Assembly (NCBI RefSeq): GCF_004210375.1
Contig: NC_134837.1
Span: forward strand, 230,377,567-230,441,566
DNA: 64,000 nucleotides
Reading direction: 5' to 3'
From: Tachypleus tridentatus
Taxonomy: Eukaryota
Positions within the stretch are counted from its first letter, which is position 1, and each line of letters opens with the position of its first letter. Of this stretch, positions 1-64,000 are shown one piece after another. A program made the position numbers and the translations under genes. The notes below the pieces were generated by a model. That model saw only the letters and a program-made list of their open reading frames with translations, was not told the DNA's origin and ran no database searches.

Positions 1-2165
1 GTGGAATCATGCCTGCCACATGACACGGAAGACTCACAATTGGGCCTGGGATACTTTTTGTAGGTATCCCATGCTCCTGCACCTCATTGCTTTCCACTAA
101 GCCCATGAACATGCTCAGTGGGTAAGATGTCAAAGTCAGAAGGACTCTTGGATTAAGTTCACAACCAGCATATCTTTTACCACCAATTCCAAAGTCATAT
201 GGGACAATATTTGAATGGTCAGTGGGCAATATAATTCTGTCCCTCTCTCGATCTTACTCTCTGATGGCCAGGAAGTAGCTGATATTCCAGGTGAAAGCTT
301 TTGCTGGGTATCTAGCAATTCTGCTTCTTCCTCCACCTTTTTAGCCATAAAGAGCCAGGCAGAGCGATCAACCAAGCTGATTGTCTCTATGACTGCAATT
401 GTCCCTTTACACTGGTGTAACTTAAACTGGCCCTTCGTCGGGCTGGCAGTACATTGGTTGAACCTGATGATGTACATTATAAAATGCTGTGTTGTCTATT
501 TCCCACTTCTCTTGCTATTTTTCTGTTTCTCCTTAGAGAGGATGGTTAATGCTCATCTCGTTTGGTTCCATGAATCAGACAACCTCCTCTCACCCTTCCA
601 GTGTGAGTTCCGACAACAGTGGTCCACCATAGACTACCTGATTCAACTTGAAACATCAATCAGAGAAGCCTTTCTCAAATGACAACATCTTGTATCATAT
701 TCTTTGACATTGAAAAGGCTTATGATACAACATGGAAGTTCCTGTTCTTTTCTACAGAAATTGGAGTCCCTCAGGGCTGTGTTTTGAGTGTCACTTTTCA
801 ATATAAAGATTAATGCCATCACTGAATGTCTCCTTCTTACTGTTTCAAACTGGCTTTATGTCATTGACTTTCACATCTCATCTCAGTCATCAAACGTGAG
901 GTATACTGAGAAGCAGCTACAGACTGCCCTCAATCATTTACTGAAATGGACTAGAACAAATGGTTTTAGGGAGAGAGAAGTTCAGGAAGAGGGAAGTTGT
1001 GCTACCTGTGGTCCCTATGACAAAGTTCTTTATATCACATATCAAGCAGCTACTGGTCAAATGTTCAAGAGCACTGAACATCCTCCATGTCCTCTCTTCC
1101 ACCACTTGGGGAGTGAATCAGTGTTCTATGCTAAAAATATATCTTGCTCTTATTCAATCAAAATTCAACTATGGATCACTGGTCTTTGGCTCTGCCAGGA
1201 CCTCAGCCTTAAAGATGCTGTATCCTATTCATCATCAAGGACTTAGGTTCTTAACCAGGGCTTTCTGCACATCCTCAGTTCAGAGCTTATACACAGAGTC
1301 TCATGAATTTTCTTTGCACCTCTACCATTTGCAACTGTCTTTACTATATGCTTTGAAACTTCATTCCTTACCAAAGCATCCCACCTGGGGTTGTGTTTTT
1401 CTTTCTAGGTGGGTCACACGTTTGCAGACCAGACAGTCTGCCATTGCTCCTTTTGGCCTTCGTATCCAGCTGCAGTTGGATGAATTAGGTCTGTCCTTGT
1501 ATAACATTGTTGTATCTACTGGTCAGCCTATCCCACCATGGCTTATTACAGTCCTCAATTGTGACCTGTTTTTAAGTCACCTGAGATAAGCAGATGCTCC
1601 TGATGGAAATAATGTCTGTTATATGCTGAACATCTTTCGAATCATTTTTCTATTCCTGTTTATACAGATGGTTCGAAATCAGGTGACTGTGTGGGCTCTG
1701 CCATGGTTTGTTTTGATTCAATGGTTGCACACAGAATCCCCTCTACAGCTTCTGTGTTCACTGCCTAACTGTACACCATTTCTCTTGCCCTAGATCACAG
1801 AGTAGCTAAGCAGTACTCAAATTGCACTATTTATATTGACTTGTTCAGTTCTCTACTAGAATCAATTCATGATAGCTCACACCCTGTTTTTGCCAATATT
1901 CTAAAGCAATTGGCCTATTTCTCTTTAACATCTATCCAGTTTTTCTGGATACTGGGGCACATTGATATTCTCAGGAACGAGCTCGCCAACACTGCAGCTA
2001 AATCTATATGCTCTGGCACTATCACTGCTGTGCTTATTCCATACATGGACTATGGTCCTGTATTTAAGGTTCTGCTCTGTGCTAGGTGGCAGTCAACTTG
2101 GAGTGAGCAACATGAAAACAAGCTTTTTCAAGTAAAACCCTCTAAAAGTCCATCTTGTTTGATTT
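1..2165 (+). mobile_element. Non-LTR retrotransposon (LINE) copy 1, truncated at the window edge: reverse transcriptase plus RNase H
   Basis: RT motifs are present: FQCEFRQQWSTIDYL (FRKGRST-like), an NGF…F/YADD-region block, and the thumb block LKIYLALIQSKFNYGSLVFGSA. An RNase H block follows (YTDGSKSGDCVGSAMV … ILGHIDILRNELANTAAK). About 85% nucleotide similarity to the copies at ~9.6-11.2 kb and ~51.5-54 kb. The frame is broken by stops and frameshifts. Confidence 0.8.
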
Positions 2166-2169
2166 GAAA

Positions 2170-2450
2170 TTAGAAAATGGCCATAACGTCAAATAACTCG
2201 AAACCAGGACTGGAAAGGCCAATTTCAGGTGACTAACGCTACTCTTTGAACTATCTATTAGTGATCTTGGTGAGTTATAATTAAATTTTTTCTAAAAGTC
2301 TTTTAAAACTTTCATTATTTTACTTTCTGAAAATGGCCATAATGTCAAATAACTCAAAATCAGGGCTGGAAAGGCCAACTTCAGGTGACTAACAGCTGTT
2401 TTTCAACTTATCTGTTAATCTTCCTGGCTAGTTATGATAATTACAGTTAT
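2170..2450. repeat. Tandem repeat, ~156-bp unit x about 1.8 (AAAATGGCCATAAYGTCAAATAACTC…GGCCAA.TTCAGGTGACTAAC)
   Basis: A direct repeat begins at 2173 and again at 2329. It replaces the 3' end of LINE copy 1. Confidence 0.7.
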
Positions 2451-3219
2451 GCTACAGAAAGTCCTTTACAGCTTGTATTACTGTAGTTTTTCTTAGTGCT
2501 ATAGACTTGATGTAAAAATTGGTTTTAATGCTATTTATGTTTTTTTTAATTGAAAAATTAAACTTCAATTTGTTTTACCTTAATTTCCTTTTGTAAGTTT
2601 TATTAATTTTACTTTAATTTTAACTTTTTACCTGATGTTTGGCACAGATAGCCCACTTGCTTTGTGCCATAAAACACCAATGAAGCATGTCATGAATCAT
2701 CCTTGTAACTCTCCTTTGAATCCTTTTTTGAAGTTCTGTGTTCTTCTTAAGGTAACATAATGTAATGTTTAAGGATAACACGGAACCTGTTGGCCCATTT
2801 TGGCCTTTCTGTGCTATAAACTAAAAATGTTATAAAATGAAAATAAAAAAATTTAAAGCCAGCCCTAGTCATTCTTATATGTATCAAGCTTTTTCTTAAG
2901 CTCTTTTAAATTTACTACCTCTATAACATCTGATGGCAATCTACCACCCTGTTGAAAAATAAAATTGTCTTTGCTGATTGTGTTGCAATCATGGATATAT
3001 GTTTCATATTTCCACTGTTCTCACTGTTAGGTATGAAAAAAAATTAATGCATCTGCACAATCAGTTCTCTTGACAACCCTGAACACTTCAGTTATATCTC
3101 CTCTAACTCTTTTATTTTTGAAAGAAAATTATGAAGAGATTTCAGTATCATTTCATATCACAAATTCTTCATCCCAGAAACCATTTTCTGAATCTTTTCC
3201 AACAATTCAGTGCCCTTCT

Positions 3220-3935
3220 GAAATTAAGGAGCTGAAGACTGAACACAATATTCCAAATGTGACCTAACCAATGACATATACAATGATAATATAACCTCTT
3301 TAGAGCTGTATTAAATATTTCTGTAGATGACATAATAGATTAATCAACCATTACACCAACACCCTTTTCTTTCATGACACTGTTAAGGTTACTTCTATCC
3401 AAATTATACTTATAATTAAAATTATGATAACCCACATGTATTATCTTGCATTTATTATAATTAAAGCCAACCTATCATTTATTTGCACAACTCACTAAAG
3501 GATCTAAAGGAATTCAAGACTGAGCACAATATCCCAAATATAGCCTAAACAGGATCTTCTACAATGAAATTATATTCTCTATGATGGGACCTCCTAGATA
3601 GACCAAGAGGTTTTTTGTCCATAAATTTTATGTTAAAGTAAGAAGCTTAAGATGAAATATAGTTCTCCAAATGAGGCCTAACATGTGACATATATATGGA
3701 ATGATAACACCTTGATACATATTCATTATTTCAGTGAATACAATATAATACCGTATTTGCCCTACTACTGGCAATAGCACATTGCTTGAATAGCTTAAGG
3801 TACTGATCAGTCAGAGCACCAAGATTTGTTTTTACCATAACAATGATAAGGTTGTTTCCATCAAAATTAGAATTTAAGTCATGAGAACCCACATGCATTA
3901 CCTTGTATTTATTATAATTAAAATCCATCTTTTTT
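3220..3935. repeat. Tandem duplication, ~440-450-bp unit x about 2, upstream of PARP4 exon 1
   Basis: 3222-3300, 3497-3560 and 3644-3715 share …AAGACTGARCACAATATYCCAAAT.TGRCCTAA…. 3388-3470 and 3838-3930 share …ACCCACATGYATTAYCTTGYATTTATTATAATTAAA…. Confidence 0.6.
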
Positions 3936-4813
3936 TCTAACTCGTCAAATTATATAAATTCTTTTTTAAAGCAGTAGCAGCATCTTTATAGCAAATGACA
4001 ATTGCTTAAAATCATCAGCTTGTTGACCATTTTTTAACTATTTCAGTGATGCAAGTCAAAAAGAGCAAAGGCTCTAACACAATACCAAAATATTATACTT
4101 GTGACATTTTTCTTTTATAATATAGTTATTTGGATAGGATAGCATAAATGAATCAACAGTTCACTTGTTTGTCCTTAAATTTTTTCATATTGACTAAATT
4201 CTATATATAAAACTCACTACTTCCATCCATCTAGCTGTGTTTCTATTAAAAAAGCCATCTTATCTTACACATAACTATAATATTTTAATAAAAAGCATTT
4301 TATGTGGCACTTGTCAAATGCTTTCTGAAAATCCAGTTTTGTCAAATCCACACTAACACACACTAATATACGTAAACAGGAACTTAATGTTATAAAATTA
4401 GTGAGATAGGATTTTCATATAGTGATATTATGTTTATTATCCAATAAAATTTTAAGTAAATAAAACTAACACCCATAATATTTGAAGTGCATTAAATTAT
4501 TAATTTTGTATTTTTACTAATATGGTACATGTATTTCAGTCACCACTTTAACTAAAACTGATTTAAAGATGCTCATCAGAATTGGTAAAATAAGATGAAT
4601 ATTAAAAGCTTTTAAAAACCTAATTTTCTTAGTTTACAGGAAAACTGTGTAAACCTTGTATTTTATGTTTTGAGACTATATTATATAATTAATGTTTTTG
4701 ATATTATTTGAGATGCATTCTAACTAATCCTAAAATCTTGCTATCTGAGAAACATTAATTGTTTTTTATTCAGTATTTTTCAATTTGGTGTTAGCTGTTT
4801 TAGGACAGGAATC

Positions 4814-5179
4814 ATGACATCAATTTTGGAAGCTTTTGTGCCTGTACTGGGTGTTCTAGGGAAATCTGATTCTTGTGATAGACCAGAAAATTTACAGTTG
4901 TTAGCTGATGAGTTTAAACCATCAACTATTTTATCACTGAAATCAACTTCAGTTAGACAGCCAAGAGAAGGTGCAGATACAACTAAAACACCTGTTATAA
5001 AACAGACAGTTAGCAGTTCTACAAATTATGTTGATAATGTCAAAAGTAAGAACAATGTGTTTGGTGGTCAACAGATTGTACTGGACATACCCTCTTCACT
5101 TAGTCTGAAAGAAAAGCAAAAGTTAAGGGAAAAAATTGTGGATAATGGTGGTCAGTTATCATACATTGTCACAAACAAG
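4814..5179 (+). CDS. PARP4: PARP4-like (vault PARP) exon 1: start codon, ~80-aa Ser/Thr/Lys-rich N-terminal extension, then first half of BRCT domain (…VFGGQQIVLDIPSSLSLKEKQKLREKIVDNGGQLSYIVTNK)
   Basis: ATG at 4814 is the first in-frame Met after an upstream in-frame TAA about 75 nt away. A sits at -3. The ORF runs to an AAG|GTGAGT donor at 5179/5180. The C-terminal part aligns to the human PARP4 BRCT region (KKKLQTDIKENGGKFSFSLNPQ). Confidence 0.75.
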
Positions 5180-8100
5180 GTGAGTTGATTTATGTTAATT
5201 TCTGTATATGGTTTAAAAGAGAGATATTTTGTGACTGAAATCAGTTTTGCTATCCCAAATCAACAGGAGAGCAAACAGTCATGATCAGTGTTTGGACTTA
5301 CAATATTAAAATTAGTGTTACATGTTGTAATTCACTGTATTAGTGTGTAAGCATTTTACCCTTATCTTGAACATATTATTAGAGATCATTTGGTAACAAG
5401 TTTATAAGAGAGAAGAATAGCTCTCATTGACATGAAAACCTACAATTAGTAGTAAATATAAAATATGTAATCTAAGAAGAAAAAGTTACATTTTTATGCA
5501 GATTTTTATCTGATTAAAGTAGAGTTAATATAAACAGTTTGCCTGGTTGTCAAAAGGTTAAGATGGGAATTCATATGATGTGTTTTTTTGTTTTTTTTGT
5601 GGGCTTAATCAAAGTAGTTGGGTTGCACTTCATAATACTATGATACATTGTTCAGTTTGAAAAGGATAAAATTTTTTGTGACTTTTAGTATTTGAATTTT
5701 AAATAGGGTAGATTGTAAGTGATGGGTATAATTTAGCTTTTATTTTTACCACATACGAAATTTTAGTTGAGAGAACATGTTTATTTTACTATTTAGTGTA
5801 GTGTTGTTATCTATATACAGTATTTCAATTGAGAAAATTTTCTCTTTTCTGTGTTTAGGGTACTAGTGTTGTTATTTAATTGTGAAAATGATGTTATTAA
5901 TTGTATTCAATATCCTATAGTAATTGAAATAATGCTTTGTTCTTATCTGTTTATAGTGATGTTGTTATTCATATTATACAATAAAGATGAGAGGATACTT
6001 CTTGTTTCTTTGAAGACAATACCATATCTCTTCATACAGTTATGCTGTCTTCTCCACACATATGCTTTGGGGATTTGCATGCCTCTAACACTTTGTGCAC
6101 TCTCACCTAATCTCTGGATAATTCTTGTCAATTTTGCAAAAGCCCTCCACCAATAAGAGAGTGATGCACTTCTGTGTACACTATTACACTTTATGCATTT
6201 ACACACAAGAATGTTCAATATTTTTTTTACTATTGAATATATCACTTTTTTTTCAAGTTAATGAGGTTTATAATGTTTGAGGAACTTAGTTTCCTTCATT
6301 ACTTCTTCAAACAATGAAATCACAAATTCATGGAACATTTTTTAATATTTGTGTGAATGAAAAATATCCACACGTAGTGTATTTATCAATTTTGGCTCGT
6401 GGAGGCACATTAACTGAGGATGACATGATGACCCCAGGACCTTCATTTCTAGTCCCTTTTTCAGGTGTTCCTTCTTGATTTGAGGAGAGAATGAGGAGGA
6501 TCAGTTTGTTTATTTTGTTCTTCTCCTTGTTATGCTTTATGAACATCTCTCCTTGTTAAAGAGAACCCTCAAACGTTTTGCATTATCAAGACTTAGTTTC
6601 ACATTTTTTCTCTCTATCCTGTGTGGTATGATTCTTCTTACTCCCCACTTCTTAATTTTAATCCTAAATACTTTTTACTGATGTTAGCATTCAAACTGAT
6701 TTCTTCCTTGACCAACTCTGCCTTACTGCCCTTGTCTGTTTCTGTTATCCTGGATTTCAGTCATTCAAAATTCTTTTTCTTGATTTGCAAATTTGAAATT
6801 CTCTTGTCTGTTTGGCATCAGTTTTGCCCTCAAGTGCCCAAACATCTTTGCCCAATACTTCTTATCATATTTCCATATCTCTCTACTCTACAAGTCTGAG
6901 GCACCCCATCGTACTACAGAGTAGGTGATTCTCATTTCCTTCTTTTCCCACTTTGGTAACTCCACATTTTCTACTATTTTATGTTCACTTTGCTCTTTGT
7001 TGCTAAAAGTATTTGGGTAAGGATACTCTCCTTTTTCCAGGTTTGACTTCTTTCTTACCTTCTATGAGATCCTTATCTAGCTCCCTTTCTTTGTCCTAAA
7101 GTTTTTGGGAGCATTTCTGACTTTTATTGAATTATGGATTGAGACTGTTTTAATTCCTTGCTTTCATCTTTAGTTTACATATTGTTCCAAACTCAACCCT
7201 CCATACTGTACCTTGACCTATTCTTATGTTTCCTGTATTTCAATTTCCATTTTTCATCCCTCATCCTTTTCTCATCTTACTTCTACCTGATGTCAGACTC
7301 ATTAAGCTTCTTGGTGACTACTAAGTCAAGTCAGGAACTGTGGTAGCCTCCTTGTCATGGTTTGTGCAACTATGGTCACACTTCTCTGTACACAGAAAGT
7401 TTACTTCACTTCCTACCAATTGAGTTTCTCTAAAATTCTATTCCGTTTTCTATTTCAACCCTTATTCCTTTTCATTTACACCTCCATCCAATCATTTATA
7501 TCTACATTGTCTTAAGAAGATCAATACTTAGAAATTTTTCAGTCAATTCCACTCAGAATCTTGTTTACATGGGAGTTTTTTTAATTATTTTCTCAGCAGT
7601 GCTCAACCTTCTTCTATCTTCCTGCAAGCCATTGAACTAACAGTCACCAGAATTGATACCTCTCTTACTTATATTACTTGAATGGTTTTCTGTTTTTGGA
7701 GACCATGGTTTCACAGGATCTACTTATCTATTTAGCAAATATGTGCCTTTACCAGTGGTCCTTATATGATTACTGGTGAATTTAATGGTTCATCTGTATC
7801 TTCCACTTTTCCAGGATTTGTTTTGGTGACTGGACTGATTCACTGACACCATAAGGGTTCCATTACCTTCACCCAGCCTGAACCTACACCTCTTCACCAA
7901 TGCTTCTCTCTCTCTGGTTTGGGAGCATCTCTGAACAACAATTTCACATTGTGCTCAGGAACCCAAGAGATGTTTTTTCTCCATATCAGTGCACTAAAAC
8001 TTCTGATAGTCCATCAGGCATCCTCCCATTTCTTACCCCTTTTCATAGAACATTCTGTTATGATTCACTAGATCCATGTGTGACATATTCATTACATCAT

Positions 8101-8989
8101 ATCTTTACCCTGAGAATGGAGAAGAATAAAGTTATTCATGATGGGAAACAGAAACAAAATGGGAAAATCCTGACCTCTATTGCAATTCTACATGCACACA
8201 AGATAAAAATTTCAGAAAGTTGGGGGTTGTGCATCATGCAATAAAAAAGTTTTTCCAGTATCATATAAGCATGAGTTCCATTATAATATGATTCCAACAA
8301 CTCTTAAGGTGTATTCCTCTATCAATCACCAAGGGGTACCTGATGCAATGCTCTTAGCTCTCAAACATTTCACATTCTTTATTGGGCCAGTTCGTAACAG
8401 TTTTGTTTTATTGTCATGTACTGGGCATTATGAACCTAGTTGTGAACTGCTTATCAAGACCCAGGGAAACTATGGCATTACTGCAGTGTCCTTGTTTGGC
8501 ATTGTAGTTGGTCTCCTCATAGGGATCCATGGTAGATAGGGTCAGTGGGCACTGAAATATTCTATTGTGATTATGGATTCCCCAACTCAAAATGACCATG
8601 TCTTGAAGATTCTGAACAGCAATATTCAACTTCTTCAACATCTGTACCTTGTTTTCTGATATTACATTCTTTATCATACAAGTCTGTAGGGCAAATGTCT
8701 CCCTTTTTTAATTCAGAAGGGAATTGAGGGGCTTGGTGGCTCTCCTAAGTCACTCAAAAATTACATTCTGGGGACATTTTGGTGGAAACATTCACTCCAA
8801 AACAGAATGAACTCCTCTTGCATTCAAAGGTCATTGAGGTTACTCCCCATGCTACTCTGAATTTCTTATGAGGAGTTATTTTTGAGAGAGATTTGAAGAA
8901 CATTCCTGAGTTAAAGATCCTCTCTGGTTTCTCCACCCAAGGTGTTTCTGCAAAGAGGCATGTCCCCACTTGCAAAGATGAAAATTAAA

Positions 8990-11230
8990 TTGTGATGCCA
9001 ACCAATGTCCTAATTTTGATGTTTACATCACCATGCCCATTTGCCACCATCAAGGCAGGTTATCTAAATTGCAAGGTGCAGCCATGTATTCCAAGCCCTG
9101 TCAGATGTTTCCAATGTCAGCAGTTCAGTCACTTGAAGACATCATGTAGTGGTTCACTGACATGTGCCTGTTGCAGTGGCAAGGACCATGATGCCTATGA
9201 GTGCAAAATGAACCCTCATTGTGCTAATTGTAGTGGGTCTTAACTTTCTTACTTTTCATTCTTGCTCAAAAGTTACTATCGACCTCTCCGTCTCGGACTT
9301 ATGCTGCTGTGCTTCATTCCACTGTTACTGTGGGAGTCTACACAGATCTCTCCATATCTCTGACAGAGTTGTTTTCATACCATGTGAAGAAACTTTTGCC
9401 CTCCATGGTTAAGAGAGTTGACAAGTCATTGTCAGTACCTATTTCTCTCTCCACCATTCCTTCCAGTGGCTCCCAAATCCACTTCCTCTGGTCCATTTTT
9501 TTCTTTGGCCCTGGGATGCAGAACAGTTATTTGTTCATGCCCTTAGTCACTGGAACCTTTATCTACCAGCAAAGGCCTGCCCAATTGACCCAGGGTAGGA
9601 TCCATGGAGGTTGATAGACCTTCTAATAAATAGAAATGATGCAGTCAAAAACAGAAGTGCTCTCCATTCAGTTCTCTCTTACATAAGTAAAAATTTTGTC
9701 ATTAATACAATGAAACAGTTGAGGTTTCAGTGCTGATTTGGATGACATCAAAGCACTGATTGATTCTTACCATTCTGAGTGTCTTACGGGAAACATTTCT
9801 GAGACCTGTTGATACAGTCACCTTTTGGCAGTTTTCTTTGTATAGAAATGACAGGTTATATGATGGACAGGTGCACAAAGGGGTGGCACTACTGGTTGAT
9901 CAGTATCTATCTTTGCCACTCAGTACACCCTTGGAGGATGTAGCCATTCATGTTTTTTTGGGTCATACCATCACTGTTTGTTCTCTCTACATGTTTCCTG
10001 AGGAGACCTATAAACAGTCATACCTTGATGTTCTAATTGAACTGTTGCTGTCTCTCTTTTTAATCCTGGGGGAATTTAATGGACATAATCCTGTCTAGGG
10101 TGGTGCTGATATTGATGGAAAGGGTCATTCTGTAGCACATATGCTCTTGGATCATAACCTTTCTCTCTTCAGTAGTGGTACTTATACTTAGTTTCATCCA
10201 TCTAGTCAGTCTGTTACTGCTGTTGCTCTCTCTATCTGCTGTTCTTCACTTTTCTCTCATTTCTCTTGGAGGGTTGGCAGTGACCCATGGGGCAGTGATA
10301 ATTTTTCTGTCATGTTGAGGGAGACTAGCCATGGTTGATGCCACCCAACCCGTGTGCCACAGTGGAAGCTGGAACTGGCCAACTGGCCCTCTTTCACTAC
10401 TTCCTCAGGACTTGATACTGCCTTTGTCTGTAAGCCATTGATAGACAACTGTGTGGCAACGGTAACTGACTGTATTGTCCAAGCAGATGCTCAATCTATT
10501 CTTAAATCTTTAACATATTTCCCATGGTATCCTTGTTCATGGTGGAATCCTGCATGCCATGTGGCACAGAAAGTTCAAAAATGAGCCTGGGATAGCTTTC
10601 TTAGATATCCTGAACTTTTAAAACCTCATTGCTTTCAAGTGGGCCTATGCACATGCTCAGCAAGTAAGATGTCAAAGCTGGAAGGAATCTTGGATTAAGT
10701 GTTTACATCTAGCATCTTTTCTACTGCCAATTCCAAAGTCATAGGAGACAAAATTTGGAAGGTCAGTGATCAATATACTTTCACCCCCCTTTCAATCTTG
10801 CTCTTCGATGGCCAGGAAGTTGCTGACGTGCAGAGCATCACCAGTACTCTCTGTGAAAGCTTTTCTAATGCATCTAGCACTTCTGCCTCATCACCCATCT
10901 TCTTAGCCATCAAGACTTGGGTAGAGTGATCACCTCTTTCCTTTTGGACTGATTGTCTCTTTGAGTATAATTGCACCTTTACATTGGTTGAACTCAGGCT
11001 TGCTCTTCATCAGTCTGGCAGTAAAACAGTTGGACCTGATGATATTAACTATGAGATGCTGCACCATTTCTCTCCTGTCTCTCTTGTAAGTATTCTGATT
11101 GTTTTAACTGGATCTGGCAGGAAAATGCTTTTTCTGATACGTGGCACCTGGGTATTGTTCTCCCTTTCTCTAAGCCTCTTTTTTTTTTTTTTTTATCAGA
11201 TACCCTATTTGCTTTCTACTAATAAATGCC
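8990..11230 (+). mobile_element. LINE copy 2 (same family): ORF1 CCHC zinc knuckle, EN domain C-terminus, RT N-terminus
   Basis: The 8992-9243 ORF carries CX2CX4HX4C-like knuckles (RCFQCQQFSHLKTSC). An EN block at 9740-10100 reads LRETFLRP…ALLVDQ…GEFNGHNP. An RT region-0 block reads WHLGIVLPFSKP. Nucleotide-homologous to 1-520 and 51450-52300. The 5' and 3' limits are uncertain. Confidence 0.65.
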
Positions 11231-12849
11231 AACCAACCAAACAACCTCACACATCAGTGTTCCATCAAAAGATTTTGACCCTCTTACTTCACATTTGGAA
11301 TTTGTCAAGTCTATTACCCAAAGAAGTGGAATGTCATATCGTGTAACCTTTCTCATTTCTCTCACCCTTACACTTTGTTCATCTGTTGTAGTAAGTGCAT
11401 TCCTTTGCCTTTGATCCACCTGTTGCCACCATCCTTCTCACTATCCTACCATTAGCAGTCTCCTCCCTTTCTTTGCTTGTCTGTTTGATCATGGATCAAC
11501 TGTCTCTGCCATTGCCTGTTATCATGCAGAATCATCAACAACATTTCACTTACGTCATTATTACAGAATGTTTCCTCCCCGGCTCTTTCCATATTGTTCA
11601 TAGACCCATTACCCTGCTCCAGTGTGTGACTGATATCTCACTGTTATTTTGCTAGCTCTTACCCATGAAATTTATGAGCCTTTGACAACTTGCACCTTAT
11701 ACCACAATCTCTCAAGACATATTTCCTCTTGCATCTTGCCTGTGATTACCATTGTTTTGATACTTATGCTATCAGTTCTTCCTGTATCCTTTTCTTTTTC
11801 TCTTACATTCTTCTTTATCCTGACTTGTTCTTTCTTAATACTTTGGCTACTCAGAAAGGTGACTGTTATTTCCCTTGTATCTTTTTCATCTGATTCTCAC
11901 CTCTATGATCAGTTGGAGTAATACATTCTGTTGTACCCTGTTCATGCTATTCATTGACACTTATCTTGTACCTCACTCTTCCTGGATTTCCATCACTGAC
12001 TCTACATACCTGGGCTTTCCCTTCTTCTAGTGACATTCCTTGTTTTACTCATACAAGTTGGGCCTGAATAATACTCTGTTTAGTATACTCTCCATTGGGG
12101 CTTCATTATCACAGTCTGTTCCTCATCCTTTCCATCAGATTTGTCACCTTTCTCATTCTTTTGATGTTCATTTCCAATGGTTGCTGGAAGGAATCCTTCA
12201 GGTGGGCATGTAGACTATCATTTATACCTTCACCACTCACTATCTTTCTCATCTAGCTGTCTTGTTTCCTTTAGGGTACTATCTGCTTCTGTTTGCTATT
12301 CTAAGTTCTACCCATTATCTCAAAACTTTTTTTTACAACATTTGCATATAGTATCCTGCCAGGTGACTGATATTGCCTCCCAGGGTATATTTATTTCCCA
12401 AAATTCCACATCAAGCCAGGATAATGGAGTGTGCTTATACCACCCATCTTGGTTCCATATACTTCCATTGTGAGATGGAGTGTTTTGCAAGATCACTTGA
12501 AATACCCTTATGGTATTTATGTATACTAATACACACTGTACCTTTTTCATGGACCTGTCATGGAAAAAGCCAGCATCAGCAATTGTTCTGCCATTTTTCC
12601 CTTCCATGTGTTTGCTGGCTATTCAGAATAATATTATGGGGTCATCCATTGCACTATCTTCAGTAAAAGACCTTTTCAGATGAAAGACTAATGGGGATTT
12701 GGGCATTTTCTCTGAGTCTCCCCATTGCAAATTTCTTCCACTTTCCTCTTTGCTTGGAGTATGGGAAACCTTTGCCACTTGTCAGTTTCTAATCACTATG
12801 GGGGTTGTCTATGGAGAATTCTAACTGAATTGTATCTAACCACTGGGGC

Positions 12850-13210
12850 TGCAGCAAGGAGTGTCAATACAGTGAAGTGAAGTGCACCTCTCATATAGCT
12901 ATACTACATGCCACTTAGGCCATTTTCCTGTGGCCTGAGTCTACACAGTTGAGTTGAAGTGAGTACACACTCTAATGCTGTGTTCTCCTATTGCAGCTTA
13001 AGTCTGTTCAGTGGAGTTAAGGCAAGCACATAACCTAATAGTTATTGTTCTTTTACAGCCTGTGACTGTTCAGTTAAGAGGAGCACACACCTCTGTCCCT
13101 TGGCATTCTTCTGTGGTCTTGTCTGTTCAGTAACACTGAGATAAGCATGTGCCCTACTCTGGACATTCCCTGCCTAGTTGAGTTGAGATAAACATGCATC
13201 TATGGCTTTT
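12850..13210. repeat. Minisatellite, ~55-60-bp degenerate unit x about 6 (…CTGTTCAGTKRAGTTAAGG.AGCACA…)
   Basis: The motif family CTGTTCAGT/GTTGAGTTGA + AGCACA/AGTACACAC recurs head-to-tail. Confidence 0.6.
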
Positions 13211-13532
13211 TCTTGCAACAGACAAACAGGGTAACAGAATGTGTTCATGCACCCACATGCATGTCAGTAAATCAATATATCTGTTGCTGTAATAATTTCA
13301 GATAAGGATTATGTAAATAGATAAAAGATTCTATTGAGAGTGTACTTTATTTTCTTCTGTGTGGAGTGATATGGTGTCACACATTATCCTAATTGAGAGA
13401 ATGCTATGTTTAATGTTATCTGTAATAATGCCAAAGTTGACAAATGCTTCGTTTTATATGCACGAAGTAACATTATTATTATACATATTTATGATCCTAG
13501 ATGTGACTTTGATTTAATGTTTTTTTACTTAG

Positions 13533-13737
13533 AGTCATATTGTTATTCATATACAAGACTCCAGTCAAAAGAACCTAGTTGGGGAAAAACTAAATAAAGC
13601 TTTGAAGTACAACATACCTGTTGTTACTGAGGATTTCATTGATGCATGCTTACAAGCTAACAAAGTAGTTGATCCACAGCCTTACCTATTCATTAGGAAA
13701 GCTCAGGGAGAGGCATTTCACAGAGGAAAAATTACAG
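13533..13737 (+). CDS. PARP4: PARP4-like exon 2: second half of BRCT domain (SHIVIHIQDSSQKNLVGEKLNKALKYNIPVVTEDFIDACLQANKVVDPQPYLF…)
   Basis: Acceptor ttttttacttag| at 13532 and donor ACAG|GTACTG at 13737/13738. Enters in phase 0 and leaves in phase 1. Matches the human PARP4 stretch THIILDNADVLSQYQLNSIQKNHVHIANPDFIWKSIREKRLLDVKNYDPY. Confidence 0.85.
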
Positions 13738-14094
13738 GTACTGTGAGCCTTACTTAAAAGTTTATTAAGCAGTTATAATACAAATAAAATTGGTCACTTT
13801 GACACAAAAAAGTTTAAGCTTGCTGTGATAGGAGTAAAGTAAAAAAAGTACTGCAAGCAGTACAAATAAAACTGTCAATTTTTTTTATACTCTAACCCTA
13901 GATTAGTAAACGTGGAATGTACTAGCCACAGATGAAATTCTACAATGTATCATTGCAGTGATCTCTTCAGTGTTACAGTAATAAAAATCAAGCTGTGTGA
14001 TGCAGACATAAGATCTATGGGCTTGGTTAACTAGTCTTTTTAAGTGATAAACTGGTGTTACTGATGTATTTAAAATGATGTAATTTAATTCAGA

Positions 14095-15672
14095 ATATAC
14101 TCTGCTGGCCAAAATCTTAAGGCCAATGAACATAAAGAAAAAATATGCATTTTGCATTGTTAGACTCAACCACTTATTTGAGTAGAGCTTCAAAAGATAA
14201 AAATAAGTAGGGAAAATAAAAATAAAATTTTTTAGCATTTAATAAGAAAAATGTGAACACTATGAAATTAGCCTAAACACTAGCTGGTCAAAAGTTTAAG
14301 ACCATACTGAAACGAAGCGTTAATCAGTAAACACGTATCGAAATTTAGTCATTTGTGTTCAAGCATTAGCGTTGTCAACATCTCCCACTGACATCTCCTG
14401 TGTTACATTGGGTAAAAACATGGCAAAGGCTGAAAAGTTGACAGAGTTGTCGAACTGCAAAAGCAAGGTCTCTCTCAATGTGCCATTGCTGGTGGAATTG
14501 GGCATAGTAAAACTGCTGCTGCAAATTTCTTAAAAGACCCTGAGGGATATGGAATGAGAATTTCAAGTGGTTGGCCTAAGAAAATTTCACTGGCATTGAT
14601 CAGGAGGATTCAGTGGGTTGTCCGGCAAGACAACAGCCGATCGTCAAACCAGATTAAGGCCCTTACAGATGCATAATGCAGCTCAAGAACAATAAGACGG
14701 CATCTATGAGAGAAAGGCTTTAAAAACTGTAAATGTCTTTAAAGGCCACACCTCCTTTCACACCATGAAACAGCTCGGTTAAACTTCTCTGAGAAGCACC
14801 AAACATGGGATGTAGAAAAGTGGACAAAGGTTTTGTTTTCTGGTGAGAAAAAATTTAACCTGGATGGTCCAGATGGCTTCCAGTGTTACTGGCATGATAA
14901 GGATATCCTACTGGAGATATTTTCTACACGACACAGTGGAGGAGGTTCCATCATGATCTGGGGTGCTTTCTCCTCCCATGGAACAATGGAGCTTCAGGTT
15001 ATGTAGGGGTGTCAAACAGGAGCTGGCTACATTGGAATGTTGGAGAGAGCATCCTTATTGACTGAAGGCCCTCGCTTGTGTGGAAATGACTGGATCTTTC
15101 AGCGGGACAATGCTGCAATCCACAATGCCCACAGGACAAAGGACTTTTTCATGGCGAATAATGTGATTCTTTTGGAACATCCATTGTGTTTTCCCCCGAA
15201 CTGAACCCTATTGAAAGTGTTTGGGGGTGGATGGCAGGGCAAGTCTGTAGGAATATACATCAGTTTTAAACAGTGCATGATCTTCGTGAAGCCATCTTTA
15301 CCACTTGGAATAACATTCCAGCCAGCCTTCTGTAAACATTTATATCGACCATGCCAAAGCAAATGTTTGAAGTTATTTGCAATGACAGCTGTGCAACTCA
15401 CTACTGAGACCACTTGTTGGGCATTTCCTACCATTTTTAGGACTTCATTTTGGTATGATCTTAAACTTTTGACCAGCCAGTATTTAGGCTAACTTCATAG
15501 TGTTCACATTTTCCCTATTAAATGCTAAAAAAGGTTTTTTATTTTTATTTTCTCTTTTTTTATTTTCATCCTTCGAAGCTCTACTCAAATAAGTGGTTGA
15601 GTCTAACAACGCAAAATGCATATTGTTTCTTTATGTTCATTGGCCTTCAGATTTTGGCCAGCAGTGTATATA
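14095..15672 (+). mobile_element. Tc1/mariner-superfamily DNA transposon (Tc1-like, IR/DR-type) with degraded DDE transposase
   Basis: Inverted repeats of about 215 bp at 14095-14305 and 15455-15672. Each has an outer (…TATACTCTGCTGGCCAAAATCTTAAGGCC) and inner (…CTAGCTGGTCAAAAGTTTAAGACC) copy of a CTGGYCAAAA transposase-binding-like direct repeat. The internal ORF remnant reads …[19 protein letters not shown]…[12 protein letters not shown]…IFQRDNAAIHNAHRTKDFF. It ends with Tc1-like tail similarity but is broken by stops. Confidence 0.85.
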
Positions 15673-18229
15673 AAATGAAAATACTACAGATATTGAAAAA
15701 CTACACGTATCTGTAAAAATTTGCATTAAAAACTCTTTTAATTCCACAGAAAAGTAATCACAGAGATTAGAAAGTTATAAATACTTAACTGAATAATGGC
15801 ATGTTCATTTTGAAGTTGGTAATTGAGTCAAACACACGTGTATATATCAGTTTATGATGATATAGTTTACTGATGTTATCAACATTTTAGTAGGCATTTA
15901 ACAATGTGGAAGAAAAATTAATAGATAACATTTCTGTGAATCTTGATAAATTAAGAGTTGGATTTCACACACAGTCAAACATCAGTCATGCAAGCAAAAC
16001 TACATGAGTGTTTAGCTGATACTTATGGAATTCACAATAGTCTAAACTAAAAATTTTGTATTTCTGGGTATCAGGCTAGTGGATTTTTATACCTGTAAAA
16101 AATATTTTAAATTTAAGTACTTCATGTTAAATTTTAATTATACTTAATTTATTCAGTTAATGGAATTTTATCATAATTATTTTGTTCTAATTCTGATTTA
16201 TTTATTGAGACATTCAGAATGTATGAAATGTTTTTAGTTAAATTTAAATAGCAACTTTAAGGTGAAAGGATCTGTTTAAAAAACAAACAAACATTAATAC
16301 TAACTGGGATATAAAATGGTTTTCTATTTGTTACATCATTCCTTTCTTCCACTGTGTAAAATCAAACATAGAATTTAAAAAAATATTTATTAGAATATTA
16401 TGGTGTTTCAAAAAGATAGATTTCCTACATTACCTTATATTATTTTATTTAAATTTATTGTGATTTCTTATATTTTATGTAGAAATAAAATATTTATCTT
16501 TATATCAGTTTGATCACACATCTAAGTAATTTAGCCAAGTAAAATGTTACAGAATATCTTTAAAACTTCAAAAAGTATGCATACATTTTTTATCATTAAT
16601 TTAGAATATGAAGAAAGCAGAAGTCAGCAGTGATAAATGTATTAATTACATGTATATAACTATTAGTTTTTAGAACCTTTTATAAATAAAACTTGAAACA
16701 TTGGTTTAAAAATATTAATTGTATGTCTTAAATATATTAACTTGAATTCATATGTGCTGTTAATCCAAATTGTATAACTTCCTTATCTGTTTACATTTGT
16801 TATTTAGTAGATTATTAGTGAACCAAAAGCCACAGTTCGATTATACATGTATTTTCATAAATTGTGGTAATGATAAACAGGCAAAGTCTTCATTCACAAA
16901 CATATAGAAAAAGATTTTATTAAAAGATAACAGTAAAAGACAACCTCTAATTGTAGACACTGGTTTCATAAAGTTGTTTCGTTTTATGTTTTATTTCCAA
17001 ATATTTAGATCTGTCAGTTAACCAGTCAGGAGAACATGATAAAATATTGCTAGGGCTAAAACTATTGTTCAAACTTTAAAAAGGTTGTTTGCCTATTTGA
17101 AAGTGAAGTGATTTGGGTAATTGGACCAAGAGAATAATTAAATAGTGTCAAGAGAGGTGTTTCAGGTCTTACTTTGATTGTTGTGTTATTTTTATATACC
17201 TCATTATGTATTATAGTATGTATTTTCAGTAAGATATTTACACTGGTTTCCTAAAATACAAATAATGGCAAAATGATGCAAGATTTATTTATCAGATTTG
17301 TATTATGTGTCCACATTTGCATGATACAGCTTATAACAAGACAAGTATAAATAAAATTTATTATTTAATGAGTGTTCAGTGAGAAAAGAACCTCTGAAAA
17401 AGAGAGTAAGGGATGTTAAGTTAAAAGATATACTTGACACACAATGTCTGCATAATGTTTGTTAGTTGACATATAAGAACAAAAGGCAGAAGAAAAGTCT
17501 ATTGACATATCAGAGCAGATTTCTTATCATGACAGGGGTTATAGGGATGCATCATGACTTCCTAGAGTATCCCAATCATGCTCTTTGAAATTGAGGTCAG
17601 GAGAACATTCTGACCAATACTTACAGGTGGTGTGGTCTTAGATAACACATGCTTTGTGTAAATGAGTATTAGTATCTATTAAAAGGAAGTTATCCCCTCT
17701 TTGAACCTGCATTTGGTCAAATACAGAGATCCAGAATTTTATCCTTATATCTTTGGCCAGTGAAAGTACTGCCCTCAAACAAAAGGAGGTCTGTATGTCA
17801 ATCTGTGGAAATTTATGTCTTGGTTGTCAAATTCCAATACTATAGGAATTCTTTATGATGTACATGGGCTCTTTACATATTTTACATTCCTTTCAGATGA
17901 GTTGCATTGTGAACTGATTCTTGACCCAGGTGTAAAAAAATGACTTCAGTGGTAGATGTCAGGACCACTTCAGTTGTTCCTGTTTGTGTTTATGGGTTAA
18001 GGGAAGATACATCATTGATCATCTTATATAGAGCCATCTTTCATATAAGTTTGTAGAAGCTGAAACAAATCTTTCATGCAGAGATCCAAAAACAATTGGT
18101 TTGGTGTAGAAGCTTTCTTTATTGGACTAAAAGTGGCACGTAACTATTATCTGCTGGATTTATGACCCATGATCAACCTTGTACTGGTTTTCGAGTACTA
18201 TCTCCATCCAGTTTGTACTTATCCATTCA

Positions 18230-18720
18230 GCCACTTTGGTCTGTAACTGTGCATGTGTACACATTATTAATAAGACAACATATTATCTGATAGGCAGCAG
18301 TGTATGTTTTATATTTTATTAGTAAGCAACATTTGTATCAAATAGAGTTAGAGAATAGTGTGTGCTCTACATGATATATCAGTAAGACAAGGATGTATTT
18401 GCTTCATTACATGTTGACAGTAATACAGCAGCATTTGTCTGGAAGTGTATATTACTAGTGAGACAACAGTTTTACAGAACATTATGTCAGTAATTCAACA
18501 AAATTTATGGCACAGAATACATTGTCTGTAATGGAATATTACATATATTTACACATTTCCTCAGTGAGACAGCAGCATATGTGCTGTTGTAAGTGTATGA
18601 GGTATTGTACATATTAGTAGTAATTAAAGCCAAATTATGTTCTACCAGTATTGTATTACTAGTGAGACAACACATTTATATTACAGTACATATTAGTAAC
18701 AATGTATATGCAAGCCTCTT
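18230..18720. repeat. Minisatellite / degenerate tandem repeat (…ATTACTAGTGAGACAACA…, …CAGTAAGACAAGG…, …CAGTGAGACAGCAGCA…)
   Basis: Recurrent approximately 50-60-bp units containing AGTRAGACAR cores. Confidence 0.5.
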
Positions 18721-19779
18721 GACAACAATGTGTAAGTTAATAAATGTTCTCTGTGAAACATCAGATTATAGAAATGTAACAGGTAGAGATGAGTGATTAG
18801 CTTGATTAACTGATGTAAACAGCTACTTGTATGTATCAATCAAATCAATTAGTAAGTATCATGTAAATTAATGATTAACCAAAATTACAAGTAAATTGAA
18901 AATGATATCATGAACATAATGAACTAATCAAAATAAATGTTTCCAGTTATTACTTCCTTAGATTCTTTCACCTATCTATGTAATCAAAATATTGCCATTA
19001 TGAATTCTCATTGTTATTTTTTGATTAATTCAAGATTGTTAAACTTAATCATTTAATGTTATAACTTGGAAAAATAAACAGCTAATCAATATTGTTCTTT
19101 CTAGTTATAACTACTTATTATTATTCAAATTATCTGAATCTCATTAGACCAACAAATAATCATTTAGTAAATTCTACTTTCTCCTAGATCTAGTAGCAGA
19201 TAATGTTTCACATTGATAGTGAATATCTGAGCATTTGGCCAAACTAACAAATATCTGGTTATTTATACAAACAGTTTTATTAGCTTCAAAGAACACTGGG
19301 ACAACTATAAAAGTAAATTTGAAGAAAAATAAAAATAAATTTTGGATTTGTGTTATACAATAACAATACATCAACAAATCATTATATAATAATCCAGATG
19401 AATACTCATACTGTCGTTAGGTGTTTGAAGTGTATATCCTGGCCAGTAATAATTTTCTACATAAAATATAGTAAAACCTGTCTAAGGTAGAATCACACAG
19501 GACTGAGTAAAATTCCCAGCTTAAGCTGGTTTTCTGGCTGAAATATAGTGAACATGCATTTCCTTAATTATATGTAAGTTTTGACTGAAACGTTATATTT
19601 GCTTGAACCAAGGGAAGTAAGATGTTTGTGAATAAAGTTATTATACTGTTTATGCTATATTGATTAGAATAAGAACAGACATTAAAATATACACAAGTAC
19701 ACAAAATCTTAATCAAATTTATTTGAAGAAAGCATCCAGTTTCAACTGTTTCATTTTTTTAATGGGCTTTTTCATGCAT

Positions 19780-22050
19780 TTAATTGAGGATGCCAATTCT
19801 ATGAACTTTTTTCTTGAAGTTCATTTCCCCTTCATTTTTTGCATACAACTTGAGAGTATAAATATAACTTGACACTTGCGATAAAGTAAGAATTTCTATT
19901 TCCTCACTCTCTTTTCCATTTTGTTCGTTTTCTGAATCTCTCACACTGTTACAATCTTGCAATTCTATTATAGATTTAAAATCAATTTCATCAGTTTCTG
20001 TTAAAACATTCTTGTCAATGTTCACAAAACTTTCCACGTTCACAGAATCATCTGCATCAGTCTTCTCAGAGTTTAGATTTCACTAGAATTGTCATAATAA
20101 ACAACTTTTATGAAAGTATATGAACTAAAAATATAAAATTGTAAACATACCATTCACATGTGATATCCTACACCTGTAAATGAAAATATAATAAATGAAA
20201 TAATAGAGTACTAAAGTTTATTGAAACACTTGCCTGTGAATGATGAAGGCAAATAATTTTCATTGATGAGATTAAGAAAGATTTGCAATGATAATGATAA
20301 TAGATTTGAAATCTGAGAGGTTAGTTTAATTTTTAAACAGTGGGAATGTTATAGGTAGCAGCACCAGTTCACGATAGCTGCCATTTAAGGGTTAAGGCCA
20401 ATGTATCATTGGAAAATTTGACTTCAAACTCCAGTGAAGCATATGTAAAAGTTGGTAGGGATGGGGCTAGAAGGCATTACATCAGCTGACTTGGGCTTCA
20501 AAGTCAGTAATTTTTGGGTATTCGGCTTTTCTCTACAAATCTTTCAAGATTTCTCTGTAGGGTGCTAGAACATAACCCTATTTTAAATTGAATGCTTCTT
20601 TCCATTAAAGTATCCATATCTTCAGCCATTTCTGTGAACTCATCTGCTTGCATAGGAAATCAGACACAGGCTTCACTCTGAGGATTGGTTTAACAAGTTC
20701 TGTCTTTTCAGAATCTTTATCACTGTCACTGGAGGCTGTCAGAGCTTCAAGTTCTTCATTCATTTGCTCTTGGTAATGACATTCCAGCAGCTCAACCACC
20801 TCCTCATATTATCAAACCCCTTACCTGCAGTTTTTTTAGGGAGTCATGATATTGGTAACTTCCTTTTCAACTCTCAGAAAGCCTTTTAAATCATGCACAA
20901 ATTCAAGCCAAAGATGATACCAGCATACATTTATGATAGACTCTTTCATCTCATCCCTTGATATTTAGGTAATGTCAATACAGTCCTTAATGTTATATAC
21001 TTACAAAACTTGGTTAAGTTTTCTAAAAGAGTGGAACCTATAATGTGGGCTGCACGCTTGTAGACATTCTTCATGTAGTAAGACTTGAATGTTTTTATTA
21101 CTCATGGTCCATTGATTACACAATAGATATAGTATTGGGAGTTAAAAATATTATCTGCACATTAGGATGGCTGAATTGCAGTGTCAGAGTCTTAGACAAG
21201 AGCATTATCCAAAATAGGGTTGCATTTAAAATCACCTGATATGTTCCCACAAAAAAGCATAGTGAGCCTATCCTTAAAAGCCTTAAACTCAGATGCTACC
21301 TTCTGCTCCTTTGTGATGTATGTCTTGTTGCCCATTTTCTTATAAAAGAGTCTTGTCTCATCTGCATTAAACACCTGTGGAGGGGCATATCATTTTTCCT
21401 TAATAAATTCAAGGAACCACAGCTGTATTGCTATCATCTGACTTGGCTTCACCTTGCATATTCACATTATCCGGGTTGAAGCATTGCTTAAACTTAGCAA
21501 ACCAGTCTCAACTTGCCTGAAACTCACTGGCATCTGCAGTACTTCCATCCTTACTGAATACTCTGTTTATGTAAACTATGCATTTTCACAGGTATAACTG
21601 AGCTATCAACAACAAAGCATTTTTGTTCAGTGATCCACACATTTAGTAATTTCTCCATTTTTTCCATAAAAAGATTTCTCCTAATCACATGAGAAACCTT
21701 AGGACGTATAGGAGAAGAAGCCTTGTGACTCTTGCTTGGATTCTCTCTTTATTCCTCCTATTTGTACTCTGGAAGACGCATTTGTGCCATATTACCAGTG
21801 TATAGATACTATACTCATCCTGCTTTCTAGCTTATCAAGAATCTGGATTTTTTCAACTAATATCAAGACTCTGTGGTTTTTCTTTGCTTCAGTAACATTT
21901 GGAGATTATGTTTTGATATTTTAATAGTATATACAAGCTTAATTCTATAAAGCAATATTTTAAAAAATCCTGAATATTCTCTAGTGCTACAGATGTGAAA
22001 ATTTTCTTTAGGTGTCTTCTCTTTTCTATTTGATCCACTACCCCTCAAAA
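19780..22050 (-). mobile_element. pogo/Tigger-like DNA transposon remnant (CENP-B-like N-terminus, DDE core, acidic C-terminus)
   Basis: Minus-strand ORFs read MFNADETRLFYKKMGNKTYI…KAFKDRLTMLFCGNISGDFK (compare the Tigger motif FNADETGLF…RLTVLLCANA.G.K). An acidic Ser/Asp/Glu-rich C-terminal ORF lies at 20605-20799. Disrupted by stops. Confidence 0.6.
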
Positions 22051-24055
22051 AACTTCAAAATTAAATATATATCACTCTCTATAAAATCATTGCTCAGACA
22101 AACCTTAATTTTTAAAGCCCTCGATTTTGTTTGGTTACAGAGCTATTAAATAGAAAGCTATACTCCTGTCTCATCCTCTCTTTCAGGATTTGTTAATAAT
22201 TTTCTCTTACATTTATTTATATGTCATCTATAGAAAGTCAGTGTTTACATCTATCAAATTACGTATTATATTACGTTGTGTTGTGAAGAGATATGCATGA
22301 GTTTCACTCAAAGAACAATCTTTGTTAAGAAACATAAAGGATTTTTTTATCTTTTTAACAATTGCAAATTTTTGCTGGTCACATATTAAGGGTTAGTAGT
22401 GAGCACATGGTAAATGGGAGAATAAATCTAAGCTGATGAATTGCATTTGCATCTATAGTGTTGCAACATTGTTCTTCTGTTGGTAAGTTTTTCAATCATC
22501 TGGTAAAATTAACTCAAAGTCCAGTCCATGTGAGTGATAATAATTTATTTCTTATAATGCTTTTACATGCTTGAATACTGTGGTAACTTTTATACTATCT
22601 TTGCAAATAAAGTTATCTGTACTATACTAATGTAAAGAATAAACTTGTATAAAGTAACTAAGTATGGATGGTATCTAACACAGAGCCAAATACTTCATTA
22701 AAAACACTAATTGATTCACTTTATTGGCCAGAAACTACTCTCTACCTTATTTTCTAAAAATGGCTGGTATGAATATTAAAACTTTAATTACTTTATTTTA
22801 ATTAAAGTTTTAATACCCATACCAGATGTCTTTAGAATACATTTGTACTTCAAGTGGGTTTCTCATCATCATGAATTACTATCTACCTTGAAAATAATTC
22901 TATCTTTTATTTATAATCTGCCTTCAAATGTGCTAGAAAAAATTGATTTCAAGTTTGTAAAACTTTCTAGACCTAATTTAATGCTATCATAATGACCTGC
23001 AGTTCCAATTAACTAAAAAACAAATTACAATGTTAAAAAATATAGCTTATAATAATAAGATAAAGTGTAGTGTAACTTTTTGGTTATGCCATCTAACAAT
23101 TTATCATAATTAAAAATGTAACTGCCAATGGTCCACCTACAAGAACAGCTGATAGTAGGGTATTTAATTTTACAATTGTTATATTACATTTGTTATCTAA
23201 TTCTAATTTAATTAGTTCTATGTTACTTTCATCAATGAATGGGACTGACTATAGGGTAAACCTTATCCTGCTTTTGTTATAGATTCAAGTGGTGACAAAT
23301 AGCAAATACTAACTAGTCTAAATTGCTGCCCAACAGGATAACAGTGTATGGAATAATATACAGAACAATTAAGAAAACATTAGTGTGCCACAATACATAT
23401 CACCAGTAAGAAAACAGTGAATGTTCTTTGTTACATAATATCAGCAAATAAGGATGTGTGTTAGTATGTTCTGTTGTAACTTGTATTTTCAATGTTATAA
23501 TTTAATTGTTTACTAGAGGGGCTGCCAATGATGGAGTTGATACAGTATCTAGAAAGTTTATAAATAAGAAGTTATCAAATAATAAGTGAGTGATTCAGCT
23601 CAGTGTCAGGAAAGTAATTCAGTATTAGAAGTGAGAGCTATTATATCTATTTATTTAATAGGTTGATTAGCAAGGAAATTCCATAAAAAAGTTTATTTGT
23701 AATCTAGTTGTAGGTTCCATTAGTCATGGATTTCCTGTTACAATGTTGTTTGTGAACCTAGGCATACAACTTGTGTCAAAGTAATGTTAAAAATAAAGTA
23801 ATTCATTACTTTTACGTGGACTGTACTTGGTATGTTTCAGCAAATAATCCAAAGAAACTCTCTCAGTGATTGAAAATGTTATAACAATATATTGAATATA
23901 AGACAACCATGTATGTGCTAACACAATAATAGTAAGAGAACAATGTATGTGCTAGTATCTTTTTACAGTGTAAAAGTATATATAGTATATGAAGATATTC
24001 TTTCTTACATAAATTCAAGTTTTTTCAAATTCTTAATATTTGTTTGTTTTTATAG

Positions 24056-24174
24056 TTAATCCAACCAAGCCAATTAGAAACAAGACGTTCAAACCACTGC
24101 TACTGAATTCACTTTCTGTATATCCCTATGAAGGACTAGATGGGTATGACTTGGTGAAGGGAATTGTTTTAAAA
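24056..24174 (+). CDS. PARP4: PARP4-like exon 3 (linker between BRCT and helical domain; VNPTKPIRNKTFKPLLLNSLSVYPYEGLDGYDLVKGIVLK)
   Basis: Strong acceptor tttgtttgtttttatag| and donor AAAA|GTAAGC. The 119-nt length converts phase 1 in to phase 0 out, exactly what exons 2 and 4 require. Protein similarity to the human linker is weak. Confidence 0.55.
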
Positions 24175-24264
24175 GTAAGCTCTTTGTTATAATTAGTTAA
24201 CTCTGAAACAATAGATTCCTTTGCTTTTAAGTTACATCAGACTTTGTTGTTTTGATTAATTTAT

Positions 24265-25790
24265 TACACCATGTAACATAGAATTTGTTCCAGGATACTA
24301 TGGGTTATTTTTTAATTTCTTATGTTGTAAAAGTACAGAAAATGTCCATTTTTCTCTTCAAACTTTGCTTGTGTGACCTGGATAATGAAATTTAGAAATT
24401 AACGTATTTTCTATGTGAAAATGGGCAAACTTGCACTTTTCATTTACATGAGGTCTGAATAAAACAACATATGAATCAAGATTTACATGTATCTATATTA
24501 AAGTTATACAAAAATGAATAAAAATGTTTAGAAGTGAGTAGTTTTTCACTTATCAGCCCCCAAATATAATCTCGACATTCAACTTTGTTAGACCAAGATC
24601 TCTAATCAAGTCATTGAGGTCTCTTTGGTTAGGGTAGTATGAGTTTCTCTCACCATCTGCCCCTCTGAAATTGTAATCTGGATTTTCAACGTGTACTTCC
24701 TCTTCTGATTTGCTGCTCTTTTGTGAGGGTGGCTGCTTTCTCTCTGGTACAGTGGGTACAAAGGAGCTCAGGGCAGTGTGGCACTGGGGTGATGGATGAT
24801 GGAAAGTCGAGATATATGATAGCAGATGCATTCTTCCAAGCCTGACGTTTGGAAGGGTCCATCTTGCAGAAGTAGCAATTTCTTGAGTGGTCAGTGGGTT
24901 CACACCAAATTCTTGGAATAGCAAGTGTCATGGCTCTCTTTTCCCCTCTGCACCATCCCACAAAAGAGCAAAATAAAATTGTTATTATGAAGAATAAATT
25001 TATTTCATCCACAACTAATGTGTAAGAGGTTCATGCAAAATATTTTGTGATATTTTTTTCTATACTATAGGAAATTAAAAGAAAAAAAAAAGATATTTAA
25101 ATTTTAAAAGGTTTAAAATGTGTATAATATAAAATCTTACTATTCAAACAAACAGCAATTGTCTGTCTTACCTTCTAGAGTTTTTTTGCGGTCCTCATAG
25201 GTATAATAAGGTGCTCAGGGTTTGGCTTGATCCCTGAGAGGCATGCCGAAATATGTCTTGTAGGCTTCACATATTTTAGCAGATACTGTCACAGAGTACT
25301 TTTTTGCTCTTGTATTAATAGATTGGCTACATACATAGCAGAATGTATTTGGAGAATTCTTGCAGCTTCTTGATGCCACCTCTGATAAAATCAGATAGGT
25401 TTATGTGTTCACTTAGGCAGCTAGAACCAAACTGAAGTGGTGAGTGGTGAGCTCCTGTATATGTATTACTATGAAAAATTCAAGAAAATTCTTGTAAGTG
25501 CTACAACATTCTAGAAAACTCTTGCAAGTTTTACAACATTCTAGAAAATTCTTGTAAGTTTGAGAAAATTCTCTGTTAGCTCCTCAGCACTGAACCTACC
25601 TGGAATGTTTTGGAAAATGGGTAAGTTTGAAAATTTCATTACCCAGGTCAGAAAAGCAACATTTGAAGAGAAAAATAGGTCTTTTCCATTTACTTTAGGC
25701 ATAAGGAACTGGGAAATAACACTTTCTGCACAGGAACAAGAAAAAGTAAAATTTTGTTACATAGTGTTATGTATGAATTAGATCACCTGA
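24265..25790 (-). mobile_element. Interspersed repeat copy A (about 1.5 kb) encoding on the minus strand the N-terminus of a conserved repetitive metazoan ORF (…IPRIWCEPTDHSRNCYFC…NPDY…NQRDLNDLIRDLGLTKLNVE)
   Basis: About 88-90% identical at the nucleotide level to 48985-50940. The minus-strand ORFs at 24553-25012 carry a WxxPxDHxxxCYFC motif followed by an acidic/Ser stretch and a DLIRDLGL block. The 3' side carries 30-bp tandem repeats (CTAGAAAATTCTTGTAAGTTTTACAACATT). Confidence 0.7.
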
Positions 25791-27299
25791 GTATTTAACT
25801 CTTTCCATATGAGTACCCTTTTCTTCACATATCACAATATTTTCCTGAATTATATTCAAAATTTAATAAAACTGATTGGTTATCATGGTTTACAAATAAA
25901 CTTGGCATTAAAACTTAGCTATCAAATCAAATTTTAATATTATTTAATTTTTAAGTTCTTAATTATATAAGAAGAAAACTGTAATCTCCTCTAATATAAG
26001 AATAGTGATATTTGCAGTCTGGGTCTCTCTTCTTATTTACCACCCCTCTAAGAAGTATGGAATTTATTGAAAATAATTCATTATAACATATTTGTTATTC
26101 AGGCTTAGAATAATTTTTACAGTGTTCAATTTTATTTGGTTATGGAGCCATAAACTAAAAAATTGGACCCATCTTGCCATGTCCACCTTACACATAGTAT
26201 CTTTCAGAAACTGTCAAGAGTTCTCTCTGATGTTTAGTATTATATTACTTATAGCCAGAATCGTTATAGTTCATTGTTTGCCTTGTAGTGTTAGTGTTTT
26301 GATTTTTTAGGCACATTATTTGTTAAATAAAATTATTTACTGCATTGGCATAAAAAAGTAGGGTTAAGTTTCATTGACATTCAACATAAAAAAGTAAACC
26401 CAGGTAGATACTATATTCCTTGTTTTTATCTATTCTTTATTTATTATTATAAAAACAACTAAAATTTCACAATTAGAAACTTAATAGATTAGGTAAAATA
26501 AATAAAACAATAATAATGACAATGTTTTACACAATGTATACTCAAGAGTATCCAATGCATTAGGTCATTTTGATAAAATGAAGTAAGCTACTAATTTGCT
26601 AAGTGATTTACAACTTGGTATTATTAGTTAGACATGTTTTAAAGGAAAAACAGATGTTGTTTCATGATATAATTTGAAGTCATTCTTCAAATAAAAAAGG
26701 GTAATTTAGATATACTTCATATTTTTTAATGGTAGTTATGAGATTGGGTAAAATGACAACACAAATACAAATAGAACTATGTATGAAATTGCACGTGGTG
26801 GTAATTGAAAGAGGTAAAAGAATTATGTTGCAGGTCAAGCCACTGAAGACAACAAGGAGTTAATTACAGATAGGTATATTTTAGTATATATACATATATA
26901 CTGTTGTGAATACAAGGATTTTGGCAATGCCCATTTTATGTATCGGTAATTAAACAGTAAATCCAAAAACGAAAAAATTCTCAATAAAAAGTCCTGTGAT
27001 AATATGACAAATAATTGTGTATAACAATGCTTACAAGTTAGTGAAACAATAGGAAGTTATATTTGCATAGATACCCACATATATCCATACAAATGCATAT
27101 GCAAAATGAAATATACACGTGTGCTCACACACACACGATATATGCATTAGAGTTTAGAAAGAAGAAAAATCTAGAACTGGAAATTTGTAAAAGTAAATGT
27201 AGGATTATTGTTAGAAGTAAAGAAAAAAGTAAATAGTTATGTAAATTACTGTATCCAACTTTTTAAGAGAGGATAAAATTGAAGTGAGAAATATTACAA

Positions 27300-28700
27300 A
27301 AAGCTAAAATGTTCATTTATCCCATCTGGGTGGACAATTTTGTTTTATTGTAATTCTCTGTTATATTATAGAGGCCCTCTTCAAAGCAAGTATTTTGAAA
27401 TGATCAAAGGCATGGTTGTGATGTTGTGAAAATTCATGTGCTGGGTCACTGGTTTGTCTGCATTGCAATTTATTATATCTCTGAGATGTTCTTTGGTACA
27501 TTCTTCTAATGATCTACTGTTTTTCTCCTGTGTATAATTTTCCACAACACAAACAAATAACAGAATATATGGCACATTTTGATGTGCAGTTTTACTGTTA
27601 TTTAGTGCAAAAACTTGATTTTGGACCCTGCATGGATGTTCATGAGTCAATGTAAGCACACATTACAGCATTTTCTATTATAAGGATATTTACTTACAAT
27701 AAAACTTGTCTGTTGAGGTGGGTGTTTTAAGGCTACACTGAAATATGTAGTTTCTGATATTGGTAAAATGTGACAGTAGGAAATTATGGGAGGTCTTGAA
27801 AAAATATGTTCAGTGGCATCAGGTTCTTTTTAAATGTAAACATTATTCAAAATAATGTTCTCAAGTTGTTTTTTATGTGTGATATATGAGGATAAGAGGT
27901 AGTCTGGTAAAGGAAAGTTCAGAACTTGTTTCCATGAGAGATGGAGAAGAGTTGTGATCTTGATTTCCAACAGAGTTGCAAAATTTTTTACATTGTCACA
28001 AGCATGGAAAAGTTATTCCAATTCTGAGCTGACATTGAAATCCACAAGTTCACTACACAGTTTCTGCAGTCTAATGAACTGAGATTTTGGGATGTTCTTT
28101 TTTTTATATGTATGGTGTGGTAAGAATTCAAGTACAAATAGTTGTGGGTACTTCTAGGTTTATAATGAACACTGGTTGTTGTTTTATCAAAAGATTACAG
28201 TAGAATATCCAAGAATTGTAGTGTTGAATCAGAAATGTTATGCACATAAGAAAGTGAAGGACAGATGTTACTTGTGTAATAAATAAGCGTTTCTAGTTTG
28301 GGCAAAGTAAGATTTCAACAATATCATTGATATATCTCTTGTATAGTAAGGGTAAGGAACCTTTATGCTGTGCAAACATGTGTTCTTTGATATATCCAAC
28401 AAAAAGGTTTGCAAAATTGGAGCACAGTTTAGTTCCCACAGCTACACTGCTAACATGTTCATAGAATTCATTGTTAGAACAGAATCCACTGGATTTTAAA
28501 ACTGGTTCTGCTAAATAGATTAAAGTATCAGTGGAGAGATGAAGTTCAGGACATTTGTCAAAGAAAGTGTCTTAAGGTTATTAAATCCTCCTATTCTGGT
28601 ATTACAGTGTATAATGATTTGATATCCATATTAAATAAAATGACTGAATCTGGTTTGGATTTAAAACTGTGTTGTAGAGTCTGAGGGCATAATAAATGTC
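27300..28700 (-). mobile_element. Penelope-like element (PLE) remnant: reverse transcriptase plus GIY-YIG endonuclease
   Basis: Minus-strand translation gives FNMDIKSLYTVIP (PLE RT motif 1), then AVGTKLCSNFANLFVGYIKEHMF and LYKRYINDIV (RT A/C-like), then the GIY-YIG-like block VPYILLFVCVVENYTQEKNSRSLEECTKEHLRDI. Multiple stops. Confidence 0.6.
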
Positions 28701-31700
28701 CTAAATATAAGTAGAGAGTGAGTAGAGATAGGTTAATGGAGCATTACAGGTAGATATAGTAGGTATACCAGGGTTGTTGGGTTTATGAATTTTAGGCAGT
28801 AAATAGAAAACATCAGTTCTAGAGTCAGAAATTGGTAATATTAAACTTCTAGCTGATGAAGGTAGTTCCTCAGCATCAGTTAATTAGACGACACTAGACT
28901 ACAGCCATTCACCAACAGGAGGGCAACACATCCTTGCAAAGTTATCCAATTAACACTAGTCTCCTTGTTACTACTTGTCTTAAGGCATGTTTTTTTCCCT
29001 TTTGGAATTTGTGGAATTTTTTAGTTTTATTGTGTACACTTTCATTACAATTCACATTTATATTTTCTTTATTATATGAAAGAATGATATAGCATTTTAC
29101 ATTTTTTCTAGTATAACTTCCATTTGCATTATCTTCAATTTAATTTTATTGTAATAAATTTGTGCTTTTGGGGACATATTTCAAATTTTCTCTTCCCATC
29201 ACTTAACTCAGCATTCAGGTTTCATCCAGCACTTTTCATGGTCATCATTAGGCTTATACATCATTGCTATACCAGGTTCATTTTTTTTATCATATGGATG
29301 TTTATCCTGTATTTACCCCTTCCAGTATGGGATTTTCTGTTGCAACCTACTTTTTCCTTTGGAAGTCATCACATTTTGGGTGGTGGGTTGAGCTGACAGT
29401 TTCAGTTTCAACCCATTATCTTATATCTTATTTATCTGGGAGTCTCTCTAATATATAACATCCTTCCTTATTTGTTGAAGACAAGGAGCTTTTGATACCA
29501 AGGCTCTCATTTCCTGCATGAGAATACTTGTCTCTTTTGTAGACTCCTTTGATTTTCTTGTTCCTCTACAGTAGCTTCTAGCCTGTCATTGTAGGTATAC
29601 CCAGAGATTCAGTGTATTCTTTTCTTCTCTTGAGGTCATGATTTGGTTACTTGCTCCCACACCACCCTGGACATCACTCTTCCCTCACCTTAATCAAATC
29701 TAACTTTGTTGGGAGCTTTTTAAGGATTTAAAGTAAATCAGTGGACTCATTCCACTTACCTGTGTGGATTTCCACAGTCATGGTGAGCAATGTACAGGTG
29801 ATAAATTGTGTTGCTTTTCACTCGATGACAACCACTCCTACATAAAGACCTTTCCATTGCTGATTCTGTTCAGTTGATGTACATTTCTGGTGTCTGATCT
29901 ATTTCTAGATTTGGTCTGCAGAGGATAAGTTTCTTTACTTTTACATACATAAAATGGTGTCTACTTTGCTGACTTTCTATTCTCCTTTCTTTTGTCTTTC
30001 TGATCTTCTTATCAGGTTCATTCAGACATCTCTTTTGTTGTTTTTTACATCCTCCTTGGGAATTGGGTCTAAGGTATTTCTTCTCACAACTCATAATTGT
30101 GGTAAGTATTTTATGTAAGTACTGTATTTATTCAATATGGAATGGCCTAATTATGTAGCCTTTAGCTGACCACATGTGATCTAATGGCTGGTTGAGTAAT
30201 CTTACATTCCACTTACCTATGTGACTCGTAAGCACCAAGCAAAAGATTCTTTTGACAGTGTCTTTTGAGAGAAGAGTATTTCATGCTTGAGATGAATGTG
30301 GTCACCCATAGTATTGCCCTGTCTATCTAACATATATGTTATGTGTGTAGCATTTTATAGTTTTTTTCCACTATCTGATGTATTTCACTTCAGATTATTT
30401 ATTATGACAGGAGTTAATTTTCACTTTAACTAAAATAACATTTTAATTTTGCTAGAGTGCTAATACTCCATTGTGTGAGAAAATCATCAATATTTTAAAG
30501 CTAGATGTTAATTAACACTAAACATGAAATAGACAGGTCCAAAGCAGCCTTCCAGACACTTAATTTCTGCACATGCTTTAGTACCTGTAAGTTTCACTCA
30601 CATTGAAAAGCCCTCTGATGGGAGACTGAAGAAGTTTACAGATTTACAATGCTAAAATACAAAGTTCTGTTCATTACAGTATACAAAGCAGCAGATAATC
30701 AAATGTGACTTTGTTCTAAAAACAGACAACAAACACATTCAGAAACTAGTGTATAAATACATTTAGAATCCTGATATGGGATAACCATAGTCCCTATAAC
30801 TGTTTTGACAATAAACTAAAATGTAGTTATTTGATGGTCTGTAAGATAAAAAGTAACAAAAGTAGTTGAATTGGAGATGGCAGCTTATGAGCTAATGGTA
30901 ATATCATAAAAGATCCTGTCAAACGTGTTTAACTCAAACAAGTGGCAATTGTTTTTTTTTCCTCCACCCTATTGTTTGACGCTTTTAAGGCAAGGCAGAA
31001 ATTCAGTGATGAATATGCAAGACATACACACTTGGGATTAATTCAAGGTTAACAATACTGTGGTTGCTTTTGATTGCTATAGACAGTTCATATTTGTAAA
31101 ATCTGATCTGATTCATTGGGTCACGACAAAAAGAACAACTGTTGGTTTGTTACCTTGTTTACTGATTGAATCTGGAGATCAAAATGAATTTCACACACAC
31201 TAGACATAAAATTATGAACAAAATTTAAAAGTAATGTTTAGGCTGTTCAACAATATCATAAAATGTTTGTTTGAATATAAATAATGCACTTAGCTGATGT
31301 GTTTCTCTTTGGTTTTTATCATAACACTGATCTGCTTTAGTTAATCACAGGAACAAAAACATTTAGTTGTAATTGAATTGATGTTAACTCTCATCAAAGC
31401 AAGTGACCCACTTAAACCTAGTGGCATGTTTAGGTAGGGGTTACAAGGGGCTCAGCCTCAGGGCCCATGATCTTAATAAGGGCCCATTGATAATTTTATT
31501 CTATGTAAAATTACATAGGATCTATGACTCACAAAAATGATTACTTCCTAGGCCTACACAATGCTAAAGCTGCCACTGTTTAAACCAAAACAAAACTAAG
31601 CTGTAAAATAATATAGCTAATTTTTCATTAATATGTACTATACACATATTCAATATTAAAAAAATATTTTTACTTTGAAACACATCCTTAAAAGTTTGCT

Positions 31701-31748
31701 TTGATTTCCAAGAAGTCACTGAAGTTTTAACAAATTTTACCTAAATAG

Positions 31749-31931
31749 GGTAATCACAAGATACAACATCTCCAAGCAGTGGTTAAAATGGGTGATTCAT
31801 CTCATGATACATCAAAGAATCAAGTTGTATTATTCCTTGTTATTGAACTTCATGTTTCTTTTGGACATGATAAAGACAGCAAGCAACAATATTGTATATT
31901 CACTCATCAAGGGAACTTGTTGAAGCTTGAG
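31749..31931 (+). CDS. PARP4: PARP4-like exon 4 (…KMGDSSHDTSKNQVVLFLVIELHVSFGHDKDSKQQYCIFTHQGNLLKLE)
   Basis: Donor GAG|GTAATT at 31931/31932. Aligns to the human stretch EKVGMEGGQEAVVVELQCSRDSRDCPFLISSHF. The 5' boundary is ambiguous: acceptor ttttacctaaatag| at 31748, or cacaag| 12 nt downstream. Both are phase 0. Confidence 0.55.
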
Positions 31932-32562
31932 GTAATTCTGCTTATCTATATTTCTTTGTATTTTATTCCCAGTAATTTTATTTTTTGTATTTCAAACAAA
32001 TGTTGTTATGACATGCTAATTTTTATTACTAAAAATTGCTGAATCTTTTTCTGTATTTTTCAATTGAAGAAAGATAGTCTCTGAAATCACTTGTTATTTT
32101 ACAAAACTATAATATATAACAGTGTTTAAAACTAATATCTTTTGCTTATGAGAAAATTTTCATTAATAACCATATTATAAATAGATAAACTTGAATTATA
32201 ATAAATTATGCAATAAAAACTAAATATTTTTGATAAGATAAAAGTAATTTGTTCATTACAGGCAAGTTATTGGGTTCATCACAAATGTACTATTTAAATT
32301 AAGTGCTGTCCATGCAGGTCCAAATTTATTAAATATGCTATATTTTATCATTAATTTCAGTTTAAAATATTAATTTTATATTTTTTTATTGTTTTCATTA
32401 CTTGTGATGAATCTGGGGATAGCAACTCTGCATCTTGTTAGAAACTTAAAATTCTTATCGAGCAGTTGCTTTATAAGAACAGGTTTAGTTATATTAAAAT
32501 TGAAATTACAAATAGATTATTGGTAAATGTTTTATTTATGCTGAATCTTTTTTTTGTTGTAG

Positions 32563-32715
32563 TCAAGTGTTAGAGAGTGTCGGTATGTGGAATCACCAGA
32601 AATGGCACTGTCAGTATACACTCAGCTTTACAATAAAGCTACAAGCTCACCCTTTTTCATGAAGAGTTGTACTCACGTATTGCATACTGATTTAGGTTCT
32701 CCTGCCTTTCAAAAG
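32563..32715 (+). CDS. PARP4: PARP4-like exon 5 (SSVRECRYVESPEMALSVYTQLYNKATSSPFFMKSCTHVLHTDLGSPAFQK)
   Basis: Acceptor tcttttttttgttgtag| and donor AAG|GTTTGT. The 153-nt length keeps phase 0 to 0. Weak similarity to the human stretch KKTSEDASEYFENYIEELKKQGFLLREHFTPEATQLASEQLQ. The spacing between conserved blocks matches human. Confidence 0.5.
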
Positions 32716-33544
32716 GTTTGTTGTTGTTTTTTAAAAAATGCAATGAAATTAGTGTTTGTTTGTTTCTACACACAAAATAAAAGATCTTTGTTTTGCAGAA
32801 CAGAAAGGAGGTCCCAACTCCTCAAGAGACCTCATATTGTAAATTATTGAAGAAAAGGTTTTTATAATTAAAGAAAGGTACTACAATGGTTAAGTCAAGT
32901 TTGAATAAATCCTTGTATAAAATTAATGATAGATACCATATGTATGTATCACATGTTATATCTTCACCACATAATTTCATAAAAAGGCAGCTGTTAGTAT
33001 GTGAGCAGATCTGTATGTTAATCAATGCATGTTTTGTGTGCCAATTACCTGTAAATTATTTACAGAAAAAAGTTATATGTTTATTGACATTTCAGTAACA
33101 TACTGTATGTCACATAATGTAGATGATAATATTCTCTTCCTGTTCATCATATTTTGTTATCTTGGCCTTTATGACTAAATGGGTAGGAAATATGCTACTA
33201 TGTGTTGTCTCTGTATTACATTTATCAGTTAGAAATATTCTTTAGCTTTGATACATTCAAATCATAAATGCTTTCTTGAATTCACAGAACCTTAAGTTTA
33301 TTAAATGTATTACATGGGCCACTTTTGTGATCAGAGTTCCAGTCCTGATCAACTATGTCAGTTGCTTGCTATTTGTGTAGTATTGGAATGGGTAAGAATG
33401 CATTATTGTGATGATGGAAACCTACATATGCAACATGAACACAGAGTCTCAATGTTTTGGCTTTTGAATGATATTAAGTCACTTGTTGTGATATTTAACA
33501 ATGTATCATATTAAGTATTTGATGTCATATGCTGTGAAATGTGT

Positions 33545-33665
33545 TTGATTTTTAGTAGATAATTATGCTTATCTGTGAATACAGTTTGATTTTTAGTAGA
33601 TAATTATGCTTATCTGTGAGTGTAGTTTGATCTGTAGTAGTTTGATCTGTAGTAGATAATTATGC
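33545..33665. repeat. Tandem repeat, ~45-bp unit x about 3 (GTTTGATTTTTAGTAGATAATTATGCTTATCTGTGART…)
   Basis: Direct head-to-tail copies are visible in the sequence. Confidence 0.7.
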
Positions 33666-35579
33666 ATGTGACTTTAAAATATTTTTTAAACTGATGTCTT
33701 TGGATTAGGTGTCATTGTACAAACCTAATGATCTTGGTTATAATGATGTTGAAAGTGTTTGTCTCCTGGCAACTTTTTTGTAAATCCAAGTCAAGTCACA
33801 AATCATTAAAGTCAAGTTGCAAGTAGAGTCATGTCATTTCTTGCAAGTCTTAAGTCATAATGATAATGTGTTTGTGAATTATCCAAATGTTCGATAATGG
33901 AGGAAGTGCACTGTTTCTTTTGTCAATTAGATATGGTAGCAAAACTAATGTACCCTCAATTTTTTCTGTGCAGGCTTAGTCATAATTTTTTTGGAGGTGA
34001 TCCTTTCCAATGTACATAAATAAAATAAACTGGATATCATTTGAATCTGTTATATTGCCAAGACAAACTAATGTTATGCTATTTGTGCCTCATATTCAAC
34101 AATCCATGTCTCTGAAAACCTGAGTCACACAGGTTGGTAAAGAGAGTATGAACTATCTTTTATATTGAACCAACTACACTGTAAGGTCTCCAAGCAGTGT
34201 ACTTGTGCTTAATATCTGCATTGAAGTGTGTGACATCATTAACCAAGAGAAGGCAATTAGAGTATATAACTTATTTGTACAAACTGTTATACTTTACCTC
34301 AGCTGAGACAGCATTTTGTCACTCAGCTTAGCTCTGTGAGGGAGCATAATGATACCTCCATAGCTGAACACTTGTTAACTGGCAGAACTAAAAGCAAGAA
34401 CAGACAGCACTCTCATAGTCACAGGAAGCAGACTGGAGAGGTTGTTCTTACTGACCTATCAGAAGTGAAGAGATGCACTGGGGCTTCCTTCATGAAGTTC
34501 CTGACACATCTCAAAGTATCTGCTGAGTTGAGAAGATACACATCTCAGAAGTTAAACCCTGTGTCTACTCCTTTCTTATCCTACAAAAAACCAAGGGATC
34601 TCTTGGAGTGGAATTTCTTCCTCCTTGCTTCTAGTATTGTTTTCTACCAGTACTGTGCTGGCCTGAGACAAGATCAAATTTGTATAATGAATATATAGAA
34701 GAAAATCTAAAGTAAAAAATGTTTTAAATTGTCATGCATGTATTATTTCTAACCTGATTTGATCTATTGATAAGTAACTTCAATGAATTTGAATCAACAC
34801 TGAACTGGTTATAAACAGTAGGCTAACATTTAATGGACTATACAAAGAAAACATACATTTAGTTCTGATAGAGCATAAAGTTTAGATGTATTGATTAATC
34901 ATTTTGATAATTCTCATGTTTAGCTTCATAGGATCAGCTCAGGTCACATTTATAGTGTGTACAAAACAACTAATATTATTTGTCATTCAATTTACATTAT
35001 ATATTTTTAAAATGCTGTTTAAGGTATTGAGCATGCACCTCCTCTTTTAAAGGGATTTTAGGCATCTTATCTTCTGCATTTGTTATTAATTGAAAACCAA
35101 TTGCTCCTAAACTTAGTCCACGCTTCATATTTCACTTTCATTGTTCAAATAGCTTTTGCTGTATTAATGATATTTACTTTTTGCAAGCTTCTTGACCTTG
35201 TTCTTCACCTCTTCTAATGCCAAGACATCACTTTCGACCCATTTCACTTAGAATGTTGGATCAAGTACTGTTGACAAGAGATAAATGAAATCAGCAAATG
35301 ATAGATTATCAGTTTCCTGTGTTGATTCTGTCATTTGTGCAGTGATAAAGATATCTTAGAATCTTTTCCACAGTACTTCTGTGAGAGCTCTGATTAAACC
35401 ATTCAAGTACTGAATATTGACTAGCATGTCATGCAGATGTTTTAATGACAACACATGGGGCAGGACTGAACTTATAGTGACAGCCTGCTATCTTTGCATC
35501 AAGTACCATACTTTAAGGAAGTGTTCAAAGATAGTAACTAGTTCTTGAACTGATTCTATTCTCTGCTGCTGAAAACTAC

Positions 35580-35840
35580 CTTTTTATTATGGTAGTTCGT
35601 TCAAGAAATTGCATAATGCCTGATCTTCTAGACGTGCTATGGCTTTAACCTTTCTTAGGGTTGAGTTCCATCTGATAAAGTTAAGGGAAGAAATCCTTTT
35701 GTTAGGCCTAAACACCTTTTTAAAGGCTTCTTTGAAGGTGCAACTGGAATGCAATAAGGTGCATAATTTTGAAGCTGTACCCATGGTGAAGTTGATTACT
35801 TTTGTTTTGTTTAGAGTATTTGACACTGCAAGTTGCAAGG
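35580..35840 (-). mobile_element. Possible hAT-superfamily transposase fragment
   Basis: The minus-strand ORF contains …LNFIRWNSTLRKV…, which resembles the hAT hallmark RWNST motif. The surrounding 35.1-36.7 kb holds fragmented minus-strand ORFs. This is a weak call. Confidence 0.3.
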
Positions 35841-37449
35841 TGTGTATAAAAAGTGCAGGAACTGCTTCTGACAGATCCTGGTCAGTGCCATATTCCTATT
35901 TTTCTGGTGTTCTTTCTGGAATGCATTCCATAAACCATTATCATCAAAATCATCAGCACTATCTGGTCTGGCATCATGATCAGTGACTTTAGGGATTCAC
36001 ACAGAGTATGCTTTCTTCATGTTTGATGGATTGTCACATATAACAAACAACCACCATGACAGGTATTTAGTTTTTGAGGAAAGGCTTTTTCACTTTCCCA
36101 AACTGGGGTGTTCAGGGTTAGGATTATACCCTTTACCCTGCACACAGATGTGTTATAGCAATTTCAAGGAATTTAATGCTTAAAATGTCTACAGTTTTTA
36201 GTGTTTGTTAATTGGGGGATCCGGTGAATGTTTGTCATAAGAATCGTCAATTGTCTGGATGGAGTTGGCAAAGTGAGGGTTGTGGATGGGATAGTTGGAA
36301 GAATAAAAGAAGCAAGTCAGCAGTGTACAGACGAACTATCAATCCAAAGGGCCCTTTAATGGGACCACCTGGTGATTAGGATCTATAAGTCGAATGCTGT
36401 GGCTAGGATGCAAAAGCGAAAGGAGCCAGCAAATTAGATGTGGAGGGAAATGGGAGAACCCCAAGAAACCCATTTTCATCAGTATCAAAAAGCAGTGGGC
36501 ACCATCTGCCTTTGTGCTCATTAGATGCTCTCTTTCAAAGGGCTTCTTCAACAAGGTTGATTCCCTGTGAGGAGAATTTGACCACCGTGTAGGGTCACAT
36601 ATAATGTAGTCCAGTTTGTTTTTTATTACATGCTTGTCACAGATGGATTTAAATGCCTCACTTATTTTTCTCACCTATGTGGGAACTTGTGAATCTGCTA
36701 CAGCTTCACAGATATGACCTCAGATTTATGGTAGGCTTCTTAATTTCAATTGCATGGATCGTTACACCAAGGAAACCTCTTGTTTGTCTGACTGACTGAC
36801 TACAATGGAAGAAACCTAGGATGTTTCTTGTAAGTAGAGGTTTGACTGAGGTCTTGTTGCTTTGTAACCATTGGCATTTATGTTGGATGATACAGTTTCT
36901 CTACTAACTGGCTCATACTTGCTAGCTAAAATATCTAGGAATGACAAAAACTATAATGTTCAATTATTGATAGTGACATCCTACAGTTAGTAATAAGATC
37001 TGATATAATTGCCTCAGTAATGGCTTGCTGGAGGGGATATGATGCTTCATACATGGTGACTGGGCTCGTCACAAAGAGCGTAATGGATCTCTGGCTTTGA
37101 TTTGTAATTCCAACTCTTGTTTCTGAATCACAGTACTCTGTATCTGTGCAAGGATTTAAATAAAAATAAAACATTTTATTCAATAAAAAAAACAACAGGT
37201 AACATGAAATAAGGACAAGTTTGTGAAAGCTCTAACATATTTTGAAATAAGTCATAAAAATAAATCTTGTTGGATGACTGTGCCTTGGGCCATATAAATG
37301 TAACTAAAATAATTAATAAACTTTTCAAATGTGAATAATTTTGAGTTTTTTCACCACTGTGACTTTTAACTAACATTTGAATTTTGATATCTGATTTATA
37401 TGCATTTTGACAGCAAAAATCTTGTTTAATTCCCATAACTCTCACAACA

Positions 37450-39130
37450 TGGGCTCAGTAAATTTGATCTACCATGTGACCTCTTTGTAGTTGTTTAAAC
37501 TCTTTTTAGATTTAGTACTTCTAACTTTTAATATAATGTATATCTCCACAAGAGTGGCCCAGCATGGTCAGGAGGTTAAGGCACTCGACTCATAATCTGA
37601 GGGTTGCAGGTTCGAATCCCCATCACATCAAGCATGCTTGCCTTTTCAGCTGTGGGGCATTATAATGTGACAGTCAATCCAACTATTCATTGGTAAAAGA
37701 GTAGCTCAAGAGTTGGCAGTGGGTGGTGATGACTAGCTGCCTTTCCTCTAGTCTTGCACTGCTAAATTTGAGATGGCTAGTGCAGATAGCCCTCATGTTG
37801 TTTTGCACAAATTTCAAAACATATCAAATCTCCACAAGATTTGGTAGTCATTTTGTTAACATTGTAAGTCTTTCACATAACAAAAATCATATGTTTTAGT
37901 GAAGTATTTTTAATAAACTAAAATAAAGATTTGTCCATTAATATATTGAGCATTTGTTTTGCATAGTCTATGTGAAAAGGATTTTCATGTTCAGATTAAA
38001 AATACTTGTTTCATCTAAAAATTTCAAATTTCCTTTGTGTAACCCCCAAAACTTCCTGAACACATTCCAAACATTATGCTTTTAGTAAAAAATTATATTT
38101 CGTCTGTTATTTTCTCTGCTCTAACTCAAAGCAGGATTGGTCAGTTGGACTGACCACCAAACAAAAATCAAAATCTAAATTGCCCCTTTTACTTTCTAGA
38201 ATGACTTCAAATTGTTACATGAGACTAGATTTGTTTATTCTCAATAGCTTTAAGTTTGTAACAGTTTTCATCTATTTACAATTAAATTTTATTGTTTTAT
38301 TGCTGTTTGAACCATGTCTAACTACTGTCTCACTCGTGATATGTGCAGCTCATGTTATGCTATCAAATACTTGACTAATGTTGCTTTACCTTATATAATA
38401 TTAAATAACCTAAAAAGATTCTCATTTGTGCACTTTAGTTACTTTTATGATAATAAATAAAGAATAAACACGAAAAATGAGAAACAAGGCACATTTTTCT
38501 TAATGCCAATTGTCAAGGACATTTTACTTTACTTTTTATATTAATGGTAGTAATACACTAAATAATTTTTATTTAATTAAATAATGCAATAAAGAAGAAA
38601 GACTAATAACATGCAAAAAATCAATAGTTTTCCCTACCTCTTACAATTTTTTTTACTTTCTAACTCTTTGACAACATCCATTAAAATTAATTCAAGCTAG
38701 TTATTTAGTTTTTCATTTGAATGTTGCATGTATTCTAACTGCAGTTTACTATTAATTGTTCAAAACAGAATGTTATAGGTGAAAACTCTGACATTCTATT
38801 GGTTACATACAATATGTAAGAGAGAACTGTGAACATGTTTAGAAAGAGAGGATGTGAAAGGTAGATTTGGCAGGAACGATTTGTTTTTCTGTTGATACCT
38901 CTGTAACCAAACAAAATTTAAGGCTATAAAAATTAAGATTTGTCTAAGCAATAACAATTCTATTGTGAGTAATTTATGTTTAATTTCTTACTTTATCAAG
39001 GGGTGATAGCAAAAATAGAGAAAACAAGATTCCTAGAGAAAATATGTTGTGTGTCATATTAGGGGAAATTCAGGATATTTCAAAAAAAATTTTTTTTAAA
39101 TTAGAAAATTAAAAATTATATTATTAAGAA
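37450..39130. repeat. Intron-5 segmental duplication, copy 1 of about 1.7 kb (paralogous to 43200-44400, with a partial third copy at 40040-40600)
   Basis: Collinear blocks of about 70-80% identity. Examples: 38165-38400 vs 43450-43680 (…TTAAGTTTGTAACA…TTATTGTTTTATTGC…), 38410-38640 vs 43760-43990, and 38960-39090 vs 44270-44370. Confidence 0.65.
37553..37822 (+). mobile_element. tRNA-derived SINE, copy 1, with target-site duplication
   Basis: The tRNA-like head GGCCCAGCATGGTCAGGAGGTTAAGGCAC…GGTTCGAATCCCC has a canonical B box and an A-box-like TGGTCAGGAGG. The 3' tail …GGCTAGTGCAGATAGCCCTCAT… is shared with the copy at 56049-56306. Flanked by an 11-bp direct repeat ATCTCCACAAG at 37542-37552 and 37823-37833. 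The paralogous duplicate segment at ~40100-40140 is an empty site. Confidence 0.8.
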
Positions 39131-40039
39131 ATTGCTTGTTAGTTAAAATATTATGCTATACTTTTAAAAGGATACCTGGGTTGAAAAGATTAAGTTTTAC
39201 AGTGTTTTTAATAATTTCATTAAAATTGAGCATGTATTTATGGACAGTTGATATGGTTATGAATTATCATATATATATATTATGGATCATATTTACGTTT
39301 AAACAACAAGGAATTATTAATTTATTAATTATGAACACTTAAAAACAAAGCTTCCAGTTTTTGTTGTAGTAACTTGTAATAACAGGATAAGACAATGTCA
39401 TTTCAAGTATATTTATCAACTTACAATAATTATTTCCTGCAAATGAAAGAAATATATAAATATAAAAGTTAGGTTATTATTATGCTTTTTATAAAAATAC
39501 AAAATATCACAATTCAACACTGTAATTTTCATTTTATTAACTTGAAAACTAATTTGATCATATTCTTTCCAAATCTGACATGTTATTGGAGTTGTAGGTT
39601 TTTGACGTAGGGGAGATAAAATTCAGACCCTTCAATGTGTACCTTAAGTTAAAGTATATGCTGGTATTGCAATGAAAATAGAAAGACATTATATAATACC
39701 TTGTTTCTCAACCTGGGTGAAATGCATTTAGATTGTAACAGACTAGACTGGGGCTAAATTGTCATTTTCTATAGATGATGTGATATGAATAATGGGAAAA
39801 GTTACTCAACTCTTAACATGGATTTCCAAGTGCAGCTCAAAATCTGAAGTAATATTTATTTGGCCCATAAGAGACCTTACTTTTACAGGTATTGTAGTAA
39901 GCAGATATTTTCAGTATAGAACATTTGTAGTATCAAATGATATATCTTTTAGGACCATACCATCACTTGTAGCCACCATTTTGCTAGCTTGCTGAATTTC
40001 ACAATATATGAACAATGAACACATACACTATATCTCTCT

Positions 40040-40600
40040 CAACGTGTGCTTGATCAATTTGACTGACCGCATCACTTCTTTATACTTGTTTAAAGTCTAT
40101 ATAGTTTTGATACTACTAACTTTTAATATAGTATGTATATCTTCATAAATTTTGGCAGACTTTGAGAAAACATTATAAGTCTTTCACATGCAAAAAAAAT
40201 TATATTTTTTAGTAAATTAAAAAAATATATATATGTGTAAATATATATGAAGTATATTTCATGACTAGTCTGCACACAAAGTGATTTTCATGTTAAGATT
40301 AAAAACACGTTTTAAGAGTTGATTTCTCTTTAACAAATTACCACTAACTGTTGTTGAAAACTTTTCACACAACCATCAGGACAAAAGTCTAAAAACTCAA
40401 CTCACAAACAAAATTGACACTAACACACCAAACAACAACCTGGCATTGCAATGCAGATTACCATTTATCTGTGACATTAGCTCAAAAAAAATCAACATTT
40501 GGAGCAAACTTGCCATTAAACATAAAATTCCTGTTGACTTCAAATTCACCTTAAAATCTGGACCTAAAATAAAATCTTTATTAAATAAAAAATACATAAT
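40040..40600. repeat. Partial third copy of the intron-5 duplicated segment
   Basis: 40040-40160 matches 37450-37555 plus 37823-37900 and skips the SINE. 40250-40330 matches 37940-38020. Confidence 0.5.
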
Positions 40601-43199
40601 ATCACAATACCAATGTCATTTATAAACCAGAATTCTACATACGAGACACCAGTAGAAAATGGAAACCAGATTCACTTAACAGAAAAAAATCCTTCCGTGT
40701 TTACTACCATTGCAACTAAAAAATACTCTTTGTATATCTATACAAAACATTGTAATTTGAAACTATGAACTGAACATTAATAAATGCAGAATAAAGGAGG
40801 CTATCATAATTGAACAAAACAGCTCCATCCTAATCCATCACATCAGTATAACAAAATATTTTGCTGAGCTGCAAAGCAATATCTGATCATGTAACCTCTT
40901 TGTTCCATACTGTATTTATATTTATATGTCTGTAAAATACTTTAAGTGGATTTCTTTCCATCAAATTTACTTTCAAAATTTAATTAAACTATATTTTGTT
41001 CCTGTGATACCATTCACTGTAGCAGGAAATCATAGTTAATAACCCATATCTTAATTGTATTTAAGTCTTAAGTTCTTCATTTTTTAAGGCAATATTACAA
41101 TAAACATCCAGAATTCCTCAAGAGTAAGAAATGTGACATTTTGTCTCTAGGCATCCCTGCTTCTCTAATGTACTTACCATCCCTCTAAGAAGTATGAAAT
41201 TTAATGTTTTGTTCACAAGTTGTATGTGTTAGCACCTAGCTTAGGCGTACGCACTATGAGTAGCTGTGTTCTTGATGAGGACCTTTTTCATCTTTAGTAT
41301 TCTTGACTCTGACACTGAGATTGTAAAATTTTCTGGTACACATGCAGTAATTTCTTATTACCCTAGACTTATGCAACTTGGAGCTTATGTAAACACAATT
41401 TAGCATGTCAGTAATGTTTGTTTGACAAGGTTTTGTTGCAGTAAATCTTAAATGACTTGTAACTTATCCATTATACCATTATTACTGGTTACTTGAACTG
41501 CAACTCTACTTAAATGACTTGTTGACTCTCCAAGAAAAAAAGCAATGTACATATATATATATAATAAGTTACATGTTATTTAGTTTGAGTTCCAAGTCAA
41601 AAAATTGTGATTTGAGTCCATGTTACTTGACTTGAGTTTACAATTTTGTCCAGCAACAGTTTGAACTTATTCTTGAGAGAAAATTTTATAAAGTGCACTT
41701 GCCTCATCATTTCACTACATATTTTTGTATTTTTGATATTTTTTTAGATTAAATTTTCTGTAGAGTATGAAGTTGAAACTTGTTGCAGAATAACATCATT
41801 TTCATGTGTAACATTCTCTGGAAAGGCAGTTTTGTCTTTTACATATGAATCTCCCAAACCATATCATCCTGTTTAACTTGTGTGTGTTATATTGAATAAC
41901 AACCTTGAAGCACATTACTGTCAGTATGGCTGAGATAGCTTTATTTGTTGTTGTTGCTTATAACAGTTATAAGTTAAGAATTATCTACAGGCACTGAAAT
42001 AGCATTTCCATCCCATTTTCTATTTGTGTGATATGTTTGACCATTTTAAGCCGTTCATGAGTTATCTTTCATTGTTCAATTAATGATGTTACAACATACT
42101 AAGTAATGCATATAGTACCGCTTTTAAGTATTTCTTTGTTACTTGATAATATATAATGGTTGTTTTGTGTATGTATCAGTTTTAATCTACTTTAAAGAGA
42201 TTGGACTGTAATTTACACCATTACTTACATTTATAGAAAACTCCATTTATTTTACTGTGCAAGATATTGTGTAATTAGTTATGTTATTGCCTGAACCCTT
42301 TGAATGCAGATATGTAAATGTAATTTTATCACAGTTAGCTGCAAAACAGCAGACAAAAATAAAAATCCATTTAAATTTTAAGTGGATGTTATAATAGTAG
42401 AATAACTCTTCTACTAGGAAAAAATTAATTATTAATAGCTGATGATCAACCAGAAAAAAAGATAATTAGCCAAGCTTCTACAGTGTTTGCTAGTAATGTC
42501 TTAAAGCATTACTATTGTAGTTTTCTTCAAAGTGATTAACATACAGATATTAGGTTAAAAACATTATTTCAGAAGCTTTTCAGTGTAACAGAATCAGTAT
42601 ATTTAATTACATCAGTTAATCTCAGACAGATAAGCCCTACACTTCATGCTGAAACTGTAAAATATATTATCAACAAGTGTTATAATGTCTAAGAAACATG
42701 AACTTCAAATTCTAAGAGAAATACAGAAATAGTACCTAAAATAGAACACATCAAAATTGAGACTGAAGAATTGGTTACATTCAACTAATAGCTGTTCTAA
42801 CATGAGATCTTAAGTAGTTAGAATGACTGAAAACTAATTTTGAGAAATTAGTTATTTTTGTGAGTTGTAATACTAATTTATGAGATCTTGAATTACTTAA
42901 ATGATAATGAGAAATCATAACAGTATTTTGTGTGCTTGGCTAGTTGGAACAATAAAAAACAATAATAATTAGTAACAATAATTTTTATTAATTGGTTATT
43001 TTTTGTCATGTTAATTGATTTACATGTGTCAAAGGCCATGTCATTGCATTTATTAACTTGCATTCAAAATTTTATTTAATTACTATGAATTTTGTCAATA
43101 AATTTATTTGGTATAAAATTGAAGTTTATAATTTACATTTTTGTAGTATTGAGTAGTTAATGTCTTATTTTAAAGATAAATAGTAAAAGAACATACCTA

Positions 43200-44400
43200 A
43201 ATATTGATTTTTTGTATCATGAGGAATGTGAATGCAGCACTGGTTCAAATGAGATGTTTCAAATGTCAAAATATTAAGTCTAGTTTCTTACGTATTAGTA
43301 ACCCAAAATACTTATATATCTTTTCTGTTTCCTGAGATATTCAGTAAAACTTTATATTTTGTTATTTTCTCTACCCTAACTCTGTACAAGGTGAGACACT
43401 TTGACTGAACTTTAACGACCAAAAATATATAAATAAACTAAATTATCCTTCTTTTTCTTTCTATAATGATATCAACATCAAATTGTAACATGAAACTATA
43501 TTTGTTTATCCTAAGTAGCTTTAAATTTGTAACACTATATATTTATTTATATTCAAATTTTATTGTTTTATTGCCTTTTAAACCCATCTCTAACTACTGC
43601 ACACACCATTATAAGTTAGAAATCACTTGGGAATGTGGAATTCATGTTATGCTAATAAATTAGATCACCCATGAGCTATTCTGAGCTGCTTTCATGAGTG
43701 CCTTGTGATAAATGTTTATTGTATTGTTATTATTATTACTTGTTTTTACCTGATCTTGCCTTAATTAACCAAAATGTTTATATATTTTAGTTAATTTTAT
43801 AGTAATAAATAAAGAATACACATTAAAAACAAGAAATAAAGTACTTGTCTGGACCTTCTTTATTTTCTTCTTGACTGTTGATGACACTGAAATCTACTTT
43901 TCTGTACTAACAATAGTAGAGCAATAAATAGTTTTTATTTAATTAAATAATGTACATAAAATAATATGTAAAAATCAGACATTATCCTGTAACTATTATT
44001 CTGACTTTCTAACTGTGTAACAAGAGTCATTACAAGTTCATCCAAAATTCTTTGAACAGAAAACAACATAATCTCATATGTCATTTAATAGATTAAAACC
44101 TTGGCTTTGTATTGGTTATAAGTGATATAGTATTAAATGTAAGAGACAAATCCTGAAAGAAATGATGTGACAGTTGAGAATGGCCTAATTTTCTGTTTGA
44201 TGGTTGAGTTTTATTGAAAACTGTAAAAGTTACACTTTCTCTTGGTGATAATGATTTTATATTGAATTATGTAAGTTAAATTTCATAATTATTGGAGGGG
44301 TGATGAACAAGATAAGATGTATAGAGAAAATGTGTTGCATTATGGGAAATTTGGGATTTTTAAAAACATTGCAATATATAGAATTCAAAACAGAAAACTT
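43200..44400. repeat. Intron-5 segmental duplication, copy 2
   Basis: See 37450-39130. Confidence 0.65.
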
Positions 44401-44866
44401 ATAAACTGTTAAAATGTGGAGTAGTAGCTATGTGTTTATTATTCTTTTTTAATTGGTATAACATAAACAAAAGTAGTTTAATTAAATTTTGAATGCAAGT
44501 CAATAAAAAACTCATAACATGCAGTAAAGGATGCCTGTGGTAAGAGGGTTAAAACCTCAGAATAAAATATCTGTATAATAAGTTTGAAAAACAATTTTTG
44601 TGTGCACCTTTAGTTCTTTTTAAGGAAATTTCAATTTTCTCTACAGTTCACATATGGAAATTACTAAATGCAAAGTTGCCAAATGTATAAAAATATATTT
44701 AAACATTGCATTAATTGTTTTTGAATCCTATTATATATATATAAATCTGGGTGTAATTATCCTTGTACATATTACTCTTTGTGTATGTTTGTGTGAATTA
44801 TTGTATCTTAAATGCATTAAAATGATTATAAACACTCAGTGAAGTTAATTGTTTTGCATTATTCAG

Positions 44867-45004
44867 CTCCAGAGTGAATGGAGCAAGACAGCTGTTAATG
44901 TGTCTCCAGAAGTTCTTGGCCTTGTGGATTTTCTCTGGACAGAAGCAATGGGTCACTTGACAACATTTTTATCTGTGCCACCTGCACAAATTCCTCAGTG
45001 GAAA
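44867..45004 (+). CDS. PARP4: PARP4-like exon 6: start of PARP alpha-helical regulatory domain (LQSEWSKTAVNVSPEVLGLVDFLWTEAMGHLTTFLSVPPAQIPQWK)
   Basis: Acceptor gttttgcattattcag| and donor AAA|GTGAGT. Phase 0 to 0. Aligns to human LSQEVSDLVEMIWAEALGHLEHMLLKPVNRISLNDVSK. Confidence 0.88.
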
Positions 45005-45860
45005 GTGAGTATGTTCTGACAATGACAGATGGTTTTTCAAACATTTTAAAAGCAAAGTTTGCAAATGACCAAAGAGCATAATGCAATTTTATCCTGATAT
45101 TAAAAGGTGAATCTGTCTGAACAATGGAAGTAAATATGTTCTGACAACAGAATACAAGTTTATCTTGAATTTGGAAAGAGATCTTGTTATAACATCATAC
45201 ACCAAATTTGTTTTTATGTTGCAAGGCAAGTATTAAAATTGGAAAGGAGCTTGTCCAGATGTTAATGGTATGGTTATTTTATTCTTATGTGAAAGAGTTT
45301 GTACAGGCAGTAACTGGTAGGCTTATTCTAATCTTAGAAAATAAATTCAGGTATTGAAAGATAACTTTGCTCAGGCATTAAAAGCTGAATTTATTTAGAC
45401 AGTGAAATGCAAGCTTTCTTTATATAAGAAAAACAAGTTTGTTCAAACAGCAGAAAACGAGTTATAAAATTTGATGGGAAATTTTTCATGTTGGAAATTG
45501 CATTTTCCTTTTGTAAAAAGTTTATTTAGACATTAGAAGATACATTTAGCTATTCAGTGTGATACAGTTTTGTCCTGACTTTATGACAGTGAATTTACTT
45601 GGAGAATGAACCATATTTTGTTTTGGACAGCAAATTTAATTTGATATTGGTGTGTGTGTTTATGTAGGCATATCAAAACAATTTTATTCTGACATTAGTA
45701 AATGGGTTTATTTTAACATAAGATGTGAAATTATCAAAGGGTTGAATACAGATTTGTTCTGACATTAATGACAAGTTTGCTTGACAGTAGAAGGTGACTT
45801 TGTTTCTGCATTAGAAGGTTAGTTTGTTGAAACACTAAGAGGGTGTGCTAAGACATTAAA
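45005..45860. repeat. Minisatellite, ~40-55-bp degenerate unit with core (A)TGTTCTGACA(A/T)…, starting exactly at the exon-6 splice donor
   Basis: The cores TATGTTCTGACAATGACAG, TATGTTCTGACAACAGAATAC, TTATTCTGACATTAGTAAATG and TTTGTTCTGACATTAATGAC, with related units, recur along 850 bp. Confidence 0.6.
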
Positions 45861-45994
45861 TTGTGAGTTATATATAAACTAGTGAACCAATACATTTATA
45901 GGGCTGCTACAATGCAAATTTACTGCTTAAGCAAGTATTTTGTACTTTTTTCAACTTAATGGTTATTGTTTCTGTAATGCAACTTTAATTTCTT

Positions 45995-46340
45995 TAGTGA
46001 AGCTATGAATGAAAATTAGTAGCCCTACCTATTTACATGCTCTTATGTAAGTCAGTGCCAAAGTAGGGTCCCCTTTTGAGGGTTTCACAAACCAATATTT
46101 TTGAGAAATACCTGATTTCCCTAAAGGGCTGAGTAAAACTTTTTGCCTTTGTGCAAACCTTGGGTTCAGGTGTTTGTTTGGAACCATTTAGAAGTTGGTT
46201 ATCCCAACAGTTTATGAAAAGGGATTTGGGGGAACCTTTGAATTCTCTAAGAGTTGGGGTTAAAATTCTACTTGTGGGGAACCCTTGAAGCTGAGAAAGT
46301 TCACTTAGTACTGTTTAGAAGCTGGTGCAGCCATCTGTTG
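45995..46340 (+). repeat. Interspersed repeat family X, copy 1 (paralogous to 60790-61055)
   Basis: Shared blocks TATTTACATGCT.T.ATGTAA, …TTTGCCTTTGTGCAAACCTT…, and ACCATTTAGAAGTTGGTTATCC/GGATCC. Contains an internal TTTGTGCAAAC direct repeat. Confidence 0.55.
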
Positions 46341-48054
46341 AGAAGGAGCTACACGACGTACAGATAGACACTGAATTTTATTTTATAGATTTTGTATGAT
46401 GTTATTGGAATTAATAAATAAACAAAATGTTTAGTGTTATTGAAATACTATTAGATACATTTACTATATTTTATGTTAATCAAACAAGGAAATATGTTTT
46501 TATTACTTACAGAAATAAATATATTTTACGATGAACTGTATTGAATTTATGTAAGTCAAAATTGATACATTTAATCAGATATCTGATTATATTTAGAAAC
46601 TTTTTAACATTTTTTTAAAAATTTAATTCAGTTCAACATTTATTTCTTCTCCAGTTATCACAAATATTGATTTGGGGCACTTGGAGCTGGAGAAGTTAAA
46701 AACTTAGTTTTTTTCCATTTAGTAGAGAACAGTGTTTGCTAATGTGGTGTAAGACAGATGTGTCCTTAAACTAGACAAATACAGATTTTTTCTAAACAAT
46801 TGAACATACAATTTTCTGGAATTGGAAAGTCTTTTAGATATTAGAAACTGAGTTTTGCACGTCATTTGGAAGTTATTTTGTCCAGACAAGGAAAGACAAG
46901 GTTGTTATGATGTTAGAATTTGAATATTTTGATTCTGGATTAATGAATGTTTATAACCATTTTTACCCTTGGTAGAAATCTTAATTTGCTTTGTCTATTG
47001 AAACTTATTTTTGATGTTATAAACTTCATTTGTGAATGTAATAGTAAAATGTTATTAGTAATGTATGTGAATATGAAAAGGATATTAACTGTACTGAGTG
47101 TTTAATTACTGTTACCATTTAAAAGAGTTTTGAATTTTTAAAAATAGCAAAGTTAACTTTTATGAACTAAATATTAAAAATAGTTTTTTAATTTTTTTTT
47201 CACAAGTTTTTTATCAGTTGTGTATGTAGTGTAACTTTTGTTTATTTTGTTCACTACTTTTCACCAGATTTATCCGAGACTAACATAAATTAATTAAAAA
47301 AAAGAAAATGAATCATGTGAGAATCTCAGGCAATAACTTATAGATTCTCACATAATTCCTTTTTCTAACACTGATATTGTCAGCCATGGGTATTGCTTCT
47401 TTTTTGGGTTGTTTTTCAACTCATCTGATTATTTTCAGGCAGTTAAAATAGGCCAACATTTTCAGAGCACTGAAACAATACAACTGACATTACAGGAAAA
47501 GTCTCCTGTGCATTTACTATGGAATCTGAAAATAATTGCAAAGTTAGAAAATGCTCTATCTATTCCAAATAGCCTTGATAGTGTTCCTGTGATATTTTAA
47601 TACCTGAAGTTAAGTTAAACAAAACTTGGGAAGGAAAAAAATCCTTCAGCAAATAAACACTCATTGAAACAAACTTAGATAAGAACTAAGAACTTATTAA
47701 GTACTTCTGAAGCTTATTCTGATGAAACATTGCAAGAAGGTTTCCCAACATAATCTAAAATTTTGTTCATCTTATGGATTAGATGGGAGTTTAGGAATTA
47801 TCTATTGTGGTTTAAACCACTAGTTTACACTAATGCTATTGAGTGTTTGTTGTCTTACAACTCTCCAATAAAAAGTTTTTCAACAAAAATTATATGGAAT
47901 CTTTCTCTCAGTTTTATAAGTTAAAATAGCCCATAAAGATGGGTTTCTGGTATGGATGATTTCATAGCACCAACAACCTGGTACTACAAAAATAAAAAAA
48001 TGAACTTAAATTTAAAATAAATAAAGATTTATTTATATAAACGTTTATTTACAG

Positions 48055-48231
48055 ATTGATGAAGCAGAAGGAATTTTGTCCCAACTTGAAAAACTCTTGA
48101 AAGAACAAAACATTAAGGATCTTATGGTGCGACTAAGTCAGGAATTTTACTCTGTTTTGCCTCATCATCCACAACATCAGTGTCCAATCTTAGACAAGAA
48201 AGTGTTAGTGCAGAAGCAAGACTTATGTCAG
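48055..48231 (+). CDS. PARP4: PARP4-like exon 7: PARP regulatory domain (IDEAEGILSQLEKLLKEQNIKDLMVRLSQEFYSVLPHHPQHQCPILDKKVLVQKQDLCQ)
   Basis: Acceptor tttatttacag| and donor CAG|GTTTGT. Clear alignment to human AEGILLLVKAALKNGETAEQLQKMMTEFYRLIPHKGTMPKEVNLGLLAKKADLCQ. Confidence 0.9.
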
Positions 48232-48984
48232 GTTTGTGTGGTGGAAAACTTAATTCATACTATCAGGTTTGACTTGCACATGCTGAAATGAGAAAAAGGA
48301 AAAGAGATCCAATATTATTGGAAGTTGTACACTTTGATTTGATTACTAAGTAAATAAATACTTTTCATTTATATATTTCTAATAGTTTAGAATCTGAAAT
48401 ATTCTAAAGATTTTGTTGTTGTTATTCTTTCAGTTACATATTTGAATTTGACTAACTTTTACAGTACTGTTTGGAGGTATTGCTCCTGCATGTTTTCTGC
48501 TTCAAGGGTCTCAAGTTGTGTTGAGTCCTAATGACCATATGAAAGACACTTATGCCATTTTGTTCCATTTAAAACATGAAACACGTGGCATATTTAATAT
48601 ACAATATTTATGTGTAATTTATAGTAGTAATACAACACAATAAAAAGTGGCTATTGACATAATTATATTCAGTTGACAAAGAAATTTTTATTATTGATTC
48701 AGTTTATAACATGTATGTTTCATGTATTAGATGAAGGTCCATGTAACCTCCATAATAAATCTATAACTAGTATTTTAGACCATGTTATTGCAAGTTATAG
48801 TCAATTATATATGCATATACTGAACAAGTTATAGAAAAAAAAATAAATTGCAAAAATAAAGTATGATATAAGGATAGCAATGCCAAAGAGCACAAACACA
48901 ATATAAGGATAAATACAAAAACAGAAAAAATCATACAAAATACATTACATAAGTAGCAGGTAAATACTGAGTCAATCTGACATG

Positions 48985-50568
48985 CTTATGATTACACTAT
49001 GTAACACAAATTTTGTTCCTGGATAGTATGTGTTATTTCTGAATTGCTTATGTTGTAAAAGTACAGAAAATGACATTATTCCCTTCAAACTTTGCTTTTG
49101 TGACCCGGATAATGAAGTTTAGAAATTAACCTATTTTCAATATAAAGACGGGCAAACTTGCACATTTTCATTTACATAAGGTCAGAATAAAACAATATAT
49201 GAATCAAGATTTACATGTATTCATACTAAAGTTATATAAAAAAATATTTAGAAGTGAGTAGTTTTTTGAGATTTGTGTCTATAATGTAAATCACTTTCAT
49301 GTATCAACCCCCAACTATATTTTCCCATCATATTTTCATTATACACTCTGGTAGCAGCATTCAACGTACAGTATATCTTGGTGCAAGTGCTCACGTTGCT
49401 CTTTGAGGTGCACTAAATGAGCCAGGGGAAGAGATGGATACTTATTCTCATTATGGAGCAGCACAGCTTTGAGGCTTCTGGATGAGCTATAAATGAAGAG
49501 GCACTACTCGTTCAGGTTATAGGCATTTCCAATTGCCTTGCACAGACCGGATACATTGTGACAGAAGCAGAGCCCATCTTGACAAGTGAAGAAACTTGAA
49601 AAATGTCACTGACACTTCCTCTAACGTTCGAGTTGCACACTTTCATTTAACAAATCTCACTTCTTGAGCCTAGATGTTAAAAGCTTGGCATTCAACTTTG
49701 TTAGACCGAGATCTCTGATCAAGTCATTGAGTTTTCTTTGGTTGGAGTAGTATGAGTTTCTCTCATCAGCTGCACCTCTGAAATTGTAATCTGAATCTTC
49801 AATATCTACCTTCTCCTCTTATTTGCTGTTATCTTCTGAGGATGGCTGCTTTCTCTCTGGCAGAGAGGGTACAAGGGAGCTCAGGGCAGTGTGGCACTGG
49901 GGCGTGGATGATGGAACATCCAGATGAATGGTAGCAGATGCATTCTTCCCAGGCCGACATTTGGAAGGGCCCACCATGCAGAAGTAGCAATTGCTTGAGT
50001 GGTCAGTGGGTTCATGCCAAATTCTTGGAATAGCAAATTTCATGGCTCTGTTTTCCTCTCTGTACCATCCTGCAAAAGAGCAAAATAAAATTGTTATTAT
50101 GAAGAATAAATTTATTTCATCCATAACTAATGTGTAAGAGGTTCATGCAAAATATTTTATATGTGATATTTTTTCTATACTATTGGAAATTAAAAGAAAA
50201 AAAGATAATTAAAATTTTTAAAGGTCTAAAATTTGTATAATATAAAATCTTATTATTCAAGCAATCAAAAATTGTCTATCTTACCTTGTAAAGTATTTTT
50301 GCAGTGCTCACAGGTAAAATTAGGTGCCCAGGGTTTTGTCTGAATCCCTGACAGGTATTCTGAAATATGCCTTGTAGGCTTCACACATTTTAGCAGATGC
50401 TGTCACAGAGTACTTTTTCACTCTTGTCTTGATAAATTGGCCACATACATAGCAGGATGCATTTCGAAAATACTTTCAGCTTCTTGATGCCATCTCTGAT
50501 AAAATCAAATAGGTCTGTGTGTTCACTTATGCAGCTAAAATTAAACTAAAGTGGTGCGTGGTGAGCCC

Positions 50569-50614
<46 letters not shown>

Positions 50615-50940
50615 CTATAGAAGGTTCTAGAAAATTCTAAAAGGTTCTTGAAAATTCTTGTAAGTTTTACAACATCCTAGAAATTCTTGTAAGTTCTACA
50701 ACATTCTAGAAAGTTCTTGAAAATTCTTTTAAGTTTGAGAAAATTCTCTATCAGCTACTCAGCTCTGAATCAACCTGGAATATTTTGGAAATTGGGAAAA
50801 TTTGAAAATTTCATTACCCAGGTCTTTGAAAAGAAAAATAGGTCTTTTCCTTTTACTTTAGGCATAAGCAATTGGGAAATATCACTTTCTACCCAGGAAC
50901 AAGAAAAAGTAAAAGTTTTATTACATAGTGTTATTAGTCA
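48985..50940 (-). mobile_element. Interspersed repeat copy B (about 1.9 kb) of the same family as 24265-25790; contains a (TA)n microsatellite
   Basis: The minus-strand ORF at 49819-50124 reads MDEINLFFIITILFCSF…KFAIPRIWHEPTDHSSNCYFCMV…. A (TA)~20 run sits at 50572-50612. A 30-bp tandem repeat x about 4 sits at 50600-50740. Confidence 0.7.
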
Positions 50941-51449
50941 CTGTAAGACTTTATAGCATTCTTCAATTTAAATGCTTTTATTTATCCTTGTAACTGATAG
51001 GAATGCAACATTTAGTTGTAGACAAAGTGTATTGGAAAGAATTGGCTACTTTTCTAGTGATTTTCGAATGGTTTTGTGTGACCCGTTCCTCAATTGTTTC
51101 TGTAATTATTAGCATCATACTTTATATTAGCAATTTTTTTTATTACTTGTCATCTTTTATTTTTATTTAAATAATTTCATTGAAGTTGGTAGATAAACAA
51201 ACATTTTTATATTTGTAATTTATTGGTAATTTACATTGGTAATATCATATCAGTTTTGTCAGTTTCTCTGATTTTGGGCTATTGACATTAAGGGTATGTT
51301 TACGTTACAGAACCCATATCTTCCAACTTAACCTAGACTAGATTCGAGGGCCATGTCAGTTAATAGGAAGGATGTCACACAGATTCCAGGCTATGTAGTA
51401 TGATATCATGCATGCATACACAGCTGTATGATTTAACTGTTCAAAAACT

Positions 51450-54000
51450 TTTGCTGTTTTTGTTCAAAGATCTAGCCAATTTCCCCTCTTTCATCACTCT
51501 CTCACAACTTGATCCTGGTATCAGTAGATGACAGCATGTTGGCAGTGACTGACTTTGTTGTCCAGGTAGCTGCTCACTCTATTTCTAGGACTTCATCATG
51601 TTTTCCACGGTGTCCACACCTATGAGAGAAACCTGCCTGTCAGGAGGCATGGAAGGCTCATAAACAGACTTGGGATACCCTTCACAGGTATCCCACTCAT
51701 TCAAACCACATTGCTTTCCAATGAGCCCATTCTTGTGCTTGGCAGGTTAGACATTAAGGCCAAAATGAATCTTGGATTAAGTTTACAACTGTCAACCATT
51801 TCAAAAGTCATATGGGATAAGATTCAGAAAGTCAATAGAAATAATTCTTTACATCCCCTTATCATCTTGCTCTTCACTGGACAAGGGAGTTCCTGATGTA
51901 TAGAGCATGGCTAATACTCTCAGTGAGAGCTTTTCTCATGCATGTAGCACTTCTGTTTCTTCTCATGCTTTCTTGGCCATCTAGTCTCTGGCAAAGTGAG
52001 CACCTCTGTCCTTTCTGGTTGATCATTTCTATGACTATAATTGCTCCTTTACACTGGTGAAACTTAAATTTGGTCTTCATTTATCTGGCAGTACTTTGGT
52101 CAGACCTGATGAGGGTTACTGTTAGATGCTGTACCATCTCTTTCATGCCTCTCTTGCTATTATTCTGGTTGTTTTTAACCTAATCTGGCAGAAAAATGTT
52201 TTTCTTAATACTTAGTGTCAGACTATTATCCTTTTTTTCTCTAAATCAGCGAAGTATCCCAAGATTCCTTCTAATCTTTGTCTAATTTATTTGGCAAGCT
52301 GTTTCTCTATGATCTTAGAGAGGATGATTAATGCTCTTCGTGTTTGGTTCCTTGAATCACATAACCTCCTCTCATCCATCCAGTATGGGTTTCATGGACA
52401 GCACTCCCACCATGCACCATTTTATTTTACTTCAAATTTTGATCAAGGAAGCTTTCCTCAAGGGAGAGCATCATGTTTATGTGTTCTTTGGCCTTGAGAA
52501 AGCTTAAAACAATATGTATTGAATTAGATTACAGTAAATGGTTTTACCTTTTCTTTTTCCAAAATCATTTGCATACATTTTTGCCACCAGTGGAGCCAAC
52601 TTCCTGGTCTCAAATACTGTCTCAGTGATGTTATTCTTCTTGTGGATCCTGAGGCAAAGTTCTTTGGACTTATCCTTTACTGTAAACTTACTTTTAGTTC
52701 TCACATAAAGCAGCTGTGTGTTATATGTACAAGGGCACTAAACATTCTCTATGTCCTTTTTTTTCACCTTTTTGGGCAGCAGATTGGTGCTCTGTACACA
52801 AGGTCTATGGTGCCATCATTTGATCCAAACATCATTATGGGTTTCTGGTCTATGGTTCTGTGAGGACCTTGGCCTTGAAGATGCTGGACCCCATTCACTG
52901 TCTTGTCTTTGACTTTCTATACAGGCTTTTCACAGTTTGTACACACAGTCCCATGAATATTCTCTTCACCTCTAGCATTTGCAACTTTTAATCTTTACCA
53001 CAACATACCATATGGGGTTGTATCTTTCTTCCTCAATGAGCCATGCTCTTTCAAAATAGATGGTCTGCAATTCCTGCTTTAGGCCTTCATATCCAGACAG
53101 AACTGAAAGAAATTAGTCTGGAATTGGAAGACATTGCTGTCCCTAATGATCAGTCCATTGCATCATGTCTTATTGCTATTCCCAGATGTGACCTTTCTTT
53201 GATTAAACCTGAAAAGGTGGATACGTCTAATTGAAATTACCACCTTCTCTTTGACGAACATCTTTTGAACCATCTTTCTATTCCCATTTATGCAGATGGT
53301 TTGAAAACTGATGACTCTCTGGGCTCTGCCATGGTTTGTTGTGGCAGAGTGGTTGCTCACAAAATTCACTCTGCAATTTCTGTGGTCATTACTGAGTTGT
53401 ATGCCATTTCTCTTGCCCTGGATCATGCAAAGGCAATGAAGCACACCAACTGTACTGTTTACACTGACTCTCTTCACATTAATACTTACCCTGTTCTCTT
53501 TAATATTCAATGACACTTGGCCCATTGTTTCTTCATATTCCATTGATAAAAAATTTTTTGATATCTGGCTATGTTGATATTTATAAGAACAAGCTTGCTG
53601 ACACTGAAGCTAAGTGTGTCTATTCTGGTGCTGTTATGGCCATTCCTTTTTGATATATGGACTATAGTCAGCTCTTGAAGACTCAACTTATTGCTAGTTT
53701 ACAGTCATCATGGTGTGAAAAATGTGATAACAAGCTTTTCCAGGTTAAACCTTTTGTTGCTCCGTAGCCTTCTTGTTTCTGTAATGATTGGAAGGAGAAA
53801 GTTGTCCTGGCTGGGCTACACAGTGGTCACAGTTTTCTTTTATCTGGGTCTGACCCGCCAACATGTGGCCTTTGTAAAACTCAAGTCACAATAACTCACA
53901 TTCTACTGTCATCCTGCCATTAAGATCGTGCTCAGCAGCACCAATTTCAGCAGGTCTTTTCCATGTGTTTACCCCTTACAGTGATGACGTCAGTGGTGAC
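51450..54000 (+). mobile_element. LINE copy 3 (same family): RT, RNase H and C-terminal Cys-rich tail; 5'-truncated and degraded
   Basis: Nucleotide homology to 1-2165 and 10440-11230. An RNase H block reads CGRVVAHKIHSAISVVITELYAISLALDHAKAMKHTNCTVYTDSL. The tail reads …NKLFQVKP… then a CxxC/HIL-like C-terminus near 53800-53920. Confidence 0.75.
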
Positions 54001-55026
54001 ACTGTCCAATTTAATTGTTTTTAAATTTTTATAGGCCATTGGTCTTTTTAATTCTGTTTAAGTTTTTTTTAATCTGCTTTTGGAAATTTTTTGGTTTTTA
54101 ACTTGATTTATTTTTATCTTGTATAATATTTTGGTTTTGTATTTTTACAACTTGCTTGACAAATAATAGCCTCATTGTTTTGCATCAGTAAGCAACAATT
54201 AGTTAATCTGTTTTAGTTGGTGTTCTTATTGTATTGTTATATTTGAAAGCCATTGGACTCCATTCTAAAGACAGCAAGGGTCTCAAGTTGCTTCTTTTTG
54301 AATGCCTATTGATTCAACCAGTTTCATGATTTAGTGGCAATTTCAAATGTAAATGAAACAACCTGAATCCCCATGAGTAAGATAACCTTCCACTAAAGAT
54401 ACAAAATATTTCATTTCTCATACTTATTTGTGCCACCAACTATACATTGCTAGGTAAGCAGAAACCAGCCATAACAACCCTTTTCTTTGTACAAAGTGTG
54501 GTGAGGGCAAAGTGATATATTATTGAGGAAAATGTTTTCCCTCTGAGTGTCCTTAAGTAAAATCCTTATATAAGACTGGTTTGTACCACTAATTCTCTGT
54601 TGAATCTAGTTCTTCAAAAAATTTATTGTTTTTGATTCTACTTCAAACCTGCTTGACCAAATATTTATGTAACTGCTAAATATGTTATTTGTGATATCAT
54701 GTTCACGTAACTGTATTATTAGCATATGCAACTCATTCTTATATAGGGTTATTAATTCTTTTCCATTGCTCATACCTTTGTAAGAACACAGCACCAATAC
54801 ACACTGTGTGCACATCTATGTAAGGATATAACAATTATATCTGTAGCATACACACATATACATCTATAATAATACAGAAATTGCACTTATATTCACATGT
54901 AACACACATACTTCTGTTGAAACAAAAAAATGGTACGTGAAGGTAGCACACACTTCTAACAACATAGTAACTACATTCAAAATTTGCATATACATTTAAA
55001 AACATATTTTATAAAACTTTTTGTAG

Positions 55027-55187
55027 GTTCTTCGAGATATGGCCTCAGTAAGTGAGACAACAGGTTGGATGACAGAGGGACGACAATATGCAAAGTATCA
55101 AGCTCTTCGATGTCACATTACCTACCTGCATGAAAGTAGTGAAGAATATGAAAGAATTAAAGGCCATATCTTAGAATCACAAAAGAG
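55027..55187 (+). CDS. PARP4: PARP4-like exon 8: end of regulatory domain (VLRDMASVSETTGWMTEGRQYAKYQALRCHITYLHESSEEYERIKGHILESQK-)
   Basis: Acceptor tttttgtag| and donor AG|GTAGGA, leaving in phase 2. Aligns to human LIRDMVNVCETNLSKPNPPSLAKYRALRCKIEHVEQNTEEFLRVRKEVLQNHHSK. Confidence 0.88.
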
Positions 55188-56048
55188 GTAGGAAATGAAA
55201 ATACTTTGTAATGTAAAGAATGTGTCTGAACTTATGTGCAAGTCTCACAAGTGTAAACTCACATATAAGTGCTTTTACTTTTTGTTGCAGTGTAAAACAT
55301 TGTCACTGCTGTAATGATTACATTTATAATAGAACAAAAAAATTTGTTCTGCTGAAATGATTTCAGACTATGAATGAGTCATTCCATGTTAATTCAACCA
55401 TTGTGTGCTACATCACATTGCAACATTTTGTGGATTTTTTAAATGTTTATTCTTTGTTCTATTAATAGCAATTATGCAAAATGTAAGCATTTTATAAGAC
55501 TTTACTGAATAATATAAACTTAACATTTCTCATAACCTCTACTATAAAGCAGCCATAATTTGATAATTTGTTTAAGTTGTTGAAATTCTGTACATTTGTT
55601 TTGAAAAAGTAAGGTGAGGTGTGGCCCAAAGTTGAATTGACATGGAATGATTCAAGCAAACTTCAGGAGGTCTAACAAAAAAAAATACAAAAAAAATACA
55701 GTGCACCTATTTGAAGTAAATATAAATTCATAAATTTAAAAATGTATTTCAATAAAATATATATAACTGTATCTTTGACTGAAATTTAAATCTAGAATTT
55801 GTATGTTTATAGATTAACTTCAAAACTTGAGGTTATAAATAAAGTATTAAAAAATATATATCCGTAAATTTGTAAATAAGTTTTGGAACATGAAACATGA
55901 ATTGAGTAAGAAAGTGTGTGCTACAGTAACTGTGTAAAGTGTATAAATGATTGTATACCCAGTTTTTAAAAATTACAACTTTGTATTGCTGAGTTAATCA
56001 TGTTGTAAGACATTTGTGTATGATGCATATATAGAAGGAACTGAGGTC

Positions 56049-56306
56049 AATGGCCTAATGGTTACTGTGCTGGGATGGCAATCTAAACATTCATGGCTAA
56101 GCTTCCATCAACAAAAAATTTTACCCTTCACTTTGGAGACATGGTGCATTATATAAGAATGTTTAAACTCTTCTATTCAGTTAGGGTAGCAAAAAGTTGT
56201 TACTGGGTGCTGTTCAGTAATTGTCTTTTTATTAGTCTTAAGTGCTTAAAAATAAGGGTGGCTAGTGTAGATAACCCTCATTTAGCTGTGGACAAATTTT
56301 TAAAAC
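56049..56306 (+). mobile_element. tRNA-derived SINE, copy 2 (diverged)
   Basis: Shares the 3' tail GGTGGCTAGTGTAGATAACCCTCAT and the central block GGTAGCAAAAAGTTGTTACTGGGTG with the copy at 37553-37822. Putative TSD AGAAGGAA/AGAAGGTAA. Confidence 0.6.
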
Positions 56307-56510
56307 AAAGAAGGTAATTTCAATGGGATATAATTATTGTATGTGTTTTTGTACTCTAAAAGGTTTATAACATGTATGGTGACTAATTATTCTGCTAATA
56401 TATTTGTAAGTTGTTTGATACAAAACATCTTATCTTTCTGAAAAACATTGATATCATTTTGTAAGTAAAGATTTCTTGATTACAGCAGAAGTTTGTAATT
56501 ATCTTTCTAG

Positions 56511-56747
56511 GGATACTGGCATACAGGTCCACAACATCTTTTGTGTACAGAGAGATATAGAAACTGCAGAATTTTTCTATCATCTGTCTAATCACAAAGA
56601 ATTGTATCATGCCACACGTTCTGAAAACTTGGTGGGAATCTTGTCTCGGGGTCTTCATCCTCCAGTATCTGTACAAACTGAATATGATGAAAATCAGACA
56701 GATGTAGACATGTTAGGAGCAGGAATATATTTTGCTGATTCTGCGAG
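56511..56747 (+). CDS. PARP4: PARP4-like exon 9: PARP catalytic domain part 1 (…ELYHATRSENLVGILSRGLHPPVSVQTEYDENQTDVDMLGAGIYFADSA)
   Basis: Acceptor atctttctag| and donor GCGAG|GTACTT. Phase 2 to 2. Aligns to human PLLHGSPVQNIVGILCRGLLLPKVVEDRGVQRTDVGNLGSGIYFSDS. The catalytic His and the nicotinamide-stacking Tyr are present. Confidence 0.9.
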
Positions 56748-57049
56748 GTACTTTTTGTTAAAGAAATAGTTAATTCAGATAAAAGAAAGTACTTGTGATT
56801 ATAACCTTCCTGTGCAACTAATGTCACAGACAGACAGTCTATTTTTCTTTATTTCAGAATTAATTAAGAAGAAATTGGTTAACACAGTGTAATGTATCAC
56901 TGTATTGATGAATCTGTAATTTAAGTTGGACAAGTTTTCAATGGATATGAACTATTTTCAGAGTTTTGTTAACAACAGTTACCATCTGTCTCTGAAACTT
57001 TTTCAAAATAGCATACTTATTCTCGTTAAAACATTATAGTTAATAAAAA

Positions 57050-57441
57050 CAGAGATATATGTAATGTACAAATTAATGCATGAAATAATAGATATTTAAA
57101 AGAAATTTCATGAATATAGGATATAAGAATAATTGGTACTTGTTATTGATTTCAGTACTTGCATAAAGTACTCTAACAGAGAGAGATATGTAATGTACAA
57201 ATTAATGCATGAAATAATATAGAGATATTTAAAATAAATTTCATGAATATGGGGTATAAGAATAATTGTAACTTGTTATTGATTTCAGTACTTGCATAAA
57301 GTACTCTAACAGAGAGAGATATGTAATGTACAAATTAATGCATGAAATAATATAGAGATATTTAAAATAAATTTCATGAATATGGGGTATAAGAATAATT
57401 GTAACTTGGTATTGATTTCAGTACTTGCATAAAGTACTCTG
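57050..57441 (+). repeat. Tandem array, 133-bp unit x about 3.0, spanning the intron-9/exon-10 junction; each unit carries a 3' splice site (…TTGATTTCAG|TACTTGCATAAAGTACTCT)
   Basis: TTTCAG ends at 57155, 57288 and 57421, with identical 20-nt downstream sequences. Only the third continues as the open exon-10 frame. The first two run into …AACAGAGAGAGATATGTAATG… with an in-frame TAG. Confidence 0.85.
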
Positions 57442-57605
57442 ACTTTTGCAAAGAACGAGGAACAAGATTTCTTTTGGTATGTAAAGTAGCTCTGGGCAAA
57501 ATTTATGAAACATACATGTTTGATACTACTCTGACATCTCCTCCAGAGGGTTTTGATAGTGTTCAAGGTGTTGGTAACTCTGAAATCAAGAAGTCTTATT
57601 TTATG
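57422..57605 (+). CDS. PARP4: PARP4-like exon 10: catalytic domain part 2 (STCIKYSDFCKERGTRFLLVCKVALGKIYETYMFDTTLTSPPEGFDSVQGVGNSEIKKSYFM)
   Basis: The acceptor is the third of three tandem tttcag| sites, at 57421. Donor ATG|GTAAGT. Aligns to human STSIKYSHPGETDGTRLLLICDVALGKCMDLHEKDFSLTEAPPGYDSVHGV. Confidence 0.88.
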
Positions 57606-60600
57606 GTAAGTGAAATAAATTATCTGACCTTTCATGATGAAAAAAACATTTACAGTCACGGTACATGCATGTTAGTTTCATTTTATTTTAGGGTATTTAT
57701 TTGAAGAGTTTGATTTAGCATATGTTTATGTTTTCATAAGAAATGGAATTAATTTTTCATTTTTAATGGAAGCAAATGTATTGGTACTTAATTCCACTGG
57801 ATACACTCTTGTTTATTGTAACAAACTGATCAAGTGTTAATTTCAATAATTATTTTAATTTGCTAATGATTTTTTATTGGAAACAAGTTATATTGACTTC
57901 TACTGGAATTTTATTATAATGAATTGACTTTATAATAACTTCTATGAGAAGTTATTAATCATTTATTGTTTGTATGTAATCTTGAACATATGTGAAAGCA
58001 TTGAATTTCAAAATAATAAACTGAGATAGGCTTGAATACCACCAGTTGTGGTCTGTGTACAGGTTTACAATTTGCATGTGAACTTTTTGGAGAGAGGGAC
58101 CCCACATTTTTGTAGGACCTTCTTATATGTTTAATAATTCACAATCTTTTTTTATATTTAATTATTTCTTAGATATTTACAAATATGATTTACTATGATA
58201 CCTTTGGTTAAGCCAATATTATAGTTTTTTCCTACAATACCTTCTTTTCAGAATGGGTTTTTCTTGTCACCCATTGCACTGTCTTATAGTGTTTGGTTCC
58301 TCAGGACCCACCACAGTGTTGTTCCACTTTATTCCATTGGGGTCCTGAAGTCCTTGCCACTTACCAGCTCCTAGCTGCTGGAGTGGAGCTCAGTGAAGGC
58401 TTCTTTCAGAGTGTGATCATTTCCATTCATTTGAGACTTGGGTGGTTGTGATCAGTTGATGTAGATGGTGAATACTCTCCTCCTACTGAGGAGCAGAACA
58501 CAAATTTTAATGCTGCCTGGTTTTGGACTAGATGAATCCACCATAAGCAGTTCACCCTTTCAGCTGGTTTTCCTCTCTCCTTTTGCTGCCTGAATGTTGA
58601 TTCCTAGGTGGTGTCTGGTTTTGATATGTTCTGACATCAAGCAAATAAACAAACAAAAAAAAAAAATTACATAAAAGCAGTATTTGTGTATAGAGATTAT
58701 GGTCTTGTAGTCATTGATGGAGATTTCTCCAAACTGAAAGTAAAACAACTACGGGTGAAATACTCAAAACTAATTTCATTTAAATTGTCACTAAATATCT
58801 TTAATGAAAGTAAAACAGATGAAGCACTCAAAACTAAGTGCATTTAAATTGTCACAAAGTAAGTTAATAAGTATACCCTTTTTACAATTTATTTCTGAAC
58901 AAACTGCAGAACCATTGTGATTAAAGGATTATAAAGTAGCATTCATTTCTCAAAACAAAATTGCTAACCAGTTACAAATACTCAAAAACCTAAAAAAGAT
59001 TGAATATAATGATGGAATATATCAACTTAGATGCAGTTGCAGTAAAATGTACATAGGATAAACAAGAAAGAAATTAAGAACAAGAATGAATGAACATCAG
59101 TTTTGTATAAAACATGGTAACATGCTGTAGTCAAACATTTCTGGATCTATGACAGTACTTATGACTCTAATAATGTAAAAGTTTTAAGATGCATACAGAA
59201 TAACACAGAAAGAAACTTGAGAGAAAGTATATACTTAATAACAGATACCTGTGTATAAGCAGAGGTCATTGGCCAATAAATGTCCCTTTAGAAGACCTGT
59301 TCATCATAAATATTCTAGCATATATGACTTACCTTCCCACATGTATCTTGATCTTGTTTTTTTCAAAAGCAAACTTTCCCAGTTGAAACTAAATTTTACT
59401 TAACTGATACTGTAGAATTTTACTTTGATGATGGTAAAACTAATTGGCTGTGAGTTATATTAAGTATTTGTACTTATCATTGTGCCAAAAAAATGTCGTT
59501 TGTTTGTTATTGTTGCTCTTAATAAACCAGAACATAAAACTGTCATAGAACAAGCCAGAATAAATCTTCCTACAACAGTATGCACAAAAATTGATGATGC
59601 TGTGTGACTTTGGACTTGTGTTAACCCACCACAACCAACAAAAATAAACATGGGACAGATGGAGTGAGGTCTCCTATGAGTTTGGCCTTAGACATTAGCA
59701 TATCTGACTCCATGGGGTTTCTTAGTATGTGTTTTCTGAAGAGTGCTCATTTAGGTAATTTTACCACCAGACCTTCCATCTTTTCAGTGTAGGATTGTAA
59801 CTATTATGCGAGTGGAGTTAAGGTGTTGTATTAGAATTAACATTTTACTGCACTGAAAATTTTTTTCTAGTTTGTACTTACTTCTTCTCACACTTTCCAT
59901 CTTTTCCACTTCCAGTGCATCTTTTTTTCCTCTAATCTTGAAATGCATATTGTGCTCTACAGTGCAATGACATTAATCTATACTGCAAGGGTGTGTTGCA
60001 TTCCTGTTGGTGAAGGGCTGTTGCATGCTCATTTGCATGCTACCGTGCAGCTATACCAGCTGTATACCACATGAAGTTAGGTAGGGTAGGAGTCTTTAAG
60101 GTAATGGCAAGTGACAACTGCACATATAAAAGGCAACACAAATCAAGGAAAGCTGTTATGGGAGGAGAGGTAAGTATTTATTGGAAATACATTTCCATTG
60201 TAGGAAAATGTTAACTTTGTAAAGCATTGGTGAGATGTGAATTTATGCTATGTGAAAATTAAGAAACTAAAATTAAAAGCCCTTTAACACAATATAAATT
60301 AGCACTATGGAAATATTGGGCTCTTATTAATCATTGTGCTCAATAATTGACAGCATTTAACTAATGGATTATTATCCACCTGTCTGAAAACAAAAACCTG
60401 TTCTTTTAAAGAAACTTGACAGATAAAGTACCATATCATTATTCAGGCAATACAAACCAACATAAAATATGTTGGAAGTACAATAAAATCACTGAGCACA
60501 TACACTGGTATTACTCAGTAATCAACATCCATGAAGAATGTTGGAAATACATAGGCACTTCAAAAGTGTTAAAGCAGCAGCATTTATGATATGAATGTCT

Positions 60601-60789
60601 TTTTAAGTTGGTGAAACGTAATTATAATTAATTAGACATTACTTGTAGTTTTTCAACACATCATATTATATCTAGCCCCTTAGGGATTTTTAAGAATTAG
60701 AAGTGTACTAGTGAAGCTATGGGTCTATGGTCTACATTCAGAGGATTGCTGTAGTGCAAGTTTTAATGCTTTTTGCAAACCAAGTTAAG

Positions 60790-61055
60790 ATGCCTACTTA
60801 TTTACATGCTATAATGTAAATGAATACCAAATTTGAAACCTACATTTGGGAAATCTTTATAAAAGTGGAATCACTAAGAGGTTGGGTGAAAAGCTTTACC
60901 TTTGTGCAAACATTATGACAGAGATGATTTATATAGCACCATTTAGAAGTTGTTGGATCCAGCAGTTTAGGAAAAGAGATTTCTGGGAAATCCCCACTTT
61001 CCCCAAGGGATGGATTGAAGACTTTTACATTTGTGCAAACCTCTAGGCCAAAATA
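60790..61055 (+). repeat. Interspersed repeat family X, copy 2
   Basis: See 45995-46340. Confidence 0.55.
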
Positions 61056-61888
61056 TATATTTTCTTCTCAAGAAAATTTTAAAGGACATGCAGTCCTTCA
61101 GCAGTGAGAGAACCAGGATCACTGCTGCATACAGTACAGCATGCAGCTGAAGTTGTGTTTGTATCTGTGTCTTGCAAGGTAGCTACTTCTATCGTGCTTT
61201 TGGATACACTGTATCAGGTAAGAACCACCTGAGTGAGAGCTCAGTCATCTCTTGCCATTGTGCTGATATATACAATCCTTCAGATAACAGTGAGAAATTG
61301 ACTTATTATTTGAGAATAATATTGCAAATAATTCTTAGGGTAACTCTGTTGTTCACATACTTGTCTTATGACATAAACATTATTTATCTTGTAGGGGAAA
61401 TAGTCACTTACATTTAGATTTTCTTGGGCAATTTAATTTTTTAGTGGTCACACAAGTTAGTCCAGGAAAATCTTTTGGTTAGTCTCAACCTTTTTGGTGG
61501 ACAATGGCAAATGGACCACCATTAATTTTGACCTGTGTATATAATTGTTTGAATTGATCAAATCTTCCATAATGCAGATTTTATTGATGTCATCTAAGAT
61601 GCAGCTTATAAGTATTTCTAAGCCTTCACACCACTAATATGACTTGAGAACCTATCAATACAAGCATAAAGGAATTCTCCAGTTATATCTGTAGGAAGAT
61701 CAGAAACAACAAATAAGATATACATGTGCAAATTTAAGTTATTTTGAAAAGTTTTTGATGAACAAGAAATATAAAAAGAAATAATGTGATTTAATTTTCA
61801 AACCACAATTGAAATAATCTGATATAGTTATTGCCCTGATTTTATATAAATCTAATTAAAATTTTTTTTTCATGTTTTGTTGTTTCAG

Positions 61889-62069
61889 GACAATGAATTT
61901 GTTGTGTATGATAAAAATCATCAACAGCTGTGTTACTTAGTGGAGTTTTCCATACCAGAGGAACAGAGTTTAATTTCTATGGACTTATATTTCTATAGAT
62001 GTGATGTTAAAGATGCGTTTTTATGTAAATTGCCATTTGATGAAAAAGAAATATTTGAGTACAATACTA
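61889..62069 (+). CDS. PARP4: PARP4-like exon 11: catalytic domain part 3 with catalytic Glu (DNEFVVYDKNHQQLCYLVEFSIPEEQ…)
   Basis: Acceptor gttgtttcag| and donor ACTA|GTAAGT, leaving in phase 1. Aligns to human DDEFVVYKTNQVKMKYIIKFSMPGDQ. The catalytic Glu of the E-F/Y-V-V-Y motif is conserved. Confidence 0.88.
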
Positions 62070-62477
62070 GTAAGTATTATTTAATTATTATTATTATATA
62101 TTCTTTGTTCACTACAACAAAACTTTACTGTAATTTGATATTTAATTTATGAAGGATCTCATGAATTTAATTTCATTCAGTAATTTCTGATGTACTACAT
62201 TCTTGTGGACTTCTGAAATACTGTTTTTCATTATTGAATAAACACATTATATTTTCTTCAAGATCTGAAGTTCGTAGTGGTAAGGATATTGGTTTTGTTT
62301 CTTTTTAGCTACTGAAATATCTAAGACAGTGTCTTTGTTATAATTATCCAGAAATTTCATTATTAAAGCCACTCTTTTCCCTAGATGTCCATTGATAACT
62401 CTTAGAAAGGCTTTGTTTTTATATCCAAATACTGAATCTCAGTTCTTCTTTCTTTGAAATGTGCTTTTGTTTTCTAG

Positions 62478-62620
62478 ATATTGATGATGTCAGTAATGTC
62501 GAAGATTCATTGACTAAGGTGACTGTTGGTCTACAGATGTTAGATTCTTCAGGTCAGCAATTATCTCTGCCTCTTCAAACAGTTCATGTTCGAGCTCAGA
62601 TGTTTGACTTAGTGTCTAAG
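62478..62620 (+). CDS. PARP4: PARP4-like exon 12: start of VIT domain (NIDDVSNVEDSLTKVTVGLQMLDSSGQQLSLPLQTVHVRAQMFDLVSK)
   Basis: Acceptor ttttgttttctag| and donor AAG|GTTTGT. Phase 1 to 0. Aligns to human GLQDASGNLVPLEDVHIKGRIIDTVAQV, the VIT domain N-terminus. The gene continues beyond 64000. Confidence 0.85.
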
Positions 62621-64000
62621 GTTTGTTTATGTTTCTCACATGCTTCTTTTCAAGTTGATTTGCCTTAATGTTAAAGAAGAAAGAATAGTTTTTCATGTTA
62701 AACAACAGTTTTTAAGTTGTTTGTTAAGGTTGAAGAACAGTACATTGTATGATTTGAAGAACAGTTTTTCTTCCAAGTTTAAGGATAGTTATTATAATTT
62801 AATTAATCTTTAAGAATGGTTGTTTTCAGAATGGTTTAAGATGCATGTCTGAATAACACTTTTTTCAGTTGAAGAATGTCTTTTTTTACTAGTTGATGAA
62901 AAGCTGGTTTCAAGTCATCATTCTTTAAGAAATTTTATCAAATTAAAAACAGTTTTTATCATTTTAATTAGTGTTCAAGAACACTTTTTGTTATGATAGT
63001 TTATAATTTAAATTTATATTCAGGTTGAGTTTAAGTGATTTTTATTGTTATTAGTGAATGCTATTTTCAAAGAGAAGAAAGTGGATTAAATTGTCTAAAG
63101 AAAACTTAGTAAAAGGATAGAAAGACTACATTTCAATCTACTGAAGTGTTTTGTCAGGTTACATATCTGTTTTCTAGCTTGTTTTTACATGCTAAATAAA
63201 ATTTTTTATTTGTTCTTAGGATTTGTTCATTGCTCCTAGAGAATTTGAATTCACAATCATATAGTTTCTGTACGTAATTTCTGTTTAATCTGTTTCTGTT
63301 TAATCATTCTGTCTCTAATATGTTTACGTTCTTTGAATTTATTTTGCATTGTTGTTTTTGTTATCAATATTCTAAAGTTGTTTTAGTTATAGTGGCTTCC
63401 AGAGTCAATGGCATGCTATGGTGTGGCTAGATTTGTGTATTCATGAAAAGGTTGTTTCTTTATTCACAACTCCTACTGTAGGATTCTATTTATGAAAAAA
63501 TTACTTTTAGTTGTTATGTCTTCTCACTTTTTAAGAAGTATCATTCCAGATTTAAATCTATTTTGAGATTTGTAAGACTTGAATTTAAAGCACTTGTCTT
63601 TTTCTTAACTTCCTGAAGCATTAGTGGTGAGATGATAACCTTGTAGTATGTAACATGAATTTTCTCAACCCAAATGAGCTGTTTTACATGTATATTTTTC
63701 TCTACAAGTGGGTTTTCTTGACATCACTGAATATACATGAGTTCATCTACACATTTGCACGTTAAATATTTGCACCATAATTTTTGATACATCATGTGTG
63801 TTTTCACAAAATTTGGTGAACTTTTAGTAAAAATTACAACTCACTGAAATCTATATTTGGATGTGCTATTTTAATATTTACTCTTAAATTAAGAAATTAA
63901 CTTGTGTATAATATTAAAGTTTGAACTATTATCTACAATTTGATTTTAAACTTATTGAAATAAATTCATAAAATAGTAATTCAATAAAATTTCAAATGCA

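Follow-up and report, generated by a model that had tools for sequence, protein, structure and literature searches.

Does an unusual nicotinamide-pocket motif mark out a divergent enzyme, or does it belong to the ordinary variation of its family? The question is raised by a PARP4-like gene in a stretch of 64,000 nucleotides from the horseshoe crab Tachypleus tridentatus (contig NC_134837.1, positions 230,377,567 to 230,441,566; hereafter the window, within which all positions are counted). A preliminary description had identified the gene as vault PARP with H-A-T in place of the canonical H-G-S. Our analysis indicates that the locus is very probably an ordinary, functional PARP4 (vault PARP) orthologue, with the 5′ third of the gene in the window, and that its H-A-T is normal variation for the clade.

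Gene model and transcript support

The window contains the first 12 coding exons of a PARP4 gene, that is, its 5′ third or 749 codons, and the remainder is predicted to lie beyond the 3′ end. The exons, all on the plus strand between 4814 and 62620, join in consistent phase into an open frame of 749 amino acids; the introns between them are up to 12 kb long and all have canonical GT-AG ends. Exon 1 (4814..5179), located by tblastn with the Limulus polyphemus protein P0001 and the transcript-encoded protein P0015, opens with an ATG at 4814, encodes an N-terminal tail followed by the first half of the BRCT domain, and ends at the donor AAG/GTGAGT. The second half of BRCT follows in exon 2 (13533..13737). 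Exon 3 (24056..24174) begins the stretch between BRCT and the helical domain, which continues through exon 4 (31749..31931) and exon 5 (32563..32715), the latter adding a linker. The helical regulatory domain starts in exon 6 (44867..45004), runs through exon 7 (48055..48231) and ends in exon 8 (55027..55187), where the ART domain begins. ART occupies exons 9 (56511..56747) and 10 (57422..57605) and closes in exon 11 (61889..62069), which ends in a linker. Exon 12 (62478..62620) holds more linker and the first ~16 residues of VIT, with its frame open at the donor AAG/GTTTGT.

This model agrees closely with a transcript contig. L001, an intronless contig of 6831 nt from the Logan assembly of SRR3401116, aligns to exactly these 12 exon blocks at 94-99% nucleotide identity (99.5% in exon 4), and we read it as a transcript from a close relative. 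The preliminary description had left its exon joins to be confirmed by transcripts, and L001 matches all 12; the joins thus rest on a relative's transcript and on splice signals, L001 coming from another genome than the window's. The L001 block at 154-538, which corresponds to 4795-5179 at 97% identity, adds a 5′ UTR of at least 19 nt upstream of exon 1, from 4795, and the preceding part of the UTR (L001 nt 1-153) has no match within the window. The peptides reported earlier, LYHATRS (56602-56622) and DNEFVVY (61889-61909), lie on the plus strand as described, and GIYFADSA (56722-56745) is spliced across the intron onto (S)TCIKYS from 57422. The exon 11 donor at 62069 was picked from the alignment to L001 and P0015; three other donors in the same phase, 61967 (a weak GTTTAA), 62000 and 62024, were ruled out since the transcript reads through them to EYNT/N. 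P0015, the product of L001, is ~95% identical in protein to the window model and has the same exon structure.

Beyond exon 12, L001 has another 4.4 kb with no match in the window. This part goes on to encode VIT, vWA and a MINT-like C-terminus, so the gene very probably extends off the window's 3′ end. Comparison of the window with L001 gave a dN/dS of 0.34 and a dS of 0.06, with no stops or frameshifts; the PARP4 gene is under purifying selection.

Within intron 9 and exon 10 we observed a tandem repeat (57051..57440, plus strand) in which three copies of a 133-bp unit duplicate the 3′ end of the intron together with its acceptor and the opening ~20 nt of the exon. As a result there are two decoy acceptors further upstream, near 57154 and 57287; the third copy alone continues in frame and fits the L001 transcript. 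These decoys could disturb splicing in this genome.

Could the locus instead stop shortly after the catalytic domain, as a truncated PARP4-like paralogue or a pseudogene in decay? Horseshoe crabs have whole-genome duplications in their history, so paralogues are possible, and the decoy acceptors before exon 10 also speak for such a reading. Short PARP4-like models exist in the databases (P0001 of 530 aa, P0002 of 561 aa and P0003 of 551 aa), but these stop where the model reads through into an intron or at the edge of an exon, as partial predictions would. Likewise, no VIT/vWA exon was seen in 62621-64000, yet with introns as long as those in this gene an exon-free 1.4 kb is uninformative. None of the 12 exons is disrupted and their splice sites are canonical; in exon 12 the frame is still open at a good donor, and the closely matching transcript carries on into the C-terminal domains. 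Given the intact exons, the continuation of L001 and the dN/dS, we rule out both the pseudogene and the truncated paralogue as highly improbable.

The direct Limulus orthologue, LOC106457063 (P0001), is the closest named match at 83-94% protein identity per exon, the value being lower over alignments that are partly read-through. Its RefSeq model is without exon 7, which is present in L001, and after exon 9 it reads on into the intron and stops there. The corrected 12-exon model adds an exon missing from Limulus RefSeq, together with a transcript-backed exon 11 donor. Elsewhere in the window, Rfam (at gathering thresholds) and tRNA scans found nothing. Ten open reading frame fragments are putative transposon remnants, judging from repeat structure and a reading of their peptides; a Pfam search of all ten returned no credible match.

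PARP4 identity and domain order

The assignment of the gene to PARP4, or vPARP, which constitutes PARP clade 5A of Citarelli et al. 2010 (PMC2964712), is well supported and upholds the original identification. In a phmmer search of the PDB, the ART domain lies far nearer to human PARP4 (E = 1.1e-46) than to the best PARP1 (6.4e-15). P0015 shares 41% identity with lemur PARP4 over about 1000 aa, and the named top matches of a search with a profile built from four database PARP4-like proteins are annotated as PARP4 or PARP4-like. PARP1, PARP2 and PARP3 have the ART fold, the helical regulatory domain and the H-Y-E triad in common with the window protein, and PARP1 also the order of BRCT and WGR, but their similarity is much weaker than that of human PARP4 (E about 1e-14 to 1e-10). 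Unlike PARP1-3, the orthologue has VIT and vWA after ART. Relative to PARP1, the window protein is without zinc fingers and has Ala for Gly863, Thr for Lys903 and Cys for Ser904.

The preliminary description had placed BRCT, regulatory helices, PARP and VIT, in that order, in the 12 exons. Pfam recovered the first three from the 749-aa model: BRCT at residues 80-162 (E = 5e-10), N-terminal to the catalytic domain; PARP_reg at 384-458 (34.9 bits; cut-off 26.8), directly before ART; and the PARP catalytic domain at 485-662 (106 bits). VIT did not hold up in the same way, as Pfam found none in the window model. In P0015, Pfam identifies BRCT, PARP_reg, PARP, VIT (735-845) and vWA (982-1140), and exon 12 ends at residue 750, which leaves only the beginning of VIT inside the window.

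One region had been passed over. Exons 3-5 encode a segment, lying between BRCT and the regulatory helices, that aligns with the equivalent part of vertebrate PARP4-like proteins, and Pfam WGR had no match in the model at E<=0.1. Human PARP4 has a divergent WGR fold without the W-G-R residues (PMC10711553), and by position we provisionally assign exons 3-5 to this WGR-like region. The encoded N-terminal module order would then be BRCT, WGR-like region, helical domain and ART, with the rest of the gene (VIT, vWA, a disordered region and the MINT-like C-terminus) predicted to lie 3′ of the window.

Human PARP4 (PDB 8SX1, 8SWY and 9BW6; PMC10711553, PMC12280208) appears to share the order BRCT, WGR-like, helical and ART, and its VIT, vWA and MINT-like C-terminus after ART are also found in the orthologous transcript. 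The proteins differ in length (2198 aa in the P0015 orthologue and 1724 aa in human PARP4), and the window protein has an extra N-terminal tail of ~80 residues before BRCT and a longer linker after ART. Three pocket residues differ as well: human Gly439, Ser440 and Ser485 are replaced by Ala535, Thr536 and Cys582.

The triad is conserved, as had been proposed. His534 (in exon 9), Tyr574 (56728-56730, in GIYF) and Glu644 (61895-61897, in DNEFVVY) align to human PARP4 H438, Y477 and E547, in agreement with the numbering of PMC10711553. In exon 10, Thr581 (57423-57425) corresponds to human T484, whose role is described in PMC10711553, and to PARP1 K903; Cys582 (57426-57428) corresponds to S485 in human PARP4 and S904 in PARP1, and Tyr585 (57435-57437) to human Y488. 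The window protein thus carries both the H-Y-E triad and the PARP4-specific Thr at the position of PARP1 Lys903, a mono-ART signature. ART retains the NAD+-binding and catalytic triad and the second stacking tyrosine, Tyr585, along with Thr581 in place of the PARP1 lysine. With the triad intact, the transferase activity predicted earlier is a reasonable expectation, and from these retained residues the most likely activity would be NAD+-dependent mono-ADP-ribosylation, as in human PARP4. We know of no non-mammalian PARP4 that has been assayed.

The residue after the triad histidine

The H-A-T motif is encoded by CAT GCC ACA at 56608-56616, with the Ala535 codon (GCC) at 56611-56613. L001 has identical codons and P0015 likewise reads H-A-T, while Limulus has H-S-T-H in place of the window's H-A-T-R. 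Ala535 occupies the position of PARP1 Gly863 and human PARP4 Gly439, and so the Gly that follows the triad His in those proteins is not present here. This Gly is part of the H-G-[ST] nicotinamide anchor that is canonical in H-Y-E PARPs (PARP1-3 and the tankyrases).

The preliminary description had considered H-A-T uncommon among PARPs with an H-Y-E triad, and had allowed that a comparison of orthologues might make it commonplace. That comparison did so. Among 90 representatives with ART and VIT/vWA, which are 50%-identity cluster representatives rather than independent evolutionary events and take in partial gene models and metagenome or run-assembly proteins, 32 have Gly after His, 31 have Ala, 26 have Ser and 1 has Cys. 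Gly is thus missing from 58 of the 90; in the 65 highest-ranked, which are vertebrate and invertebrate animal sequences, 56 are without Gly. The motifs comprise HGS (26), HAS (26), HSS (21), HST (5), HGT (5) and HAT (3), with HAF, HAL, HCS and HGI occurring once each. Exact H-A-T occurs in a Leptobrachium frog and a Lytechinus urchin, and HST in Limulus, the scorpion Centruroides and Hydra. HAS is found in the sea anemone Nematostella, Mytilus, a shark, frogs and turkey; HSS in bivalves, urchins, an eel (a teleost) and a caecilian; and HGS in mammals, a sea snake, a rotifer, a nemertean, a millipede and a dictyostelid. On the sequences tallied, the majority state across animal PARP4s is Ala or Ser, not Gly, and Gly after the triad His is not a defining PARP4 feature. 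At the position of the Gly of human PARP4 and PARP1-3, most animal PARP4 proteins have Ala or Ser, which makes H-A-T ordinary.

What might the change mean for the pocket? PARP1 anchors nicotinamide through the backbone of Gly863, which contacts the carboxamide, and through the side chain of Ser904. Since it is the backbone of this Gly that makes the contact, a small side chain at Ala535 should be tolerated, in agreement with the Ala/Ser majority across animal PARP4s. One could nevertheless propose that H-A-T and Cys582 together remodel the nicotinamide pocket in a meaningful way, giving NAD+ affinity, inhibitor sensitivity or activity markedly unlike that of H-G-S PARPs. Indeed, the equivalents of both PARP1 anchors differ here, and Gly is near-invariant in PARP1-3-like matches: it is present in 52 of the 63 matches without a VIT/vWA region, where the named exceptions examined are the truncated PARP4 models P0001, P0002 and P0003. 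However, full-length, conserved PARP4 orthologues of many phyla commonly carry these substitutions, so that any effect would be family-wide and not particular to the Tachypleus locus. The backbone contact, the intact triad with both tyrosines and the purifying selection on the gene also count against such remodelling, and we regard it as quite improbable.

A related possibility concerns the family as a whole. The loss of Gly, to Ala or Ser and here with the Ser904 equivalent changed to Cys, might be an ancient, family-wide peculiarity of animal PARP4s with a possible effect on NAD+ affinity or inhibitor sensitivity; mammals and a few other lineages would then have kept Gly or gained it back. 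We consider this unlikely, though conceivable; if true, human PARP4 would be an atypical member of its own family. As an ordinary orthologue within an enzyme family already well described, with a motif within normal variation, the locus itself is of little consequence. The occurrence of Ala or Ser after the triad His in most animal PARP4s is relevant when pocket chemistry or inhibitor design is extrapolated from the human enzyme.

The C-terminus and vault particles

The architecture of the gene had also been taken to imply that the organism has vault particles, which we find plausible. What speaks for it is the part of P0015 outside the window, whose MINT-like C-terminus is only weakly similar to human MINT. 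It matches the lemur PARP4 C-terminus at a pairwise E of 2e-5. Against the PDB, the 298-aa C-terminus had no match at E<=0.01, and the top match of a shorter C-terminal query was human MINT 1578-1643, weak at E=0.26. The residues through which human PARP4 MINT contacts MVP are given in PMC12280208, and the equivalents of human S1614 and K1618 are conserved in the MINT-like tail of P0015.

A search with human MVP as the query, a sequence 100% identical to a chimpanzee entry, had vertebrates only among the best 120 matches listed, which has no bearing on chelicerates. Literature searches turned up no chelicerate MVP and gave nothing usable for horseshoe crabs or ticks. For arthropods, Daly et al. 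2013 (PMC3762200) had reported an absence of MVP, and copepod MVPs were reported later (bioRxiv 10.1101/2021.03.15.435234). Horseshoe crab, scorpion and millipede have a PARP4 with a MINT-like tail, which would argue that vaults persist in non-insect arthropods, against the 2013 view that arthropods lack MVP. Full-length PARP4 is retained in chelicerates and a myriapod, a fact relevant to the question of whether the loss of vaults took in all arthropods or certain lineages only, for example the insects.

Exon structure and identity of the PARP4 locus

Exons were located by tblastn, using human PARP4 as an approximate query that served only as a lead and then the Limulus polyphemus LOC106457063 protein (P0001). 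The resulting 12-exon model has GT-AG borders at every intron and consistent phases, with four in-phase GT candidates for the exon 11 donor. A profile search recovered P0015, which is 2198 aa long and shares about 95% identity with the window model. It is encoded without interruption by L001, a 6831-nt contig from a close relative, taken from a public sequencing-run assembly (Logan SRR3401116), which we take as a transcript because it lacks introns. By blastn, L001 aligns to the window in exactly 12 contiguous blocks of 94-99% identity whose ends are the exon ends of the model, and these boundaries set exon 11 at 61889-62069. The final model of 749 codons has an open 3' end. Because the remaining 4.4 kb of L001 was not found in the window, the gene extends past the window's 3' end. 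L001 nt 1-153, the 5' UTR, match nowhere in the window, and just before the shared part the window has acceptor-like sequence (...GCTGTTTTAG|GACAGG, at about 4803), which suggests a possible 5' UTR exon beyond the window's upstream end.

The window is AT-rich (about 33% G+C) and the introns are long, as expected for a eukaryotic gene. Comparing the 749 codons with L001 gives a dS of 0.062 and a dN/dS of 0.34, with zero stops and zero frameshifts, which disfavors reading the locus as a pseudogene. The Limulus RefSeq model lacks the 59-codon helical-domain exon 7 (window 48055-48231) and terminates in intron read-through past exon 9 (...ADSARYELFSEYC); the model is incomplete and does not represent a short paralogue.

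The preliminary description had placed BRCT, PARP regulatory, PARP catalytic and VIT domains in the 12 exons. Pfam identifies the first three (model residues 80-162, 384-458 and 485-662) and detects no VIT in the window model. In P0015, Pfam adds VIT (735-845) and vWA (982-1140) domains, and since residue 750 of P0015 marks the end of exon 12, only the first ~16 VIT residues lie in the window. Human PARP4 has a divergent WGR-like domain between BRCT and the helical domain (PMC10711553), a position that corresponds to window exons 3-5; Pfam detected no WGR in this region of the model. The proposed PARP4 orthology is supported by PDB matches of the catalytic region (E=1e-46 to human PARP4, 6e-15 to PARP1). 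P0015 shares 41% identity with lemur PARP4 across about 1000 residues, and its BRCT and extreme C-terminus also align with that protein (each pairwise E=2e-5). The closest named protein is Limulus LOC106457063, and the second-closest chelicerate is the scorpion Centruroides, which points to a horseshoe crab or a very close relative as the source.

Repeats in and around the gene

Repeat comparison revealed a 133-bp unit in three tandem copies (95% matches) at 57051-57440. The duplicated sequence comprises the end of intron 9 with its acceptor (TTGATTTCAG) together with the opening ~20 nt of exon 10, the codons for (S)TCIKYS. The copied acceptors therefore create two upstream decoys, at about 57154 and about 57287, and splicing at either would lead to a stop codon. 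The L001 transcript matches the third copy only.

Intron 2 contains a degraded ORF with internal stops (14434-15201) in which we read Tc1/mariner transposase-type motifs, flanked by inverted repeats of 89% identity (14095-14317 and 15443-15671); Pfam gave no match to its separate fragments. Another repeat occurs on the + strand as three diverged copies (65-72% identity) upstream of the gene (1-2140), in intron 1 (10372-11135) and in intron 7 (51469-53751). Its ORF fragments, which also had no Pfam match, look like non-LTR retrotransposon remnants. A separate family has two copies of 82-86% identity in introns 3 (24263-25770) and 7 (48991-50934).

PARP4 and vault particles

The vPARP architecture has been found only in animals known to have vaults (Citarelli et al., PMC2964712), and the presence of PARP4 makes vault particles plausible in this organism. 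The best PDB match of the P0015 C-terminus is weak (E=0.26), to residues 1578-1643 of human MINT, the MVP-interaction domain. Equivalents of S1614 and K1618, which contact MVP in the human protein (PMC12280208), are kept. Our MVP search, with vertebrates only among the matches listed, says nothing on chelicerates. Daly et al. 2013 (PMC3762200) reported no arthropod MVP, and copepod MVPs were reported in 2021 (bioRxiv 10.1101/2021.03.15.435234). Beside the former report stand long PARP4 proteins (1390-2198 aa) from a myriapod and chelicerates, namely P0090 (the millipede Chamberlinius), P0036 (Centruroides) and P0015, all of them with a match to P0015's VIT-vWA region.

The active site and the residue after the triad histidine

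Translation of the + strand yields every peptide quoted in the preliminary description: LYHATRS (56602-56622), with H-A-T encoded by CAT GCC ACA at 56608-56616, GIYFADSA (56722-56745) and DNEFVVY (61889-61909). When aligned by HMMER with the full-length human chain, window H534, A535, T536, Y574, T581, C582, Y585 and E644 correspond to H438, G439, S440, Y477, T484, S485, Y488 and E547, respectively. This numbering agrees with PMC10711553, which names the triad H438/Y477/E547 and T484. The H-Y-E triad (H534/Y574/E644) is thus intact, as originally described. T581 is the PARP4-specific threonine in place of PARP1 Lys903, one acceptor-site change consistent with PARP4 mono-ADP-ribosylation (PMC10711553). 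By homology, the protein would be expected to carry out NAD+-dependent mono-ADP-ribosylation.

Cys582 (57426-57428), at the position of PARP1 Ser904 and human PARP4 Ser485, is a second pocket change beside Gly to Ala that the first description did not include. The ART alignment shows this replacement of Ser by Cys in further PARP4 orthologues, among them P0015 and the scorpion, Hydra and Lytechinus proteins. The PARP1 Ser904 side chain contacts nicotinamide. At PARP1 Gly863 the nicotinamide carboxamide is bound via backbone atoms, so a small side chain there is expected to be compatible with binding.

We built a profile from four PARP4-like proteins, searched 1.84 billion cluster representatives with it and aligned the best 150 matches to the window's ART domain. 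Matches that also covered the VIT-vWA region of P0015 were assigned PARP4 architecture; 90 proteins qualified, counted as 50%-identity cluster representatives and not as independent events. H-A-T had been considered uncommon among PARPs with an H-Y-E triad, and orthologue alignments showing it to be common in the clade had been named as the refuting outcome. The alignment gives that outcome, with Ala (31), Ser (26) or Cys (1) following the histidine in these 90 versus Gly in 32. The triplets include HGS (26), HAS (26), HSS (21), HST (5), HGT (5) and HAT (3), and 56 of the 65 highest-ranked representatives lack Gly. Matches without the VIT/vWA region have Gly in 52 of 63, and the named exceptions examined among them (P0001 and two other short database models, P0002 and P0003) are truncated PARP4 models.

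By source name, H-A-T occurs in the frog Leptobrachium, the sea urchin Lytechinus and P0015; H-S-T in Limulus, Centruroides and Hydra; and H-A-S in Nematostella, Mytilus, the shark Heptranchias, frogs and turkey. H-S-S is found in unionid bivalves, the sea urchins Lytechinus pictus and Diadema, eel, the frog Spea and a caecilian, H-C-S in the leech Helobdella, and H-G-S in mammals, a sea snake, a rotifer, a nemertean, a millipede and a dictyostelid. Judging from the tally and these taxa, the residue after the triad histidine is labile within PARP4, with Ala or Ser the common state in animals. Their wide occurrence in long, conserved orthologues agrees with a small side chain being tolerated. 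Should Ala or Ser affect NAD+ affinity at all, the effect would belong to the family as a whole rather than to this locus. We conclude that H-A-T is ordinary for PARP4 and that the locus is a further PARP4 gene of a well-known family.

Follow-up and report, generated by a model that had tools for sequence, protein, structure and literature searches.

The window analysed here is a stretch of 64,000 nucleotides from the horseshoe crab Tachypleus tridentatus, in which an exon of a PARP catalytic domain is preceded by three consecutive and nearly identical 3' splice sites. The question raised by this locus is whether the two upstream acceptors, termed decoys below, serve the gene in some way or are merely carried along with it. 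A first-pass annotation of the DNA had suggested that they may form a regulatory poison-acceptor cassette. The reading preferred here, with a probability of roughly 0.62, is that the array is a young, lineage-specific tandem duplication and a tolerated, incidental variant, in which the decoys are silent or give a minor leak and no switch has evolved.

The PARP4 host gene and the anatomy of the array

The host gene is a homologue of PARP4 (vault PARP). The encoded protein contains the Pfam domains BRCT (5.8e-10), PARP_reg (9.5e-09), and PARP (2.4e-30), and its top relative of solved structure is human PARP4 (8sx1, E 8.7e-47), with PARP1 at about 1e-14. Twelve exons lie within the window, and all of them are open. 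The map starts with exons at about 4814-5179, 13533, 24056, 31749, 32563, 44867, 48055, and 55027, and continues with exons 9 to 12. The catalytic triad is complete, as exon 9 encodes the His (LYHATRS) and the Tyr (GIYFADS), and exon 11 encodes the Glu (DNEFVVY). The exon numbering of the first-pass annotation (9 and 10) agrees with this map, and its placement of the array inside the catalytic domain, between the exons with the Tyr and the Glu, is correct as well. The features of this part of the gene are as follows.

56511-56747, + strand: exon 9, with the His and Tyr of the triad; donor GAG/gtactt at 56747/56748; phase 2; gap-free to human PARP4
56748-57421, + strand: intron 9, 674 nt with the authentic acceptor, 408 or 541 nt with a decoy
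57422-57605, + strand: exon 10 (184 nt), STCIKYSDFCKERGTRF...KKSYFM, within the PARP catalytic domain
61889-62069, + strand: exon 11, with the catalytic Glu in DNEFVVY
62478-62620, + strand: exon 12, linker and start of the VIT-like region after the catalytic domain; matches proteins P0002 and P0004

Exon 12 aligns with the region leading into the VIT domain of P0002 and P0004, both of which carry VIT in Pfam, and the more C-terminal part of the protein lies beyond the window. The nearest database protein is that of Limulus polyphemus LOC106457063 (RefSeq model P0001), with 80-86% identity. Protein database searches with exons 8-12 and with exons 1-7 returned P0001 as the sole close relative, and yielded neither transcript-derived ORFs of Tachypleus nor a second horseshoe-crab PARP4-like protein. 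An exact-ORF look-up of two window ORFs that overlap the array region gave no match in public assemblies. Compared with the Limulus locus, Ka/Ks is 0.28 and Ks is 0.205 over 642 codons, with all exons open, which indicates that the PARP4 gene is under purifying selection.

The composition of the window is uneven. Positions 1-4800 and 6000-14000 have a GC content of 0.36-0.42 and strongly negative GC and AT skews, and the remainder has about 0.29 GC. Two short tandem arrays, at 25478-25572 in intron 3 and 50618-50727 in intron 7, have a unit of about 29-30 nt and share essentially one unit, …AAATTCTTGTAAGTT(T/C)TACAAC…, which points to a dispersed element that itself contains tandem repeats. 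Intron 7 also contains, at about 52000-53900 on the + strand, a cluster of broken ORFs with GC up to 0.39. The ORF at 53265-53513 has a sub-threshold match to RVT_3 (RNase H-like; E 0.0096, 16.3 bits against a cut-off of 21.6), and the cluster is possibly a decayed retroelement.

The array in front of exon 10 is the top-scoring tandem repeat that Tandem Repeats Finder reports in the 64-kb window, and the sole one that touches an exon. At 57051-57440, it has a period of 133, a copy number of 3.0, 95% matches, and a score of 703. The approximately threefold repetition of a 133-bp unit, as first described, is thus confirmed by the repeat search and by alignment of the copies. The unit comprises the final 111 nt of intron 9 and the opening 22 nt of exon 10, arranged head-to-tail three times over 57051-57443. 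The earlier description of the unit was right about the acceptor; the exon portion had been given as 20 nt, and it is 22 nt, made up of 19 nt and a 3-nt AAC/GAC junction microhomology. The copies and their boundaries are as follows.

57048-57050, + strand: AAC to the left of copy 1, from the sequence and the alignment of the copies
57051-57177, + strand: repeat copy 1 (127 nt), the most diverged, 92% identical to copy 2; decoy acceptor AG at 57154-57155
57178-57310, + strand: repeat copy 2 (133 nt); decoy acceptor AG at 57287-57288; ancestral base at both sites that differ from copy 3
57311-57443, + strand: repeat copy 3 (133 nt); authentic acceptor AG at 57420-57421 and first 22 nt of exon 10
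57175-57177 and 57308-57310, + strand: unit-terminal AAC, with GAC at 57441-57443; the 3-nt junction microhomology

The intron part of the unit, about 111 nt long, terminates in ...AATAATTGTAACTTGTTATTGATTTCAG, and every unit finishes with TTTCAG/TACTTGCATAAAGTACTCT(A/G)AC. The splice-site consensus that is reiterated in the units is ...TTATTGATTTCAG/TACTTGCATAAAGTACTCTRAC, with the exon-intron boundary inside the unit as in the human F7 IVS7 repeat. Potential exon starts are found at 57156, 57289, and 57422, and the spacing to the last is exactly 266 and 133 nt, the distances at which the decoys had been proposed to lie. The copies are 92-98% identical. Copies 2 and 3 share 98.4% identity and differ at 2 of 128 positions (57409 and 57441), and copies 2 and 1 share 92.5% and are separated by five substitutions and two indels. 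Two substitutions are private to copy 3.

No dispersed copies of the 133-nt unit occur elsewhere in the 64-kb window or in the 72-kb Limulus locus, and the unit is therefore not a dispersed element; a transposable-element origin was rejected on this ground. A tandem exon duplication with mutually exclusive exons is ruled out as well, since only 22 nt of the 184-nt exon were copied and stops are present in all frames.

Reading frames and strength of the competing acceptors

Exon 9 ends in phase 2 (…GCG AG/gt). When it is joined to 57422, the frame stays open (STCIKYSDFCKERGTRFLLVCKVALGK...), and the product of the 56747-57422 junction, …GAGIYFADSASTCIKYSDFCKERGTRFLLVCKVALGK…, aligns across the junction with human PARP4 (…GSGIYFSDSLSTSIKYSHPGETDGTRLLLICDVALGK…). 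It is the spliced product of exons 8-11 that gives the E value of 8.7e-47 to 8sx1, and this alignment has no gap at the exon 9/10 junction. When exon 9 is joined to 57156 or 57289, the product is STCIKYSNRERYVMYKLMHEII followed by a stop, a TAG after 22 codons, and the remaining two frames of the extra copies are likewise closed by stops. The claims that only the last copy is productive and that a TAG follows after 22 codons from the phase of exon 9 both hold. At least three exon junctions lie downstream of the decoy-derived TAG, as is the case for a premature stop in a poison cassette subject to nonsense-mediated decay. The features that follow the decoys are as follows.

57220-57222, + strand: in-frame TAG after the acceptor at 57155, from sequence and translation
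57353-57355, + strand: in-frame TAG after the acceptor at 57288, from sequence and translation
57190-57195, + strand: donor-like GTAATG, 34 nt past decoy acceptor 1, repeated at 57323-57328; ATAT/GTAATG, 5/9 of the U1 consensus

The donor-like GTAATG could in principle define a frame-shifting micro-exon of 34 nt. A 12-nt in-frame micro-exon that ends at AAA/GTACTC is conceivable, with a weak donor, and is pure speculation. In-frame rescue of decoy use was rejected, as all three frames contain stops and the 34-nt micro-exon breaks the frame.

A productive mRNA must thus be spliced at the third acceptor (57421). Use of a decoy would add 133 or 266 nt, shift the frame, and expose the TAG far ahead of the later exon junctions. 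Nonsense-mediated decay removes transcripts with premature stops, and the decoy transcripts are predicted to be substrates of it.

The three acceptors are closely matched. Positions -12 to +19 are the same in all copies. The decoys have 11 pyrimidines out of 17 and the authentic site has 10 out of 17, compared to 8-13 out of 17 in the other acceptors of the gene. The one additional purine of the authentic site is a derived T to G change at 57409 (-13, in the pyrimidine tract). A candidate branch site at about -18 reads TGTAAC in copies 2 and 3, TGGTAC in copy 1, and TGTAAT in Limulus, and no AG lies between the candidate branch motif and the acceptor. Judged on these features, the decoys match the authentic site in intrinsic strength or slightly exceed it. 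Decoy 2 retains the ancestral acceptor sequence, and the slightly weakening change at -13 was gained later by the authentic site; the sequence of the sites alone therefore gives the authentic one no advantage.

The surroundings of the acceptors differ. The exon-10 donor is 318 and 451 nt away from the decoys and 184 nt from the authentic acceptor, and behind each decoy, only 22 nt of exon precede AT-rich intron. By exon definition, the authentic acceptor would be preferred, as it is followed by a complete exon and lies closest to the exon-10 donor. In experiments with duplicated 3' splice sites of beta-globin, published by Reed and Maniatis in 1986, the amount of adjacent exon and the proximity of the site reportedly decided the outcome. 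For this reason, decoys with 22 nt of exon are expected to be disadvantaged, and the third site is expected to win. The gene is intact and constrained, with Ka/Ks of 0.28 and all catalytic residues present, and the authentic acceptor is therefore presumably used to a useful extent. The activity of the decoys may lie anywhere between silence and a constitutive minor leak, which would come mainly from copy 2, copy 1 being already mutated.

The unit has no Rfam match at E values up to 1, and no fold better than that of shuffled controls (z-scores of -0.4 to -1.5), so a known RNA or structured element was rejected. A near-palindrome of 19 nt, AGTACTTGCATAAAGTACT, is present at 57154-57172, 57287-57305, and 57420-57438, and reaches from the acceptor AG through exon position +17. 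It can form a hairpin with a 7-bp stem (AGTACTT/AAGTACT) and a 5-nt loop, of about -6.7 kcal/mol with flanks; in Limulus the palindrome is imperfect and the hairpin is not conserved. The acceptor region TTGATTTCAG (57412-57421) is also a perfect complement to 10 nt near the 3' end of exon 10, CTGAAATCAA (57580-57589). The same 10-nt complement is found in Limulus (62957-62966 and 62789-62798 of the locus sequence), and the arm TTGATTTCAG occurs at each decoy acceptor too. The complement may reflect chance and coding constraint.

Comparison with Limulus and the origin of the array

The locus used for comparison, L001, is the Limulus polyphemus locus of P0001 with 10-kb flanks (72 kb; GCA_000517525.1, KI894477.1). 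LOC106457063 is the only related locus compared, and is either an orthologue or a recent ohnologue. Window positions 54492-57047 align to 60048-62685 of L001, and window positions 57686-58055 continue from L001 63055. All three window copies align to a single site, L001 62935-63036. The first-pass annotation had pointed to copy number in related species as informative, and Limulus has one copy of the unit as assembled, a count that is based on a locally scrambled short-read draft in which collapse of a repeat is possible. The same intron is present at the same position. Over the unit, the window copies are about 80-86% identical to Limulus and 92-98% identical to each other, and a 21-nt stretch that is common to all three is missing from Limulus.

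Between the two aligned parts, a block of 369 bp (L001 62686-63054) is inverted in place without a gap. It comprises all of exon 10, preceded by the last part of intron 9 and followed by 80 nt of intron 10. Once re-oriented, it lines up collinearly, from intron 9 into intron 10, with the window reduced to one unit, and its exon 10 is open, with 85% protein identity. Because the block with exon 10 is inverted in the draft, the RefSeq model of LOC106457063 ends after exon 9, in an alternative terminal exon of 9 codons (…ADSARYELFSEYC and stop; YELFSEYC and stop; L001 62581-62608). The annotated 530-aa Limulus PARP4-like protein is probably an artefactually truncated model.

Other parts of the Limulus gene are rearranged too. 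Over L001 46292-55939, compared to window 40005-48780, many blocks of 0.2-2.7 kb are permuted and some are inverted. In the draft, exon 7 (L001 46366-46548) precedes exon 6 (48706-48849), and exon 7 is missing from the RefSeq model. As many further blocks of the gene are out of order in this draft, the inversion is taken as a probable misassembly, which is what the Limulus rearrangements in general probably represent. No flanking inverted repeats that would explain the inversion were found. The left breakpoint of the inversion is about 15 nt from the start of the repeat, and a shared rearrangement hot-spot was considered; it was rejected, as the draft is probably misassembled and the coincidence is weak.

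With Limulus as the outgroup, the changes can be assigned to the copies. In copy 1, two places are derived: the candidate branch site, where TGTAAC became TGGTAC, and a G-run further upstream, where TGGG became TAGG. In the lineage of copies 2 and 3, the G-run grew from GGG to GGGG. The changes private to copy 3 are the T to G at -13 and an A to G at 57441 (exon position +20, Asn to Asp), and copy 2 has no changes since the second duplication. Copy 1 is the oldest of the three. Since the copies are more alike among themselves than to Limulus, and share the 21-nt stretch, both duplications appear to post-date the split from the Limulus sequence, barring strong concerted evolution.

Asian and American horseshoe crabs separated about 130 My ago (PMC7011531). 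A rough clock, in which Ks of 0.205 over about 130 My is applied to the 5 and 2 substitutions between copies, would date the duplications very roughly to 25 and 10 My ago, with very wide Poisson limits and a downward bias if gene conversion has taken place. An array of this age could leave intact decoys that are readable as tolerance or as utility.

The junctions give an indication of the mutational mechanism. AAC is present on both sides of every junction (…AAAAAC/AGAGA… and …CTCTAAC/AGAGA…), and the exon itself continues as …CTCTGAC/TTTTGC. This points to microhomology-mediated slippage or template switching. Under the preferred reading of a tolerated duplication, a 133-nt segment over the intron 9/exon 10 boundary would have been duplicated in two rounds, by replication slippage or template switching between the AAC microhomologies. 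The outcome would be two additional, self-contained 3' splice-site modules, each with a branch candidate at -18, a pyrimidine tract, CAG, and 22 nt of exon. The near-palindrome AGTACTTGCATAAAGTACT, whose end is 3 nt short of the junction, might have promoted polymerase stalling, which is speculation. Intron gain after the Rogers model does not describe this array, as 111 of the 133 nt are pre-existing intron and the intron has the same position in Limulus.

Alternative readings and comparable systems

An error of the assembly, either an erroneous expansion or a wrong copy number of a single intron-exon junction, has to be considered for any tandem repeat, because such repeats are error-prone in assemblies, and copies 2 and 3 differ at just 2 positions. 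The three copies are told apart by substitutions and indels, unlike stutter artefacts, and the surrounding gene is collinear and intact, in contrast to the Limulus draft. As every copy is distinguishable, an artefact is very improbable. Loss or reduction of function is unlikely, and would mean that the first or second acceptor dominates and that this PARP4 copy is down-regulated or on its way to a pseudogene, perhaps in a tolerated manner. It would fit with the strength of the decoys, with the use of the upstream acceptor in a human BRCA1 junction duplication, and with the shortness of intron 9 (408-674 nt). First-come-first-served choice, or intron-definition pairing over a short intron, could favour a proximal acceptor, and the whole-genome duplications of horseshoe crabs might make such a loss tolerable. 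The state of the gene argues the other way, since each of the twelve exons is open and the His-Tyr-Glu triad is intact, and the protein database searches revealed no back-up PARP4-like protein of horseshoe crabs. The Ka/Ks of 0.28 argues in the same direction, although it is averaged over about 130 My and is blind to recent relaxation.

The regulatory poison-acceptor cassette that had been proposed at the outset found no support. In such a cassette, a trans-acting factor would choose between decoy and authentic site and tune PARP4 by splicing coupled to nonsense-mediated decay. Intact decoys that match or slightly exceed the authentic site in strength, and the early in-frame stop that follows them, are what such a device would need, and the array has perhaps persisted for millions of years by the rough clock. 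Deep conservation is typical of the regulated poison cassettes that are known, and conservation beyond neutral expectation was not observed here, as Limulus has one copy (in a draft that is locally misassembled) and the window copies are 92-98% alike and younger than the split. A regulator would also find little to discriminate. Because the array arose by simple duplication, the competing sites share their cis elements; decoy 2 differs from the authentic site at 57409 and 57441 only, and the unit has no RNA family and no significant fold. In addition, copy 1 is gathering changes in its candidate branch site and G-run. Taken together, a regulated cassette is quite improbable. A narrower form of the idea, a recent dosage valve for the vault PARP in which a factor binding the pyrimidine tract or the G-run would shift the choice of acceptor, for example on immune activation of hemocytes, is very unlikely; if true, it would be a regulated poison 3' splice site caught soon after its birth by tandem duplication. 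Decoy exons composed of an acceptor and a donor have been proposed in retained introns of human erythroblasts, and each unit here offers an acceptor and, after 34 nt, ATAT/GTAATG. The reiterated acceptors and the GTAATG could then occupy spliceosome components unproductively and favour retention of intron 9 over the use of alternative acceptors. With a donor-like site that matches only 5/9 of the consensus, and no conservation in Limulus, this mechanism is hardly to be expected.

The tolerated duplication has its closest natural analogue, as far as the comparison can be drawn, in intron 7 of human F7. A 37-bp minisatellite there reiterates the 5' splice site, and the pseudo-sites are functional yet silent (Borensztajn et al. 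2006, PMC1557585). In both cases, the tandem repeat element includes a splice junction, and near-identical copies of the site lie beside the authentic one, which makes a natural system for studying splice-site choice. The F7 repeat copies a 5' site and its copies lie downstream in the intron, whereas the PARP4 array copies a 3' site with the branch region and 22 nt of exon, and its copies lie upstream. The units also differ in length (133 nt against 37 nt), and for F7, polymorphism as a VNTR is documented and expression data exist, while the PARP4 array is read from one assembly.

A tandem duplication of BRCA1 intron 9 (395 bp) and exon 10 (1617 bp) gives a transcript that keeps the duplicated piece of intron and has a premature stop (PMC11839443). 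As in the PARP4 array, an acceptor was copied with its upstream intron and the exon start, and the predicted decoy product has a premature stop too. The upstream copy in BRCA1 has a 1.6-kb exon and thus a full exon context, in contrast to the 22 nt of the PARP4 decoys. The BRCA1 duplication is a private, pathogenic germline mutation, while the PARP4 array belongs to a reference assembly, and its age is probably in the millions of years.

In Drosophila tra, the proximal 3' splice site opens onto a stop and is blocked by Sxl, and SR-protein genes have poison cassettes. These systems resemble the PARP4 array in that a premature stop results from the upstream acceptor and functional protein from the downstream one. 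Their cis elements are distinct and conserved, whereas the PARP4 sites are near-identical and the array is missing from Limulus. The constructs of Reed and Maniatis are similar in that tandem acceptors, identical or nearly so, compete for one donor; they were artificial and studied in mammalian extracts, while the PARP4 array is a natural chelicerate locus. The Rogers model also starts from a short intragenic tandem duplication that adds splice signals, and the correct pair of sites preserves the coding sequence (Hellsten et al. 2011, PMC3265369). There, an exonic AGGT is duplicated and a new intron is made. In PARP4, a pre-existing acceptor is multiplied within an existing intron, and the extra copies would be removed with it.

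The PARP4 array adds nothing new on PARP4 biochemistry, and its physiological consequence is probably small. It is a new example of a known event, in which pseudo-splice sites are created when a segment spanning a splice junction is tandemly duplicated, and it shows how alternative 3' splice sites and unproductive isoforms can draw their raw material from small tandem duplications. If real, it is a natural experiment of 3' cis-competition, in which three near-identical modules face one donor and differ mainly in the true exon that follows. Junction counts would reveal how the chelicerate spliceosome weighs order, proximity, and exon context, and would complement the 5' case of F7.
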